Shown here in pieces: positions 1-64,000 of a DNA stretch of 64,000 nt. The position numbers were made by a program, and so were the translations under genes. Within the stretch, counting starts at the first letter, position 1. Each line of letters starts with the position of its first letter. Origin of the DNA: a virus (lineage: Duplodnaviria; Caudoviricetes); IMG/VR virus record IMGVR_UViG_3300024520_000069, positions 930-64,929 of that record. One strand, given 5' to 3'. Under the pieces are notes generated by a model. It ran no database searches, had not been told where the DNA came from, and worked only from the letters and a program-made list of their open reading frames with translations.

Positions 1-336
1 ACCAACTGCTATGACTGCTCTGACTGCCACGACTGCCACGACTGCTATGACTGCTATAACTGCCACGACTGCCACGACTGCCACGACTGCGAATACTGCG
101 ATTTGCGGATATATCATGTCGCTGTCCCTGTGGTGGACCTGCGCGGCTATACATGGCTGGCTATCTACGAAAACGACGAGTGGCGTATTCGTGCGGGATG
201 TCGCAATTTCTCGATCCCTGAAGCACAGGAGCACTGGACCGCAGATGATTACGACGGCCCTGACAGCGTAAAAGCAACCATCGATAACGCACTGGACTGG
301 GTGTTGGAACAGGACACATCAAGGAGGACATCATGA
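1..336 (+). CDS. 5'-truncated Cys-x-x repeat protein with GCRNF C-terminal domain; paralog of 63308-63970
   Basis: Frame 1 from base 1 reads TNCYDCSDCHDCHDCYDCYNCHDC...CDLRIYHVAVPVVDLRGYTWLAIYENDEWRIRAGCRNF; the 3' part is nearly identical in DNA to 63721-63925. Confidence 0.9.
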   Translation, partial: TNCYDCSDCHDCHDCYDCYNCHDCHDCHDCEYCDLRIYHVAVPVVDLRGYTWLAIYENDEWRIRAGCRNFSIPEAQEHWTADDYDGPDSVKATIDNALDWVLEQDTSRRTS

Positions 337-791
337 CAAGCAAACAGGAACTGGCTGACAGACTCAGCCACTTCGCCATCAGTGACGGCTATAGCAGCAT
401 CGGTGCTTGGAAGGTCCGCGAGATCATCGAAGCCCTGTTACATGAAGAGGACAAGGGTTTTGACGCCGGTGCCCACCTCAAGGCTGGGGGCAAGGTGACA
501 TATCCCAGTCTGGAAGGATACATGATGATTGTTGGCGAAAAAGTGAGCGTCTTTAATAGGCAGGGCGAGTGGCAACATCGTGCCGATGCCTCTGACCTCC
601 TGCGGGATGACCTTAAGCCTTACGAGGAACCTGCCCGTGAAAGGGGTTGGTACTGGTGTGGTTACGGGGGTGACCGCCGCCCCTTGTGGTGGAACGGGGC
701 AGACTGGCGGCTAGCCCCCGACGGACAGTACACGCTGAATAGCAACGTTACCAACATCAACCCCCAACGTATCGTGGAGGATATGTCATGA
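333..791 (+). CDS. Hypothetical protein, paralog of 62862-63311
   Basis: Shares AHLKAGGKVTYP, LRDDLKPYEEPxRERGWYWC and NPxRIVEDM blocks; GGAGG RBS with ATGA overlap. Confidence 0.85.
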   Translation: MTSKQELADRLSHFAISDGYSSIGAWKVREIIEALLHEEDKGFDAGAHLKAGGKVTYPSLEGYMMIVGEKVSVFNRQGEWQHRADASDLLRDDLKPYEEPARERGWYWCGYGGDRRPLWWNGADWRLAPDGQYTLNSNVTNINPQRIVEDMS

Positions 792-988
792 CGCATCCGG
801 TATTAAGAACAGTTTGGACCGACATCACAAAGTTTGTAAGTGGGCTGGTTGCCATAATTATCCTAGGCATTGCGTTCTTTGCCCCACTAATAGTGGCCAC
901 CCTCACAGACAACCATTACTGGCTGGGTCTGTATATAGGGTACGCCCTGCTCATCTGGCTCATGACGTTATATCGTCGCACATATTGA
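788..988 (+). CDS. Small membrane protein (2 TM)
   Basis: Two hydrophobic stretches, RBS, ATGA overlap. Confidence 0.7.
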   Translation: MTHPVLRTVWTDITKFVSGLVAIIILGIAFFAPLIVATLTDNHYWLGLYIGYALLIWLMTLYRRTY

Positions 989-998
989 GGACAGTATC

Positions 999-1211
999 AT
1001 GAATGAACTTGAAGCCCTGCGGGCAGTGATCATAAGTTACGAAACCGCTTATCCAGTCATGGCGTTCCCTGAACTGGACGATGATGAATGGGCTTACATC
1101 CACGAACGTATCGGCAAGTCGATGACCTCAAGGCTTCACGCAAGCTGGGGGCGGCACATCATCCAGTCCATTATGAGAATGGCAAAGGAGAACGAAGATG
1201 AGGGCACTTGA
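999..1211 (+). CDS. Hypothetical protein
   Basis: GAGG RBS, tight packing. Confidence 0.7.
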   Translation: MNELEALRAVIISYETAYPVMAFPELDDDEWAYIHERIGKSMTSRLHASWGRHIIQSIMRMAKENEDEGT

Positions 1212-1692
1212 TCTTAGCCGGGAACTGACCCGGAAAATTGTTGAGCTTGAGATGGAAATCGAACGCCTCAAAGCTGATCGCTCTGCCGATCATGTAGTGG
1301 TAGACCCCCGCTGCGACAAAGGTATGCACTGCTACAGCCGCAGCATGAACCAGCCGTATCCTCGCCTCTGCACACGTTGCAGGGAGCCGGAACCAGAGCG
1401 CAAGGGCAGGATCAGTCGTCGGCCTATGCCAGCCGGTGATGGACTGACGAAGTTCAATATGCGGACAAGCCACGAAGAGAGTGACAGGTACGGGCAATCT
1501 GTTGTGGCCGATGCCGAACAACTGATGCAGGACCAGTTTGCCAAGAACACGGCGGCACTGGTGGAAGAGAACACTCAGCTACGTTTGTCCCTGCGGGAGA
1601 TGCTGGTGCAAGCCAACGCCCACCCTGCTGGTGTAGGACACTGGGAACAGCGGCACCGTGCGCAGGAGTTACTTGGGGAGGAAGTGGGATGA
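1198..1692 (+). CDS. Hypothetical protein with coiled coils and central Cys/His cluster
   Basis: CDKGMHC...CTRC; overlaps both neighbours. Confidence 0.7.
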   Translation: MRALDLSRELTRKIVELEMEIERLKADRSADHVVVDPRCDKGMHCYSRSMNQPYPRLCTRCREPEPERKGRISRRPMPAGDGLTKFNMRTSHEESDRYGQSVVADAEQLMQDQFAKNTAALVEENTQLRLSLREMLVQANAHPAGVGHWEQRHRAQELLGEEVG

Positions 1693-1925
1693 CTGACATT
1701 GTAGAGAGGTTACGACTGTCGTGGGCTACAGATATGTCGATCATCTCGCAAACAGACAAATGGATGCGTGAGCGAAGAGAAGCCGCTGACGAGATCACCC
1801 ATCTCCGCAAGGTGGCGGACGTGTTGTCTACCGAGCTTACCATGGCAGAAGAGGAACTGGCGTGTGCGGAAGATGAGATCACCCGCCTCAATACCCAGAT
1901 GCGTGAGTTGGAGGACAAGACATGA
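1689..1925 (+). CDS. Hypothetical coiled-coil protein (MTDIVERLR...EAADEI type)
   Basis: Common phage small-gene motif; ATGA overlap. Confidence 0.75.
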   Translation: MTDIVERLRLSWATDMSIISQTDKWMRERREAADEITHLRKVADVLSTELTMAEEELACAEDEITRLNTQMRELEDKT

Positions 1926-2131
1926 GCTAGAGGACCAAGACATTCCTTGTCTACCCGCCTGACCATGAGCCTCTGACGGGCACTCATGTTATCTGCGAGA
2001 GCAAGGGCGCTGCGAACAAGGTCGCGCAGAGATTGGGGCCGGGGGCCGAGATACACGAAAGTCTGAGCGAGAAACGACCCAATGGTGGGCACGCTTATTA
2101 CACTGAGAGGGTATGGACGCTACATGACTGA
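1922..2131 (+). pseudogene. Gene with in-frame amber codon at codon 3
   Basis: GGAGG RBS, then ATG AGC TAG, then 66 open codons (RTKTFLVYPPDH...VWTLHD) ending at TGA 2129-2131, overlapping the next start. Confidence 0.7.
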
Positions 2132-2324
2132 TAAGACATACAACGATGGCTACCTTAAAGGACTTGATGATGCTGTACAAATATGTGTGAGGCTACGTGA
2201 CATATACCTCAGTGAAAAGTATGCGGTAGATCAACCCATGTCTTCTTTCTCTGAGAGGTTTGCTTTAGGTGAAGTTAAGCATGAGCTATCCAAGCTACAT
2301 GCCATGGCTATAACGGAGGATTGA
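2124..2324 (+). CDS. Hypothetical protein (MTDKTYNDGYLKG...)
   Basis: ATG 2124 after GAGG; open to 2324. Confidence 0.7.
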   Translation: MTDKTYNDGYLKGLDDAVQICVRLRDIYLSEKYAVDQPMSSFSERFALGEVKHELSKLHAMAITED

Positions 2325-2328
2325 TATT

Positions 2329-2436
2329 ATGGATGACATAGCTTTAGCAATTGTTATATGTTGTATCTTATTTATAGGAGAACCTGATATGTATGACTTG
2401 ATTATGAAAGCATTAGAAAAGGCAGCAGCACAATGA
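2329..2436 (+). CDS. Small membrane protein, 35 aa (MDDIALAIVICCILFIGEPDMYD...)
   Basis: GGAGG RBS; below the ORF-track cut-off; ATGA overlap with next gene. Confidence 0.65.
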   Translation: MDDIALAIVICCILFIGEPDMYDLIMKALEKAAAQ

Positions 2437-2618
2437 GCGATGAACCTGCACACATGTTCCAATACTGGCTTGAGAAGTATGACCGTCCAGAGGCGTTGGA
2501 AGCATACTTCCCAGAGACCTTAGCATCTTCACCAGAACTTCAAGCAGCTTTAGCTATGTATAATAATTCAACTCTATTAATTGACACGATTATGGAAAGG
2601 TTGTCAGATGAAGTATGA
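2433..2618 (+). CDS. Hypothetical protein
   Basis: ORF track, gene packing. Confidence 0.6.
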   Translation: MSDEPAHMFQYWLEKYDRPEALEAYFPETLASSPELQAALAMYNNSTLLIDTIMERLSDEV

Positions 2619-4269
2619 TCTGAGTACACACAAGACTGATAGTAAGCCTACAACACGAGGCAAGTGTAATAACTGTAGCACTGATCACGGCAACGTCACC
2701 TATAGTGATGGACATACTTACTGCTTTAACTGTACCTCATTCGTTAGTGGTGATGGTACTACCCCTATGACTGTACAGACTACCCCAACCCATGGTGGAC
2801 GCCTCACTAAAGGTGATACATATGGTGCCATCCCTGACAGATACCTTAAGGACACTACTACTAAGAAGTATGGTGTGACCACTGAGGTAGTGGGAGGTAA
2901 GACTACCAAGCATTGGTATCCATACCACACAGACAACGGTTCCCTCATTGCTAATAAGGTTAGGCAGTGTGCTGATAAGAACTTCTTCATTGAAGGTGAC
3001 ATGGGTAGGGCAACCCTGTTTGGACAACACCTGTTTCCCAAGGGTGGGTTGTTCGTCACCTTATATGAAGGTGAAGTTGATGCCATGTCAGGGTATCAGT
3101 TGACCGGATCGAAGTACGCTTCTGTGTCTGTCCGTAACGGTAGCAGCGGTGCTGTTAAAGATGTGAAGATGAACTTCGAATACCTTGACAGCTTTGAGAC
3201 TGTGGTTATCTGCTTCGATAATGATGAGGCTGGTAAGAAGGCAGAGGCAAAGGTTGCATCCCTGTTCTCCCCTAACAAATGTAAGATCGTTAGGCTTGAC
3301 CTTAAGGATGCTAACGAGTACCTCAAGGCTGGTAAGTTTGAAGACTTCACTAAGGCATGGTGGGCTGCATCAGTGTACACACCGGCTGGGATCATTAACC
3401 TTGCCGACATTGGTGATGCCCTATTCAACGAAGACAACCAGACCACTGTCCTGTATCCATGGGATGGTATGAATACCATGCTCTATGGGCTACGTACTGG
3501 TGAGCTTGTCACACTCACGGCAGGTACTGGGACTGGTAAGTCATCAGTACTTAGGGAACTACAACACCACTTCATGAAGGTGTGTGATGATAACATTGGT
3601 GTCCTTGCCCTTGAGGAGAACATTAACCAGACATGCTGGCACATCATGAGTGTTGAGGCTAACGCACGTCTTAACATTAAAGAGATACGTGACAAGTTCC
3701 CAAAGGATGAGCTTAAAGAGTATCAAAAGAAGACTGTGGGTGGTGGTAAGTTCTTTGGCTTCGATCACTTCGGCTCATTGGACAACGATGAAATCCTGTC
3801 ACGTATCCGGTACATGATTAAGGCATTAGGGTGCCGCTGGATTTTTTTAGATCACTTATCTATTCTTGTGTCTGGACAGGAAGGCGGTGATGAACGGAGG
3901 TCTATTGATATTCTAATGACAAGACTTCGTAGTATGGTTGAAGAAACCCAATGTGGCATGGTGCTGGTATCTCATCTGAAGCGTACCAGTACTGATAAAG
4001 GAGCCGAAGACGGTAAAGAGATTTCTATTGGGCATCTTAGAGGATCACAATCAATTGCACAGCTTAGTGATGCTGTCATTGCAATGGAGCGTCAACAACA
4101 AGCTGCTACTGAGAAGGAAGCCAACACTACGACCATGCGTATCTTGAAAAACAGATACTCAGGAATGGGAGGAGTAGCTACTTACTTAGGATACGATAAG
4201 GATACAGGAAGACTATATGAAACTGTCTTAGAAGACGAGGATGATGAGTTCACTGTGTTTGACGGTTAA
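2608..4269 (+). CDS. T7 gp4-like primase-helicase
   Basis: Zn finger CNNC..CFNC, TOPRIM EGEVDA and FDND, Walker A GTGTGKS, LDHL, HLRGSQSIAQLSD, KNR. Confidence 0.97.
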   Translation: MKYDLSTHKTDSKPTTRGKCNNCSTDHGNVTYSDGHTYCFNCTSFVSGDGTTPMTVQTTPTHGGRLTKGDTYGAIPDRYLKDTTTKKYGVTTEVVGGKTTKHWYPYHTDNGSLIANKVRQCADKNFFIEGDMGRATLFGQHLFPKGGLFVTLYEGEVDAMSGYQLTGSKYASVSVRNGSSGAVKDVKMNFEYLDSFETVVICFDNDEAGKKAEAKVASLFSPNKCKIVRLDLKDANEYLKAGKFEDFTKAWWAASVYTPAGIINLADIGDALFNEDNQTTVLYPWDGMNTMLYGLRTGELVTLTAGTGTGKSSVLRELQHHFMKVCDDNIGVLALEENINQTCWHIMSVEANARLNIKEIRDKFPKDELKEYQKKTVGGGKFFGFDHFGSLDNDEILSRIRYMIKALGCRWIFLDHLSILVSGQEGGDERRSIDILMTRLRSMVEETQCGMVLVSHLKRTSTDKGAEDGKEISIGHLRGSQSIAQLSDAVIAMERQQQAATEKEANTTTMRILKNRYSGMGGVATYLGYDKDTGRLYETVLEDEDDEFTVFDG

Positions 4270-4308
4270 GTCTTGTGTATGATCGTGGAGTATAGTATAT
4301 TATATTTC

Positions 4309-4887
4309 ATGATCATTCATTGCTATAAGTGTAACAAAGATTTAGATAAGGGAGCTTTCTCCTTAAGTCAAATCAATCACCATCTTTCTACAGATAATGC
4401 TGTTATGTGTAGCTCTTGTAATACTGCTAGGTGTGCTGCCTATCGGAGTAAGAAAGATAATACTGATAAGATTAGAAAGAAAAGTAAGGAGTACTATTAT
4501 AGAAATAGAGATAGGATTCTTAAGCAGAAGAAAGAGTACTCTAAAGAATACATATCTGATCAGCGTGTAAATTACTATGCTAATAACTTAGAAAAAAGAA
4601 TGGTATGGTCAGCTAGAGGAAGGGCAAAGAAGAAGGGCATTGAGTTTAAGTTAAGTCCTAGTGACATAGTTATACCAGAAATGTGTCCTCTTTTAAATAT
4701 TCCTTTACGTAAAGGGGTAGGTCGGATTGAGGAGGGATCACCTTCGCTTGATAGGATTGATCCGACTAAAGGATATGTTCCTGAGAATGTACAAGTTATC
4801 TCTAGTAAAGCTAACACTATGAAATCTAATGCTACTCTAAAAGAGTTAGAGTTGTTAGTTAAGAACATGAAGAAGTTACAGAATTGA
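4309..4887 (+). CDS. Free-standing HNH-type homing endonuclease
   Basis: CPLL...PSLDRIDPTKGYVPENVQVISSKANTMK; AT-rich relative to flanks. Confidence 0.85.
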   Translation: MIIHCYKCNKDLDKGAFSLSQINHHLSTDNAVMCSSCNTARCAAYRSKKDNTDKIRKKSKEYYYRNRDRILKQKKEYSKEYISDQRVNYYANNLEKRMVWSARGRAKKKGIEFKLSPSDIVIPEMCPLLNIPLRKGVGRIEEGSPSLDRIDPTKGYVPENVQVISSKANTMKSNATLKELELLVKNMKKLQN

Positions 4888-4891
4888 AAAC

Positions 4892-4967
4892 AGGCATCTA
4901 GTTTAATTGGTAGAACTTGCTGCTCATAACAGTGAAGGTATCGGTTCGAGTCCGGTGGTGCCTACCA
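4892..4967 (+). tRNA. tRNA with CAT anticodon (elongator Met or Ile2)
   Basis: AGGCATC/GGTGCCT acceptor stem, D arm, CTCATAA loop, GGTTCGAGTCC T arm, encoded CCA; 76 nt. Confidence 0.9.
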
Positions 4968-4994
4968 CACACATACATAAAGGAGTAATATGAC

Positions 4995-5177
4995 ATGCAA
5001 TGCACTAACTGTGGTGAACATTCTGATGGTGACATAAGCCTTGAAGACATGCCCAACGAGAGATACATGCCGTACTGTCCCAACTGTAGGACTGAGCACT
5101 ACACCGCCCTGCCACGATCAGTACCTAAGACGTTTGAGTTAATGCTGGAACGTATTAAGGCGTTAGAAAAGGAGTAA
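4995..5177 (+). CDS. Small zinc-ribbon protein
   Basis: CTNC...CPNC; AGGAG RBS. Confidence 0.75.
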   Translation: MQCTNCGEHSDGDISLEDMPNERYMPYCPNCRTEHYTALPRSVPKTFELMLERIKALEKE

Positions 5178-5183
5178 CACAAC

Positions 5184-6911
5184 ATGGAAGTATCATGTGA
5201 CATTGAGACTGACAGCCTACACCCTACCTTAGTACACTGCATCTCATGTGTTGACCTTGATACAGGGGATGTAGATGAGTTCCGTCAAGAAGAATGCTAT
5301 ACCCTATTCCCTAAGTATGCTAAGAAAGTTACCAAGTGGGTATTCCATAATGGTATAGGCTACGACACACCAGCCATTGCCAGACTGCTTAAGGTTCACA
5401 TCCCCCTCAGTATACAGGAGGACACTATGGTTATGTCTCAGCTTGCTGAGCCTGACATGAAAGGTGGTCACTCCCTTGCCGCATATGGTGAGAGGTTTAA
5501 GGATGCGAAGCTGGAGCATGAGGACTGGTCAGTGTTCACCGAGGACATGATGAGGCGCTGCACACAGGATGCTAAGCTCACCGTTAAAGTTTATAAGTAC
5601 CTACGTAAGAAGCTGAAGAAGTTCAGTAGATCATCACTTGAGCTTGAGTACCGTGTCAAGGCTATCGTCACACAACAGGAGTTCAATGGCTGGCCCTTCG
5701 ATGTACGTGGGGCAGACATACTTGTGGCCCAGCTTGAGGCTAAGAAGTTTAATCTGGAGGCAGAGGTACATGATGCTTTTAAACCCCTGCCAGACTTTAA
5801 CAGGGTTGTCACACCTAAACGTACCAAGTCTGGTGAGTGGGGTAAGGCACAGATCAAGTGTTTAGGCCATACCCATATGGGCTATGTTGATGGGGTGTTC
5901 TCCCTCATTGACTGGCCTGAGTTTAACCTAGCCTCACGTCAACAGATAGCCAAGCACCTCATCCACCATGGTTGGAAGCCTAAGAAGAAGACTGATAAGG
6001 GTAGCATCATCGTTGATGAGGCAGTCCTTGAGGGTGTGGATATACCGCAGGCCCAGCTAATCATGGAGTATATGATGCTGGGTAAGAGGATCACACAGAT
6101 CAACTCATGGATCAAGGCAACTAAGAATGGTAAGGTATATGGATCAGTGATAACCATTGGTGCCATATCTAATCGTATGGCCCATCACTCACCTAACTTG
6201 GGTCAAGTACCTGCAACATATTCACCATATGGTAAGGAATGCCGTAGCCTATTCACATCAGGACTGGATGAAGACTATGTGTTGTTCGGCACTGACGCAT
6301 CAGGCTTGGAGTTGAGATGCCTTGCCCACTACATGAACGATCCTGAATATACTGAGGAAATTCTTAGTGGTGACATTCATATTAAAGTAAAGGAAGCTCT
6401 AGGGTTATCAACACGGGATGAGGCTAAGACATTTTCATATGCTGTATTATACGGCGCTGGTGCTGGTAAGATTGGAGAGATTGTGGGTAAGGGCTCTAGT
6501 GCTGGTAAGAAAATGATTGCTGATTATGTTGAGATGATCCCAGCTTATGGTGTTTTAAAAGATAGGGTAGCTAAAGCAGCAAAGAAGCCTCAGATAGTTG
6601 GCCTTGACGGGAGACTGTTAAAGATTAGATCACCACATAGTGCCCTCAACCAATTACTACAGAGTGCTGGTGCTATCATCTGTAAACAATGGTTAGTAGA
6701 GCTTACTAAACTATATAGAAAAGCAAAGCTTGATGTTACTCTGGTAGGATCGATCCATGATGAGTATGCTATGATAGTTCATAAAGATGATGTAGATAAG
6801 TTGAAGCTAATTGCTAAACAAGCAATTGATAAGTCTGAAGAAATATTAAAAGTAAAATGCCCTTTAGATTGTGATTCTAAAGTAGGTAAGAACTGGTCTG
6901 AGACTCATTAA
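5184..6911 (+). CDS. polA: DNA polymerase family A with 3'-5' exonuclease (T7 gp5-like, Tyr762 type)
   Basis: DIET, HNGIGYD, motif A DASGLELR, motif B RDEAKTFSYAVLYG, motif C IHDE. Confidence 0.97.
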   Translation: MEVSCDIETDSLHPTLVHCISCVDLDTGDVDEFRQEECYTLFPKYAKKVTKWVFHNGIGYDTPAIARLLKVHIPLSIQEDTMVMSQLAEPDMKGGHSLAAYGERFKDAKLEHEDWSVFTEDMMRRCTQDAKLTVKVYKYLRKKLKKFSRSSLELEYRVKAIVTQQEFNGWPFDVRGADILVAQLEAKKFNLEAEVHDAFKPLPDFNRVVTPKRTKSGEWGKAQIKCLGHTHMGYVDGVFSLIDWPEFNLASRQQIAKHLIHHGWKPKKKTDKGSIIVDEAVLEGVDIPQAQLIMEYMMLGKRITQINSWIKATKNGKVYGSVITIGAISNRMAHHSPNLGQVPATYSPYGKECRSLFTSGLDEDYVLFGTDASGLELRCLAHYMNDPEYTEEILSGDIHIKVKEALGLSTRDEAKTFSYAVLYGAGAGKIGEIVGKGSSAGKKMIADYVEMIPAYGVLKDRVAKAAKKPQIVGLDGRLLKIRSPHSALNQLLQSAGAIICKQWLVELTKLYRKAKLDVTLVGSIHDEYAMIVHKDDVDKLKLIAKQAIDKSEEILKVKCPLDCDSKVGKNWSETH

Positions 6912-6960
6912 CTTGTAAACCTATTCCTCGTATGTTAATTTATTAATTGGAGGTTTAGTT

Positions 6961-7401
6961 ATGGATACACAGATTAAGTATAAGCAGCAGAACAAATTAA
7001 AGACAGAACAAACTGCTCATCCAACAAAATATCCACAGGGACATTTTAAAGATAAGCCCTGCGGTATATGTGATGTCATGTACTCCCCTCAAGCTCCGAG
7101 TAGTAAGTACTGCTCTGATACTTGCGCCCATACAGCACTCACTTCAAGATACTTAGAACGTACATACAATATAGACTACAAGAAATATATAGATATGTAT
7201 GATACACAGGAAGGTAAGTGTGCTATATGTGGTGGTGATGGGTTCACTATGGCTGAACATCATAAGTTAAAATTAGTAGTAGACCATTGTCATGCTACTG
7301 GTAAAGTCAGGGGATTGTTATGTCATAACTGTAATAGAGGGCTTGGTCTTTTTAAAGACAGTAAAGAAAGTTTATCAGCAGCCCTAAACTATTTACATTA
7401 A
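6961..7401 (+). CDS. Endonuclease VII-like HNH nuclease, probably homing
   Basis: QEGKCAIC...VDHCHATGKVRGLLCHNCNRGLG. Confidence 0.9.
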   Translation: MDTQIKYKQQNKLKTEQTAHPTKYPQGHFKDKPCGICDVMYSPQAPSSKYCSDTCAHTALTSRYLERTYNIDYKKYIDMYDTQEGKCAICGGDGFTMAEHHKLKLVVDHCHATGKVRGLLCHNCNRGLGLFKDSKESLSAALNYLH

Positions 7402-7406
7402 TGGGC

Positions 7407-7434
7407 TTGACATGCCTGAGAATATCTATATAAT
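7407..7434 (+). promoter_or_regulatory. sigma70-type promoter upstream of SSB
   Basis: TTGACA-16nt-TATAAT. Confidence 0.8.
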
Positions 7435-7504
7435 CACTAAATGAAACGGGCAGGATAGTCTGTCCACATATTTGAAACGACTACCAGAAAGGAACATACC
7501 TATT

Positions 7505-7966
7505 ATGACAATCATCAACGGAACTGCACACTGGGCTTCTATCACCTCACCTAACACTACCTTTGAACCGACGTGGCAGATTGATGTGTCACTTGATAAG
7601 GCTAATAAGGCTAAGGTTGTGGCTGATGGACTTAAGGTTAAGAACAAGGGAGATGACCGTGGAGACTTCGTATCCCTGAAGCGTAGGACTCATCGTAAAG
7701 ATGGCAAGGATAATCAGGCACCTACCCTGATTGATAAGAAGAAGCGCCCCCTTAATGTACTCGTAGGTAATGGGAGTATTGTTAATGTTAAGTATGCCGT
7801 GTTTGAGTATAACAATCAGTTTGGTTCTGGCATTGGTGCTGACCTGAAGGCTGTGCAGGTACTTGAACTGGTAGAGTATGGTGATGATGAGGACTTCGAT
7901 GACCTCTCAGACGATGATGCCGGTGATGATGATGACTTCGATGATATCCCACTCGCCGCTGAATAA
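7505..7966 (+). CDS. ssb: Single-stranded DNA-binding protein (gp2.5-like)
   Basis: VGNGSIVNV, LKAVQVLELVEY, acidic C-terminal tail; position in replication module. Confidence 0.88.
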   Translation: MTIINGTAHWASITSPNTTFEPTWQIDVSLDKANKAKVVADGLKVKNKGDDRGDFVSLKRRTHRKDGKDNQAPTLIDKKKRPLNVLVGNGSIVNVKYAVFEYNNQFGSGIGADLKAVQVLELVEYGDDEDFDDLSDDDAGDDDDFDDIPLAAE

Positions 7967-7996
7967 CTAAGGTAATATAACAGGTGGCGTAACCTC

Positions 7997-8065
7997 ATGG
8001 GCCACATGTGTGTGTATATGTGTAGTTCTTTAACACAATACATATGTGTGTGGCCCATATTTTTG
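7997..8065 (+). terminator. Long hairpin (terminator or RNase III site)
   Basis: ATGGGCCACATGTGTGTGTAT ... ATACATATGTGTGTGGCCCAT followed by ATTTTT. Confidence 0.55.
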
Positions 8066-8079
8066 AAAGGACATCTACG

Positions 8080-8910
8080 ATGAAACAAATAGACACAGTA
8101 GTGGAGGACATATACGATGTTTTTTATAATGGGACTTGTCCTGATGACGATACTCTTGATAGTCATGTATCTGCTATACGAAGGGCTATTGTACGTCAGA
8201 TCACGGAAGTTAGGGAAGGCCCACAAAACCTCCGACTCTCCCAAATAGGGAAGCCTAACCGTGTCACATGGTATGACCTACAGGACATGGAGAGGAAGCA
8301 GCTTGATGCTACTACAAGGATTAAGTTCCTGTTCGGTGACATCATTGAGGAATTAATCTTGCTGTTGGTTAAGACGGCTGGACATAAGGTGACAGATGAA
8401 CAGAAAGAAGTATGCGTTGAAGGTGTCTTGGGACACATGGATGCTAAGATTGATGGTGTCATATGTGACATTAAAAGTGCGAGTCCTTTTGGCTTTAAGA
8501 AGTTTGCGGACAATAACGTAGGTGCTGACGATGCCTTCGGATATATCCCACAGGTATCATCCTATGCTGAGGCAGAGGGTGAGGATAGGGCAACCTTCCT
8601 TGCCATGAACAAGGTGACAGGTGAGCTTGCCTTGGCTGATGTGCATAGCATGGAGATGATCAACGCCTCTGACAGGGTTAAAGAGTTGAAGGCTATGGAT
8701 ACCCTACCTGAACGCTGCCATAGTGATGTCCCTGATGGTGCTAGTGGTAACCGTACCTTGGACAAGGCATGTGGCTGGTGTGATTATAAGGAAGGGTGCT
8801 GGGCTGACATCAATGATGGGATAGGCTTACGTAAGTTCCAGTACTCTACGTACGTTAAGTACTACACCCACATCAGTAAACAACCCAGAGTACCGGAGAT
8901 TACTACATGA
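8080..8910 (+). CDS. PD-(D/E)XK exonuclease (Cas4-like)
   Basis: LRLSQIG, GHMDAKIDGVICDIKS, QVSSY, CGWCDYKEGC. Confidence 0.85.
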   Translation: MKQIDTVVEDIYDVFYNGTCPDDDTLDSHVSAIRRAIVRQITEVREGPQNLRLSQIGKPNRVTWYDLQDMERKQLDATTRIKFLFGDIIEELILLLVKTAGHKVTDEQKEVCVEGVLGHMDAKIDGVICDIKSASPFGFKKFADNNVGADDAFGYIPQVSSYAEAEGEDRATFLAMNKVTGELALADVHSMEMINASDRVKELKAMDTLPERCHSDVPDGASGNRTLDKACGWCDYKEGCWADINDGIGLRKFQYSTYVKYYTHISKQPRVPEITT

Positions 8911-9383
8911 TTGAAGTACCCATCACAGAGGACATGATCATCAAGGCCAAGCGTATGGCTGATGGGATGGGTGTCTTGAAGGCAAGCATCATGCAAGGCA
9001 AGGGTAACCTATATGGTTTCTTGGGTGAGCTTATCTATCTTGAGGCATGTGGGGGTAAACACCTCAACACATATGATTATGATATCGTAATGGATGATGG
9101 GACTAAGGTGGATGTGAAGACTAAGAAGACATCTGCTGTACCTAAGCCTCATTACGATGCTTCAATAAGTAACCATAACCTTAAGCAAGCCTGTGATATC
9201 TACGGGTTCTGTAGGGTTAAGGATGACCTCAGCGTTGGCTGGGTCTTAGGCAACAAATCAAAAGTGTCCTTCTTTGATGGGGCAAGATTTGTTAAACGTG
9301 GAGAATATGACCCATCAAATGGGTTCAAGGCTAGGTCTGACCATTGGTCTATGCCTATTAAGGAGCTTGATCAAGTAAGTTAA
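8907..9383 (+). CDS. PD-(D/E)XK-like nuclease-fold protein
   Basis: GFLGE...YDIV...VDVKTK. Confidence 0.6.
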   Translation: MIEVPITEDMIIKAKRMADGMGVLKASIMQGKGNLYGFLGELIYLEACGGKHLNTYDYDIVMDDGTKVDVKTKKTSAVPKPHYDASISNHNLKQACDIYGFCRVKDDLSVGWVLGNKSKVSFFDGARFVKRGEYDPSNGFKARSDHWSMPIKELDQVS

Positions 9384-9384
9384 C

Positions 9385-9828
9385 ATGACTAAAAGAAAAA
9401 AGAAAACACATGGGCATTGGGATACAATCCTGACACTCAAGCCTGACACTGCATTTGGTTTCATCTACCTCGTAACCAACACAGTGTCAGGTAGGAAATA
9501 TGTGGGTAAGAAACAGTACTACTTCTACCGCAAAGGTAAGAAGGTGTCCAAGTCTAAATGGGAAACATATACTGGTTCATCTAAAGAGTTGAACAAGGAC
9601 ATCAAAGACCTTGGCAAGGATAAGTTCATCTTCGAAATCCTTGCAGAGTATATGACCCGTGGCTGGCTCACCTATGCAGAGGCAAACCTACAGCACAAGC
9701 GTGATGTCTTGACGACATACATGACTGATGATATGACGCCCCTCTACTACAATAAACAGATCGGTGCCATACGTTATATGCCTAAACGTATTGATGACCC
9801 TACCCCAGTGAAAAGGGTTAAGAAATGA
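9385..9828 (+). CDS. GIY-YIG endonuclease
   Basis: GFIYLVTNTVSGRKYVGKK...YTGS...E...YYN. Confidence 0.85.
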   Translation: MTKRKKKTHGHWDTILTLKPDTAFGFIYLVTNTVSGRKYVGKKQYYFYRKGKKVSKSKWETYTGSSKELNKDIKDLGKDKFIFEILAEYMTRGWLTYAEANLQHKRDVLTTYMTDDMTPLYYNKQIGAIRYMPKRIDDPTPVKRVKK

Positions 9829-10166
9829 AGGGTGCAGCAAACGGTCTATCAACGATTGAAGATATATTCTTCGCAACCAACACCAGTGAGGAGCGCGTCC
9901 TATTCCTCTCTGTGATACTACAAGCCTTGCTTGACGCTACCAAGCCAGCCTACCCTGAAGAACCTGAGAACGCTATCCTTGAGAGGGATCAGGCAAGGGC
10001 ATGGTTCGCTTCATCAGTTGGTGTGACAGCCAAGGACTTCATTGAAGTGTGTGAGCTTGCAGGGGTTGACCCTAGTTATACTAAGGGGTTTGCCTATAAG
10101 GTATTGGAGAGTGAGGAGGTTCCTTTTATTCGTAAGAGGATCAACGCATTACTTAGACATTCATAA
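9825..10166 (+). CDS. Conserved phage hypothetical protein
   Basis: LFLSVILQALLDA...ARAWF...DFIEVCELAGVDP pattern. Confidence 0.75.
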   Translation: MKGAANGLSTIEDIFFATNTSEERVLFLSVILQALLDATKPAYPEEPENAILERDQARAWFASSVGVTAKDFIEVCELAGVDPSYTKGFAYKVLESEEVPFIRKRINALLRHS

Positions 10167-10181
10167 TAAGGAGAATTAAGT

Positions 10182-10775
10182 ATGGCACTACAATGGGGAC
10201 GCCGATGTATGCATTGCAATGGCACTACAGAAGGGGTAGGGTCAGTACCTTACCTCTGTAGTAACTGTGGTGACCCAGCGTCACTAACTAAATGGATGGA
10301 AGATGATTTGAACGCTCGTTTCAGAGCAGTATGGGATAGTTATGAAGGAGATTTAGAGATGATGTTAACTAAAGAATCTATAGTGGGTGAGTTCCATGAG
10401 GCAATGGATAGTACACCCGAAATGTACAAGGACTTGATAGCCCTACGTATGAAGCTGATCAAGGAAGAAGCTGCTGAGGTATGTGATGCCCTCACTGACT
10501 TGGTCCTCTACAACAACGGTGACCTTGAAGGGCACAGGCGGCGTGAGGAACACCTCCTTAAAGAACTCTGTGACCTACAATATGTCTTGTCTGGTACAGT
10601 GTACGACTTAGGTTGGACAAGCGTCTTCAGCCCTGCATTTAACAGGGTACATAAGAGTAACATGAGTAAGTTGGGTGTGGATGGTAAACCCATCAAGCGT
10701 AAGGACGGTAAAGTATTGAAGGGGCCTAACTATGCCCCACCATATCTGGAGGATTTGATTGATGAACACAAGTAA
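10182..10775 (+). CDS. MazG/PRA-PH-like NTP pyrophosphohydrolase with N-terminal Zn-ribbon extension
   Basis: LIKEEAAE, KELCDLQYV, VHKSNMSK, DGKVLKGPNY. Confidence 0.88.
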   Translation: MALQWGRRCMHCNGTTEGVGSVPYLCSNCGDPASLTKWMEDDLNARFRAVWDSYEGDLEMMLTKESIVGEFHEAMDSTPEMYKDLIALRMKLIKEEAAEVCDALTDLVLYNNGDLEGHRRREEHLLKELCDLQYVLSGTVYDLGWTSVFSPAFNRVHKSNMSKLGVDGKPIKRKDGKVLKGPNYAPPYLEDLIDEHK

Positions 10776-13218
10776 TTACGGACCACAATTGGAAGCAGCC
10801 CAAGTACTTGATGCTGAGAAGTATCGTGGTGATGGCGAGTCTTTCTATGAGAAATGTTGTAGGCTTGCTGGTAAGTATGCTGACTATGAAGAGCATAGGG
10901 AGAAGCTACAGGACATCTTCCTTAACCAGAGGTTCTTGGCAGGTGGACGTATCCAAGCACCTAATGGGAGCAGCCACAACTGCTTCGTATCACAGACTAT
11001 TGAAGACAGCATGGACTCCATCATGGATGGGGCAGCTAAAGCAGCACAGACCATGCGTATGGGTGGAGGTATTGGTTATGACTTCAGTAAAATTAGGCCC
11101 AGTGGTGATCGTATTGTCTCTATTGATAGCTCTGCTTCTGGCCCCCTTTCCTTTATGGATATCTATGACGCTGTATGTAACACTATTGTTAGTGCTGGCC
11201 ACCGTCGTGGAGCTCAGATGGGGGTCCTCCGAGTAGATCATCCTGACATCCACAAGTTCTTGAGGGCCAAGCAGAACAACGGTAAGCTCACCAACTTCAA
11301 CATCAGTGTAGGCATCACTGACAAGTTCATGCAAGCAGTGGAAGACTGTGACTACTTTGATCTTGTCTTTGATGGTAGGGTATACGAGACAGTGGATGCT
11401 GGTGACCTGTGGGATGAGATCATGCGCTCCACATGGGACTGGGCTGAGCCGGGAGTCCTGTTCCTTGACAGGATTAATGAGATGAATAACCTCCACTACT
11501 GTGAGGACATACAGGCTACCAATCCTTGCTTACATCCTGACTCTATTGTTGAGACAGTGCATGGACGTGTGAAGATTAAGGACATCAAAGAACCAACACA
11601 AGTATACACTATGGATACGGACGGTTCTCTTGGTATTTCTGAAGCCACAGCTTCTTGGATATCTAAGAAGGGTGTCGAGACCATCAACGTAAACACCCGT
11701 AATGGTAAGACTGTACGTGTCACTAAAGACCACCTCATCCACACAGACAACGGCTGGAAACAGGCAGGACAGTTACGTGTGGGTGAACGGGTTACCCAGC
11801 TCTGTAGAGCACGGAGAGGTGTCGCTTACTCTGGTGTTAAATTAACTACAGAGGACAACCGAGCGTACAGGATGGAGCACCGTATGGTGGCCAACGCAGT
11901 CTATGGAGTCGGGGAAGGTGATGACGTACACCACATTGATGGGGATACTTACAATAACTCCATTGATAATCTTGAGGTTATGCCACATAGCTTACACAGC
12001 TATCTGACAGCAACACAGGACAATCCCCAGACACACCAACGCCACACTAAACTGGGAGACTTCAAAGCTACAGGTGTTACACCTAAGACTGTGATGCCTA
12101 TGCCAGAGGACCTTCGCTCTAACATGAAGAATCACTTCGGTAACTGCGTATCAAGCATCACTGAGGGTGAGGTAACGGATGTGTATGACCTGACTGTCTC
12201 AGGTACACATAACTTCATTGCTGATTTCACGGTGGTTCATAACTGTGCGGAACAACCGTTGCCACCTAATGGTGCTTGTCTGTTGGGTTCGTTTAACCTG
12301 ACTAAGTATGTACAGACTGCTGATCATTTAGAGATATCAGGTGATCATGAAGTATGGAGTAAATTACATATCTTCAACTGGGATCAGTTCAAGCATGACA
12401 TCCCCCATGTGGTGAGGATGATGGACAATGTTATTGACCTTGCCCAGTATCCCTTGCCTGAACAGGAGAATGAAGCTAAAGGTAAGCGTAGGATGGGCTT
12501 AGGTATCACAGGCTTAGCCAACGCTGGTGAGGCTGTGGCTGGTCAGTATGGTTCTGATGCGTTCATTCGCTTCACAGAAGATGTGATGTCTGCCCTACGT
12601 GACAACACATACCGTGCATCTGTGGCCTTGGCTATAGAGAAGGGATCGTTTGATCTGTTTGATCGTGATCAATACCTTGAGTCCCCATTCATTAAATGCT
12701 TACCGATGGATATCTATGATGACATTAACAAACACGGGATACGGAATAGCCACCTTCTTTCTATCGCTCCCACTGGCACTATTAGTTTCACTGCTGATAA
12801 CGTCAGTAGTGGGATTGAGCCAGTTTATTCCATCGTTACAGACAGAGTTGTCCAGAGACCTGATGGTCCAATCGTTGTTCGCCTTGAGGATTACGGTAAG
12901 AGAGTCTTCGGCGTTGATGGTATTGTGGCTGACGCCCTGCTTGTGGATGAACATCTTCATGTCCTCCTTGCTGTTCAAAAGTACGTTGATAGTTCCGTTA
13001 GTAAAACTGTTAACGTTGGTGGGCATGTAACCTTCAATGAGTTCAAGGACATCTACATGAAAGCCTATCATGGTGGGGCTAAAGGCTGCACCACATTCAG
13101 GGCAAGTGGTAAGAGGTTCGGACAAGTCCTCACTGCTGTTGATACTGAAGAAGAAGAACTTGCTGAAGGTACAGCTTGTTTCATTGATCCAACCACAGGT
13201 AATAAGGAGTGTTCATAA
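10762..13218 (+). CDS. nrdJ: Class II (B12-dependent) ribonucleotide reductase, intein-containing
   Basis: NCFV, RRGAQM, NP[intein]CAEQPL, RRMGLG, APTGTIS, KGCTTFR (no class I YY), C-terminal Cys pair; no nrdB present. Confidence 0.93.
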   Translation: MNTSNYGPQLEAAQVLDAEKYRGDGESFYEKCCRLAGKYADYEEHREKLQDIFLNQRFLAGGRIQAPNGSSHNCFVSQTIEDSMDSIMDGAAKAAQTMRMGGGIGYDFSKIRPSGDRIVSIDSSASGPLSFMDIYDAVCNTIVSAGHRRGAQMGVLRVDHPDIHKFLRAKQNNGKLTNFNISVGITDKFMQAVEDCDYFDLVFDGRVYETVDAGDLWDEIMRSTWDWAEPGVLFLDRINEMNNLHYCEDIQATNPCLHPDSIVETVHGRVKIKDIKEPTQVYTMDTDGSLGISEATASWISKKGVETINVNTRNGKTVRVTKDHLIHTDNGWKQAGQLRVGERVTQLCRARRGVAYSGVKLTTEDNRAYRMEHRMVANAVYGVGEGDDVHHIDGDTYNNSIDNLEVMPHSLHSYLTATQDNPQTHQRHTKLGDFKATGVTPKTVMPMPEDLRSNMKNHFGNCVSSITEGEVTDVYDLTVSGTHNFIADFTVVHNCAEQPLPPNGACLLGSFNLTKYVQTADHLEISGDHEVWSKLHIFNWDQFKHDIPHVVRMMDNVIDLAQYPLPEQENEAKGKRRMGLGITGLANAGEAVAGQYGSDAFIRFTEDVMSALRDNTYRASVALAIEKGSFDLFDRDQYLESPFIKCLPMDIYDDINKHGIRNSHLLSIAPTGTISFTADNVSSGIEPVYSIVTDRVVQRPDGPIVVRLEDYGKRVFGVDGIVADALLVDEHLHVLLAVQKYVDSSVSKTVNVGGHVTFNEFKDIYMKAYHGGAKGCTTFRASGKRFGQVLTAVDTEEEELAEGTACFIDPTTGNKECS
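11527..12243 (+). mobile_element. Intein (239 aa) with HNH endonuclease, in the RNR active site
   Basis: Begins CLHPDS, block B TKDH, ends VYDLTV..HNFIAD..VVHN before +1 Cys; internal EHR..VHHIDGDTYNNSIDNL. Confidence 0.93.
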
Positions 13219-13219
13219 C

Positions 13220-13408
13220 ATGACATCACCAATAGAACATGCAAGACTTGAGACATTGGCTGGACGTAAGATAGCCAAGCATGATGTACTAGCACATCTA
13301 CGCAGACTTAACATCGACAAAGGTACGGCAGGTATGGAAGATACTTATCAAGGAGGATATCATGCAATGCTCAGGGAAATCACCTTAGCTGTGGAGAAAA
13401 TCCCTTGA
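13220..13408 (+). CDS. Hypothetical protein
   Basis: AAGGAG RBS, ATG 13220. Confidence 0.65.
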   Translation: MTSPIEHARLETLAGRKIAKHDVLAHLRRLNIDKGTAGMEDTYQGGYHAMLREITLAVEKIP

Positions 13409-13433
13409 CATGTATGCCTGACTAGTGTACATT
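13405..13433 (+). promoter_or_regulatory. sigma70-type promoter for the radical SAM/GT operon
   Basis: TTGACA-17nt-TACATT. Confidence 0.7.
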
Positions 13434-13473
13434 CTAACCATAGCCTACCAATTGCTATAAGTTGTGGACTACC

Positions 13474-13512
13474 GAGGAGTGGCAGGGTTTCCTCCTTTAC
13501 TTGCCACTCCTC
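13474..13512 (+). ncRNA. 13-bp hairpin with anti-SD loop (GTTTCCTCCTTTA); candidate sRNA or leader element
   Basis: GAGGAGTGGCAGG pairs with CTTGCCACTCCTC. Confidence 0.5.
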
Positions 13513-13548
13513 TAATACTTTAAAGGACATATAAAGGATTAAGACAAT

Positions 13549-14490
13549 ATGGCTTATACTATCACAGACAAGATCGACAACATCACAGGCATCCACGATA
13601 ACTACCGCATCCCTAACCCTCCCCCACCCATCAGTGTTAAGATTGAACTGACAGGTAAGTGTAACTTCCGTTGCGCCTTCTGTGCTACATCTGACCACAA
13701 GCGCCCCATGGCAGAGATGGATCGTGGCCTGTACAGTGCAGTCCTTGATGAGCTTATGGATTGTGGTGTTAAAGAGGTGGGTATGTTCTACCTTGGTGAG
13801 TCTATGATGGTTAAGTGGCTCCCTGAAGCTATTGCAGAAGCTAAGGATAAGGGCTTTGAGTATGTCTTTCTCACAACTAATGGCTCCCTGTCCTCGCCTG
13901 ATAAAGTAGAGGCGTGTATGGGTGCTGGACTTGACTCCCTCAAGTTCTCTCTTAACTATGCCGATGCTGAGCAGTTCGCTGAAGTGGCACGGGTTAAGAA
14001 GAGCCTGTTCAATGTCATGCTTAACAACATCAAAGCTGCCCATGATGTTAGGGAAGCTAATGGGTTTGACTGTGGCCTGTACGCATCATACATTGACCTT
14101 GATGCTACACAGGATGACAAGATGAAGGCCCTCCTTGATGAGCTTGACCCATACCTTGATGAAGCCTACTCACTCCCCCTGTACTCACAGGCTGATGAGA
14201 CTGGTGCTGACAACGTAGGTCGTGGTTGGGATGTGAAGGCTGGTAATCCCGGTAGGGCTGGTAATATGCGTGAGCCTGTACCGTGCTGGTCATTGTTCTC
14301 AGAGACACGTATCACATGGGATGGTCGTGTTGCTGCATGCTGCTTCGATCATGAGCACAAGTTTGATATGGGTCCAGCCATTCCATTCATGGAGTCATGG
14401 CACTCAGATAAGTTCCAAGCCCTTCGCGCTGCACATCTTAAGAAGGATGTTGCTGGTACTGAGTGTGAAGCCTGTGTGGCCTATGGGTAA
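13549..14490 (+). CDS. Radical SAM protein with SPASM/twitch domain
   Basis: CNFRCAFC, GES, TTNG, C-terminal CWSL..ITWDGRVAACC..CEAC. Confidence 0.95.
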   Translation: MAYTITDKIDNITGIHDNYRIPNPPPPISVKIELTGKCNFRCAFCATSDHKRPMAEMDRGLYSAVLDELMDCGVKEVGMFYLGESMMVKWLPEAIAEAKDKGFEYVFLTTNGSLSSPDKVEACMGAGLDSLKFSLNYADAEQFAEVARVKKSLFNVMLNNIKAAHDVREANGFDCGLYASYIDLDATQDDKMKALLDELDPYLDEAYSLPLYSQADETGADNVGRGWDVKAGNPGRAGNMREPVPCWSLFSETRITWDGRVAACCFDHEHKFDMGPAIPFMESWHSDKFQALRAAHLKKDVAGTECEACVAYG

Positions 14491-14659
14491 TTCTTTTAAG
14501 GTTAAGATAGAAACTGAACGGAACGATACAGAACAGTGCTATAACCACAAACTAACAGTAAACTATCCACACCATGTAGTGTATTCGCCAAAGGTAGTTT
14601 TCACTGATGAGTATCTTGAAGAACAAGGTTTAACCATAGAGGATATATTGAAGATATGA
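14483..14659 (+). CDS. Hypothetical protein
   Basis: ATG 14483; ATGA overlap with next gene. Confidence 0.55.
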   Translation: MGNSFKVKIETERNDTEQCYNHKLTVNYPHHVVYSPKVVFTDEYLEEQGLTIEDILKI

Positions 14660-15453
14660 CATATAACATTTACATAGGCTATGATCCACGGGAGGACTTG
14701 GCATATAAGGTACTTGTCAAGTCTATCATGGACACAGCTTCCATGGGTGGTGATATTAATATTATCCCTATCATGAGGGAGAATCTACGACATGCTGGTA
14801 TCTATAAGAGGGGACATATGGATGTTGATGGTCAATGTTATGATGCCCTTGATGAGCGACCATTCTCCACACAGTTCTCCTTCACCCGCTTCTTAGTACC
14901 AGTGCTCCAACAGTATCAAGGCTGGGCATTGTTCATGGACTGTGACATGTACTTGAGGACGGATATACGTAACTTGTTCGACCTGTACTGTGACGATGAT
15001 CGTGCCTTACTGTGCGTCCAGCATGACTATGAGCCGAGGTTTAGTAGGAAGATGGATAACCAGATACAGGAGTGTTACAGTAGGAAGAACTGGTCTTCAT
15101 TTGTCCTATGGAACTGTGGTCACGTAGCTAACAGGGCCTTGACTATGAAGGCAGTTAATGAACATACAGGCGCATGGCTCCATAACTTTAACTGGATTGA
15201 AGATGATGACTTGATTGGACATCTCCCTGAAGAATGGAACTGGCTTGATCACTGGTCCCCTGAAACTATTGATGCTAAGAACGTACACTTCACAACTGGT
15301 GGTCCCTTCTTCAGGGATTGGAAGCCTTCTAAGAATTGTGAGGTAAGGTACGCTGCTGAGTGGAACCATCTAGCTAAGGATATTGAGTCGAAGAACTTAG
15401 CTAAATTAATACCAGAATACACACCATACTGTTCATCTTTTGGAGACACATAA
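14656..15453 (+). CDS. GT-A fold glycosyltransferase
   Basis: IYIGYDPRE, STQFSFTRFLVP, FMDCD (DxD), RKNWSS, EWNWL, HFTTGGP. Confidence 0.9.
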   Translation: MTYNIYIGYDPREDLAYKVLVKSIMDTASMGGDINIIPIMRENLRHAGIYKRGHMDVDGQCYDALDERPFSTQFSFTRFLVPVLQQYQGWALFMDCDMYLRTDIRNLFDLYCDDDRALLCVQHDYEPRFSRKMDNQIQECYSRKNWSSFVLWNCGHVANRALTMKAVNEHTGAWLHNFNWIEDDDLIGHLPEEWNWLDHWSPETIDAKNVHFTTGGPFFRDWKPSKNCEVRYAAEWNHLAKDIESKNLAKLIPEYTPYCSSFGDT

Positions 15454-17736
15454 ATGATAACAATAGTAACATCTATTCATAAGGACGGTATGGACACATA
15501 CGGTCTCAACATGCTCAAGGCTGCTGAGAAGTATTGGAGTAAGAACCTTAAGCTCATCGTATGGTATCATGACTTTGACATTGATAGCTACGATGTACCC
15601 CAATCCAAGAACATTACCTATCGTAACCTCAACCATATTGAGGACATGATCCAGTACCGTAAGGAGATGAAGGGTAACGATGGTACTCAGCATGGTAAGA
15701 ACCCATACAACTGGCGGCTTGATGCTATCAAGTGGTGCCATAAAGTATATGCCATGACAGAGCAAGCCTTTGAAATGAGCGAGGCATCTGTTGATGCTGG
15801 CTGGTTGATCTGGCTTGATGCTGATACCATCACCCATACTAAGCTGAGTGAGGCTGACCTCAAGCCATTCCTACCAGAAGGTAAAGCCTTCGTACACCTT
15901 GGACGTACTGCCACTGACTATAGTGAGACATCCTTCATGGGCTTTAACCTCAAGTATGAGGCACCCCTTAAGATGTTGGGCGACCTACGTGGCATCTATA
16001 ACTCCAAGGAGGTTGTATCTTATAGGGAGTGGCATGATGGGTTCATCATTGAGAGGCTCATCAATCAGTATAGGGCACATGGCATGCCTGTCCTTAATCT
16101 TACACCTGAGTGTGAGACCCTTGATGCCTTTGGTGATTCCCCCTTGGCTAAATGGATGACACACTTCAAGGGTGACCTGAAGTTCAAGAGCCTTGGTGCT
16201 GGTGAGGTATCCCCTGATGTGGTAGGGCCTAAGAGATATAAACAGCTTGCTGACCTCATCAGACACTACGAAGCTAAGTCTGTTGTAGAGTGTGGCACAT
16301 GGAATGGTGGTCGTGCCATTGAGATGGCATTGGCAGGGTTTGAGCATAGTGACACATTCTCATATGATGGGTATGACCTGTTCGAAGATGCTACGGCAGA
16401 GAGTGATGTGTTGGAGATGAATACTAAAGCACACAACAGTCTTGAAGCTGTGACTGGTAGACTTAACGCCTTCAAGGATAAGATGGCTGAGGAAGAGAAA
16501 GACTTTAATTTCTCTTTAACTAAGGGTGATACTAAAGAGACTATAAAGAGTGGCTCATTAACCTATGACCTTGCCTACATCGACGGTGGTCACTCATACG
16601 AGACATGTCGTTCAGACTATAATATGCTGAAGCACATCCCTGTCGTGGTCATGGATGATTATTTCTCAGCAGATAAAGATGGAAAGGTAGCACCAGATGA
16701 GCATCTCGGCACTAACAAAGTTATGGAGAACGATATTGAAAAAGGTCTCCGACGCGCTATCCTACCCTCATCCGATCCTGTATTGGGAGGTGGGATCACA
16801 CACCTTGCTGTTGTCTTAGCTGATCCTGATTTCCCTGATGTGCCTGTTGATCTCTTAAGGGTTCCTATTGTTATCAACCCTAAAGACTGTATGCCTGTGG
16901 AGTACATCCATAACAATGTGAAGGAGAACTATAAGCTCCTCCCAGAATGGGACTGGCTCAAGAAGTGTTCCACATCTACCACACCTGTGATCGTCATCAG
17001 TGGCGGTAGTAGTGTGGACTTCGCAGAGGTTAAGGCTGTGAGGAAGAAACATAAGGACGCCATCGTTGTCTGCATCAAGCATGCCTATCCTAAGCTCCTG
17101 AAGCATGGCATCGTGCCAGACTACTGTGTCATCCTTGACCCACGTCCTATCACTGGGCTGAGTACACATGGTATCTTACGCAAAGACTTGTTCAAGAAGG
17201 TTAATAAGAAGACCAAGTTCCTGTTGGCCAGCATGACTGATCCATCTGTGACAAGTCACCTCCTTGAGAAGGGTGCTGATGTGAGGGCATGGCATGCCTA
17301 CACTGATGCCATCATGGACATGGAGAACCTTGACAAGATGATGGTACACCCAGACCTCCCCATCCCTAACAATACTACATTAGTTACAGGGGGAACCAGT
17401 GCCGCTATGAGGGCTATTGGGATGTTCCATATCTTTGGCTTTAGGGTGTTCCACCTGTTCGGCTTTGACTCCTCAGTACCAGAGGAGGACATGAGTGATG
17501 ACATGAATGCTGAGACCACAGAAGATGGTCGGCCTAAGTACTTCAAGGTAGAGATTGATGGTGACGTGTATAACACCACTGGTGAACTACTTGCCATGGC
17601 TCAAGACTGTGAGAAGCTGTTCGATAGGGAAGATGTGGATGTTAACTACATCTTCCATGGTAGGGATACCCTGATCTCTTCAGTGTATCGTATCTCTCGT
17701 AAGGCCCTTGAAGTTAAGTTTGAGGACTTGTTATAG
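15454..17736 (+). CDS. Three-domain enzyme: GT-A glycosyltransferase + class I SAM methyltransferase + DUF115 (Maf/MptE-like)
   Basis: HKVYA..WLDADT..EWHD..HFKG; VECGTWNG..GYDLF..YIDGGHS..VMDD; VISGGSS..IVPDYCVILDP..GGTSA..HLFGFD. Confidence 0.85.
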   Translation: MITIVTSIHKDGMDTYGLNMLKAAEKYWSKNLKLIVWYHDFDIDSYDVPQSKNITYRNLNHIEDMIQYRKEMKGNDGTQHGKNPYNWRLDAIKWCHKVYAMTEQAFEMSEASVDAGWLIWLDADTITHTKLSEADLKPFLPEGKAFVHLGRTATDYSETSFMGFNLKYEAPLKMLGDLRGIYNSKEVVSYREWHDGFIIERLINQYRAHGMPVLNLTPECETLDAFGDSPLAKWMTHFKGDLKFKSLGAGEVSPDVVGPKRYKQLADLIRHYEAKSVVECGTWNGGRAIEMALAGFEHSDTFSYDGYDLFEDATAESDVLEMNTKAHNSLEAVTGRLNAFKDKMAEEEKDFNFSLTKGDTKETIKSGSLTYDLAYIDGGHSYETCRSDYNMLKHIPVVVMDDYFSADKDGKVAPDEHLGTNKVMENDIEKGLRRAILPSSDPVLGGGITHLAVVLADPDFPDVPVDLLRVPIVINPKDCMPVEYIHNNVKENYKLLPEWDWLKKCSTSTTPVIVISGGSSVDFAEVKAVRKKHKDAIVVCIKHAYPKLLKHGIVPDYCVILDPRPITGLSTHGILRKDLFKKVNKKTKFLLASMTDPSVTSHLLEKGADVRAWHAYTDAIMDMENLDKMMVHPDLPIPNNTTLVTGGTSAAMRAIGMFHIFGFRVFHLFGFDSSVPEEDMSDDMNAETTEDGRPKYFKVEIDGDVYNTTGELLAMAQDCEKLFDREDVDVNYIFHGRDTLISSVYRISRKALEVKFEDLL

Positions 17737-17737
17737 G

Positions 17738-18157
17738 ATGGCTAACTTAGGACCACTCAATGAGAAGCAGGAGAAGTTCTGTCAAGCCTATGTCCTGACA
17801 CAGAATGGTGCAGCAGCAGCCCGTGAGGCAGGGTATGCTACTAAGTCTGCATCAGTGACAGGATATAAGCTGATGAAGGATGAGAGGATCAAGCTACGTA
17901 TTGAAGACTTGGGTAAGGAGATGACAACAGAGATTGATGTTGTCACTGAACTTGAGAAGCAATACACTGCTGCACAACAACAGGGGCAAGGACAGGTAAG
18001 TCTTAAAGCCCTTGAACTCTTGTCGCGTGTGCGGGGTAATGCAGCCGATGAAGACCTCACAAATCCCCTCATCCTTGAGAAGAATATTGTGAGATGTCTT
18101 GAGATACTTGGGGCTGATAAGGTTAACGAATTATTGGAGAGGTGTAGCTTTGACTGA
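17738..18157 (+). CDS. terS: Terminase small subunit-like protein
   Basis: LNEKQEKFCQAY..NGAAAAREAGY..KLMKDERI, ALELL. Confidence 0.8.
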   Translation: MANLGPLNEKQEKFCQAYVLTQNGAAAAREAGYATKSASVTGYKLMKDERIKLRIEDLGKEMTTEIDVVTELEKQYTAAQQQGQGQVSLKALELLSRVRGNAADEDLTNPLILEKNIVRCLEILGADKVNELLERCSFD

Positions 18158-18311
18158 ACATGTAGACACATTCAAAACAAAACCCTCAACGGATAAGTAT
18201 CGTAGAGGCTATGATGTAATCTGGATTAAGAGAGGAACAGGGCTGTCTCAGAAACCCGTCGTCTTACAAGCCCCTTCAATACCCTCCCAGAAGCCATCCT
18301 CCACTTCTTAA
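18150..18311 (+). CDS. Small protein (STDKYRRGYDVIW motif) overlapping the 3' end of the lysozyme gene
   Basis: GGAGAGG RBS then TTG start. Confidence 0.45.
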   Translation: MTEHVDTFKTKPSTDKYRRGYDVIWIKRGTGLSQKPVVLQAPSIPSQKPSSTS

Positions 18312-18666
18312 ACTCTTGTGAGGCACCCCAGTAGTCATACCTATTCAGCTTCATACGAAGGGTTGAACTTTGGAAGTTCCCAGACCCGACGTTATATATA
18401 AAGGAGCATAGGGATGAGTACTGGTCCTCATTTAATGGTACGTTGACCAGCCTACGGATGGCACTATAGACATGCCTTAACTCCCTACGTAAGAGGGCCT
18501 CACCATAGTCCTCAGTGATGAACGTGTGATCCCCTGTGATAGGTGAACCATCCATCTCCCATGTACTCCCATATCCTATAGTCCACACATTTGCTGGACA
18601 ACGATATGGCGTGGCAGACCAACCTTCAAATGCTTTGATGATGGCGAGTCCTTCACTGTTGATCAT
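18226..18666 (-). CDS. Endolysin, GH24 phage lysozyme
   Basis: IKAFEG..YRCPANVWTIGYG..FIYNVG..GLVRRR. Confidence 0.95.
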   Translation of the reverse strand: MINSEGLAIIKAFEGWSATPYRCPANVWTIGYGSTWEMDGSPITGDHTFITEDYGEALLRRELRHVYSAIRRLVNVPLNEDQYSSLCSFIYNVGSGNFQSSTLRMKLNRYDYWGASQEFKKWRMASGRVLKGLVRRRVSETALFLS

Positions 18667-18668
18667 GA

Positions 18669-19112
18669 CTACTTATTCCACTTACTCATAAGCCTCTGAC
18701 CAAACCAGAAGGACAGGACAGCAGCGAAGATGGCTTGCATCTCAGGGTTCCAGATATCATTGTACTGTGCCATGGTCATGTAGTCGAAGTTGACTGCAAG
18801 GGATAGGCCAATGAACTCAAGGAAGAATACATACGTAATAATTGGACGTACTGTGGCACTGAGATTGATCACCCACTGTGATGCCTTACGTGTGATAGAA
18901 GCATGCTCCTTATGTAGGGACTCCACCTCACGTATGTCACCCTCCACAGCCATCATCTGCATCTTCTGTGCGCCAAGCTGTAGCTGTATCTTGGACTGCT
19001 CTACCATGAGCTTGAGTTCATGTGCCTTGTCCTGCTTGTCTTGGAAGTAGTCAAGTATCTTAGGGACGAAAGATGTGCCAAAGCCAAGGAGGCTACCTAT
19101 TAGTGAAAGCAT
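18669..19112 (-). CDS. Putative holin (3-TM type)
   Basis: VRPIITY..FWFGQR; adjacent to endolysin. Confidence 0.75.
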   Translation of the reverse strand: MLSLIGSLLGFGTSFVPKILDYFQDKQDKAHELKLMVEQSKIQLQLGAQKMQMMAVEGDIREVESLHKEHASITRKASQWVINLSATVRPIITYVFFLEFIGLSLAVNFDYMTMAQYNDIWNPEMQAIFAAVLSFWFGQRLMSKWNK

Positions 19113-19117
19113 GTCTA

Positions 19118-22100
19118 TTAATTCTCCTGTGTTGTATTGAGTTTAGTATCTCTAGGCTTACTCTTCTTAAAGACAGCAGCCCCATCAAGGGCTTGCCACT
19201 GACGTATGAGGGCTTCCATTGGTAGTTTGTTCTCACCCTTACGCGCCGTTATCTCAAGATCAGAATCAATAGGGTCAGGACTGAAGACGTTCTCCCTTGC
19301 CAAGCTCATATGATCCCACAAGTTACTATTGAAATCCCTGCCGATGTTCATAGCATCAACCATCATACCATCATTGAAGCCTAAGTTACGATAGGCATCC
19401 ATAGTGGTCTTCAAGTCTTGATATCCTTCAAGCTTCTTCATCTGCCCATTATAGTAAGCAGCAAGCATGTCTTCCTGTGTATCCCTACTATCCCCAACAT
19501 GGAACTCCTTAAGGATGCCATGTAATGGGTCCATAGAATCCTTGATCTTCCTCTTAGCACCACCAAGCTGCCAGTTAAATGCAGCAGTTAGGTCATGGTT
19601 ACGTGGAGCGAGGCCAAACATAGCAGCCACGCCTGTACTTTCAGGATGCTGCTGTGCTGCATATTTATTAAAACCATCTTTGTTAATGGTGTCAGCACGT
19701 TTCCTCCACCACCTAACAAATCCGGGTTCGAAAGGTTCACCAGCCAGCCCTAATACAAACCCAAGCTGATCAGAGGTTTGGGCTTCCTGTTCTAACTTAT
19801 CAAACCCTTTACCTTGTACACCATCAAGGATAGTTCTGGTGAGCATGGAAGGTTTGGTGAATGGCATGATCTGGTTCTCAACCAATCCCCACACATGCTT
19901 GTTAAGGTCCACATCTGTGTCAGCAGCAATGGCTGAATGGATAGCTACACCAGCAGATCGTACATAGTCAAAGGGATCAAGGGATGTTGTCTTAAAGAAT
20001 GGTACATTCCTATGTCCAGTTTTCTTATCAGTCTCAATAGGTCCATCATAGATCACGTTGGAGTAGGCTTGATAGTTAGGCATGGTGTGGCGTATATCCT
20101 CATCCTGTGTGGCAGAGATATCGTTACCAACACGGGACAACTCAGCCATAGCTGTGGGCATCATACCAACAGTAGTCATACCGGCAAGCCTCTTAGACGC
20201 TGCCTCAACCAAGTGTGGGTTACCACTACGTGCATCCTGCATGGTGTACTTGATAAGGTTCTTTGAGGTACGGATCATCTCAGCAGGGAATGAGATGAAG
20301 TCACCAAATGGGGCCATACGTGCAGCCTGTACCAGCTTTGAAACCTGACCATAGTTAGGCATGAGGTCGCGTGTACGCTGTGATGCCATCTTCTCAAGAC
20401 TATTAGCACCTTCCTTGACCAGACGATCTACCTCTTCTTGATATGTTGCCCTCTTAGCAAACGAGGACTTAGCAACCTTAGCTCTAGCAGCCATAAGTTT
20501 TCTATCAGCATCAGCCATCTTAGGGTAGGCTTTGGCAAGGTAATCCTTACTCTTCATGTAATGGATCATCTTGAATGTGTCATCTTCTGCCTGATAGGCT
20601 TGCATCAGCTTCTTATCAGCCCACCCCAAAGACTTATCCCACACCCTACGCGCCATCCTCTTACGCATATACTTGTCTTGTGCGCTACCAAACTGTCCCA
20701 TGTTCTGTTTAATCATGGACACTGTGGTGCCACTATCAACAACCCCAAGCCTCTGGAGTTCAGCAAGTTCAAGGCCAAGGGCTTCATCAGTGGTGCTGGT
20801 GATTTTCTTTGCCACATCCTTGTAGGCTTTCTTACCTATGGGGAGCATGCCATTAGCGGCAAGCATGGTGACCTGACCAACAGTGTTGCCTACATGGGTG
20901 GCAGGGTTGTAGATGGTCTTGGATTTCTGTGTCAATGACTTACCCATCAACCACCACTTAGCTATAGGGTTATTAGGGTTCTTAACATCAAGACCATCCC
21001 TCATAACTCTGGCATATGAAGGATCAACATACATGTGTGCCAAGTCAGAGTGTGGTTTGAAGTCAGACTTGAGGGCCTTATCACCTTTAGATAACTTATC
21101 AGTGAAGATACCCTTCATACGTCCCTCAAGGATTTGATCCATTGAGACAAGACTACCATCAAGTTCAGGTGAAGAGTAGCCTAACCTCTTACTATGTTTA
21201 CCAGTCTTCTGAGATACCTTCGATGAAGCTATACCAGCCTTGGCTATACCAGAACTGATGAGGTTATCCTTAATTTCATCAAGGAACCTATACTCAGCCT
21301 GTATCTTAGCCATCTTCTCCATGGTCTTACCATAGTTACTGAAGGGATTCTTAGACTTACCATACAAGTTCTGAATAACTTTAGGCACCTTGGCACGGCC
21401 CTTGAAGATATCTGAAGTACTATGCATCACATTCTTACCTGTGATACTATCCAAGATATCCTGTGCTGCAAACTGATCATCAGCTTTAATGAGCTTGAGG
21501 AGCTTGTCCTGTATGATGCGCTGATCAGCAGTACCATAATACTTCTTCACCCAGTTCATTGCGTCATGGACAACCTTGTCATTCACGTCAGGGTTTTTAA
21601 TACGCTTGGCCAGCTTCTTCTTAAAGGCTTGGTTGTCGAATACATCATAGGAGATGTTGAGGTATGTTCCTTTATTCTTATCCATGGAGATGGCAAGCTT
21701 ACCCCCAACAATGTCATCTCGTAGAATGGCTGATGTGTTGTTGTCAATGTTATTACGCATCTTCCACAGGAGCTTACCAGCGCCCTTAGACACGCCATTG
21801 ACAATGCTCATGGCCTTTGCATCACCATTCAAGGCAAGATTCACTGTATCTTCATAGAAGTCTTTAGGCATAGGCTTGCCTTGTGCTTTGTAGCCATCCT
21901 TAATAGACTTACGGAACTCAACTTCAATGCCCTCAGCAGCGTCCATAGCAGCAGCACCAGCGTTATCCCTGCGATATGCGGCAGCAGCAAAGGCATCATC
22001 TGTGTTACGATTAGCCTTCAGCCATTCCTTACTCCACCGAATAGGCTTAGACTTATGTACTTTACCAAGTACCTTCTGTGCTGAGGAGGACTTAAGCCCA

Positions 22101-22930
22101 GCCTTCAATAGCTTACCACCAACAATAGTTGCAGGAACTAAGGCACCTTCTAGGGCTAGGTTAGATACAAAGTTCTTCCCATATCGTGTGAGGTCTGAGT
22201 CATCTTCTTCAGACCAATCCAGCATGTGGGACTCATCAAGCCCTTCAGACATGGTGGCACCGGCAGCACTTGCCAAGCCCATACCAGACAAGTACTTAGC
22301 TTCAGCATACTTCTTCCTAGCCTTAGACAGTACAGCCCTCTGTGCTGGTGATGATGCTAAGGACTTAGCTAATCGGTAGCCTTTAATACCAGCCTTACCA
22401 GCCTTGAATAAGCCGAGTGATGGGACAGCCCATGTGCCTACATCTCTGAGACCCTTCTTAAACCCAGCCCCAGTCCACTCATCTTCACCTGTGGTCTGTT
22501 CTTCAAGTGCATCATCAATGGTGAGGGAGCCTACACCAAAGTATGGGTCAGCAGCAGCATCTAAGTCCATGAGGGTTTCTTTACTGAACATGGTGCCGAT
22601 ACCCTCACCAGCTTCCCTTGCCCACTTACTCATGAAGTCTGGTGTGACGGCATGCCATAGGTCAGCAGCATCACTGGCTGTCTCACCAACAATACCTGAT
22701 AGGACATCCATACCCTTACCAAGACCCTCATTCTCCCCAACAGAGAAGTCCTGATCCCTGTAGCCTTTACTAGTCCACAGGTCAGCATAGACTCCATAGG
22801 CTTCATCATACTCTTCAGGTGTGATGCCTTTGTCATCCCTCATTTTAACGAAGGCTTCCTTATCCCCAGTAGCTCTGAAGGTCTGGGTCAGTTCTTGGAA
22901 GTCATTTGAGTAGGGGGAGAGTGTTCCCAT
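19118..22930 (-). CDS. Large internal virion/ejection protein
   Basis: 1270 aa, last of the structural genes, podovirus synteny. Confidence 0.7.
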   Translation of the reverse strand: MGTLSPYSNDFQELTQTFRATGDKEAFVKMRDDKGITPEEYDEAYGVYADLWTSKGYRDQDFSVGENEGLGKGMDVLSGIVGETASDAADLWHAVTPDFMSKWAREAGEGIGTMFSKETLMDLDAAADPYFGVGSLTIDDALEEQTTGEDEWTGAGFKKGLRDVGTWAVPSLGLFKAGKAGIKGYRLAKSLASSPAQRAVLSKARKKYAEAKYLSGMGLASAAGATMSEGLDESHMLDWSEEDDSDLTRYGKNFVSNLALEGALVPATIVGGKLLKAGLKSSSAQKVLGKVHKSKPIRWSKEWLKANRNTDDAFAAAAYRRDNAGAAAMDAAEGIEVEFRKSIKDGYKAQGKPMPKDFYEDTVNLALNGDAKAMSIVNGVSKGAGKLLWKMRNNIDNNTSAILRDDIVGGKLAISMDKNKGTYLNISYDVFDNQAFKKKLAKRIKNPDVNDKVVHDAMNWVKKYYGTADQRIIQDKLLKLIKADDQFAAQDILDSITGKNVMHSTSDIFKGRAKVPKVIQNLYGKSKNPFSNYGKTMEKMAKIQAEYRFLDEIKDNLISSGIAKAGIASSKVSQKTGKHSKRLGYSSPELDGSLVSMDQILEGRMKGIFTDKLSKGDKALKSDFKPHSDLAHMYVDPSYARVMRDGLDVKNPNNPIAKWWLMGKSLTQKSKTIYNPATHVGNTVGQVTMLAANGMLPIGKKAYKDVAKKITSTTDEALGLELAELQRLGVVDSGTTVSMIKQNMGQFGSAQDKYMRKRMARRVWDKSLGWADKKLMQAYQAEDDTFKMIHYMKSKDYLAKAYPKMADADRKLMAARAKVAKSSFAKRATYQEEVDRLVKEGANSLEKMASQRTRDLMPNYGQVSKLVQAARMAPFGDFISFPAEMIRTSKNLIKYTMQDARSGNPHLVEAASKRLAGMTTVGMMPTAMAELSRVGNDISATQDEDIRHTMPNYQAYSNVIYDGPIETDKKTGHRNVPFFKTTSLDPFDYVRSAGVAIHSAIAADTDVDLNKHVWGLVENQIMPFTKPSMLTRTILDGVQGKGFDKLEQEAQTSDQLGFVLGLAGEPFEPGFVRWWRKRADTINKDGFNKYAAQQHPESTGVAAMFGLAPRNHDLTAAFNWQLGGAKRKIKDSMDPLHGILKEFHVGDSRDTQEDMLAAYYNGQMKKLEGYQDLKTTMDAYRNLGFNDGMMVDAMNIGRDFNSNLWDHMSLARENVFSPDPIDSDLEITARKGENKLPMEALIRQWQALDGAAVFKKSKPRDTKLNTTQEN

Positions 22931-22932
22931 GT

Positions 22933-24750
22933 TTAATTACCTTGTGCATTAGGGACTAAAGACTGCCTAGCTTCTGGATCACCAGCAGCAGGACGAGCAC
23001 CTACAGTACTTCCAACAGTGGTTGCAGTGCCTGTAGCTTTCCCTGTGTCCTTCAAGTTTGTGTAGTAATTACGAAGGATATTCTTATAGGTATCAAAGTA
23101 CACACTATCCCTATCCCTGACAGGCCCTTCAAGGCTATTCACATACTCCCTAGCTTTCCTCTCAGCATAGGCAGCACCTTCACTAAGGACAGGCTTATTT
23201 TTAGCCAGCTTTGCAAACGCATCACCAAAGATTTCTTTAGCTATATCTACAGAAGCATTGGAGGTGATACGTTTAAGTTTCTCTTCTTTGTTCTTGCCTT
23301 TAGCAGCAGCAATCTTGGCATTGTATTCCATCAATGCCTTGGCAGATTCATCCATCCTGCCCTGTCGTGTAGCTTCCAAACCATACTCAGCCTTGGCATC
23401 TTCAAACTCACCTTCAGTCTGTGCAGCACCGGCAGCAGTTTCAGCCTTCTTAGCAGCGGATAGACTGTCAATCATACCTTCACCAGCTTCAGCACCAGCA
23501 GTGAGGACACCCTTACCAGCAGAGCCAGCCTTGATCATGTTCAGGCCCATCTTAGACAGGGCAAGGAACTTATCATGTTTGATATCTTCCATGCTCTTCT
23601 CATAGGTCTTGGAACGTGAGTCAGACCTCTTCTTAACAAGGTCAAGCATCTTCTGTTCTGCTGGGGTGAGGTTACCTTCTTGCGCCCTACGGACAAGACG
23701 AGCTATGTAATCCTCACTAATCTTATCCATAGGATTACTTTCAAAATGTCCAGCAGATTTGGAATCGTTATAAGGATTAGGAGCACCCCCTGTATTGAGG
23801 GATGCAATACCACCACCCTTATTAGCGAAGCCCATAGCCTTGCCCATAGCAGTGGTTCCAAAGTTGCCACCCATGTTGCCATAGATACCAGCACCTGTGG
23901 CACCAATGCCTAACATCTGTGTGAACCTGTTAGGTGCAGGGGCTTGAGGACCAACAGTGGTCTGGGTCTGCATCTTGGATGGATCAATCATGTGGCCACG
24001 GATGAGGTTAGAGTAGCGGGACAGGACTTCATCAGGGAATGCCTGTTCACGCATGAACTCCTGATAGCCAAGGTCAAGACCACGCTGGGCCTGTCCTTCC
24101 TTTTGAGCACCAACACCAGCAAGACCAGCAATCTCCTGACCTGTCAATCCAGCATGGGTCTGTCCTAATGCGGCCAAGCCTTGAGCACCACCAGCTTCAC
24201 GACGCTTCTGATCAAGGAAGGTTTGGAGGCCAGTCTCATAAGCCTGATGGGAACCCTGCTTCTGAATATCATTCATAAGCTGACCTTCATCACGGCCCTG
24301 TGCAGCTTCAAGGATGGCATGGCGTGACCCGCCAAACCCACCAGACTGCCCAGCCTTATCAAGGATAGACTGTTCCCTCACATCACCCAACTGATCAGCC
24401 TTACGCTTCTGGATATCTACAACATCCTGCATGTAAGGGTTCATGTAGTCGGCACGTGCAGCATCATTCCACTTAGATGTGGACTGGGTCATCAAGTCAC
24501 GGGCAGGGGCCATGTACTGTGAAGAAGCACCAACCTGATCCTTGAGCAGCTCTTGTGCATCTTGTGTCTCTTGGGAGAACTCAGCAATACGTGGCCCCGG
24601 AAACTTCTGATACCCACCTTCATACTGAGCCTCAGCCCGATCACGGGACTGCTTCAGGATGTCAGTGATGTATGGCTTAAGTTCATCAGGGAACTCAGAC
24701 TTGGTGCTGGTTGTGTGGGTACTTACTGGTTGTGGCTTATCGTCATCCAT
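22933..24750 (-). CDS. Internal virion/DNA-ejection (pilot) protein
   Basis: YMNPYMQDVVD, GGFGGSRH; Gly/Ala/Gln-rich. Confidence 0.75.
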   Translation of the reverse strand: MDDDKPQPVSTHTTSTKSEFPDELKPYITDILKQSRDRAEAQYEGGYQKFPGPRIAEFSQETQDAQELLKDQVGASSQYMAPARDLMTQSTSKWNDAARADYMNPYMQDVVDIQKRKADQLGDVREQSILDKAGQSGGFGGSRHAILEAAQGRDEGQLMNDIQKQGSHQAYETGLQTFLDQKRREAGGAQGLAALGQTHAGLTGQEIAGLAGVGAQKEGQAQRGLDLGYQEFMREQAFPDEVLSRYSNLIRGHMIDPSKMQTQTTVGPQAPAPNRFTQMLGIGATGAGIYGNMGGNFGTTAMGKAMGFANKGGGIASLNTGGAPNPYNDSKSAGHFESNPMDKISEDYIARLVRRAQEGNLTPAEQKMLDLVKKRSDSRSKTYEKSMEDIKHDKFLALSKMGLNMIKAGSAGKGVLTAGAEAGEGMIDSLSAAKKAETAAGAAQTEGEFEDAKAEYGLEATRQGRMDESAKALMEYNAKIAAAKGKNKEEKLKRITSNASVDIAKEIFGDAFAKLAKNKPVLSEGAAYAERKAREYVNSLEGPVRDRDSVYFDTYKNILRNYYTNLKDTGKATGTATTVGSTVGARPAAGDPEARQSLVPNAQGN

Positions 24751-24753
24751 AGC

Positions 24754-25164
24754 TTAAAGTTCCTTTACTAACTTTACGTTACCTTCTTTATATCCAAACT
24801 GCGACATGAGCTTGATCCATCCTTTACGACCAGTGAACTCTATAGTCCGACAGTCATAGTGCTTGGCATATTTCACCATGACTTCATGGAATGACTTGCC
24901 CCATTTATGGATGTCACTACCTCCCATGAGGATAATGCTTAGGGCGTTGTACTTAGGGTGCTCAACAACTTTGACAATGGTTGCCTGAATTATTGAGTGG
25001 GTGTTATAGGTTATGAATAGTTTGTACTGTCCACACCTGAGTAGGGTAGACACATCACCCCAATCCATCTCACCATTGTTACGGTCAAGGGCTTTACTTA
25101 TTAAAGGTTCTATAGCTGGTAGATACTTATCCATCAACTCAGTAGGTACATGGCTTGTTATCAT
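24754..25164 (-). CDS. Virion-associated GNAT-like protein
   Basis: GG..C..IEFTGRKGW motif; synteny. Confidence 0.65.
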   Translation of the reverse strand: MITSHVPTELMDKYLPAIEPLISKALDRNNGEMDWGDVSTLLRCGQYKLFITYNTHSIIQATIVKVVEHPKYNALSIILMGGSDIHKWGKSFHEVMVKYAKHYDCRTIEFTGRKGWIKLMSQFGYKEGNVKLVKEL

Positions 25165-26390
25165 CTACCTATTTTAGCAAGTTGTGCCAGACCATCCAAC
25201 TGTTTTGGTTGCTTAGTGGAGCCTGTTGCGTCTTTACGAACCCCCTCACGCCACCCATCCATCAGCTTAGCTCCAGCCTTGGGACTACCGTTACCTAACA
25301 TGGACATGGTAGCAGCATCAACGACATATTCATCAGGACTTAGAAGCGCCATATCAGGGTCATCAGGACCGCCGTTGACCTTGAACGGCACTTCATCCGA
25401 CATACCATCTCCGGGTCCGTCAACGAGTCCTGCGAACTCTTCAAAGTTACCTCCGGCACTTCGATACGCTGTGTGCAACCCGCCACCATGGGCAGCAGTA
25501 TTAACACTATAAGGCTTGTAGTCCTCAAAGTACCTGATAGGTTCATCACGCCCAAGTGCTGCATTTAATATCTCTTCCTGTGTAAGTACTTCATGTATCT
25601 GATCAATGCCGGTCCTTGTAGCTTCAGGGGTTGGTTCCGTTACTGGATCATTGTTGGAGGGTTCTGAAGCCTTCTGTTGATTATACCAGTTACGCCAGCG
25701 TTCCTCCTCTGACAGGTTATCTTCAGGGCCGTCTTCGCCACTATGTTGATTACCAGAATCACGGAGGTCTTTGTCTTGCTGTAGTTGGGCGTCTGTCTTA
25801 AAGGAGATATCATTTCCAGCGAGTGCTTTACCGCCAAAACTAACACCAAGACCTATCGGGCCTCCTAAAAGAGTACCAAGTACTTTACTACCCATCATAG
25901 CTAAAGCACCTTTAATACCATACTCAGTCCCGCCGTGACCTAAAGGCTTACCCTTACTATCCCATCCATAACCTTTACTAACACCTACCCCAGCATTTAT
26001 TGTAGGATGATCACTATGGAAATAGGTACCATCTCCAATATCCTTAGCCCCTACAATACTACTAGAATCTCTATCAGGCATCTCAGTACCTTGCTCACCC
26101 GGACCGGGGTCTTGATCAGCCTCTTCACCACCACCATAGTTACCACTACCGTCATAACTACCTTCAGTACTTACACCAGACTCAGCATATCCATCACCTC
26201 CACCAACATTACCTACACCCGGAGTAGAGTAGAACTCCCTCAACCCAGTAGACGGATTGATAGTACCAGACCCACCCATAGCTTCAAGCATCTTAGCTTC
26301 CATAGGATTGATGTGGGCAAGCATGGTGTCACCACCACGACCCTTCATGGCCATGAGTTTAGCTAGTCCCTGCATTGGTGCTTGTGGCAT
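25161..26390 (-). CDS. Internal virion protein
   Basis: GRGGDTMLAHINP..GTINPSTGL N-term; GPGDGMSD..LSPDEYVV..LGNGS C-term. Confidence 0.7.
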   Translation of the reverse strand: MPQAPMQGLAKLMAMKGRGGDTMLAHINPMEAKMLEAMGGSGTINPSTGLREFYSTPGVGNVGGGDGYAESGVSTEGSYDGSGNYGGGEEADQDPGPGEQGTEMPDRDSSSIVGAKDIGDGTYFHSDHPTINAGVGVSKGYGWDSKGKPLGHGGTEYGIKGALAMMGSKVLGTLLGGPIGLGVSFGGKALAGNDISFKTDAQLQQDKDLRDSGNQHSGEDGPEDNLSEEERWRNWYNQQKASEPSNNDPVTEPTPEATRTGIDQIHEVLTQEEILNAALGRDEPIRYFEDYKPYSVNTAAHGGGLHTAYRSAGGNFEEFAGLVDGPGDGMSDEVPFKVNGGPDDPDMALLSPDEYVVDAATMSMLGNGSPKAGAKLMDGWREGVRKDATGSTKQPKQLDGLAQLAKIGR

Positions 26391-26403
26391 ATGTGTGGTT
26401 CCT

Positions 26404-26622
26404 TTAATTACCTAAACCCTGTGAGGGCCTAGCATAGTTAGATTGGGGTTTGGTATTGTCTGCGTAGACGTTAGTCCTATCATTATACAACTGACCTGTA
26501 TTAAATGCCAATCCTTGGGCTTGCTTCTTAGCACCAAGGGAATTGTCCAATACTTTACCAGTGTTCACATTGTGGATGAACGATGAGTTGTTGATGTATG
26601 CTATGTATTCTTCACGGGTCAT
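26404..26622 (-). CDS. Hypothetical protein
   Basis: ORF, packing. Confidence 0.55.
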   Translation of the reverse strand: MTREEYIAYINNSSFIHNVNTGKVLDNSLGAKKQAQGLAFNTGQLYNDRTNVYADNTKPQSNYARPSQGLGN

Positions 26623-27230
26623 TAAGCTGTTACCTTAAACCATGCACAAACCTGTGCCGGTGCTGTTGTTGTCGTTGCACTGAGGGTTCTGAAGTTGACA
26701 AGATCACCAGCAGAGATGCTTAAAGGTGTGGCAGTGTAGTCTGCTGTGCCTGTACTGGCAGTAGCACAAGCCACGGTGTATGTAGCATTGGGTGTCTGGT
26801 TATGGACTAGCTGCACTTCAGCAACAGCAGATGCATTGTTGATGGCCAATGTCATGTAGTGTAGTTCACATGCAAATGGGATGACAATACCAGCCCCTGC
26901 TGGAGTGTTAGCACCATTACCATAAGCCCACTCATATGTGGTAGCGACTAGAGTAGAGTTCTCTTCAGCCCAGATGGGGAACCAGCTAACACTACTCCCA
27001 CCACTAGGTGTAGACCACTCCATAATATAGTCAGCATCAGTGGACTTGGTGAGGACTTGACTTGTATCACCACCACTAGGGGGCAGTCTGGGGTTGTCCC
27101 GTATACGAGCATCAGTGAGGTCAAGCTCATTGGAGAGCATGGCAGAGTACTGCTGGAGAGTCCTGTATTGTTCTTCAGGTGTCATCCCACCAAAGTCTGT
27201 ATGGGTTGGTAGCTCTGGGTATCTACTCAT
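26622..27230 (-). CDS. Tail-associated protein
   Basis: LPPSGGDTSQVLTKST fibre-type motif, beta-rich C-term. Confidence 0.6.
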   Translation of the reverse strand: MSRYPELPTHTDFGGMTPEEQYRTLQQYSAMLSNELDLTDARIRDNPRLPPSGGDTSQVLTKSTDADYIMEWSTPSGGSSVSWFPIWAEENSTLVATTYEWAYGNGANTPAGAGIVIPFACELHYMTLAINNASAVAEVQLVHNQTPNATYTVACATASTGTADYTATPLSISAGDLVNFRTLSATTTTAPAQVCAWFKVTA

Positions 27231-27233
27231 CCA

Positions 27234-29051
27234 TCAACGTAGTCCATCAATCTGTGCAGACAGGCGAGGATCACCCCATGCCCATGACGTATCAGTGGAG
27301 TCTGCATCAATACGAACCTTGGCTTGTCTACCCCTGATCCTGAAGTCAGTCTTCTGTGTGGCAGAGTTTATGAGGTAAGGCCCCTTCGTAGTCTCTGGCC
27401 CATTAGGGTACATCTTTGTAGTAATCGTGAAGGAGATGTTTCCATCGTTGATAGTGAAATCTGGAATGAGTTTATCAACGAACATAATGTTCTTACCTTC
27501 TTCGAAATCAAAGTCAGCAGATTCAAGATAAGATACGTTACTACTTCCATCAAAGTCAACCACAGAAGTAGGTTCATTATCGAAAATATAACTATCAGAA
27601 CCGGTAGTAATAGTATTGCCGAATACATGACGATCTTTATAAGTTGTCCATTTAGAGGTTCCGTAAACCCAGTGACCTTCTTCGATATTGAAGATGACAT
27701 AGGAATCACACTCTGTAGAATCGTTTGAAGGATAGAGCCATACAATCTCTTTAAACTCTGAGTTAATTCCTGCATACACTTTATCTTTCTGGGACTTGTT
27801 AGCATCATCAAATATGTACTGCCTCACAGGACAGTCCAAGGTCTTCACAGAGCCATCGAACATGTAGAAGTTACTACCACCCATCCATACTGTGGCACCA
27901 TCATAGTCCACAGCAGCATGGGGACCAGCCAACCCACAACCACTCCCCAACTGTCGGAAGTTATAGATGAATGGTGCGCCAACATACTGCATGGCATGGG
28001 CTGCATTGTCAGTGAAGATGTTGATCTGGTTACGGGAACGTACAGCACCAACGATCTTAGTACCATCAGTGATCTCTACTTCACCAGAGGTGGTGGAGAC
28101 AGAAGGTGTCCAATCGTTATAGGTTTCCTGTGAAGCCCAGCGTACCCTCAATGGGGAGTACTCAGCAGCGTAGCCTGTACAGCCAAAGGAGATGAGGTGT
28201 CTATCGTTGGGTGACACAACAATGAAGTCATTGATTGTGGGGGCAGCAGTGACAACGACAGCCCTCTCAGGGGTGATGGATGCATCCCTATCCCAGTAGA
28301 AGATATTCCCGCCCCTACGAGCAGCCAACATATCTTCACCCCAGTTATCAAGTGACCATTGGGAGATGGCGAATGTGATGTTTGAAGATGAGGCAGCAGT
28401 ATTCCATGCCCTCACACCTGTGGTAGATACACCAGCATTAAACACACCAGCACCAAAGCCAAGCCCTGCTGTTGGATTAGTAGTGCCTGTCTCAAGGAGA
28501 TAGTTGATCGTAGCCTCACCAGCAGAGACATCAGTTGCAGATGCAGTACCACTGGCAGAGACTTGAAAGTTATTGATGTCAGTAACTGAGGTAACCTCAT
28601 ACACGCCGGACAGGGTGATAGCACCTCCACCAATAGCAGTGGCTGAGGTGAACTCCACAAAGTCACCAGCATCCCGGCCATGTGTGGCTATGCTTACGTT
28701 AACCCTTGCCGAGCCATCAGTTGTGGAGAATGAAGATACCAAGGCTTGGGTAGATACGATGGGGGTGATGTCATAGAGGGTATCATTCTCAGACACATAC
28801 CACTTCTTCTCTGTAGCAACACTGAATAGTTTCTGCCCATCATTGTCCTGCCACTGTAGACTATCCCTGCCAATACCTTCGAACTGGGTAGTATTATTCT
28901 TGACATAGCCCCTTATGTTCTGGGGACGACCTTTCCTGAACCTGACATGATCGCCATCAAACCAGTTACCTTCTTCAGCATACTGGGTTGACTCCCGATT
29001 AAATCCGGGCTTGAACTTAAGTCTGAGTAGTTTGGAATCAGTGGAAGCCAT
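27234..29051 (-). CDS. Tail nozzle/stabilisation protein (P22 gp10/T7 gp12-like)
   Basis: 605 aa, WSLDNWGE, RVRWASQE, beta-propeller-like; synteny. Confidence 0.75.
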   Translation of the reverse strand: MASTDSKLLRLKFKPGFNRESTQYAEEGNWFDGDHVRFRKGRPQNIRGYVKNNTTQFEGIGRDSLQWQDNDGQKLFSVATEKKWYVSENDTLYDITPIVSTQALVSSFSTTDGSARVNVSIATHGRDAGDFVEFTSATAIGGGAITLSGVYEVTSVTDINNFQVSASGTASATDVSAGEATINYLLETGTTNPTAGLGFGAGVFNAGVSTTGVRAWNTAASSSNITFAISQWSLDNWGEDMLAARRGGNIFYWDRDASITPERAVVVTAAPTINDFIVVSPNDRHLISFGCTGYAAEYSPLRVRWASQETYNDWTPSVSTTSGEVEITDGTKIVGAVRSRNQINIFTDNAAHAMQYVGAPFIYNFRQLGSGCGLAGPHAAVDYDGATVWMGGSNFYMFDGSVKTLDCPVRQYIFDDANKSQKDKVYAGINSEFKEIVWLYPSNDSTECDSYVIFNIEEGHWVYGTSKWTTYKDRHVFGNTITTGSDSYIFDNEPTSVVDFDGSSNVSYLESADFDFEEGKNIMFVDKLIPDFTINDGNISFTITTKMYPNGPETTKGPYLINSATQKTDFRIRGRQAKVRIDADSTDTSWAWGDPRLSAQIDGLR

Positions 29052-29989
29052 TAAGTCCTCTTAAAGTCTTTAACGATCACCGTGTCAATCAGGGAAGTAT
29101 CACGAACTGAATAGACAAGGAGATCAACAGAGTTGATGGAGGTTGTCAAGGTTGGGGCAGTCCCTGATGGGAACTTCCAAGAGTCGTTGAGGGACAGGGT
29201 TCTTGTACCAGTACCATCCTGATGTACATAGATTTTACCAACCATACCATTGACAGGATTGTCAGGGTAGGGGATGGTCCTATTACCACCAAGGGTCACA
29301 GCAAAATGGGAGCCAAGGCTAAGGTCAAGGGCAATGGTTGTAGCATCTGTGAGGCAGACAACAGTATCAATCTGGGGAGCACCTGTGTATGTGACGGCTG
29401 ATGTGAACCCAACAGCGCCAGACACTGTGACATCCCCTGTGAACCCTGCTGTACCTGTGTAGGTCTTACCCCCAGTAACAGTCTGTGTGGCTGACGCAGT
29501 GACATAGCGTACATCAGCAATAGACACAGGGGTAAGCTCATTAACTGATGTGCCAATGTTCAGGGCAGCGGCAGTACCCATGCCAGAGTTAAGTTCAACA
29601 ACAGAGACACTATCACAGACATACATATTAATACTGGACTGTGATGTATTTGCACCACTACCAGCAGCAGTCTTAATGTTGATTGATGTGCCAGCACTGA
29701 CTGTGGCAGCGTTATGGATGACGTACCCCTTAGTTGCAGCAGGGATGATGATGTCAAGGGAATCAGTCACTGTACCTGTGAGGTAGAGGAAGGCATGGCG
29801 GGACTGATCAGAGGCACCATTACTATTAGTCAAGGTGACATCAACACTAGACACAGTGACTGTGACATAGCCAGCAATGGCTTCATCATATAAGTCAACA
29901 TTGGTGTTAAGGAGATCACCCCATGAGTTAGGGTTCTCTCCATCGCCTTGTTTAATTGCCCTTATATTAGTCGAGTATGTTGATGCCAT
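29051..29989 (-). CDS. Tail fibre protein
   Basis: MASTYS..GENPNSWG N-term; C-term domain paralogous to 33248-33766. Confidence 0.7.
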   Translation of the reverse strand: MASTYSTNIRAIKQGDGENPNSWGDLLNTNVDLYDEAIAGYVTVTVSSVDVTLTNSNGASDQSRHAFLYLTGTVTDSLDIIIPAATKGYVIHNAATVSAGTSINIKTAAGSGANTSQSSINMYVCDSVSVVELNSGMGTAAALNIGTSVNELTPVSIADVRYVTASATQTVTGGKTYTGTAGFTGDVTVSGAVGFTSAVTYTGAPQIDTVVCLTDATTIALDLSLGSHFAVTLGGNRTIPYPDNPVNGMVGKIYVHQDGTGTRTLSLNDSWKFPSGTAPTLTTSINSVDLLVYSVRDTSLIDTVIVKDFKRT

Positions 29990-30004
29990 ATCTAAATGAT
30001 TCCT

Positions 30005-30616
30005 TTAAAGTGTGATACCGAAAGTGTATGCGTCAGGCCAGTTGTTGATTGGGGCTATGAAGTTGTTTGCTGTGGTAGCTGCATCCAACTCTACCAAGTC
30101 TCCTATACTGACACAAGCATTGATTTGTCCTTCAATGAAGTTAGAGATTGTACGAACCTCTTTACGATAGTTTGCCAAGGAAGTCTTAACAGGCTTACCA
30201 GTATCCTCAATCCCACGAATGACTTGCCAGTCATGGACCTGTAACATTCCAGCAGCTACAGCTTTGATCTTGGTGATGTACTGGCTCTTAAGCCCTTCAT
30301 TGATACGTGGGTCTCCCCTATCATCAGTGACTGTCACACCTTCAACTACTTCAACAACATCTTCCAACACCTTTGGGGTTGATGTGTAGGAGTTAGTGAC
30401 AGTACCATTAGCAAAAACTAAACCATTACTCCCAACCCTATGATATTTACTGGAGGGCTTGGATGCTTTGACCACTGTGTACCAGCCAATGTTGTTAAGC
30501 TCTGCCTCACTCCAGTACCTGAATATTGTTGAAGGGTGATTAACATTACCCACTGTGACAGGTTTAGCCCTGCTAAGGGTCTTAACGATCACACCATCCA
30601 ATACATTAGCCCACAT
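30005..30616 (-). CDS. Tail fibre assembly chaperone-like protein
   Basis: DWQVIR..YRKEVR..WP C-terminal pattern. Confidence 0.65.
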   Translation of the reverse strand: MWANVLDGVIVKTLSRAKPVTVGNVNHPSTIFRYWSEAELNNIGWYTVVKASKPSSKYHRVGSNGLVFANGTVTNSYTSTPKVLEDVVEVVEGVTVTDDRGDPRINEGLKSQYITKIKAVAAGMLQVHDWQVIRGIEDTGKPVKTSLANYRKEVRTISNFIEGQINACVSIGDLVELDAATTANNFIAPINNWPDAYTFGITL

Positions 30617-30619
30617 AAC

Positions 30620-30925
30620 TTAACCTACCCCCATTGAAATTTTCCATATATAGCCCATCAGTCCAAGGACTGTCAAGCCTAACGAGCTTATCAACCATGT
30701 CCCAATCCTATACTTAAAGCCTGTCTCTTCCTTCATATGAGCTACTAATGCATCATAGAACTTATCCATCTTAGCGTTGAGTCGTTCACTGTTGGCAGTA
30801 CGCCTCACATCAGTTGCTTGCATAAGTTCCTCCAAAGCTTCTACCTTGTTCTCAAGACCTTCAACTCTGGCAGCTACTTTACCTATGTCTTTATTTATAT
30901 CAATAATAGCAAGCTCCATATCCAT
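30620..30925 (-). CDS. Coiled-coil protein with C-terminal TM
   Basis: Heptad pattern plus hydrophobic tail. Confidence 0.6.
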   Translation of the reverse strand: MDMELAIIDINKDIGKVAARVEGLENKVEALEELMQATDVRRTANSERLNAKMDKFYDALVAHMKEETGFKYRIGTWLISSLGLTVLGLMGYIWKISMGVG

Positions 30926-30926
30926 A

Positions 30927-31223
30927 TCAGTGTTGCCTTCTATGCTCGTTAGTTACATGGTTGTCAAGGTCAGTTTCAAGATCATCAGTACGATCCCTCC
31001 ACTGGCTACCTAAAGCATCGTTGTGTTCTTTCTGCTCTTCAATGAAAGACAACACAATAGCCCTGAATACCTTAGTTTCTGATACTGACTCTACATTTAC
31101 CAGCTTTTTCACTAGTGTCATATCATTCTGAAGTAAGGCGTAGCCAGTAGCTCCACCACTGAACATGAGCAGTAATGGGATCAGCTTCCATAACGTATCC
31201 GTGGATATCTTCAGGTCAGCCAT
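30927..31223 (-). CDS. Membrane protein with N-terminal TM
   Basis: LWKLIPLLLMFSGGATGY. Confidence 0.6.
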   Translation of the reverse strand: MADLKISTDTLWKLIPLLLMFSGGATGYALLQNDMTLVKKLVNVESVSETKVFRAIVLSFIEEQKEHNDALGSQWRDRTDDLETDLDNHVTNEHRRQH

Positions 31224-33244
31224 TATCTTGCCCTGCCTGATGGGGTGCCAAAGATCACATCGACATATGTAATCCCGCTCCCGTTCATCCGGCTATTGGA
31301 GTTCTGGGACTTCACGCCCTTGCTGGTGAAGTCGATGTTGTTACCAGAAGTCTGCTTTGAGTTGAGATCAAAGGCGTAGAAATCACTCATCACATTGTAG
31401 TTGCTGTTGGTGACAGCATCTATATTGAACCACTCGACAGTGGCGCTGATGTGCTTTGACCAGAACCATTCAGGCGCTACACCAGCGTTGATGAAAGCGT
31501 ATGTGGACCCGCCCCCGACATGGGACATGATCTTGATAAAGTCACCATCAGCCAGCACCAGATAATCATAGGTGTCTGTGGCATGTCCTGTGCCAATGTC
31601 GAAACTATTGATACCCACGTTGGTGATGTTGGAGGATAGCTGTTCAGCACCACCACCAGTGACCTGTAGCAAGTCACCAGCAGTCAGGTCAGGATGATAA
31701 AACCAAACCTCACCGCTGCTTCTGGGGAACAGGAGAATAGCGCAACGAGCTTCACCGAGACTATGGGTTACAGTTGTGTCCCCAGTGCCGTTTGTATGGG
31801 CCTGTGATCCTGCCGCTGTACCGCTGGCACTCCCAATATTGATCGACCATGCTGTCCATGTATCGGTGCCAGTCAAGGTGCTTACTGACTGGTAAGTAGC
31901 CGTGCTGGAAGTGCTGTACTCATTGCCGCTATCGTGACTGAACCGCCAAATCCAATTCTCGCTGGTAGTGTAGTTCTTGTAGATGTCCACACGGTTGGTG
32001 AAAGAATGGGCAGCAGACAATGTGCTGGCAATGTTGGTCTCTGTATCAGTGACGGCGACAAAATGATCAGACAGGGCTGTAGTTACAGCGTTATGCACAT
32101 CCACGTTGGCTTGGTTGAGGTAGGTGTAGCCGCTGATGGGGTAACTCAGGTCAACCTCTTCCACGATGGTACAGTTAGCTGCCGCGCCGGTATGGACAAA
32201 AGCGAATGGCACCCAGTGCTTATCAGCGTCAAGACTGCCGGAGAATGTATGTTTGACTGTACCGCCGTTCTGGTAAACCTTCACCGTATTAGCGTCGAAA
32301 TCCAGACAATATGCAATCTCGTCACTGGTAGTCACTGTGAATGAATAACTGTCATAAGAACCGTTCTGGATTGTATCTTTATTACTGGTACAGAAGTTCA
32401 ACTGACTGGTATTTTCAACAACACTACCTAATGACCCCCAGTCGGTAGCTACTTGTCCCGGCACCATTACACCGGCAGATGCCAGAGCAGATGTTGAAGT
32501 GGATTTAAATGTAATTTGCCACTGGCCAGTACGGGGAAACGGGATTGTTGCCTCTGCCCCACCACCAACTGATGTGCTTGTGGCTACAGTGTTGCCAGAA
32601 GACAGGGCAAAGCTACTGCTGTCCATCTGCAAAGGATTAAACAGGCACATCTCAGCAGTCGGAGTGTTGGTGACCAGCGTAACAGATGTGTCAGTCCAGT
32701 CACCGGCAGAGCCACTGTTCGTACCAGCGTCACCTTCAAACTTGAAATAGTGCTCACCCGCCGTGGCGGCTATGGCAACCCAAACACCTGTCACACTGTC
32801 TTCCTCACCGAAATTGGTGACTGCATCAGTGCCTGATTTCAGATGGACTTCCGCTGCATAGCCCTCGAAGTCGTCGAAGAGTTTCTGGTTCGACAAGCTG
32901 GTCGTTGTGCAGGAGCCACGGGACACGCCATTGACATAGATGCCGTTGTTGCTGATGTGAACGTGCATCCAGCCAGTAGTGTCTCTGTGCAATGCCGATG
33001 TGCTGGTGCCTTCGGCCTCAAGAGTATCGTTGCTGTTGAAGTGGATTTCCCCGGCAGTTGCGCCGAGCATGAGGTTCTCCGAACCCGTGTCAGTCAGGTA
33101 TATCCATGCCGAGAACGTCCACGGGGCAGTAATACTGTAGGTGGCAGAAAGCTCCGATCCACTGGTGAACAAGCCAGCATAATCAATACTAAAACCACCA
33201 CTACTCTGCCCACCAGCACCCATCAATAAGTTATTGTTAAACAT
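31223..33244 (-). CDS. Receptor-binding/tail protein with lectin-like (LamG/SPRY-type) domains
   Basis: WTFSAW, RDTTGWMHVH, YVNG, CLFNPL, LSSGN motifs; codon style differs from neighbours. Confidence 0.7.
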   Translation of the reverse strand: MFNNNLLMGAGGQSSGGFSIDYAGLFTSGSELSATYSITAPWTFSAWIYLTDTGSENLMLGATAGEIHFNSNDTLEAEGTSTSALHRDTTGWMHVHISNNGIYVNGVSRGSCTTTSLSNQKLFDDFEGYAAEVHLKSGTDAVTNFGEEDSVTGVWVAIAATAGEHYFKFEGDAGTNSGSAGDWTDTSVTLVTNTPTAEMCLFNPLQMDSSSFALSSGNTVATSTSVGGGAEATIPFPRTGQWQITFKSTSTSALASAGVMVPGQVATDWGSLGSVVENTSQLNFCTSNKDTIQNGSYDSYSFTVTTSDEIAYCLDFDANTVKVYQNGGTVKHTFSGSLDADKHWVPFAFVHTGAAANCTIVEEVDLSYPISGYTYLNQANVDVHNAVTTALSDHFVAVTDTETNIASTLSAAHSFTNRVDIYKNYTTSENWIWRFSHDSGNEYSTSSTATYQSVSTLTGTDTWTAWSINIGSASGTAAGSQAHTNGTGDTTVTHSLGEARCAILLFPRSSGEVWFYHPDLTAGDLLQVTGGGAEQLSSNITNVGINSFDIGTGHATDTYDYLVLADGDFIKIMSHVGGGSTYAFINAGVAPEWFWSKHISATVEWFNIDAVTNSNYNVMSDFYAFDLNSKQTSGNNIDFTSKGVKSQNSNSRMNGSGITYVDVIFGTPSGRAR

Positions 33245-33247
33245 AGA

Positions 33248-33766
33248 TCAACCATACTCCAGCGTTGCAACGGCTTGGACATTCGTAGATGTACGTACAA
33301 TGTAATCTATCCGATCAGCCGAATTAATTGATGTTGACATAGTTGGGGCAGTTGCAGCAGCAAAGTCCCACACGCTATTATAAGATAGTGTCCTAGTCCC
33401 AGTACCATCCTGATACACAAAGATGCTACCAGTCTGTCCAGCCACACAGTTGCTTGGTGCAGCTAATGTACGGTTGCCTCCAAGGGTCACAGCAAAGTTC
33501 TGGGCAGTGTTAAAGTCTACAGCTATTGAGGCTCCATCAGTTAATGAGACCACATCCATAACAGCAGCACCAGAGACCCTCACAGCCTTGCCTAAGTTGG
33601 CAGTACTATTGAGGACAACTGAACTACAGTATACATCAGTACCACTAACAATGCCAGCAATCGAGACTGCACCAGCAAGGGTGATTCCACCTGTACCATT
33701 GACATCAATCGTAAGCTGACCGTTGGTTGTGGCAGCTTTGACTGTATCTACATTAATGTCTGACAT
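33248..33766 (-). CDS. Tail fibre-associated protein
   Basis: FAVTLGGNRT..QDGTGTRTLS domain shared with 29051-29989. Confidence 0.7.
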   Translation of the reverse strand: MSDINVDTVKAATTNGQLTIDVNGTGGITLAGAVSIAGIVSGTDVYCSSVVLNSTANLGKAVRVSGAAVMDVVSLTDGASIAVDFNTAQNFAVTLGGNRTLAAPSNCVAGQTGSIFVYQDGTGTRTLSYNSVWDFAAATAPTMSTSINSADRIDYIVRTSTNVQAVATLEYG

Positions 33767-33787
33767 GTAATATAATCTCCATAGTTA

Positions 33788-34012
33788 TCATGATAAGGCT
33801 AATGTCCCAGTTCGTACAGTACCGTCACTACCTTTGAGTCTGAATGTTAAAAGGGTATTCGATGTTGCTTCAATGACAAGGTCACCATTATTGGCAGGGG
33901 TTTGTGAGGATGATGTAACTAATACAATACCACCTGTACCCTTGCCAGACAACTCAAGATCAGTGTTGACCCCTGTTGCTGCTCCCAATGCATCTGCTTT
34001 GATAGTACTCAT
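33788..34012 (-). CDS. Small tail-associated protein
   Basis: ORF; ATGA overlap. Confidence 0.6.
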   Translation of the reverse strand: MSTIKADALGAATGVNTDLELSGKGTGGIVLVTSSSQTPANNGDLVIEATSNTLLTFRLKGSDGTVRTGTLALS

Positions 34013-37000
34013 ATGATCACCAATGTTCCGTCAATTGTTAGGGTAACCCCTGATGCGATTGTGAGGGGCCCAGTACATGAGCCATTCTCCCCAGACACAA
34101 TAGATGTGCTGGTATTAAGCTCTGCCTCATTGATCCTGAAGATGTCTCCAGCACTGTTGCCTGTCGTACCATTCTCACCTTTGAAGTACCCACCGCCTGT
34201 GTTGTTGGCAATGGATGTTGCCATAGTAGCTGACAGGGCTGTGATGGCGGTGTTACTATTAGAGATCGACGTGGCCATTGTAGCTGACAAGGCTGTGATG
34301 GCGCTATTACTGTTACCAATACTAGTAGCCATTGTGGCACTTAATGCTGTGATGTCTGAAGCATTCACAGCTATAGCGCTAGTATTTGCTGCGATAGATG
34401 GTGTAGCAGTAAACATCGCCCAATCTGCTACTCCTAATGCAAGGCCCATAGCAACACTAGTGAGTACGGACACAGCAGCAATATGGATGTTACTATTGTC
34501 AATACTTGTGGCCATAGTAGCACTGAGGGCTGTAATGGCTGAAGCATTATTGGAGATGCTTGTGGCCATAGTAGCTGATAAGGCTGTAATAGCTGAGTTG
34601 CTATTAGAGATCGACGTGGCCATTGTAGAGGATACGTTGGCAATGGATGTTGCCATCGTAGCACTAAGGGCTGTTATGGCGCTGTTACTATTGGAGATAC
34701 TAGTTGCCATGGTAGCTGACAAGGCTGTCACATCAGAGCTAAGGGTTGCTACATCAACACCATCAACAGTACCACCAAGGGTGAGGTTACCGTCAATACT
34801 CAGGTTACCTTGGTTGCCTAGCTGCATCACGAAGTCTTCACCAGACCCCGGAGTAGCCTGATAGATCACACTGAAGAGTTCTGTTGGGGACTGTACTGCC
34901 CTCGTATCAATACGGAACATAGCCCCCGGAGAACCTGTGTCGTGTCCACCAGCCTGTGCATAGTTAGTTCCAAACTGGAGTAACTCGCCATTGACCTCAG
35001 TGATCAGACTAGCCTTTAAGGTATCTGTCATTGATATCATAGAACCGGTGAGGTTGATTTCCCCTGTGCCTGTAATGTTACTACTGTTCAAGTCAAGGTC
35101 ACCACCAAGCTGCGGGGTAGTGTCTTCAACAATATCATCAATACCACTAGCTGCTGCGTTTGCTATAGATGTGGCCAATGTGGCACTCAAGGCTGTGAGG
35201 GCTGTATTGGTATTGTTAATACTCGTAGCCATCGTAGCACTCAATGCTGTGATAGCTGAGTTGCTATTAGAGATCGACGTAGCCATCGTAGCACTGAGGG
35301 TAGTGATGGCGCTGTTGATAGACGTAGTAGCGTTGTTGATGCTTGTTATAGCATTAGCATTAGTGGTGATGTTACTGTTACTATTAGAGATAGATGTTGC
35401 CATAGTGGCCGACACAGCATCAATAGCTGCCTGTACATCAGTCTGGTCTGCAAGAGTACCCGTTATAGCCCCCCACGCAACACCAGTAATGATGCCTGTC
35501 AGGTTAGAACCATCACCATAGTATTCGGCAGCACTCACGTTGCCGCTAAACACAGCAGAAGCACCTGACACAGCACCAACGACATTCATGGCCTGTATAG
35601 ATGCATGTGTAGGTACTTGTAATGTGTTGGTTGTGAAGTCAGCTACTGATGTTGGGGCAGTTCCTCCAACACCTGTGAGGTTTGAACCATCACCATAGTA
35701 TTCAGCAGCACTTACATTACCAGAGAATACAGCAGAGGTTCCTGATACAGCACCAACAATGTTAATGGCCTGTACAGAAGCATGGGCTGTCACCTGTAGG
35801 GTATTGACAGTGAAGTCAGCTACTGATGTAGGGTTACTCCCAATACCTGTGAGGTTAGAACCATCACCATAGTACTCTACCGCACTCACATTACCACTAA
35901 GGGTGATGGCTGTACCACTCACATGCCCTGATAAAGTACCACCAGACAGGGGTAAGTGGTTTGAGATACTGGATGCCATAGTAGCTGATAAGGTAGTGAT
36001 AACGCCATTAACAGATACAATAGCATCCTTATTGGCTGTGATGCTCACGTTACTCTTGGCGATAGATGTGGCCATTGTGGCGCTAACAGCTTCAACGTCT
36101 GTCATCACTGCCAAGCCTGTACCGCCAAGCTCACCAGAGACAAGGGCAATGTTAGTTGCGCTAATGGTGCCAGAGAATACAGCAGCAGTACCACTGACCA
36201 CACCAGCAATGTTGAGGGCTTCCACAGAGGCTTTAGTAACGACCTGTAGGGTATTGGTTGTGAAGTCAGCTACAGAGGTTGGTGCGACTGCTGTGATACC
36301 TGTGAGGTTGCTACCATCACCATGGAACTCTACTGCGCTTACGTTACCACTGAACGTACCTGCTGTGGCACTGACGATACCGCCAACTACATTGTTGGCG
36401 TTGGTGGCGTTAGTCGCACTTATGGCAAAGGATGCGTTGGTGGATGAGGTTGCGAACACAGCAGAGACTGCATTGGTAGCAGCACTGGCAGATGTGGCAA
36501 AGGTGGCGTTGACTGCATTGGTGGCGTTAGTTGCACTGATGGCAAAGGATGCATTAGTAGCTGATGTGGCGAATGCAATGTTGGTGAGGTTGCTGCCATC
36601 ACCATGTACTTCACTGGCAGACACAGTCCCTGAGAATGTGGCAGTAGTACCGCTAACCACACCATTGAGGGTGAGGCCAGCAATGGATGTCTGTCCAGAT
36701 ACTGTGAGGGCTGTGAGGGTGATGGATGTCTCATCAGATGCAGAGACTACTTGACCAGCACTGTTAACTTCAAAGTTAGCTATTGGCCCGTAAGATGCAG
36801 AAGTAACTCCAGAAGCATTAAGGGAGATAGTAGGATTGCCACTAGTCCCATCACCATTACCGACAGATACACCTGATCCAGCAGTGATAGTTCGTCCGTA
36901 GATTGTTCCAGAATTAGAAGCAACAATACCAGTGGTACCAGTAAGATCAGCAATAGCATTAATAGCAGAAGCATCTACAGTCAAAGCCTCCCCATTGAGT

Positions 37001-37170
37001 TGGAATGTACCGTTAATATTAACAGCAGCGTTACTGATCTGGAGGGCAGAGTCTGTACCCTCACCATCAGAGACAGGCCGCATAGTGGTATCAACTCCAC
37101 TATTGCTATTACTAACTTGGAGTAGGTCTTTATATGTGGCTGATGGTGTCTTACCAGTCAGTGCGGCCAT
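34009..37170 (-). CDS. Long Ser/Thr/Ala-rich tail fibre protein with internal repeats
   Basis: 18-aa ALSATMATSISNSNSAIT repeats, GNVSAxEYYGDGSNLTG repeats, DTTPQLGGDLD motif. Confidence 0.8.
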   Translation of the reverse strand: MAALTGKTPSATYKDLLQVSNSNSGVDTTMRPVSDGEGTDSALQISNAAVNINGTFQLNGEALTVDASAINAIADLTGTTGIVASNSGTIYGRTITAGSGVSVGNGDGTSGNPTISLNASGVTSASYGPIANFEVNSAGQVVSASDETSITLTALTVSGQTSIAGLTLNGVVSGTTATFSGTVSASEVHGDGSNLTNIAFATSATNASFAISATNATNAVNATFATSASAATNAVSAVFATSSTNASFAISATNATNANNVVGGIVSATAGTFSGNVSAVEFHGDGSNLTGITAVAPTSVADFTTNTLQVVTKASVEALNIAGVVSGTAAVFSGTISATNIALVSGELGGTGLAVMTDVEAVSATMATSIAKSNVSITANKDAIVSVNGVITTLSATMASSISNHLPLSGGTLSGHVSGTAITLSGNVSAVEYYGDGSNLTGIGSNPTSVADFTVNTLQVTAHASVQAINIVGAVSGTSAVFSGNVSAAEYYGDGSNLTGVGGTAPTSVADFTTNTLQVPTHASIQAMNVVGAVSGASAVFSGNVSAAEYYGDGSNLTGIITGVAWGAITGTLADQTDVQAAIDAVSATMATSISNSNSNITTNANAITSINNATTSINSAITTLSATMATSISNSNSAITALSATMATSINNTNTALTALSATLATSIANAAASGIDDIVEDTTPQLGGDLDLNSSNITGTGEINLTGSMISMTDTLKASLITEVNGELLQFGTNYAQAGGHDTGSPGAMFRIDTRAVQSPTELFSVIYQATPGSGEDFVMQLGNQGNLSIDGNLTLGGTVDGVDVATLSSDVTALSATMATSISNSNSAITALSATMATSIANVSSTMATSISNSNSAITALSATMATSISNNASAITALSATMATSIDNSNIHIAAVSVLTSVAMGLALGVADWAMFTATPSIAANTSAIAVNASDITALSATMATSIGNSNSAITALSATMATSISNSNTAITALSATMATSIANNTGGGYFKGENGTTGNSAGDIFRINEAELNTSTSIVSGENGSCTGPLTIASGVTLTIDGTLVII

Positions 37171-37445
37171 TACAGGAACTCCCAGTTATGTTCATCTAAA
37201 TCATCCCAACCATTGTTAATGTTTTCCCATTCCTTCTGACGCTCAAGGAAGCTATCAGGTCTGGCATTCTTAATACTCACATCTTCTATGATACGTGCAT
37301 TCCTATTCTGTGGGTGGTTCTTGGTATCAAACTTCCCATCATAATCAGTGGGACATACCAAAACGCCATAGCTATTCTTCCTTAATTCCTTACGACGGTA
37401 CTTCCATCCACAGACATCACACACACCCCATGCATTACGCTTCAT
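37170..37445 (-). CDS. Small Zn-binding structural-region protein (copy 2)
   Basis: AWGVCDVCGWKY..LVCP.D.D..HPQN. Confidence 0.8.
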   Translation of the reverse strand: MKRNAWGVCDVCGWKYRRKELRKNSYGVLVCPTDYDGKFDTKNHPQNRNARIIEDVSIKNARPDSFLERQKEWENINNGWDDLDEHNWEFL

Positions 37446-37447
37446 GT

Positions 37448-37663
37448 TTAACTTCCTTCGCCGGGGTCAATCCTTGGGTTCCTGATTGCAGGGTTCTCTC
37501 CAACCTTTGGTATCCTATTCTGTGGGTGGTTCTTTAAGTCAAAACTACCATCGTGGTCAGCAGGGCATACGAGGAGTCCAAAGCTATTAGGCTTCAGTTG
37601 TGAATGCCTGTAGCGCCAGCCACAGACATCACATATCCCCCATGCCCTCTTATTACTAGCCAT
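37448..37663 (-). CDS. Small Zn-binding structural-region protein (copy 1)
   Basis: AWGICDVCGWRY..LVCP.D.D..HPQN. Confidence 0.8.
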   Translation of the reverse strand: MASNKRAWGICDVCGWRYRHSQLKPNSFGLLVCPADHDGSFDLKNHPQNRIPKVGENPAIRNPRIDPGEGS

Positions 37664-38355
37664 TAGATAAGATTCAGCTTAGGTGTGAAATGCATTGAGA
37701 CACGTTCCCGATCTTCTTCCATAGCTCTGGTGAGCCTACCATCATACTCAGACTCGATGAGGGCCAGCTTGTTAGGATCAAGCCCATCCTTCTTAAGTCC
37801 CATCTGGTAAGCTACACCAGCAGTCAAGGCTGGGTAGAATCGACGGGATATGTCAGGCGTTTGCGATGCGGATTTATCCACATCTTGGATGTACTTGACT
37901 TGCTCAAACTTGATAACGTCTGTGCTGTTGTCTGGTATAGGCCACAGATATACGGTGGGTGTGTTACCTGCATTGGCGCTGCGTACAGCATATTGTGTGG
38001 TTCTACCCGTCTGTGACTTGTTTGGAAGTTGAAGATACTCTTGCATTGAGATACGGTCAAGGGAGATGTCTGATGGCACATTGTTCGTTGTCCTACTATG
38101 CACAGCGTTTAAGACATCAAGGGTTGCTGATGTCAGGGCAAGGGTAGTTACGGATGTGGTGAGGGTTACGGCAGTGGTATCAACAGACCAGAGGGTGATG
38201 CCCCTATTCTGCCAATCATTGAAGAGGAGGTTGATGGAGCGTCTGGCAGACTTAGGGTCATGGCCAGAAGTTTGCTCACCCCCAATCATCTCAAGGGCTT
38301 CCTGAATTACTTCATCAATGTCCATAGAGAAGTCATATGTTCCGCTAGTACTCAT
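37663..38355 (-). CDS. Head-tail adaptor/tail tubular protein
   Basis: ARRSINLLFNDWQNRG, YLWPIPD, EEDRE; synteny. Confidence 0.75.
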   Translation of the reverse strand: MSTSGTYDFSMDIDEVIQEALEMIGGEQTSGHDPKSARRSINLLFNDWQNRGITLWSVDTTAVTLTTSVTTLALTSATLDVLNAVHSRTTNNVPSDISLDRISMQEYLQLPNKSQTGRTTQYAVRSANAGNTPTVYLWPIPDNSTDVIKFEQVKYIQDVDKSASQTPDISRRFYPALTAGVAYQMGLKKDGLDPNKLALIESEYDGRLTRAMEEDRERVSMHFTPKLNLI

Positions 38356-38370
38356 CAGTGATACCTTCCT

Positions 38371-38607
38371 TTAGGTTGCCGCTTGCCATTTAATCTTCTC
38401 AACATCTACTAGTTCTTCAGGACCATTAGCCATGTTATAGATACGGTCCATCCTACGATGGGCTTCTTCAAGTTGTTTCTTCAGTTCATCATAGTGGGGC
38501 CAGAGGTGGAGTGTTGCCCTATTAGCATCTGGATAGTCTAAGGCATGCATGGAATACTTTGATTCAGTGTATAGGTAGTCAACCATTTCTTTGTGTGTGT
38601 GGAACAT
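38371..38607 (-). CDS. Hypothetical protein
   Basis: GGAG RBS. Confidence 0.6.
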   Translation of the reverse strand: MFHTHKEMVDYLYTESKYSMHALDYPDANRATLHLWPHYDELKKQLEEAHRRMDRIYNMANGPEELVDVEKIKWQAAT

Positions 38608-38631
38608 CTTATTATTTAATCTCCAATAAGC

Positions 38632-39726
38632 TTAGTCTCGTTCGACTTCATACTTACCAATCAGTCGAACATTGTATTTAAGTAGGGATGTCATGTCATC
38701 ACGTATCAGGATTGACATGTAGTTCTGTGAAGCTGGGCCATCAATAACTAATGGTTCAGAGTAATCGAAGTCCATAGTAATCGCAGTGTTTGTCCCATCA
38801 CTGATAGCGTTAGAAATATTAAAACCTACATCAAAGAACTCGCCAAGCTGTTTGAATGTTAAGGAGAAGCGCACTATACTATCCTCAACCCACTGTAGTC
38901 CCATCCCATTTGTGAGGGTCAGTCCTAATATCTGGTCATATGATAGGGCTGGCATTGTTCCGGCAGACAAGGTAGATGCAGCAGGACCAGCAATAGTAAC
39001 CCGTACCCTGTATGTAGTAAACTTCTGGCCTTGGGGAGGTACAGCTAAGAACTCAATAATCTCACCGGTCTCTTCAAGCTGGAAATCATCAATATAGAAC
39101 TTAGGAGACTTACCAGTACCTTTTGTATTATGAACCATCCTGAACGCATCAATGGTAGCTGCTTCAAGACTCATAGCGGTTAAAGGTATAGTTATATTAT
39201 GCCAGACATCAAACTCATTAGAGTTTGCGTAGTCCTCAAGATTTACTGATGTACCAACCGCAAGACCAGTCCCAGTATCCCAACCCTGAATTGATACCCC
39301 ATCACCAGCATCCCAATCTTTATCAATATTAATCCATAAAGTGATAGCCACATAGCTACTCAAGTCAATAGATGACGCCCTTAAGAACTGCCATGTATCA
39401 CCAACAGCAGGGTTATCAACCTTAATGGAGAGGGTGCTGGGTGGTCTAGGGCGCTCTCCATTATCAAATTTAGGTTTGACCCCAATTATGTTAGACCCTG
39501 TCCACGCTGAGGTATCAGTACCATCATGGATAAGCTCAGGCAATCCTCCAAATAAACCATTCTGGTTCATCTCAAAACCATAGTCAGGGTTTAGGAATAA
39601 GATTTGGGCAGGGCGATAGCGCCTGTACGGCTCCATTGCTGTACGTGCCTCACCTTCATCGGTAATGCCAAGTTCTTTAACATTACCTTTACCGTCACCA
39701 CCTAATACCCTGACAGGAATAGTCAT
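38632..39726 (-). CDS. Protein with carbohydrate-binding-like beta-sandwich
   Basis: DLSSY..ITLWI..WHNITIPL..FYIDDFQL pattern. Confidence 0.6.
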   Translation of the reverse strand: MTIPVRVLGGDGKGNVKELGITDEGEARTAMEPYRRYRPAQILFLNPDYGFEMNQNGLFGGLPELIHDGTDTSAWTGSNIIGVKPKFDNGERPRPPSTLSIKVDNPAVGDTWQFLRASSIDLSSYVAITLWINIDKDWDAGDGVSIQGWDTGTGLAVGTSVNLEDYANSNEFDVWHNITIPLTAMSLEAATIDAFRMVHNTKGTGKSPKFYIDDFQLEETGEIIEFLAVPPQGQKFTTYRVRVTIAGPAASTLSAGTMPALSYDQILGLTLTNGMGLQWVEDSIVRFSLTFKQLGEFFDVGFNISNAISDGTNTAITMDFDYSEPLVIDGPASQNYMSILIRDDMTSLLKYNVRLIGKYEVERD

Positions 39727-39729
39727 CCC

Positions 39730-40347
39730 TTATTCTTTCACCGTATCGCCTACATAGCCGTTAACAGAGATCGCAATCTTCTCACCATCTGTGGCAGTAC
39801 CTCCACCTTCACGCTTGTAAGCTATATACCATGTACCACCGGGGCCAATTACGTTTGTACCATTCATATTACGTTGTGTGGACAGGCGTGATGTGACCGG
39901 CCACTCATGAAACTCAGTACCTGATGTGTATGTTAAGTCTGCCGAGCCATCACTGATCTTAACTTCAGCACCTCCAGTAATAAACTGATTAGGTTTACTG
40001 GTATGTTTCTGTACTACAGCAGTGGTAGTAGCATCTGTACCTCCTGTAAGACCAACAGGGATAATGCCTTGTACTAACAGTAAATCTACTGGGGTGATTG
40101 TTTGAGGATCAATATACAGACGAGTGATATGAAAGTTCTTGTCGGCTGTATTATTAGTGATTGCAATTAGCACACCTGATGCCGCAGCAGCAGTGTGACA
40201 GACAGCATGTCCGATATAGGCATCCCCTACATGTGCTGATTCCTCTTCTGCATGGAAGCTAACAGATTCCACACGGGCCAGTCCTGTGGAACGGAATAGC
40301 CATGATTTAATTCCACCTTTTGAAGTACGCCCTGTAATCTCAGTCAT
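39730..40347 (-). CDS. Hypothetical virion protein
   Basis: Beta-rich ORF in structural arm. Confidence 0.6.
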   Translation of the reverse strand: MTEITGRTSKGGIKSWLFRSTGLARVESVSFHAEEESAHVGDAYIGHAVCHTAAAASGVLIAITNNTADKNFHITRLYIDPQTITPVDLLLVQGIIPVGLTGGTDATTTAVVQKHTSKPNQFITGGAEVKISDGSADLTYTSGTEFHEWPVTSRLSTQRNMNGTNVIGPGGTWYIAYKREGGGTATDGEKIAISVNGYVGDTVKE

Positions 40348-40542
40348 CTAAAACTCCTCACCAATGCCGCTGGAAAGACCATCTCCATAGGCAGCTTCCA
40401 GCAGTTTAAGCATGCCCTTCTGTGTCTCTACTAAATCTTTAAGTAATGCTACAATAACATCTCCATTCGTTGAGGCTACTAAGGTACTATCCCTACCTAA
40501 CTCATCAACTCCCGAAGAGCCTAGTTTATTTAAGTTACTCAT
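40348..40542 (-). CDS. Hypothetical protein
   Basis: ORF, packing. Confidence 0.55.
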   Translation of the reverse strand: MSNLNKLGSSGVDELGRDSTLVASTNGDVIVALLKDLVETQKGMLKLLEAAYGDGLSSGIGEEF

Positions 40543-40806
40543 CTAACCAAACACCCAACATCTATAGTTTACACTGTTACCAATAAACTTCAAAACCTTA
40601 GTTCTAAATCTATCAACAGTCATAGTCTCAGAAGCCTTGAGTGTCATAGTGGCAACATTGTTTCTTTTAAGATGGACTGTTAAGTCTGATGTGCCGTCAT
40701 TAGTTATAACTAAACGTCTGGAATACCAAGGCAAGTCAATAAAGACTGAAGAAGGTATAGCAACTCCTTCAATGCTGTGGATGTTAGAATATATTAAAGC
40801 GTCCAT
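40543..40806 (-). CDS. Hypothetical protein
   Basis: ORF, packing. Confidence 0.6.
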   Translation of the reverse strand: MDALIYSNIHSIEGVAIPSSVFIDLPWYSRRLVITNDGTSDLTVHLKRNNVATMTLKASETMTVDRFRTKVLKFIGNSVNYRCWVFG

Positions 40807-40929
40807 ACCCTACCCCACCATACCTTAAGTTTCTTCCATGTAGATAAAGGCGGACGATGGAGTTGGAAAGCCCCATCGCCAATCACCGGATCACTTAGTT
40901 TACGTATGATCATTATTCGTCAAGACTCT

Positions 40930-41550
40930 TTAGCTACGACGAGCCTTGCCCCAGCCTTTGATTTGCCCACCATTGGCACGTTTGACAGGCTTCTTCTTAG
41001 GCTTGCCTACATTGGCTTTGGCCTTACTGAAATCAGGGGACTCAGTATAATCCTCCTTCATATCTTTGGAGAGCTTACCACCACTGGCACGTTTGACTTT
41101 CTTCAACTCTTCACGCATAGCCTTGGCAGAAGCATTACCAGCAGCCTTAGCCTGTGCATCTGTCGGACCACGTTTCTGAATAGCTTCACGGGTCTTACGC
41201 TGTTTTGCAACCAAGGCAAGACGCTCCTTGTTACGGTCAGCATATGAACGCTTCTTAGTGGTAGGCTTCTTCATACCAGCTTCAGTGGCCTTCTTATGTC
41301 GAGCCAAGTCCTTGCCATAAGCTGCCTTAGCTTTAGAACCTCCACCAAGATTAATAGACGCACCAGCCTTAATCTTATTCTTATCTTTAATGGAAGGGTT
41401 AGCCTTCATGAGGGCAGCTACAGTGGTGCCGTGCTGTTTAGCAATCTTTGAAAGACTATCACCTGACTTGATCTTATACTTAGCTTTAGATTTTTCTTTA
41501 GCTTTATTATTAGCCCTAAGTGCTGCCAGTTTTTCTGTGTAACTACTCAT
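40930..41550 (-). CDS. Basic LysM-domain protein
   Basis: [44 protein letters not shown]. Confidence 0.9.
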
Positions 41551-41552
41551 AA

Positions 41553-42206
41553 TTAATTAGCTCCCATCAAAGTGTTGTCGCCACCCGAAGGATTGGCTGG
41601 TTTCTGTAGGTCATCCCTACGGGTACGTCTTGCCTGATTGCGAAGGGCTTCGATGGCACCTTTGTACCGCTCTTCAAATACGTTCAAGACTGTGAAGTTC
41701 TTGGTAAACATCATAGCTTCTACCATACACGCATAGAACAGGGCATCATAGCAGAAGTCTGTGAAGTAGTTGGTGTCTGTTGCTGTGGTCAAGGATGTGG
41801 GCCTTGCAATGTAGGCAATCTCACCATCCACTGTACTGGCAGGGGTAGGGGCAACCCTCACCGTAGTACCGTTCAGTTTAGCGTAGTAGGTTGGGTTACC
41901 TGTACTAGCACTCACTGGCCAGTAATCATTGAGGAACTCATCAGTTCTGAGGAGGAGGTTAATCTTACTCCCACCAATCACAGCATTCAGGTTCTTCACA
42001 ATACGTGTCCCAGTAGGGAGGGTGACTTCATTATTCCCACCAGTGATGGCTATAGAGGTGTGGGTGACCAAGCCATAGTCATCAAGGTCACGGGTCATCC
42101 TCTCTTCAGCCCTATTGATCATCTTAGGGGTGTAGTCAAGGAACTCCGTAGAGTCATTCTCACACGCCTCAATGAGATCATTCTGTAGGTACAGGTAATC
42201 TGGCAT
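41553..42206 (-). CDS. Head-tail adaptor-like protein
   Basis: AEERM, GNPTYYA, VAPTP, ALFYAC; synteny. Confidence 0.7.
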
Positions 42207-42212
42207 GTCTGA

Positions 42213-42518
42213 TTAGCCGTAGAACACTGTAATGGTTGCGGCAGATGTTGGAGCGGTCACAGACACAAGCCCATCAACACGAATACCTACATCAGGGAGA
42301 TGGATATGGGTGAGGTCATTAGTAGTGGTGAGATTAAACTTGATGATATTACCTGCCGTACTATTAAATGGCGTAGTTGAAGTACCATCCAAGACATAAG
42401 TACCTACCCCTGTTGCATGAATGGCACGGATACGTGTGTCTTGTACAGTAGCTGAGGTTGTGATATCGACTAGGACACCACTACCAACCAGATGTGCGCT
42501 TCTTATATTCGTAGCCAT
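42213..42518 (-). CDS. Small virion (decoration-like) protein
   Basis: Ends ITVFYG; follows capsid gene. Confidence 0.65.
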   Translation of the reverse strand: MATNIRSAHLVGSGVLVDITTSATVQDTRIRAIHATGVGTYVLDGTSTTPFNSTAGNIIKFNLTTTNDLTHIHLPDVGIRVDGLVSVTAPTSAATITVFYG

Positions 42519-42563
42519 ATAACTATACCCCTATATACAATTTACGTGTTGAAACTAAATAGG

Positions 42564-42593
42564 ATTATAACGTGTGATGTGACATATATGCAA
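42564..42593 (-). promoter_or_regulatory. sigma70-like promoter
   Basis: TTGCAT-18nt-TATAAT on minus strand. Confidence 0.55.
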
Positions 42594-42626
42594 ATAAAAA
42601 GGGGAAGCCCGATTGGACCTCCCCTT
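42592..42626 (-). terminator. Intrinsic terminator after major capsid gene
   Basis: AAGGGGAGG..CTTCCCCTT followed by T-tract. Confidence 0.8.
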
Positions 42627-42656
42627 AGTTTATTTAGTTGTTAAGTACTGTTAGGA

Positions 42657-43568
42657 TCAGCTAGAGCCAGCAGCACCAAACATACCACGCCAGTCAGACC
42701 AGCCAAAGCCATAACGCTCACGACACTTGTAACGCAGGTTACCAGTATCGAAGTCAGGCTCCATCTTAGTCTGGAGGGCTACACGGGTGAACATCTTGGT
42801 ACCATTAGGAACGTCAGTCTTAATGAACCAAGCATTCGTATCAGTGAAACGACGGTTGACATGATAGCCACCCGGAATAACTCCCTGATTACGAACACTA
42901 TTGATGTCGTTGGTCGCAACCCCAGTAGCACCCGGAGTGTTGAGGACAACGTCAGCAGTGAAGACCAAGTCAGACGGGATATGCAGGGACTGTGCGCCAG
43001 CCCCAATAAGGATACCACGATCATCTTTGATCTTTGAGATAGCAATACATGCAGTCTCAATAGCAGACTCAGCCAGATCAGTCGCACCAATGTAGTTGGA
43101 CTGATTACCGTCACCAACAGTGGGATGTGCGGCAGAGAACAGTTCTACACCATCACCGCCCGTATAGGCACTGTTGAAGCCGTTGTTAAAGGTGTCAGCA
43201 CCCTTAACCTGCTTAGTGTTAGCCATTGCACGGGCCAGAGCTTTAGCACGAAGCTTAGCAAAGGAGTCGTACAGATTATCTTCCATAGCCTCTTCAGTGA
43301 TGGCGAATGCAAGGGCAATGGTCTCGTTAGTGTAACGAGAGACATAGCCTTCAGCAGCTTCATCATACTGAACAGCGGCACCCTCACCCTTAGTAGGGGC
43401 GGTACCGAATCCGGTGAACAGGACTTCCTCTTCGAATGCACGATCCGAAGACTCCATCTCGTAGAGTACTTTGTGTTCATCATCAACACTACCATACTCC
43501 ATACCGAAAACTTCATTGAGGCCCGGAAGGAGTTGTTTAGAAATACTTGCGCGATTAATAGCAGCCAT
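42657..43568 (-). CDS. Major capsid protein
   Basis: LLPGLNEVFGMEY, SDRAFEEE, DFDTGNLRYKCRERYGFGWSDWR; optimised codons; terminator downstream. Confidence 0.92.
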   Translation of the reverse strand: MAAINRASISKQLLPGLNEVFGMEYGSVDDEHKVLYEMESSDRAFEEEVLFTGFGTAPTKGEGAAVQYDEAAEGYVSRYTNETIALAFAITEEAMEDNLYDSFAKLRAKALARAMANTKQVKGADTFNNGFNSAYTGGDGVELFSAAHPTVGDGNQSNYIGATDLAESAIETACIAISKIKDDRGILIGAGAQSLHIPSDLVFTADVVLNTPGATGVATNDINSVRNQGVIPGGYHVNRRFTDTNAWFIKTDVPNGTKMFTRVALQTKMEPDFDTGNLRYKCRERYGFGWSDWRGMFGAAGSS

Positions 43569-43587
43569 TTTTTAATGCTCCTTCAGG

Positions 43588-44145
43588 TTAAGCAGAGACA
43601 AACGTGTCAACATGCTGGATCAAACGAACTTCAACTTTAGGATAAGCAGAAGTGATGGAATTACCGGGTTCGTCAACAAGACCAACAACGCGAGCGGCCA
43701 AGAGGCCAGTGCCGCGAGTACTTGCATCAATACCGAAACCGGAACGCTTGGTTACCGTCGAACCTGCGCCGAGGGTTACACCAAAGTTCAACATACCAAT
43801 GTCACCAGCGGTAACAGAAGCATCAGCCTGAATAGTGTAAAGCTGGTGCTGATCATCAATGACGTTAGCCACGATGTCGGATGCTGAAGTGCTGGCTGGC
43901 CAATAGGCAGAGAACTTAGGCTCGCCGTCCTGTGTATAAGAGCAACCAGTGAAGACGCCAAGGAGCTTATCCGTGTCCCCAGTCATTACGTTCACCTTAC
44001 CTGCAACAAGGGTCACTGCATCGCCAGAAAAGATATTGGCGTTGTAGGCACTTGCAATTTCGTATACGTTAGAGCCAGTGCTGTTAGCATTGCCCCCACG
44101 TTTGCGGGAAGGGCGAAAGCCGTCGAGTGCTTTAGTAGCAGACAT
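43588..44145 (-). CDS. Capsid decoration/minor capsid protein
   Basis: GFRP, IFSGD, GVFTGC; directly upstream of MCP. Confidence 0.7.
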   Translation of the reverse strand: MSATKALDGFRPSRKRGGNANSTGSNVYEIASAYNANIFSGDAVTLVAGKVNVMTGDTDKLLGVFTGCSYTQDGEPKFSAYWPASTSASDIVANVIDDQHQLYTIQADASVTAGDIGMLNFGVTLGAGSTVTKRSGFGIDASTRGTGLLAARVVGLVDEPGNSITSAYPKVEVRLIQHVDTFVSA

Positions 44146-44185
44146 ATTTACTTTCCTCCAAGATTAATGTGACATGTGAAAAGTC

Positions 44186-44674
44186 CTAGTCAAATACAGG
44201 GGTTCTACCCCTAGTGACATTAGACTTGCTTGTGTTCCTAATCGGCATCTTAGAGTCTGAGGCGTTTTCAAGCTGCATATTAACAGCATCCATCATCTCA
44301 GCACTACGAGCTTCATAGAACTCTTTGCGAGCTACAGCTTTACCAACTGGCATCTTTGCCAAAGCAAGGTCTCCACGACAGACCGCTCCGCTGTAACGTC
44401 CTTCTTCCCTCACGAAGGAAGACATTGCCATCTCTGGCACTTCTTCGAACTGCACGAACTCCCAACCTTCTTGGACTCGTTTACCAATATTGGTATAATC
44501 ATCAGCACCCTTTAGGAGGACTCTGATCCAGCGTAGGGCCAAGCCCTGCGAACTAAACCTATCCCTGACTTCATCAGGAATATCAAGCATGTTAGGTTCT
44601 TCGTAGTTATAGGTAACTGCCTCAGTAGTTAAGGCTGCTCGTTCTTCAGTCATTCGTGAACTAGTACGTGTCAT
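44186..44674 (-). CDS. Conserved head-module protein
   Basis: LRWIR..EGWEFV..GDLALAKMP. Confidence 0.7.
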   Translation of the reverse strand: MTRTSSRMTEERAALTTEAVTYNYEEPNMLDIPDEVRDRFSSQGLALRWIRVLLKGADDYTNIGKRVQEGWEFVQFEEVPEMAMSSFVREEGRYSGAVCRGDLALAKMPVGKAVARKEFYEARSAEMMDAVNMQLENASDSKMPIRNTSKSNVTRGRTPVFD

Positions 44675-44695
44675 AATTAATCTTTACCCTCCACG

Positions 44696-45691
44696 TTATA
44701 CATTGATTGTAGTATATTCATCACCAGCCGACTCAGCTTGCATTTTCCGAGCAGCCATTCGTTCCAGTGGAATATTCCATTTATTGGCAAGCTCTACATC
44801 CTCTTGTGTGAGTTTGATTTTCTTACCTTTATTTGGTGCTGAGGTACGTGATGTCCCAGCAACTACTTGTCCTGACTTAGGCTTTGGAGCTTCTTCGTCA
44901 GCTTTAAATTTATTGGGAAGTGCTTGACGCAAACGAGAGTCAACTTCCTGATAAAACTCATCATCAGACGGATCGAACCCTTCTTCTTTAAGCTGGGCAT
45001 CCACTGCAAGTGCAGCAGCCGTCATGATATTATCTTTGCCAAACCACTCATTCTCTGAAACCCACTCAGCAGCTTTAGGATCATAGTCCGCAGCGTTAAT
45101 CTGCTGTTGCTGTACTTGAGTTTCTTTAGGGGCAGCTTTAACTGTAGTGGCAACATCCTCATAATCTTTGTAGGCTTCTTTGCCCTGATTGATGAGGCTC
45201 AACTCCTGCTGGGTCTTGTTCATCACCTCTTGGGCATTAACCATCCCAGTTGAATCATCTTCTTCAATGGCTTTAACATAAGCCTTCTTAACGATGTCCA
45301 ACTTCTCAGTGAGTTGTTTCTCAGATAGGTCTAGGTTGTCCTTCTGAGCTTTAGCAAACGTATGTTCCTTTTCCTTGAGGTTGCCCTCTAGTTCTTGGAT
45401 ACGTGCTTCCTGAGACTTGATCTGATCTTCACGATCTTTCCGCTGTTTGATTAGTTGGCGGATACGCTTTTGTGCGCCCTTAGTCTCAATCCCCTCAAGC
45501 TCTTTAGGAGCCTCTTCTTCTTTTGGTTCAACTTCCTTAGCTTCAGGTTTGGCTTCTTCTTCTTCACCCTCAACTTCGAAAGCTACTTTGGTTTCTTCTT
45601 TTTCTTTGGGGGAGTTAATTTCTGACCAGTTATCCTCCTTATCATGAGTTTCATCAGGGTCCACTTCGAACTCTACTTTGTCTTCATTCAT
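44696..45691 (-). CDS. Capsid scaffolding protein
   Basis: Acidic coiled coil, QKRIRQL, WVSENEWFG; position. Confidence 0.8.
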   Translation of the reverse strand: MNEDKVEFEVDPDETHDKEDNWSEINSPKEKEETKVAFEVEGEEEEAKPEAKEVEPKEEEAPKELEGIETKGAQKRIRQLIKQRKDREDQIKSQEARIQELEGNLKEKEHTFAKAQKDNLDLSEKQLTEKLDIVKKAYVKAIEEDDSTGMVNAQEVMNKTQQELSLINQGKEAYKDYEDVATTVKAAPKETQVQQQQINAADYDPKAAEWVSENEWFGKDNIMTAAALAVDAQLKEEGFDPSDDEFYQEVDSRLRQALPNKFKADEEAPKPKSGQVVAGTSRTSAPNKGKKIKLTQEDVELANKWNIPLERMAARKMQAESAGDEYTTINV

Positions 45692-45783
45692 AATTCATAG
45701 TTCCTTCATACGTCCCATACGAATAGGGATCGAATACGTTTATAGGTTAATATATAACATACACTTATACATGCATGCAAATA

Positions 45784-46194
45784 TTAATTGCTTAGGTTAT
45801 AGGTTGGGTCTAGTTCTGTGGGGTCTCCAACGATCATCGTTACCTGATCATCATAGAGGAGGAGCATCTTAACCCCTTTATAGATCATCTTAACCCCTGC
45901 ATGCTTTGCGTAGGTTACGTGATCTCCCACACCACACCATGCACCATTGGGGAATTTATCCTTGTCATGATAGGCAACTTCACCCATCTTCAGGACTTTA
46001 CCAACAGTGGTGAGGTAGGCGATATCATCCTTGGTACTGTCAGGGATGATGATCCCACCCTTAGTCTTAGCCTTCACTGAGATTGGACGTACCAATACAT
46101 GGTAGCCTTTAAGGATGGGGAGTACTTCAGGATCAAGGATGTCTTCATCATCAATCCATTCATCGTTCTTACTTGCGATATTGCCGATTTGCAT
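45784..46194 (-). CDS. groES: GroES-like co-chaperonin
   Basis: VLVRP..KTKGGIIIPD..GKVLKMG..VGDHVTY. Confidence 0.9.
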   Translation of the reverse strand: MQIGNIASKNDEWIDDEDILDPEVLPILKGYHVLVRPISVKAKTKGGIIIPDSTKDDIAYLTTVGKVLKMGEVAYHDKDKFPNGAWCGVGDHVTYAKHAGVKMIYKGVKMLLLYDDQVTMIVGDPTELDPTYNLSN

Positions 46195-46201
46195 TACTCT
46201 A

Positions 46202-46390
46202 TTAGTCCTCTTCCAGTCTGGATTTAATGATATGTTTAATAGTCTGGTCAGCCCTATTCAGACCGCTAATAGTTCCGACCAGTAGTTGATAGTTAGGGTA
46301 ATCCACAGCAGCACCTGACGCAAGGACTTCTTTCACGTCAGCTATTTCTGCTTGGATTTTGTTGTGGATTTCTGTGTAGATGGTTGCCAT
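46202..46390 (-). CDS. Small conserved protein
   Basis: DYPNYQLLVGTISGL motif. Confidence 0.7.
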   Translation of the reverse strand: MATIYTEIHNKIQAEIADVKEVLASGAAVDYPNYQLLVGTISGLNRADQTIKHIIKSRLEED

Positions 46391-46439
46391 GTAATCTTTA
46401 TATCACATGTTAAATTTACATGGTAGGGATATTTATATG

Positions 46440-46516
46440 TGGTCTAGCTGGTAGGAATCGAACCCCCGTCATTTTGCTTATGAGACAAAGCTGGGACCAC
46501 TCCAGTCCATCCCGCA
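46440..46516 (-). pseudogene. Chimeric tRNA: fMet-like 5' part (CAT) with a non-matching 3' end
   Basis: TGCGGGA..TTTGT-CTCATAA-GCAAA..GGGGGTTCGATTCCTAC-CAGCTAG-A-CCA; acceptor strands do not pair. Confidence 0.7.
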
Positions 46517-46529
46517 TTAAAGTAACAAG

Positions 46530-46558
46530 ACTATACCACTACAGTATAGCCTTGTCAA
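46530..46558 (-). promoter_or_regulatory. sigma70 promoter immediately upstream of the chimeric tRNA
   Basis: TTGACA-17nt-TATAGT. Confidence 0.75.
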
Positions 46559-46567
46559 TAGTTTTTA

Positions 46568-46681
46568 TTTACCTGTCTTAGGGTCTTTACGCCCATTCAG
46601 GATATTCTTCCTGATACGGGCTGAGGTGGCAGTGGATTTCAACTTAGTCCAGTCACCTACTTTAGCGCCTTTCTTAGCCAT
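46568..46681 (-). CDS. Small basic protein (MAKKGAKVGDW...)
   Basis: AGGAG RBS at portal end; 37 aa. Confidence 0.55.
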
Positions 46682-46683
46682 AA

Positions 46684-49164
46684 CTATTCTCCTTTCTTTG
46701 ATGCTTTATTCTGTTCAACCATGACCTTACCTATGATGTCGGCAGCTTTAATACGCTTGGTAGTATCGCTTGCCTCTTCCTGTGAGATCAGGTCAGTTAT
46801 AATCTTCACAGCTTCCATGAGCTTCTCATGCTCACGATCCTTCTCTTTCTCTTCAATGTTGGACATGATCTCAGTGCCTTTGCCAGTAGCATCAATCCTG
46901 AGCTTCATCTCCTTCAAGTCAAGGTCACGATCTTTGAGGAGCACATTGGCATTCTCCTTTGCCATCTGTGCATCAATCTTCTTATCTTCAAGCTGGAGTC
47001 GCTGACCTTCCATGGCCACCATCTGCTGTTCAGGTGAGGCAGAGCCTTGGGCAGCTTGTGCGTTGGCTTGGGCAACCTGTTGTGCGGCTTGGGCCTGTGC
47101 CATCTCCATAGCCTGTGGAGAACTATTTGGACCGACCATAGCTTTGGTAGTCCCCATCATCTGCTCCTGATACTTCATCACAGAGTGTTCCTGTATGTTG
47201 GCATTCAGGATAGGCTGTAGGCGCTGCATGATTGGGTTGGCACCATTGATGGGGTCTTGCATGTACGCCATCTTAACTTGGATGTGGGCGTCATGGTCTT
47301 GCCCAGCAAATGCCTTGATGGGGATACCCTTAGCGGCAGCAACGATGTCAGTGACAGGATCAACAGGCTGAGGCTCAGGCTTCTTAGGCATGATCCTCTC
47401 AAGGTTGGGGAGGTTAGCTGCCTGTAAGACAGTCCGATTAAGCTCTTCCATGTTGAACATTCCGGGAGGTGACTTATATGCAACATCCAATGCCATCTGT
47501 GCCATCATCATACGGTGGGCATTGGATGGGATGTTGGGGTCAGTGACAGGGATGATATCAACCCTACCATCGAAGTCCTTCTTATACGCCTTACCAGATT
47601 CATTGGGGAGGTCATATGGGTAGATGGCAGGGCCACTCTCATAGTTGACCCGTGCCAAGATTTGTAGCTCTTCCTTCTGGGACTTGTGGAGCCTCTTATG
47701 GATTGCAGAGAAGAACTTGCCAGAAGCTTCAAGGAGGACCATGGTAGTTCCAACAGGGCCATAGTTGGCACTGTCATTGATTACCTGCTCAGTATTGTCG
47801 GCAAACTTCTGTCCAGTCTCTGTGACGAACTGTAGCATGGAGAACAGGGTTGGTGATGGTTCCTTATATGGCAAGGGTACAATAGCTTTAGTGAGGTCAA
47901 CACCAGTTGCCTCAACCTCCCTGAACTCACCCGGAGATATAGGATCATTGTCACCAACAACACGTACTCCTTTAGCTTTGAATCCGGCAGGGAGTGTTGC
48001 AAATTGGCCAGCATCGAGGAGGGAGCGCATGGCAGCAGTGGCAGACATGGTGAGGTTACCAAGGAAATGGATCAACCCTAAGCCATAGAAACCAAAACCG
48101 GGCACATATTTATAGTGGGTGAAGAACTGCTTAGCTTTACGCATGCTGTCCTTGTCATCATAGTTCCTGCGAATGGAGAGGACTTGATGGGTTCCTTCAA
48201 TCACTGATACGATGTAGGGGAGATATGCGTAGCTACTGTCATCCTTATCAGATTCAATCTCAAGGTATGTGTGCTGTTCAAGGATAACATACTGGGGATC
48301 AAACTCTGAAGATGGGGTGACACCCATGATCACATTCATCTTATCACCCAATGGATTAGACTCTGGCAGGGAAGGTTCCTGTAGGTCTATATCCATGTAG
48401 AGGCCATTGACAATGTCCCTATCCATATCTATTTCAGAGCGGTAGATGACCTGTGTGTAGCGATCAGCCTTTGCCAAGTTGGATGCAAAGTTTGAGACAA
48501 AGAACTGTTCCAATGGGACAAACTCTGAGACAGGGCGTTGGAGGTTACCATCATAGTATGTCTTCTTAAATGCGCTGCCAATGATTGGGAGGTGGAAGAG
48601 CATCCTCTCAGTCTCATCAAAGTACTCAGGCATCTCAGTGGTTAGCTGGTAGTTCAGGACATTGCGGACACGGTTGGCCTGATCCATCTTCTCAGGTGTT
48701 TGCTCGCCAAGTATCTGGGTCTTCACAGGCCCACCAGCAGGGAGTAACTCAGCAGATGCCTTACTCTGGAATGTGACAGCAGCTTCAATGATTAGGGGAT
48801 GTACAGCAGTGGTAGCACCTTCAAAGGGTTCACTAGTCTCTTCAAGCTTGAGGCCCAACAGGTCAAAGCCCCTCTCAAACATACCTTCCCACTCAGCACG
48901 GGATTCCTTGTCAGACTCATAGGAGTCAACAACCTGCATGCCAATCTCTCTAAGGACTTCTTCATCCATATCTGTGGCAAGGTTTGAGTAGAACTCCTTG
49001 TCAGAACTGAACGGGTCTTCTGAAGCTTCACCACCTTCGGGGCCAAACTCTACAGTGACGCTACCATCTTCAGGATCATACTCCATCTCATGGGTGAGTC
49101 CTTCAGGTACTGCATCAATGCTGGGTGTGGTGGATTCGAAGGGATTCCTATCTACTAGTGACAT
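46684..49164 (-). CDS. Portal protein
   Basis: 826 aa, EPFEGA..VHPL, GSAFKK, PGFGFYGLG, PVGTT; follows TerL. Confidence 0.9.
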   Translation of the reverse strand: MSLVDRNPFESTTPSIDAVPEGLTHEMEYDPEDGSVTVEFGPEGGEASEDPFSSDKEFYSNLATDMDEEVLREIGMQVVDSYESDKESRAEWEGMFERGFDLLGLKLEETSEPFEGATTAVHPLIIEAAVTFQSKASAELLPAGGPVKTQILGEQTPEKMDQANRVRNVLNYQLTTEMPEYFDETERMLFHLPIIGSAFKKTYYDGNLQRPVSEFVPLEQFFVSNFASNLAKADRYTQVIYRSEIDMDRDIVNGLYMDIDLQEPSLPESNPLGDKMNVIMGVTPSSEFDPQYVILEQHTYLEIESDKDDSSYAYLPYIVSVIEGTHQVLSIRRNYDDKDSMRKAKQFFTHYKYVPGFGFYGLGLIHFLGNLTMSATAAMRSLLDAGQFATLPAGFKAKGVRVVGDNDPISPGEFREVEATGVDLTKAIVPLPYKEPSPTLFSMLQFVTETGQKFADNTEQVINDSANYGPVGTTMVLLEASGKFFSAIHKRLHKSQKEELQILARVNYESGPAIYPYDLPNESGKAYKKDFDGRVDIIPVTDPNIPSNAHRMMMAQMALDVAYKSPPGMFNMEELNRTVLQAANLPNLERIMPKKPEPQPVDPVTDIVAAAKGIPIKAFAGQDHDAHIQVKMAYMQDPINGANPIMQRLQPILNANIQEHSVMKYQEQMMGTTKAMVGPNSSPQAMEMAQAQAAQQVAQANAQAAQGSASPEQQMVAMEGQRLQLEDKKIDAQMAKENANVLLKDRDLDLKEMKLRIDATGKGTEIMSNIEEKEKDREHEKLMEAVKIITDLISQEEASDTTKRIKAADIIGKVMVEQNKASKKGE

Positions 49165-49224
49165 ATGTCCTATATCCTATAAGGGTGGTTTATGTGATGT
49201 AAGGCATAGTATATCGTAACATCT

Positions 49225-50781
49225 TTAAGTACGCCAATATAACTTCTTCTTACGCCTCGGCATGTCATCTTCATCCTCATCGTAGGTTGGGTCTTCTGGA
49301 TGGAGGATGTTCCATGAGTCTTTGATGTAGAGGATGGCCATGGTCATGGCATCAACCTGATCATCATGGGGTGCGTTAGGGAACTGTAGGGACTCTGTAA
49401 TGAGCGTGGAGGCCCATTCTTTGTTCTCAGGTACATACACCCTCCCCGACTCCATTAGGGGCGTAGCAGCGTACACACGGGCCACCTTGTCCCTATCTGG
49501 GAGGTATTCCAAGACAGGTAAGCCAGCCCTCCTCAAATCCTGTATCAATGATTGGCCAGATGCCTTCTTCTCAATGATGCACATGTCAGGCTTGTGACGT
49601 TCATATAGCTCCTGAGCCTTACGCCTCAAGTCTGGGTACTCCAACCTCTCACAGAAGTTACCTAAGAGGATCATATTCCCCACAGTGTACTCATCACCAC
49701 CACTATCCACGTTAACATAGTAGAAGATACCCCATGTCTGGATTACAGTGTAGTCAGCTTGCTTGGATGTGGAGAAGGCAGTGTCATATGTTTGGATGAC
49801 GTACTCACAATAGGGTGGATCATCATCAGGCCATAGCTGGAACCAGTCCTTCTTAATGATACCACCTTCATCAGGGGTAGGGTCCTGCATGTAGAGGGCA
49901 TTCCAGTAGCGGGTACCATTACTTGCCTTGATCTCCTGCTCATCAATGGCCAATACCTCATCAGGCTTCCACTCTGGGAAGTAGGATGAGCCTTCAGGCA
50001 GGTCTAATAGCTCTGCTGCATCCCTATCAAGCCATGCAGGGATTGAGATGACCTCCCATTGGTTGGTCATGTCATTGTCAGCCTCTTGTTGGAGGAGCCA
50101 ACCACATAAGTCATCATAGTGGTAGCGTGTGTTGACGATTATGATGGCACCATTGGGCATGACACGAGTCCTTAGCCCTGCTGGGTACCATTCTTTGATG
50201 TATCTCCTACCTGCGGCACTGTATGAGTCTTCTTCGGACATGACATCGTCCAATATGGCTACGTGTGCTCCACGACCAGCAATTTGGGACTTAACACCAG
50301 CAGCATAGTAGGAGCCACCCTTGTTAGTCTTCCACTTACCAGCAGCTTTCACGTCTGCCTTGAGGGCTGTACCCCTGAATGACCTTGAGAATGATGATGT
50401 GTTGACTAAATCACGTACACTACGTCCAAAGTCTGATGAAAGTTGATCAGAGTGGGACACAGACATGATTTCATGGGATGGGTAGTTCCCCATATACCAT
50501 GCAGGGAACAATTTACTACATATAACACTCTTGGAACTACGTGGTGGTAGGAATACCATCAATCTTTTGACGTTACCATCAACAACACCCTGTAATTTCT
50601 CTGCTAAGAGCTTAACATGTGACCCCATGATGAAGTCAGGGACAACAAACTTAACTTCTTTGCGTATGAAGGTGAGGAAATCCTTGGATGCTGTGTAGTC
50701 TGTGTATTCTTGGAGGTAATGGTGGAGTTCAATATACTTATCTGCTGAACTTTTTGATATTTTATCTGTGGTTGAAGCCAT
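49225..50781 (-). CDS. terL: Terminase large subunit
   Basis: PPRSSKS, GRGAHVAILDD, YMQDP, YDTAFS, IEKKASG, HDDQVDA. Confidence 0.95.
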   Translation of the reverse strand: MASTTDKISKSSADKYIELHHYLQEYTDYTASKDFLTFIRKEVKFVVPDFIMGSHVKLLAEKLQGVVDGNVKRLMVFLPPRSSKSVICSKLFPAWYMGNYPSHEIMSVSHSDQLSSDFGRSVRDLVNTSSFSRSFRGTALKADVKAAGKWKTNKGGSYYAAGVKSQIAGRGAHVAILDDVMSEEDSYSAAGRRYIKEWYPAGLRTRVMPNGAIIIVNTRYHYDDLCGWLLQQEADNDMTNQWEVISIPAWLDRDAAELLDLPEGSSYFPEWKPDEVLAIDEQEIKASNGTRYWNALYMQDPTPDEGGIIKKDWFQLWPDDDPPYCEYVIQTYDTAFSTSKQADYTVIQTWGIFYYVNVDSGGDEYTVGNMILLGNFCERLEYPDLRRKAQELYERHKPDMCIIEKKASGQSLIQDLRRAGLPVLEYLPDRDKVARVYAATPLMESGRVYVPENKEWASTLITESLQFPNAPHDDQVDAMTMAILYIKDSWNILHPEDPTYDEDEDDMPRRKKKLYWRT

Positions 50782-51733
50782 TTATCTAGGTCTCTTGGTA
50801 CTTATGTTAAAAATATCTATATATGTTACCACATGTCCTATGGATGTCATAGCTTTAACCACACTTAGGAGCTTAACCCACCCAATAGGGGGAGACAAGA
50901 AGAATATTTCTATGAGTTGCCCTTGTGGGGGACAAAGAACCGTGCTATGCTATGCGTATATTAAGACAAAGTAGACCCTATAGGTATAGTATGTTATATG
51001 TATCTCTATATAGCTCTTCTATCTAACTATATTAAGCCTTATAGGGTAAAGGAAGATCAATAATAATGGTTAAATATATGTAGTTAGGGTTATAGATAAG
51101 TTCTCCCTAGACTCCCAAGACCTTTATAGACTTCCCATGTTACATAGTCTTACTAGCTATGTATAATCTCCTAATACATCCTTTACATTTTATGTGACAT
51201 ATGATCTTAGTATGTCTATGTAGGCTCGCCGTGTCAGCCATGGCTAGATGTGGACTATGTTGTCTCCCGTGTAAGGGGCATGGTCATGTTAAGCCGATTT
51301 TACTCAGTATGTTTCAGGGGTGGTATATATAAATATCGCTAGGCCTGTTCTTTTAGGTGGGGTCCACTATAAATCCAGCCATTACTTGCCATGTTTCCCG
51401 AGCCAAGTATAGACCAGCCTTGCTTTAAGTAGCCATGCCATGCCAGCCAAGTATAAGTATCACCATTACTTCGACTATACTTACAAGCCATGCCTGTTAA
51501 GCCATGCCAAGCCATGCCAATACTACCCTTGTATTACTTTCTACTAATACCGCCCCATGGTCTTGTCACTATTGATTACACTATAGCCCTGCCATATCAG
51601 CCTAACTTATTGATATCATTACATTCCCCATTACTACGCCATTGCATAGCCCACATAGTACAAAGCATATAACCCTAGCCTTATATGGTTACCCTATCCC
51701 TGCCTTATACTCACAATGACCATAACTAGCAAT

Positions 51734-51770
51734 GTTCCCGTTTCGTAGCCCGTCCGTTCCCATTTCGTTC
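51734..51770 (+). promoter_or_regulatory. Alphaproteobacterial LexA-box-like array
   Basis: GTTC-N7-GTAG-N7-GTTC-N7-GTTC at 51734/51745/51756/51767. Confidence 0.6.
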
Positions 51771-51833
51771 ACGGCTATTTAACAATGATTATTTAGTTTT
51801 ACACCAAGTAAACCGTGACAATAATGCAACAAA

Positions 51834-51842
51834 TGTGGATAA
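51834..51842 (-). promoter_or_regulatory. Perfect DnaA box (TTATCCACA)
   Basis: TGTGGATAA on + strand in the non-coding region. Confidence 0.4.
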
Positions 51843-51983
51843 CTCCTTCAAATAACGACAATTATCACGGCTTCGTGATCATTATTACCCTGTTTCAAGT
51901 TAACCCATGATTTGACATGAAAACCCACACTATATAGACAGACCCCGTTATCAATATTCACATCCATTTTAGGAGCTATCACC

Positions 51984-52916
51984 ATGACCTTAGATATCAG
52001 CAATTCAAACGTAGTTATAGAAGAGGCTAACATTGAAGCCGCGCCTTCTATTGAGGAACTGGCTATGGATAAGGCAGAAGCCATTAACAATGCCCAGCAC
52101 GTTGCTAATGTACAGGACACGGCAGAAGCGGAAGCCGCCGCCTTGGCCCGGCAGGAAGAGGCTACTTCCAAAGCCTTGGCCGTTGCCGTTGCTAAGGAAG
52201 AGGCAGAAGCCTTTAACCTGACAACACTGGCAACACTGGCCAAAGCCTCTTCCAAGGCTTCTACGCTAATTAGCGTCAACAAAACTACAGTGGCCAATGT
52301 ATCGGAAGAAGCGCGCCTGTTCTTCTTCTATGCTTTCCAAGCCGTCACCGCTAATAAGGAAGTGACTGGTGAAATGGTTACCAAGGCTCGCGAGCATTTT
52401 GGTAAGGACAGTGTCACATGGAAGACAGTCACCAGCCGTGCAAGTGAAGCCAAGGCAGTTTGGCTATACATCTCATGCAGTGGCAATCCTGCCATTGAGA
52501 TAGAAAAGACCGACAGGCAGGAAGGCTTCACTATTGACGGTACATTTGACCCTGTGACTTGTCCTTTGGCCATGTCAACAATAGCCAAGGCTATCAGAGA
52601 CGCTGGGAAAGCCGTTGAGGCAAAGGAAAACCAATACAGTAACAAAGAGAGTGAAGCGCTTGAAGCCTTCCGGGTTGTCAATCCTGCCTTGGCCAAGTTG
52701 AGTGACGTTGAATTGAAAGACTTGGCGTTCCATGACGATAAAGCCAAGCGGGTTAACGCCATTGTTGACGGCTTTGACGCCATGGCAGAAGCAGAAGCCG
52801 CTAGGGTAGCAGAAGCAGAAGCAGTTGCGGAATACGAAGCCTTGACCGCTATCTTCAAGCGCTTCCCAAATGAAAAGGCATTTGCCAAGGCGCTTAAAGC
52901 CTTCAAGGCAGACTAA
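51984..52916 (+). CDS. First early gene; Ala/Glu-rich protein of unknown function
   Basis: AGGAG RBS, 310 aa, hairpins downstream. Confidence 0.85.
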   Translation: MTLDISNSNVVIEEANIEAAPSIEELAMDKAEAINNAQHVANVQDTAEAEAAALARQEEATSKALAVAVAKEEAEAFNLTTLATLAKASSKASTLISVNKTTVANVSEEARLFFFYAFQAVTANKEVTGEMVTKAREHFGKDSVTWKTVTSRASEAKAVWLYISCSGNPAIEIEKTDRQEGFTIDGTFDPVTCPLAMSTIAKAIRDAGKAVEAKENQYSNKESEALEAFRVVNPALAKLSDVELKDLAFHDDKAKRVNAIVDGFDAMAEAEAARVAEAEAVAEYEALTAIFKRFPNEKAFAKALKAFKAD

Positions 52917-53032
52917 ACCGTCACCATATAGCAGGGCTGGCTAACGGCTAGCCTTGCCACGCCATAGGTTATGGCCAAGCATAGGGTGCTTTGTGTCCTA
53001 TGCTTTGCCATGTCTTATCAGGATTGATTGCC

Positions 53033-53083
53033 CTACGCTAATTAGCGTCAATAATTACCCTGCCCTACGCTAATTAGCGTCAA
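53033..53083. repeat. Two copies of CTACGCTAATTAGCGTCAA (third copy at 52261-52279)
   Basis: Exact 19-bp repeats containing the 14-bp palindrome ACGCTAATTAGCGT. Confidence 0.9.
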
Positions 53084-53102
53084 CTATTACAAGGAAATAC
53101 CT

Positions 53103-53366
53103 ATGCCTAAACAATTGTCCTATGAAACAGAGCGATATCTGCAAGGAAACCATGAACCGGATTACCCTGTTCAATCTGCCTTACAGGTAAAACAAACTGA
53201 TATGTTTGTCAGTGTTACTTGTGACAGGCAGGTCAAGGCCAAGGCCAAGGCCAACAAAGACAGGCGTAATGATATCAATAGGCTTCGATCATTGAGGCTT
53301 AAACAGGAGCAATTGAGTCGTGACATTATGTCAAAATTATTCACAAACTTAGAGGGAATATTATAG
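53103..53366 (+). CDS. Hypothetical early protein
   Basis: AAGGA RBS. Confidence 0.65.
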   Translation: MPKQLSYETERYLQGNHEPDYPVQSALQVKQTDMFVSVTCDRQVKAKAKANKDRRNDINRLRSLRLKQEQLSRDIMSKLFTNLEGIL

Positions 53367-53594
53367 ATGGATCAGAATAAATTCTTCCATGGTTTAAAAT
53401 CTATTGGCTATAGGAGGGCTGGTAGTGATGGCATGGCTAAACTATTCAATGCTAGAACAGGCCACACTAAGCACGTGATAGCCCGGCATGGTAAAGTGTT
53501 TGTCATCCTCAAAGATAATGTTCATAGGGTAGTGGACAGGACAGAGTTTGATAGCGTTGATCATGCGGTCAAGTCTATGTTCCCTAACGGATAA
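53367..53594 (+). CDS. Hypothetical early protein
   Basis: RBS, packing. Confidence 0.65.
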   Translation: MDQNKFFHGLKSIGYRRAGSDGMAKLFNARTGHTKHVIARHGKVFVILKDNVHRVVDRTEFDSVDHAVKSMFPNG

Positions 53595-53732
53595 GGGTAT
53601 TTGATATGACAAACAGGGCATGGTATGTGATGCCCTGCCCTTCGATTTATGCTTATAGGTTAAAGTTAGGGGATATGTATAGTTGTGACATGTCCCCTTT
53701 CTTTTATCTATAAACTTAAAGGAGAATAGATC

Positions 53733-53984
53733 ATGAAGTTCAATGATATGTTAAGTACCATAAGCAAGGTCAATGATGACCGGCTTGTGTATGTCAGGTG
53801 TTGGGAGAATAGCGAAGATGAAGGCTTCAATGACTATGAAGTCTATGAACAATCCAAGAGATGGGTTCACTCCTACTATGCTGATGGCGGGACGTGGACC
53901 TACCTTCCCCCACAAATGATGATAGACAGCTACACTATGCCATATCGGGAGTACCGTACTAAATACAGGTATGGAGAGCCATGA
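53733..53984 (+). CDS. Hypothetical early protein
   Basis: AAGGAG RBS after a terminator-like hairpin. Confidence 0.65.
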   Translation: MKFNDMLSTISKVNDDRLVYVRCWENSEDEGFNDYEVYEQSKRWVHSYYADGGTWTYLPPQMMIDSYTMPYREYRTKYRYGEP

Positions 53985-54078
53985 CATGTCCACCCTGTCC
54001 AAGGCCAAGAACTTTCGTAAGGCTTTAAAGGCCCAGCATATCATGGCTGGCTAATTCTGCTTTGCCTATCATAGGAGT

Positions 54079-54339
54079 GTGATAGGCTTGGCAGAGTTAA
54101 TCATACACATGGAGTTGATAGGAGTATGGAAGGACATGCCCAACACACAACGAAGCATTGACTACCTCAATCATGAACTGTGGTTGAGGCATAGTAAATT
54201 TTATCTCCAGTTCAGTAATGATGTTGGGCTTGGTGTGAGCGCCGTTGACTATGATGGTGAGGAAGTTGATTGGTATCTTGATGCCAACACTGCATCCTTT
54301 GCTGTCTATGATGGCACCTTTAGCATGGGAGTTGAATGA
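54079..54339 (+). CDS. Hypothetical early protein
   Basis: AGGAG RBS, GTG start. Confidence 0.55.
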   Translation: MIGLAELIIHMELIGVWKDMPNTQRSIDYLNHELWLRHSKFYLQFSNDVGLGVSAVDYDGEEVDWYLDANTASFAVYDGTFSMGVE

Positions 54340-54340
54340 T

Positions 54341-55012
54341 ATGGAAGTTAATGGGTATACTATTAAACCAGAGGCTGACCTTAGTAGAGCTAACCTTAAT
54401 GGAGCCGACCTTAGACGGGCTAACCTTAATGGAGCCGACCTTAGACGGGCTAACCTTAATGGAGCCGACCTTAATGGAGCCGACCTTAATGGAGCCGACC
54501 TTAGTGGAGCCGACCTTAGACGGGCTAACCTTAATGGAGCCGACCTTAATGGAGCCGACCTTAGATGGGCTAACTTTTATGGAGCCGACCTTAGTAGAGC
54601 TAACCTTAATGGAGCCGACCTTAGATGGGCTAACCTTAATGGAGCCGACTTTAGTAGAGCCGACCTTAGACGGGCTAACTTTTATGGAGCCGACCTTAAT
54701 GGAGCCGACCTTAGACGGGCTAACTTTTATGGAGCCGACTTTAGTGGAGCTAACCTTAATGGAGCTGACCTTAGTAGAGCTAGCCTTCAAGATACTAAAG
54801 GTATCATATCTGTATCAGGTGCAGTATCTTTTTTGTATGATAGGTTTGCTTATAAATATGATGGGGTTATCTACATCAAGTCAGGGTGTAGGAACTTCAC
54901 CATTGAAGAAGCAAGGGATCACTGGAACCCTGAAACATCAAAAGCCACTAATGCTGCTGCTAAATTGAGGGCAGCAGAGTATCTTTACACTGAAGCGAAG
55001 GAGTTACTTTGA
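54341..55012 (+). CDS. Pentapeptide repeat protein with GCRNF C-terminal domain
   Basis: A[DN]Lxx repeats from near-perfect 15-nt DNA units; IKSGCRNFTIEEARDHW. Confidence 0.92.
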   Translation: MEVNGYTIKPEADLSRANLNGADLRRANLNGADLRRANLNGADLNGADLNGADLSGADLRRANLNGADLNGADLRWANFYGADLSRANLNGADLRWANLNGADFSRADLRRANFYGADLNGADLRRANFYGADFSGANLNGADLSRASLQDTKGIISVSGAVSFLYDRFAYKYDGVIYIKSGCRNFTIEEARDHWNPETSKATNAAAKLRAAEYLYTEAKELL

Positions 55013-55013
55013 T

Positions 55014-55193
55014 ATGTTGATAACTAATACTTCAATCTTCACAGGTCAGGAGAATACCATTGACCTTGATGTGACACAGGAACAAATCAATGCGTGGCAT
55101 GATGGTGTCCCTATCCAACGTGCCATGCCTAACCTCACCATTGATGAATGTGAGTTCATCATGACAGGTAATGACTGGAATATGTATGAGTAA
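55014..55193 (+). CDS. Conserved small phage protein (MLITNTSIFTG..IQRAMPNLT..EFIMTG)
   Basis: AAGGAG RBS; 59 aa, missed by ORF track. Confidence 0.75.
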   Translation: MLITNTSIFTGQENTIDLDVTQEQINAWHDGVPIQRAMPNLTIDECEFIMTGNDWNMYE

Positions 55194-55290
55194 CATTATC
55201 AATACACCACTAGGCTTCATGATTGAGGCCGCTATACTTGGGACTGTCATAGTGATAGCCCTCATTATCTTTTGAAAAGGAATATGTATC

Positions 55291-55584
55291 ATGTCTAAGA
55301 TTGTAATCATGACTGCCAAGGAAGTTAAAGCTCAGCTTAAAAATATTCGTGCTGCTGGGCACAACGCCAAGCCTCGCCGTCGTCAGTATAGCATTGCCTT
55401 CAAGCGGCAGGTTGCTGAGATGCATGTCACATATGGGGTGCCAGTTATTAAACTGGTTGAGACTAACAACACATCAGGCTGTAACATCTATAACTGGGTC
55501 AAAGACTATAAGTCTGGTGCCTTGCAGGAACAGTTCGCTGTATCGAAATCGCGCAAGCGGCAGTATCTCAATCGTGTAGCATAG
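55291..55584 (+). CDS. Stand-alone HTH protein resembling the IS3 OrfA domain
   Basis: RRQYSIAFKRQVA..IYNWVKDY. Confidence 0.7.
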   Translation: MSKIVIMTAKEVKAQLKNIRAAGHNAKPRRRQYSIAFKRQVAEMHVTYGVPVIKLVETNNTSGCNIYNWVKDYKSGALQEQFAVSKSRKRQYLNRVA

Positions 55585-55659
55585 CATAGCTTAGTTAAGC
55601 TAGGTTTGCCTTGTCCCACCATAGACAAGGCTTGCCTAACTTTATTAGGGGTATATCCT

Positions 55660-55830
55660 ATGGATCAGAAAACTTACAAGAGGTTATCAGGTAAGCATGT
55701 CGGTATCGGTGGGATTAAGTGTCCATGCTGTGCTTTAAAGGATAAGCACCGTGAGAAAACCTTGGCTTCAAGGTATGTAAGACATACCCTTAAAGATAAA
55801 CTTATGGAGGAGTATAAACAGGATGTCTGA
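55660..55830 (+). CDS. Small basic protein with CPCC motif
   Basis: GIGGIKCPCC. Confidence 0.65.
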   Translation: MDQKTYKRLSGKHVGIGGIKCPCCALKDKHREKTLASRYVRHTLKDKLMEEYKQDV

Positions 55831-56038
55831 TGATAAACTCTTAGTCCTGTCTGGTAAGACAGGCTATGGTAAGCATAGGATTAGGGAGCATGGCGTTGCT
55901 TGGCTAGTCCTAAAGGATCAACCCAAACCCGTCATTGACAGGACAGTAGTACGCTCTATCAGGACAGGTGATGAGAGGTGGATCATGCTCAATGATGACC
56001 CACATTTTAATGTAGTTAGTACTACATGGAAGGAATAG
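55823..56038 (+). CDS. Hypothetical protein
   Basis: GGAGG RBS. Confidence 0.7.
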   Translation: MSDDKLLVLSGKTGYGKHRIREHGVAWLVLKDQPKPVIDRTVVRSIRTGDERWIMLNDDPHFNVVSTTWKE

Positions 56039-56230
56039 TAGGGTGATAGTCATGACACAACGTAAGGATAATGGTGGTAAGGGCAGGGTATTTAAAATAC
56101 GTAGTCCTATCGTTCCACGATCTCATATAGCACAGCACCTTCGTAAGAAGGGTCATCATGTTGAGCCTGACATGAAACGTAAGGCATCTAAGGATGCTTG
56201 TCGTAACAAGATAGATGTGAAGGAGTACCA

Positions 56231-56923
56231 ATGACATACAAGCAAGGTGAACTAGAGTTCAGGTGGTGTGATGACATAGGTATGTTCGCCTTTGATCGCC
56301 CCATCCATGACATACCAGAAGAGGGTATCGAAGGATCATGTGAACATAAGACTACATACTGTGCTGACCACTGCTATAACAACAAGTTATACAAGCTATA
56401 CCCTGACATGTACAAGAGGGATGTACGTAATGAGTTGGCATGGCAAGCTGTTGATGGTGTGGCTATTAAGGCACAGTTGAATAGGAAACGTAGGTCAACC
56501 CAAAGGATTAGGGGATGCACCAGAGGTGAGAACTTCAAGGATGTGTCTGACATCTCTAGGTGGATGGATATCCTATACCATAATCCACATACAGACTGGT
56601 GGATGCCTACCAAGGCATGGCGTGACCCATTACTATACCAATACATCATGAAGTGTATCAAGCCACATCCTAATGTGGTGGTGCTTGCATCGACTGACCT
56701 TACCACACATAAGGATGATTGGGATGGATTGGTATACCATGGCTGGTCTACCATGTTCTTTGGGGATAATGATATGACCCATCTCCATGATGGTAAGGCC
56801 ATGTTCAAGTGTCCCAAGACATGGAAGGATAACATGGATGGTCACTGTGATATCTGTAAGGCTGGTTGCTTTAGGGAGTTGACCTTGGCCGATACTGTTC
56901 ACGTACATTTGAAGGAGCACTAA
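56231..56923 (+). CDS. Gp88-like Cys-cluster (radical-SAM-related) protein
   Basis: C-x6-C-x3-CY, WWMPTK, CP..C..C..C C-term. Confidence 0.7.
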   Translation: MTYKQGELEFRWCDDIGMFAFDRPIHDIPEEGIEGSCEHKTTYCADHCYNNKLYKLYPDMYKRDVRNELAWQAVDGVAIKAQLNRKRRSTQRIRGCTRGENFKDVSDISRWMDILYHNPHTDWWMPTKAWRDPLLYQYIMKCIKPHPNVVVLASTDLTTHKDDWDGLVYHGWSTMFFGDNDMTHLHDGKAMFKCPKTWKDNMDGHCDICKAGCFRELTLADTVHVHLKEH

Positions 56924-56924
56924 C

Positions 56925-57158
56925 ATGCTCCATAAACAACGGAGGACCACTATCGTGATGTGTTTCAAAGACAAGACGTTCTGCTGGGTTGATGACTGTC
57001 TTACTAAGGACTGTCATCGTAACTTTAATATTAATGGTGAGCTACATGATGAGGCTGTATACTGGTGGGGTGGTGATGATTATCCCCTTGCCATGTCAGA
57101 TTTTAGTAGTACCTGTGACAGTTATGTCACTACATCAAAGGAGTTGGTCAATGACTAA
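56925..57158 (+). CDS. Cys-rich hypothetical protein
   Basis: MCFKDKTFC..C..CHR. Confidence 0.65.
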   Translation: MLHKQRRTTIVMCFKDKTFCWVDDCLTKDCHRNFNINGELHDEAVYWWGGDDYPLAMSDFSSTCDSYVTTSKELVND

Positions 57159-57468
57159 GAAAGTTATTATGTTAATCGTTGTGGTAATTTTATCACATGC
57201 CATGTTCACCCTCACTGAGGCACAAGCACAAGGTAAACCCCTATGTGGTAAACGTGCTGACATGTTGAAGGAAGTGTATAAGTATAGGGAGTTGCCTACC
57301 ATTAGGGCTATAGCCAAGGGTAAAGAATGGATGCTTGAGGTATGGGCTAACCGTAGTACAGGTACATGGACCCTGTTACGTACCAACACTAAAGGTATGA
57401 CATGCTTCATCGTGGCAGGTGACTCATACATGGAGATGCCTATCCCTAAGACAGGTAAGGGTAGCTGA
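57151..57468 (+). CDS. Secreted/periplasmic protein, alphaproteobacterial type
   Basis: Signal peptide ending AQA; CGKR..E..GTWTLL..C...G pattern. Confidence 0.7.
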   Translation: MTKKVIMLIVVVILSHAMFTLTEAQAQGKPLCGKRADMLKEVYKYRELPTIRAIAKGKEWMLEVWANRSTGTWTLLRTNTKGMTCFIVAGDSYMEMPIPKTGKGS

Positions 57469-57496
57469 TACATCTATAACTTAAGGAGTATAGCTA

Positions 57497-57706
57497 ATGT
57501 TTAGTGATACATACTGGAATGACTTCACCGATGAACAACATGCTGAGTATCGTGCTGAGTTTGTACGTAGCTGGGTATATGAGACAGGATGTAGTGAGGA
57601 TAGTGCAGAGATGGCCTATGAACAGTTCCTTAATCAGGAAGGCTGGCACAACCATGATAAGTGGGTTGATATCCGGCAAGGATCAAAGGAGTATGTAATA
57701 GTATGA
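57497..57706 (+). CDS. Hypothetical protein
   Basis: AAGGAG RBS. Confidence 0.65.
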   Translation: MFSDTYWNDFTDEQHAEYRAEFVRSWVYETGCSEDSAEMAYEQFLNQEGWHNHDKWVDIRQGSKEYVIV

Positions 57707-57906
57707 AAGCATATGAAGTATTGGGTAGTGCCTATGGTGACCCGCACTATGACAGGACTGGCCTGTTCTACTTTGACAAGGCACACGCTGACTATAGGGC
57801 AACCGAGATGACCTTGGCTAGTGAGTACTGGCATTACAAGGTAAGTCCTATTGATATACACTCAACCCTTAGTAAGGAGGATGTTAAAGATGCAGAACCT
57901 AGCTAA
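57703..57906 (+). CDS. Hypothetical protein
   Basis: RBS, ATGA overlap. Confidence 0.65.
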   Translation: MKAYEVLGSAYGDPHYDRTGLFYFDKAHADYRATEMTLASEYWHYKVSPIDIHSTLSKEDVKDAEPS

Positions 57907-58204
57907 AGAGACTCGCGCCACACTTGTCAAGTACGGCAAGGGCCCTTGTGATGTGAAGCATATCACTGATGGGTATAACTGGTGTTCATGGTGGGAGTTC
58001 CTAAAGGTATCCGACATTGACTATGACGGTGGGTTTAGATGTGCTGAGATTAACACATCCCTCAAAATTGTAGGTGATGGATGGTGGCTTGAACGTGGTG
58101 AGTATGATGGTGCTGAATGGTGGGTATTTAAAACCATGCCAGTCATGCCTGAACTTGAGGGTGTTGTACAGATTATGGAGGATACTGATAGTTATGATAC
58201 GTAA
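57890..58204 (+). CDS. Conserved phage protein (YDGG..WLERGEYDGAEWW)
   Basis: AAGGAGG RBS, motif. Confidence 0.75.
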   Translation: MQNLAKETRATLVKYGKGPCDVKHITDGYNWCSWWEFLKVSDIDYDGGFRCAEINTSLKIVGDGWWLERGEYDGAEWWVFKTMPVMPELEGVVQIMEDTDSYDT

Positions 58205-58409
58205 AAGTCGTGAGGATATTTGGATTGAGACAGAAGAACGCCTCTATGAGGAGGCTAAGGATGATGACATGACTGATGCAGAGGCTGAAGTCTATGTCGC
58301 CAGACATATTAATGCTGAGGTAGAGGAGTACTATAATGGCTATGGTGATTACCTCTATGATCAGTATAAAGATAGGATGATGGAAGCTGAAGAAATCTTA
58401 GGAGAATAA
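58194..58409 (+). CDS. Acidic small protein
   Basis: GGAGG RBS; D/E-rich. Confidence 0.65.
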   Translation: MIRKSREDIWIETEERLYEEAKDDDMTDAEAEVYVARHINAEVEEYYNGYGDYLYDQYKDRMMEAEEILGE

Positions 58410-58411
58410 TC

Positions 58412-60625
58412 ATGAAATTACATAACGTTGATACCGCAGTGGAGATGGGTGGACAGGTCATGGATACCCAAGCCTACACTATTAAGAACTCATCGAAGAT
58501 GTTTAACATCCTCAGTGATAAGATTTACAAGGACAAACCGCTCGCTTGTGTACGTGAGTTGTCCTGCAATGCGAAGGATGCTAGTGGAGGTAAGCCCTTT
58601 GATGTACACCTCCCTAATGAGCTTGAGCCTTGGCTTGAGGTAAAGGACTATGGCACTGGCCTGTCCCCTAATGATATGATTGAACTGTACAGTACCTATG
58701 GCGGCACATCTAAGGATGAGAGCAACCTGTTCATCGGCGCGTTAGGTTTGGGTAGTAAGGTAGGGTTCTCCTATACTAAATCATTCACCACATCCAGTAG
58801 GTGGGACGGTACTGAGTATGTGTATGTTGCAGCCATGGATAGGGGTGTACCCCAGATCACCATGATTAAACAGACGCCAACTGATGAGCCTAATGGCTTG
58901 AGTGTACGTATCCCAGTTAAACGTACTGATGTTGGGGAGTTCCATAAGGCTGCTGTTAAGGTGTTGAGTAGGTTCAACCCTAAACCTAACGTGACAGGTT
59001 ATGCAGATTTCACCTTCGATACCTATGATTATGTCCTTGAGGGTGATGGATGGGGTGTGCGGAAGAACAAGGCCAGCTACTATAGTAGTGCTAAGCTCTG
59101 TGCTGTCATGGGTGAGGTAGCCTACCCTATTAATGTGGATAGTTTGAGGCTTGATGATGACGACAGCATACGCCAGTTCAAGTATGTGAGTGCTGACCTC
59201 ACCTTTAACTTAGGTGACCTTGACATATCCGCATCACGGGAGGAGTTGTCATATGATGATGAGACTATCCAAGCTATTAGGGATAAGCTCCATGACATCA
59301 AGCGTAAGGCATTGTCCCGTGTAATCCTACAGGTTAAGAAGGCATCCTCATTCTTTGAGGCACACAACGCCTTTAGGGAGGGTTATAGTGGTGTAGCTCA
59401 ACTGTTAGGTAACCGTACCCCTGATGATATCATGTGGAAGATGCGTCCTGTGAGGCGTGACTATATTTTTTCAAGCATTTCACAGGGATCGAACATGGTT
59501 AGTGATGGTAACTCTGGCATCTATGCTACATATAGGGCATACATGTACCATGTTGCATCCTATAGGAAATCAACCAAATCCCTATCCCTCGCCGCATGTG
59601 AAACAACTAACCTCCCTATTAAAGGGGACACATGGGTAGTGTACATTGACACATCCCTTGATGATAGACATACCCGTACCCCATCCCGCATCTTGGCATG
59701 GATGAAATCTAATGATAGTGTTGATAATGATGTTGCTGTGATCAGGGCACCTAATCAGAAGCTGAAGGATAAGCTCATTAAGGATGGCATCGTTAACCTC
59801 ATTGACATGCAGGACATACCTGACATTGCTAAAGCTGTAGGTGTGTTAGGTACTACACCAACTGCATCCATCCTATCCAATGCTTATAGGTTCCAAGCTA
59901 CTAGGTATAGTGGAAGGAGTAATAAAGACTATTGGTTTACTGATGAAACTCCCCTCAACCTTGATGAAGTATCAGGGTACTATGTAGACCTCCATAGATG
60001 GAAGCCTGTGTTACATAGTGGAGACACTGTGTTACATAGTGGAGACATCCACCTTAAAGGTGATGACTTTAATGACCTGTTTAAATGGCTCGTCAACATT
60101 AAAGTTTTACCTGAAGACTGTGCCATATATGGTACACCTGCCTCAAAGAAAAGTCCTTTTAAGGGACACGCTAACTGGACTGAGCTACTCCCCTATGCTG
60201 ATACAGAGGCATTGAAGTTCTATAAAAAGAATGGGGCTGTGTTTAAGAAGGTAGTTGAGAAGGAAGAGTATGATACCCTTAACAACAAGCTACATAGACT
60301 ACTCACCCACACTAAATCACACCAGCTTAAAGAGTATAAGACATGTCCTGCTGTGTCCAGTGATGAGCAGGATATACATGATGCTGGACATATCCGTCAT
60401 GCTGTGGTACAATCCTTACCACTAGCCTATAAAGAATACTTAGACATTAAGTGGACTATAGATGACCATGATAGGATTGAAAGGATTATAGAGGAAATAA
60501 AGGATAGGTATCCTATGTTGAAACCTTTATATGACTTATGTGAATACAGTTATAGTAGTAGTGTGATGGAAGATTATATGAACACTATTACTGACTATAT
60601 TGAAACCATTGAAAGGAATAAATGA
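58412..60625 (+). CDS. rIIA: rIIA-like protein (GHKL ATPase N-terminus)
   Basis: ILSDKIYKD..RELSCNAKD, DYGTGL, GALGLGSK; followed by rIIB. Confidence 0.9.
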   Translation: MKLHNVDTAVEMGGQVMDTQAYTIKNSSKMFNILSDKIYKDKPLACVRELSCNAKDASGGKPFDVHLPNELEPWLEVKDYGTGLSPNDMIELYSTYGGTSKDESNLFIGALGLGSKVGFSYTKSFTTSSRWDGTEYVYVAAMDRGVPQITMIKQTPTDEPNGLSVRIPVKRTDVGEFHKAAVKVLSRFNPKPNVTGYADFTFDTYDYVLEGDGWGVRKNKASYYSSAKLCAVMGEVAYPINVDSLRLDDDDSIRQFKYVSADLTFNLGDLDISASREELSYDDETIQAIRDKLHDIKRKALSRVILQVKKASSFFEAHNAFREGYSGVAQLLGNRTPDDIMWKMRPVRRDYIFSSISQGSNMVSDGNSGIYATYRAYMYHVASYRKSTKSLSLAACETTNLPIKGDTWVVYIDTSLDDRHTRTPSRILAWMKSNDSVDNDVAVIRAPNQKLKDKLIKDGIVNLIDMQDIPDIAKAVGVLGTTPTASILSNAYRFQATRYSGRSNKDYWFTDETPLNLDEVSGYYVDLHRWKPVLHSGDTVLHSGDIHLKGDDFNDLFKWLVNIKVLPEDCAIYGTPASKKSPFKGHANWTELLPYADTEALKFYKKNGAVFKKVVEKEEYDTLNNKLHRLLTHTKSHQLKEYKTCPAVSSDEQDIHDAGHIRHAVVQSLPLAYKEYLDIKWTIDDHDRIERIIEEIKDRYPMLKPLYDLCEYSYSSSVMEDYMNTITDYIETIERNK

Positions 60626-61461
60626 TTATGACATATCTTAACGAGTCTTCATACATCATCACCGACTCTACTGTAACCATCTACCACAACGATAGCTTCG
60701 TTACTGTAGATGATACCTACGTTAACTGGGATAAGATTGTTGAAGCAGTACGTTGTACTGACTTTGATACCGCCCTCATGCTGAGTGATAGCGTTAAAGA
60801 TATTGAGGTATTTGGTGATGGCATGATTGAGGTAACTGATGGCGTCATCTATTACATGGGTAAGGCTATCCATAATGCCTTGACCTCACGTATCCTGTCC
60901 ATGATTGAACAGGACTTCGATGTCCAACCCTTGGTTAACTTCCTCCATAACCTCATGGACAACCCATCCGGTAGGGCAGTGCAGGAACTGTATAGGTTCC
61001 TTGAATGTAACCGGTTACCCATCACCCCTGATGGATACTTCCTTGCCTATAAGAATGTAGGTCATGACTACATGGATCGTCACAGTGGTACGTTCGACAA
61101 CAGCGTGGGGTCTGTATGTTCCATGCCTCGTAATGAGGTGATGGATGACCCCAATCAGACATGCTCTGCTGGTCTCCACTTCTGTAGCATTGAGTACCTT
61201 AATGGTACGTGGGGTCACGGTGGTCACACCATGGTAGTTAAGGTCAACCCTGCTGACGTGGTGTCTATCCCTGTTGACTATAACAACAGCAAGGGCAGGA
61301 CATGTGCATATGAGGTGATCGCTGAACACTTTGATGAGCAGGTTGATACCCTGTCTGAGCATGTGGTGTGGCAGGAGCCTGAGAATGATTCCTTCTTCGA
61401 CTATGAAGAGGATGTATCATACCACAACAAACGTGATAGCATGGGACGCTTTACCGCATAG
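60622..61461 (+). CDS. rIIB: rIIB-like protein
   Basis: NPSGRAVQELYRFL, ITPDGYFLAYK, CSAGLH, VKVNPADVVSIP.DY. Confidence 0.93.
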   Translation: MIMTYLNESSYIITDSTVTIYHNDSFVTVDDTYVNWDKIVEAVRCTDFDTALMLSDSVKDIEVFGDGMIEVTDGVIYYMGKAIHNALTSRILSMIEQDFDVQPLVNFLHNLMDNPSGRAVQELYRFLECNRLPITPDGYFLAYKNVGHDYMDRHSGTFDNSVGSVCSMPRNEVMDDPNQTCSAGLHFCSIEYLNGTWGHGGHTMVVKVNPADVVSIPVDYNNSKGRTCAYEVIAEHFDEQVDTLSEHVVWQEPENDSFFDYEEDVSYHNKRDSMGRFTA

Positions 61462-61478
61462 ACTTACCGCTTAGGTAC

Positions 61479-61507
61479 TTTACATCCTAAGAAGAACATG
61501 CTACATT
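61479..61507 (+). promoter_or_regulatory. sigma70-like promoter
   Basis: TTTACA-17nt-TACATT. Confidence 0.55.
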
Positions 61508-61588
61508 ACACATAGACTAACCCCTATAGACAGGCTGTAGCTCCCTTGCTGCGTAAGACCTGTCCTTTTATATGGAGCTTCCCTTATC

Positions 61589-61969
61589 ATGGAAAGCGTG
61601 CAACAACAAATAGACCTTGAAGAATATCTTGCGGCTCAAAAGACTGGTGAGATGAGTGATAGGATAGATTTATCTATTGATGAGTACATCGCATCCCAAA
61701 CATATGATGCCCCACCCTATGAAGACACTGAAGTCCACTCACCTTCCCACTACAATGCCTTTGACATTGAATGTATTGATGCTATCCAAGCCAGCATGTC
61801 CCCTATTGAGTTCCAAGGGTACTGTAAAGGTAATGCTATGAAGTACCTGTGGCGTTACACATATAAGGGTAAGCCAATGCAGGACTTGGATAAGGGACAA
61901 TGGTACTGGAAGAGACTGATGGAGTCCTTTAAGGGGACCACTGAGGACAAGGGAGATTATGACGCATGA
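61589..61969 (+). CDS. DUF3310 (SaV-like) protein
   Basis: HSPSHY..IECIDAI..GNAMKYLWRY..KG..QDLDK. Confidence 0.88.
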   Translation: MESVQQQIDLEEYLAAQKTGEMSDRIDLSIDEYIASQTYDAPPYEDTEVHSPSHYNAFDIECIDAIQASMSPIEFQGYCKGNAMKYLWRYTYKGKPMQDLDKGQWYWKRLMESFKGTTEDKGDYDA

Positions 61970-62859
61970 TTACCCAAGATGATATCGAAGCCTTCACCCC
62001 TGACCTTGAAGAGTTTAACAAGTGGAGGAGTAAGGCTATGATGAGGGAGCAACGTATCCTCCACATCATTGAGCTTATCTATGAGAGGAAGAACACATAC
62101 CCTGACCGGAGTGAAATCTGGCAGGTACTTGATAACCTACAGAAAGAGGTAACGCAATCATGAATGATACACCAACACAAGGACAGCAATGGTTCTATGA
62201 TCCTGTCCCACCAAGGGCAAGTGTCCTGTTACAGTTCATGTTCCTCAAGCTCAACCCTAACAAGGAAGGACATGGTAAACCCATTGAAGATAAGCAGCTT
62301 GAAGAAGCTATCACTATCCTGATGGATGGGATGCGTGAGGAAGATGTGCCGGAACCTGAAGACATGGGTGACAATGTGATCCCCTTTAAAGGGAAGGATG
62401 ATTAAGGCTATGAAGATTAAACTTGATGAAGTATGGACACTGCGGTCACCACAACGGTTCGGTATGAACACTTGGGTATCCCCCTATAATGATAGGATCA
62501 TTGAGGATATCCAGACTGGTACATGTAAGCTGATTATGCGGGGTAAGGAACCTGTGACTGCCAAGTCCTTTGATCATGCAGTGACTATCCATGATGCACG
62601 TAAGTTCAAGAAAGGAAATTGATACATGACCTATGCAGAGATGGAAATGATTCGTGAAGATATGGATGAACGGCCTTGGAGTATGGCAGAGCTATGTAAT
62701 ACCTATGCCCATGTCAAGGGTGTTAGGGAGTTCATCCTTAGTGAGTCCCTTGGTATTAATTCGCCAAGGGATGAGGCATCATACATTGACGGTAACATTA
62801 GCATGGTTAGGCAGCGTAAGCTGATGGATGCTGTGTTCAAACCTGTTAAGGAGAAGTAG
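61966..62859 (+). CDS. Four small hypothetical genes (61966-62163, 62160-62405, 62398-62622, 62626-62859)
   Basis: RBSs and overlapping stop/start codons. Confidence 0.6.
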
Positions 62860-62861
62860 CT

Positions 62862-63311
62862 ATGACAAGTATTGATGGACTGATCACAGAGCTAACACAT
62901 GCTCAGAAAATCGTAGCCACAAACGGCCCCGTATCCAAGACACTTGGGAAGGTCAAAGAAGCGCTTGGTAGATTTGACGCCATCGCCCACCTCAAGGCTG
63001 GGGGCAAGGTGACATACCCACGGATCAAGCCAAACTACATGATGCTTGATGACGAGACAGTTAGTGTCTTCAATAAGCATGGCGTGTGGCAATACACGGC
63101 ACATGCCCATACCATCCTGCGGGATGACCTTAAGCCTTACGAGGAACCTGTCCGTGAAAGGGGATGGTACTGGTGTAGCTTTTACGAGGGGCGTAGACCG
63201 CTGTGGTGGACCGGTAAAGCATGGTTCCTCTCTGATACATCTACTGGCCCCTACCTAGAAAAACCAGTCTCAAACGTCAACCCCAAGCGCATTGTGGAGG
63301 ACATGACATGA
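62862..63311 (+). CDS. Hypothetical protein, paralog of 333-791
   Basis: Shared core blocks, different N-terminus. Confidence 0.85.
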   Translation: MTSIDGLITELTHAQKIVATNGPVSKTLGKVKEALGRFDAIAHLKAGGKVTYPRIKPNYMMLDDETVSVFNKHGVWQYTAHAHTILRDDLKPYEEPVRERGWYWCSFYEGRRPLWWTGKAWFLSDTSTGPYLEKPVSNVNPKRIVEDMT

Positions 63312-63970
63312 CAACATGGATCACAGACGATAATGGCAACGAGGCCAGCGTCGAGTACTGGGGCAGCGTTGAGGCTGCAGAGGAGTCACTGAAGACGTTG
63401 GTCAACTGCCACGACTGCACCAACTGCACCAACTGCCGCAACTGCAGCAACTGCCACAACTGCCACGACTGCCACAACTACCACAACTGCAGCAACTGCC
63501 ACAACTGCCACGACTGCCACAACTGCCACAACTGCCACGACTGCTCTGACTGCCACTACTGCCATGGCTGCCGCAACTGCCGCAACTGCAACAAGTGCAA
63601 CAACTGCTATGACTGCCGCAACTGCAACAACTGCCTCAACTGCTATGCCTGCTATGACTGCCGCAACTGCAACAAGTGCAACAACTGCAACAACTGCTAT
63701 GACTGCCAATACTGCCACGACTGCGATTTGAGGATATATCACGTCGCCGTCCCAGTGGCCGATCCGCGCGGCTATACATGGCTGGCTATCTACGAAAACG
63801 ACGAGTGGCGTATTCGTGCGGGATGTCGCAATTTCTCGATCACTGAAGCACGGGAGCACTGGACCGCAGATGATTACGATGGCCCTGACAGTGTGAAGAA
63901 CACCATCGATAACGCACTGGACTGGGTGCTGGGGCAGGCACTTAAGAGCACAAAGGAGGACATGACATGA
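63308..63970 (+). CDS. Cys-x-x repeat protein with GCRNF C-terminal domain
   Basis: About 36 CxxCxx triplets from 9-nt DNA units, then RIRAGCRNFSITEAREHW. Confidence 0.9.
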   Translation: MTTWITDDNGNEASVEYWGSVEAAEESLKTLVNCHDCTNCTNCRNCSNCHNCHDCHNYHNCSNCHNCHDCHNCHNCHDCSDCHYCHGCRNCRNCNKCNNCYDCRNCNNCLNCYACYDCRNCNKCNNCNNCYDCQYCHDCDLRIYHVAVPVADPRGYTWLAIYENDEWRIRAGCRNFSITEAREHWTADDYDGPDSVKNTIDNALDWVLGQALKSTKEDMT

Positions 63971-63999
63971 CAACATGGATCACAGACGATAATGGCAAC
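63955..63999 (+). repeat. 45-bp direct repeat of 63296-63340; start of a second Cys-repeat gene (ATG 63967, truncated)
   Basis: GGAGGACATGACATGACAACATGGATCACAGACGATAATGGCAAC occurs twice. Confidence 0.92.
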
Positions 64000-64000
64000 C

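Follow-up and report, generated by a model that had tools for sequence, protein, structure and literature searches.

Serine-centred tripeptides are enriched in the neck, tail and fibre proteins of a marine podophage clade that encodes a Maf-type enzyme fusion

The Maf enzymes, which one account describes as cytoplasmic O-glycosyltransferases of Ser and Thr, follow no strict sequon, but small residues, apolar or polar-uncharged, lie directly on either side of their glycosites; the C-terminal helical domain of these enzymes is likened there to flagellin chaperones (PMC11339370). The Maf (motility accessory factor) proteins of Magnetospirillum magneticum (5mu5) and Clostridium botulinum (CbMaf), which transfer nonulosonic acids from CMP-sugars to flagellin, contain a DUF115/MptE-like domain after a Rossmann/methyltransferase-like domain, which is also the arrangement of a 760-aa fusion encoded by the phage described here. 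In contrast to Maf, this enzyme is phage-encoded and no flagellin is involved, the domain ahead of its core scores above the Pfam cut-off as a genuine O-methyltransferase whereas that of Maf is degenerate, an extra GT-A domain is present at the N-terminus, and the accompanying motif excess is Ser-only. In the serine-rich-repeat adhesins of Gram-positive cocci, serines within Ser/Ala/Val/Thr-rich repeats are O-glycosylated in the cytoplasm by GtfA/B and then by GT8 enzymes, which extend the glycan; one of these, GlyE (5gvv), matches the phage N-terminal domain with a Z of 12.5. However, the candidate targets here are phage proteins, and a search for a GtfA/B homologue found none. Chlorovirus PBCV-1 encodes a cytoplasmic GT-A enzyme (A64R, 2p6w) that glycosylates a virion protein, and A064R, a multi-domain glycosyltransferase plus methyltransferase, may parallel the 760-aa fusion. 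PBCV-1, however, is a giant virus of eukaryotes, the glycans on its capsid protein are N-linked, and it has no Maf-type domain. In Cell Host Microbe in 2023, Freeman and colleagues reportedly proposed that phage-encoded glycosyltransferases decorate the mycobacteriophages' own virion proteins; that work is said to concern actinobacteriophages, different glycosyltransferase families, and capsid and tail-tube targets, whereas here we deal with a marine uncultured host lineage, a Maf-type enzyme, and candidate targets in the neck and tail.

The window, by which we mean the whole stretch of 64,000 nucleotides that was analysed, spans almost all of the genome of a marine podophage, an uncultured member of a large clade. 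Only this clade, which is also the one that is enriched for the motif described below, carries a conserved two-gene pair of a GT8-like transferase and the 760-aa fusion. The first gene (14656..15453, plus strand) encodes a 265-aa GT8-like (GT-A) glycosyltransferase (phrog_28018, E 8e-47) with orthologues at 50–55% identity in all five long relatives. MDxDM (DxD) and HFTTGGP motifs are invariant, with D95-x-D97 in 6/6 sequences. The protein scores 15.4 bits (E 0.014) against Pfam PF01501 Glyco_transf_8, below the cut-off of 24.3, and the sole PDB sequence match of the family is GlyE 5gvv (E 0.026, not significant). The fold was compared with the Atlas model (pLDDT 0.83; a separate AF2 model has a pLDDT of 44.5), whose structural neighbours are viral 'glycosyltransferase' clusters (TM 0.82–0.89), one of which reaches the bar for the PF01501 name. 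The DxD motif and the modelled GT-A/GT8-like fold together point to a GT-A enzyme. An accessory radical SAM/SPASM enzyme is encoded nearby (13549..14490, plus strand; Pfam Radical_SAM 53.5 bits, SPASM 38 bits). Since no orthologue was found in five relatives (blastp 1e-5), this gene lies outside the conserved cassette; the original prediction, which credited the modification to the enzymes at 13549–17736, is supported in that this region encodes glycosyltransferases, among them one with a Maf-type core, and is not supported for this gene.

The 760-aa protein consists of a GT-A domain, an O-methyltransferase domain and a Maf-type core (model mean pLDDT 90.9). In the GT-A domain (residues 1–245; 15454..16188, plus strand), W120-x-D122-A-D124 is invariant in 64/64 sequences. 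VIA matches of residues 1–245/246 include BoGT6a (Z 13.6), glycogenin (Z 13.5), the PBCV-1 capsid-glycosylating transferase 2p6w (Z 12.8), GlyE 5gvv (Z 12.5) and the Skp1 galactosyltransferase (Z 12.5); the DxD motif and the likeness of the model to GT6 and GT8 enzymes (Z 12.2–13.6) are those expected of a GT-A domain. The class I O-methyltransferase domain (residues ~251–459; 16204..16830, plus strand) is supported by both its score (Pfam PF13578 Methyltransf_24, 31.1 bits, cut-off 26.3) and its fold (Z 14–15 to O-methyltransferases; VIA, residues 251–459). The DUF115/MptE-like (Maf-type) domain (residues ~474–736; 16873..17661, plus strand) scores 60.3 bits against PF01973, above the gathering threshold of 34.6, over residues 487–675, and is present on 120 homologues among the matches listed. 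Maf 5mu5 is the top Foldseek match of the enzyme (E 4.6e-9), and 5mu5_A also ranks first among 48,161 chains in VIA (Z 18.8, 347 residues aligned). Model residues 242–751 align to chain residues 32–503, so that the model contains the Rossmann-like and catalytic fold of Maf. The 5mu5 chain has 632 residues, of which those after 503 are left unaligned, and only 9 residues of the phage protein follow the aligned part, which suggests that the C-terminal helical domain of Maf is lacking. The enzyme is not a full-length Maf/PseD match: the NCBIfam flagellin-modification model NF050051 PseD, with a cut-off of 670 bits, gives 31.5 bits over profile positions 218–320 of 640, and the 50 of 64 family members that match this model (best E 2.8e-11) all fall far under the cut-off. 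Genes for nonulosonic-acid synthesis were found neither in the window nor beside the cassette in relatives, and the search found no hydroxymethylase or thymidylate-synthase-like gene in the window for a glycosylatable DNA base.

Counts of the motif, [VTA]-S-[AVI], are given as observed versus expected, with expectations from 1000 within-protein shuffles. In the 19 proteins encoded at 26622–44145 (5408 aa), it occurs 93 times versus 39.7 (z ~9). The enrichment beyond composition that the original prediction proposed is borne out, and all the example strings it quoted are present in the proteins. Four ejection proteins (19118–26390) have 3 versus 6.0, and the remaining 33 ORFs of the window have 27 versus 22.8. 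A 1053-aa repeat-built fibre (34009..37170, minus strand; 48 versus 17.2) holds 48/93 matches. It contains tandem DNA repeats with periods of 54 and 177, its matches reduce to 24 sequence contexts, and ATMATSI recurs 13 times, GNVSAxE 5 times and PTSVADF 3 times; its count is therefore inflated by internal repeats. When this fibre is left out, 45 matches remain versus 22.3–23.6 (z 4.7–5.0) in whole-protein and 40-, 20- and 10-residue block shuffles.

The excess is Ser-centred and directional. The ratio of 1.98 for Ser falls to 1.17, 0.94 and 1.08 with T, G and N as the centre, and Thr-centred motifs are not enriched in the window or in relatives. Forward-only tripeptides are in excess in the window (31 versus 12.4; mirror-only 17 versus 12.1) and in relatives (65 versus 36.4; mirror-only 44 versus 36.7). 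The motif is a diffuse preference with no sharp sequon: no single residue around the motif Ser reaches |z| 2.5 in the window, and a position-specific requirement is likewise missing in relatives, where A and V at −1 are at 1.35–1.4x and A at +1 is at 1.2x. A sharp acceptor sequon is not supported. TCN codons are used at 38/45 motif serines versus 199/317 (p 0.0016), which is expected from drift inside the A/S/T pool.

The signal sits in the adaptors, the nozzle, the fibres and small head-proximal proteins. Both adaptors exceed the PF24175 cut-off of 27 bits, which places them in the SU10-type podophage neck. The most strongly enriched family is the first of them (41553..42206, minus strand; 86 bits), with 2 versus 0.42 in the window and 285 versus 68.8 in 66 clade sequences. 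It carries clade-specific sites, VSA in 59/67 and TS[VA] in 52/67, at which outgroups have T, D, N or S. The second (37663..38355, minus strand; 41.1 bits) has 36 versus 14.3 in 22 clade sequences, and its residue 68 is Ser in 96% of the clade and Gly in outgroups. The nozzle-like tail protein (27234..29051, minus strand; phrog_3287, E 1e-76; PDB 'nozzle' chains 8zkm/8zkk, E 2.9e-5) has 8 versus 2.85, with 6/8 matches in residues 119–175; 16/21 motif columns here and 17/21 in the fibre are lineage-specific, and outgroup orthologues of the nozzle have 7 versus 8.6. A 312-aa fibre-like protein (29051..29989, minus strand; 8 versus 2.86) has 28 versus 12.1 in 4 clade sequences and 3 versus 3.0 in outgroups. 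Next to the major capsid protein (MCP), a 101-aa protein (42213..42518, minus strand; 3 versus 0.77) reaches 65 versus 28.9 in 36 clade sequences. Upstream of the MCP, a 185-aa putative decoration protein (43588..44145, minus strand; 5 versus 1.33), for which a PDB search gave no informative match, reaches 152 versus 98.3 in 72 clade sequences; its TSA site is Ser in 90% of the clade and T/A/A in outgroups. The MCP itself (42657..43568, minus strand; PF25209) is weakly enriched, with 1 versus 1.06 in the window and 146 versus 91.9 in 75 clade sequences, an excess due mostly to one N-terminal ASI site (57/76; Gln in outgroups). The exterior proteins are thus studded with the motif as a set, as had been claimed, but not one by one, since the S-rich DUF7483 fibre (31223–33244; 5 versus 4.5) and the protein at 39730–40347 (0 versus 1.0) are as flat as the MCP in the window. 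A glycan shield over the capsid is not indicated because the signal lies elsewhere and the MCP is only weakly enriched; overall, the original interpretation is partly supported, having withstood two of its own refutation tests, the one on amino-acid composition and the one on relatives that lack the enzymes. The phage GroES, a non-virion protein, also has a conserved motif site (29 versus 11.5 in 53 sequences), which is clearly kept for structural reasons.

The motif excess replicates out of sample in relatives but fails to appear in outgroups. It is found in 5/5 relatives (ratios 1.7–2.35, the rest of each genome 0.75–1.17) and is absent from 9 control phages, of which 6 share the capsid gene at 50–55% identity; T7, Syn5 and P22 together have 51 versus 44.3. 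In orthologue-matched counts, the clade has 113 versus 49.4 and the outgroups, which lack the enzymes, have 52 versus 45.8 (25 versus 23.7 in six matched families and 27 versus 22.1 in a further orthologue set). Across the neck, tail and fibre proteins of the clade, this small/Ser/small motif is thus at about twice expectation. Its conserved serines are clade-specific gains, with Ser in at least 90% of clade sequences and Thr scarce; the homologous residue in outgroups is T, G, Q or A. The 265/760 pair occurs in each of the 5 long relatives and in none of the outgroups (tblastn), and the MptE-like domain is found in 0/5 outgroup genomes (six-frame HMM search). The CRP-902 adaptor has 4 versus 0.7 without the cassette, at non-homologous positions. 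In Pelagibacter phage Mosig, both the 265-aa gene and the N-terminal domain of the 760-aa protein have homologues, with no MptE-like domain found and no enrichment (103 versus 113.2). The association of motif and cassette rests on one clade, with an evolutionary n of 1.

The motif was picked after inspecting the data. When 10,003,817 motifs of the form [3-set]X[3-set] were scanned, 865 lay above the z of 4.75 of [VTA]S[AVI] in the window, and 40/40 shuffled sets hold some motif with z >= 4.75; on the window alone, the excess therefore does not survive full look-elsewhere correction. In the pooled relatives, the motif reaches z 6.95, above all 25 shuffle maxima, and 295 motifs outscore it.

We consider O-glycosylation of neck and tail proteins to be the best reading of these data, with a probability of roughly 0.45. 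During infection, the conserved two-gene cassette would act in the cytoplasm and draw on host nucleotide sugars to O-glycosylate serines of the neck, tail and fibre proteins made by the phage itself. The Maf-type core would add the first sugar to an exposed Ser with T, A or V before it and A, V or I after it, the two GT-A enzymes would lengthen the glycan, and its cap would come from the methyltransferase. If acceptor sites are selected for, this would account for the roughly two-fold, Ser-specific and directional excess in exterior proteins. The enrichment, its confinement to this clade, and the folds and conservation of the enzymes are demonstrated; we infer virion proteins as the substrates and motif serines as the acceptors, and likewise the order of the steps and the identity of the sugars. 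What argues for this reading is that a cassette found only in this clade has a Maf-type core, with Maf 5mu5 as the top structural match, and that Maf glycosites lie among small apolar residues. The enrichment exceeds composition and local composition with the repeat fibre excluded, is directional and recurs in 5/5 relatives, is flat in outgroups in the shared families and without the 265/760 pair, and includes conserved serines gained within the clade; moreover, no gene for a glycosylatable DNA base was found. Because Thr has a higher beta-strand propensity than Ser, a preference for Ser is not what structure alone should give. Against this reading we weigh the diffuse motif and the single clade, the lineage-specific nature of most nozzle and fibre sites, the modification of Thr by Maf enzymes while Thr-centred motifs are flat, the TCN preference, the GroES site, the CRP-902 adaptor, the glycosyltransferase modules of Mosig, the flat S-rich DUF7483 fibre, the missing nonulosonic-acid genes and the look-elsewhere failure on the window alone.

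It is quite possible that the excess is instead a lineage-specific habit of these tail proteins, with their surface beta-strands and fast-evolving A/S/T/V-rich insertion domains, and that the enzymes are unrelated to it and modify another substrate, for example DNA, the envelope of the host or a non-structural protein. At most motif sites S, T, A and V replace one another, repeats supply half of the raw count, and motif and cassette came together in one evolutionary event; the codon bias, the GroES site, the diffuse flanks and the unenriched Mosig with its two glycosyltransferase modules fit this explanation as well. However, the excess survives 10-residue block shuffles, is Ser-specific and directional, and is flat in outgroup orthologues of the same six families, the conserved sites are Ser gains with little Thr, no hydroxymethylase for DNA glycosylation was found, and Maf-type enzymes are protein O-glycosyltransferases.

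We regard it as improbable that the serines are selected for another modification or function independent of the Maf-type domain, such as GT-A- or host-initiated modification or receptor or fibre-docking contacts. The Ser-only preference is unlike the acceptance of both Ser and Thr that one description gives for Maf enzymes (PMC11339370), and the N-terminal GT-A domain resembles protein-acting enzymes, namely glycogenin, the Skp1 galactosyltransferase and the PBCV-1 capsid glycosyltransferase. Nevertheless, the motif is not enriched in Mosig, which has the GT8-like and GT-A modules but lacks the Maf-type domain, and an alternative modification has no positive evidence. An artefact of the post-hoc choice of motif is very improbable, despite the shuffled sets and higher-scoring motifs in the window and relatives, because the motif, by then pre-specified, recurs in 5/5 relatives and 66 adaptor sequences, lies above each of the 25 shuffle maxima when the relatives are pooled and is flat in the 9 control phages and Mosig, an argument from replication that is limited by the kinship between the relatives and the window.

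If the neck and tail proteins are indeed O-glycosylated, the phages of this clade may sugar-coat their own particles.

The window covers bases 930-64929 of a single virus record of 64,929 bases. Its structural module is podophage-like, lies on the minus strand and comprises the genes for TerL, portal, GroES, the major capsid protein (MCP), a pair of SU10-type adaptors, a nozzle-like protein and several fibres, together with large ejection proteins and an endolysin. The plus strand carries the replication module, with a primase-helicase, a polymerase of family A, a Cas4-like exonuclease and a ribonucleotide reductase of class II. Marine and freshwater phages are the nearest isolates, among them Pelagibacter phages HTVC027P and HTVC023P, 023Pt_psg01, DSL-LC04, Roseobacter CRP-901/902 and Planktothrix Pag-Yong1, which share about 40% identity in TerL and 50–55% in MCP with the window. 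A megablast of the region against phage records returned no match. IMG/VR contains many closer relatives, with MCP identities of 64–75% over the best segment; at least 600 stretches encode the MCP of this clade, of which 80 loci were kept for counts.

Several features lie outside the question of the motif. The B12-dependent ribonucleotide reductase (10759-13218, plus strand) is split by an intein that bears an HNH endonuclease (matches to Intein_splicing, HNH_3 and Hint at residues ~255–495), and the enzymes of the relatives span ~580–640 residues without this insertion. An rIIA-like (737 aa) and rIIB-like (279 aa) pair (58412-61461, plus strand; phrog_612, E 1.6e-109, and phrog_609, E 2.3e-73) is found in this podophage-type genome. 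A pentapeptide-repeat protein of the early region (54245-55012, plus strand; Pfam Pentapeptide, E 1e-50) may act as a DNA mimic or in anti-defence, and a LysM-domain protein inside the structural module (40930-41550, minus strand; PF01476, E 4.7e-13) may be a virion-associated peptidoglycan binder. The first 2 kb (1-2000) has a G+C content of 54%, compared with 41–50% in the rest of the window, and the two ORFs in it (333-791 and 1198-1692) match no family.

The tripeptide [VTA]S[AVI] was counted in 56 translated ORFs and compared with within-protein shuffles. The 19 proteins encoded at 26622-44145, which the original prediction had described as exterior proteins rich in candidate glycosylation sequons, hold 93 motifs where 39.7 are expected, whereas the four ejection proteins hold 3 (6.0 expected) and the remaining 33 ORFs hold 27 (22.8 expected). 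The abundance in exterior proteins and the scarcity in ejection proteins are thus borne out, and every string cited in that prediction is present in the proteins. The 1053-aa fibre (34009-37170, minus strand) accounts for 48 of the 93 hits, which collapse to 24 distinct contexts, so that most of the excess in this fibre is pseudo-replication. It contains at least 13 copies of an 18-residue unit, AITALSATMATSISNSNS, with ATMATSI (DNA period 54), and a second, 59-residue unit with GNVSAxEYYGDGSNLTG and PTSVADF (DNA period 177). Neither Pfam nor PHROG gives a match for this fibre, and tblastn with it returned solely short C-terminal matches. When this fibre is removed, 45 motifs are observed against 22.3–23.6 expected, and the excess is unchanged under shuffling in blocks of 40, 20 or 10 residues (z 4.7–5.0). 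The enrichment therefore exceeds composition, and local composition is rejected as its cause. Repeated DNA beyond the 1053-aa fibre is also rejected, as the 45 sites comprise 43 distinct 9-mers. In the nozzle (27234-29051), six of the eight hits are grouped in residues 119–175.

Among motifs with the same flanks, Ser is the sole clearly enriched central residue (1.98-fold, z 4.6); the values are 1.17 for Thr, 0.94 for Gly, 1.08 for Asn and 1.71 (z 2.3) for Arg. The signal is directional: the forward-only tripeptides TSA, TSV, TSI, ASI and VSI occur 31 times against 12.4 expected in the window and 65 against 36.4 in the relatives, while the mirror-only tripeptides occur 17 times against 12.1 and 44 against 36.7, respectively. 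The flanking preference is diffuse, with no single flanking residue significant in the window and A or V at position −1 enriched just 1.35–1.4-fold in the relatives. In a scan of 10,003,817 motifs of the form [3-set]X[3-set] in the window, 865 outscore the Ser motif, which ranks 866th, and all 40 shuffled sets hold some motif at least as extreme. On the window alone, the Ser motif thus fails a full correction for the look-elsewhere effect, and what counts is its behaviour out of sample. When the relatives are pooled and their big fibres set aside, it reaches a z of 6.95, higher than all 25 shuffle maxima, and ranks 296th in a scan of 19 million motifs, 295 of which outscore it.

Five long relatives (45–61 kb) were taken whole, and their syntenic structural intervals hold 56, 65, 41, 27 and 8 motifs against 27.1, 27.6, 22.8, 15.6 and 3.7 expected, with a ratio of 0.75–1.17 in the remainder of each genome. 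A generic trait of phage exterior proteins is rejected as the source of the excess, since the unrelated phages T7 (9 against 7.0), Syn5 (36 against 27.1) and P22 (6 against 9.3) are flat. The outgroups, which share the module architecture, are flat as well: HTVC027P has 20 motifs against 17.8, HTVC023P 35 against 32.3, 023Pt_psg01 21 against 25.2, DSL-LC04 8 against 7.0, CRP-902 16 against 12.0 and Pag-Yong1 3 against 3.1, the orthologue count of the last comprising two proteins with MCP left out. Across six orthologous families (the 185-aa protein at 43588-44145, MCP, the two adaptors, the 312-aa fibre at 29051-29989 and the nozzle), the clade holds 113 motifs against 49.4, while three outgroups hold 25 against 23.7. 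The comparison with phages lacking the enzymes, proposed together with the sequon claim, thus comes out in its favour. In the 80 MCP-anchored loci, whose sequences are mutually related so that z-scores overstate significance, the motif is found 285 times against 68.8 in the adaptor family (66 sequences), 36 against 14.3 in the second adaptor, 65 against 28.9 in the 101-aa protein (42213-42518), 146 against 91.9 in MCP and 152 against 98.3 in the 185-aa protein. The label "decoration protein" for the latter is putative, because a PDB sequence search with it, like one with the adaptor, gave nothing informative. The scaffold-like protein of these loci is at expectation (40 against 40.5). Portal (23 against 48.8) and TerL (2 against 19.0), encoded at 46684-50781 (minus strand) in the window, are depleted; if real, this depletion could reflect avoidance of off-target modification, or it may be inherited, the sequences being closely related.

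A minority of the motif sites are conserved in the clade, and at these alignment columns the outgroups lack Ser, apart from some at the adaptor TS[VA] site. The adaptor VSA is present in 59 of 67 clade sequences (Thr in outgroups), the adaptor TS[VA] in 52 of 67 (D, N or S in outgroups) and the MCP ASI in 57 of 76 (Gln in outgroups). The second adaptor has Ser at its site in 96% of the clade, where outgroups have Gly, and the 185-aa protein has Ser in 90% and TSA in 38 of 73 sequences, where outgroups have T/A/A. Motif columns are lineage-specific in 16 of 21 cases for the nozzle and 17 of 21 for the 312-aa fibre.

The main rival reading is that the motif excess is a lineage-specific sequence habit, independent of the enzymes. 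TCN codons encode 38 of 45 motif serines compared with 199 of 317 other serines (p 0.0016), a bias that fits Ala/Thr exchange and is neutral as to selection. GroES (45784-46194, minus strand), which lies inside the head module and is kept in relatives and outgroups, is a counter-example among non-virion proteins, with 29 motifs against 11.5 in the 80 loci that derive from a single conserved V/I-S-V/I site. We consider a sequence habit a serious contender, somewhat less probable than the reading favoured below.

The enzymes of the original prediction comprise three genes at 13549-17736. The 265-aa gene (14656-15453) and the 760-aa gene (domains at 15454-17661) hold up as a conserved cassette, being present in all five relatives and always adjoining the small terminase gene. 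The radical-SAM/SPASM gene immediately upstream (13549-14490, plus strand) does not, as it occurs in the window phage only and has an orthologue in none of the five; it is an accessory gene, and its enzyme may act on either a sugar or a peptide. The 265-aa protein falls under the Pfam threshold by sequence; it is a GT8-like GT-A enzyme with an invariant DxD motif, and its structural neighbours in the Atlas are viral glycosyltransferase clusters. The model of the 760-aa protein, built on an alignment of 64 sequences, has a mean pLDDT of 90.9. Residues 1–245 adopt a GT-A fold of the retaining type, which matches BoGT6a (Z 13.6), glycogenin (Z 13.5), the PBCV-1 capsid GT (Z 12.8) and GlyE (Z 12.5), residues ~251–459 a class I O-methyltransferase (Z 14–15, Pfam threshold exceeded) and residues ~474–736 a DUF115 domain. 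The top match in the whole structure library, over residues 242–751, is 5mu5, a Maf glycosyltransferase of flagellin (Z 18.8), which is also the top Foldseek match of the model (E 4.6e-9). The alignment stops at chain residue 503 of 632, which suggests that the helical C-terminal domain of 5mu5 is missing from the 760-aa protein. Among PDB searches, Maf is reached by fold search alone: sequence-profile searches gave no significant match to it (5mu5 with E 1.1 in one, nothing in another). The NCBIfam PseD model is matched by 50 of 64 family members, all far under the cut-off.

The 760-aa family comprises 927 proteins at E ≤ 0.001; among the matches listed, the source sequences are at most ~63 kb and carry no informative names. 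The enzyme is present in none of the outgroups. All its domain combinations occur in the Atlas as separate virus-only clusters, and one long relative (G005) carries a second, shorter copy of 455 aa (L100:15748-17112) with GT-A and methyltransferase domains, without DUF115 and with a weak GT2 match. An extra methyltransferase adjoins the cassette in the relatives, and no sugar-nucleotide genes were found next to it there. Glycosylation of DNA by the cassette seems less likely, because a search of the window for hydroxymethylase, thymidylate-synthase-like and TET-type genes found none.

Pelagibacter phage Mosig encodes homologues of the 265-aa GT and of the GT-A domain of the 760-aa protein within a larger glycan-type cluster (positions 124832-131228 of its own record) of two methyltransferases, the GT-A homologue, the 265-aa GT homologue, a sulfotransferase and a further GT. 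It has no DUF115 domain and shows no excess of the Ser motif. The GT8-like and GT-A pair alone is therefore unsupported as the motif reader, and the reader, if any enzyme reads the motif, would be the Maf-type domain. According to PMC11339370, Maf enzymes have no known conserved sequon, the modified residues sit near hydrophobic residues or low-complexity regions, and the helical C-terminal domain is likened to flagellin chaperones. In the CbMaf pLogo of the same paper, the residues that directly flank the glycosite are small and either apolar or polar-uncharged (V, M, I, F, T, G), surroundings that fit the present motif. Literature searches found no paper in which a Maf/DUF115 enzyme of a phage is tied to virion proteins. 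Freeman et al. reportedly described mycobacteriophage virion glycosylation in 2023, and to our knowledge, glycosylation of tailed-phage virions has been demonstrated in mycobacteriophages only.

These results are best read as the acquisition by the clade of a Maf-type protein O-glycosyltransferase cassette, with serines in a small-residue context enriched as acceptors on exposed proteins of the neck, tail and fibres. We give this reading a probability of about 0.45, because the action of the enzymes on virion proteins is inferred, the co-occurrence of cassette and motif amounts to a single event in evolution, the motif signal is weak and leaves Thr unenriched, and several observations agree with neutral A/S/T turnover. 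In its full form, which we advance tentatively and at less than even odds, an abundant uncultured marine podophage clade would O-glycosylate serines of its own neck, nozzle and fibres in a T/A/V-S-A/V/I context, through a phage-specific fusion of a GT-A domain, an active O-methyltransferase and a Maf-type core without the flagellin-binding end. The motif supplies a concrete set of candidate serines. If the full reading is true, the motif would be the first acceptor signature of phage virion glycosylation legible from sequence alone, and the 760-aa protein would be the first Maf-type enzyme redirected from flagellin onto virion proteins, as well as a compact tool to attach methylated glycans to proteins. 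Surface glycans could in that case alter how a common kind of ocean virus adsorbs, is grazed, aggregates and resists proteases.
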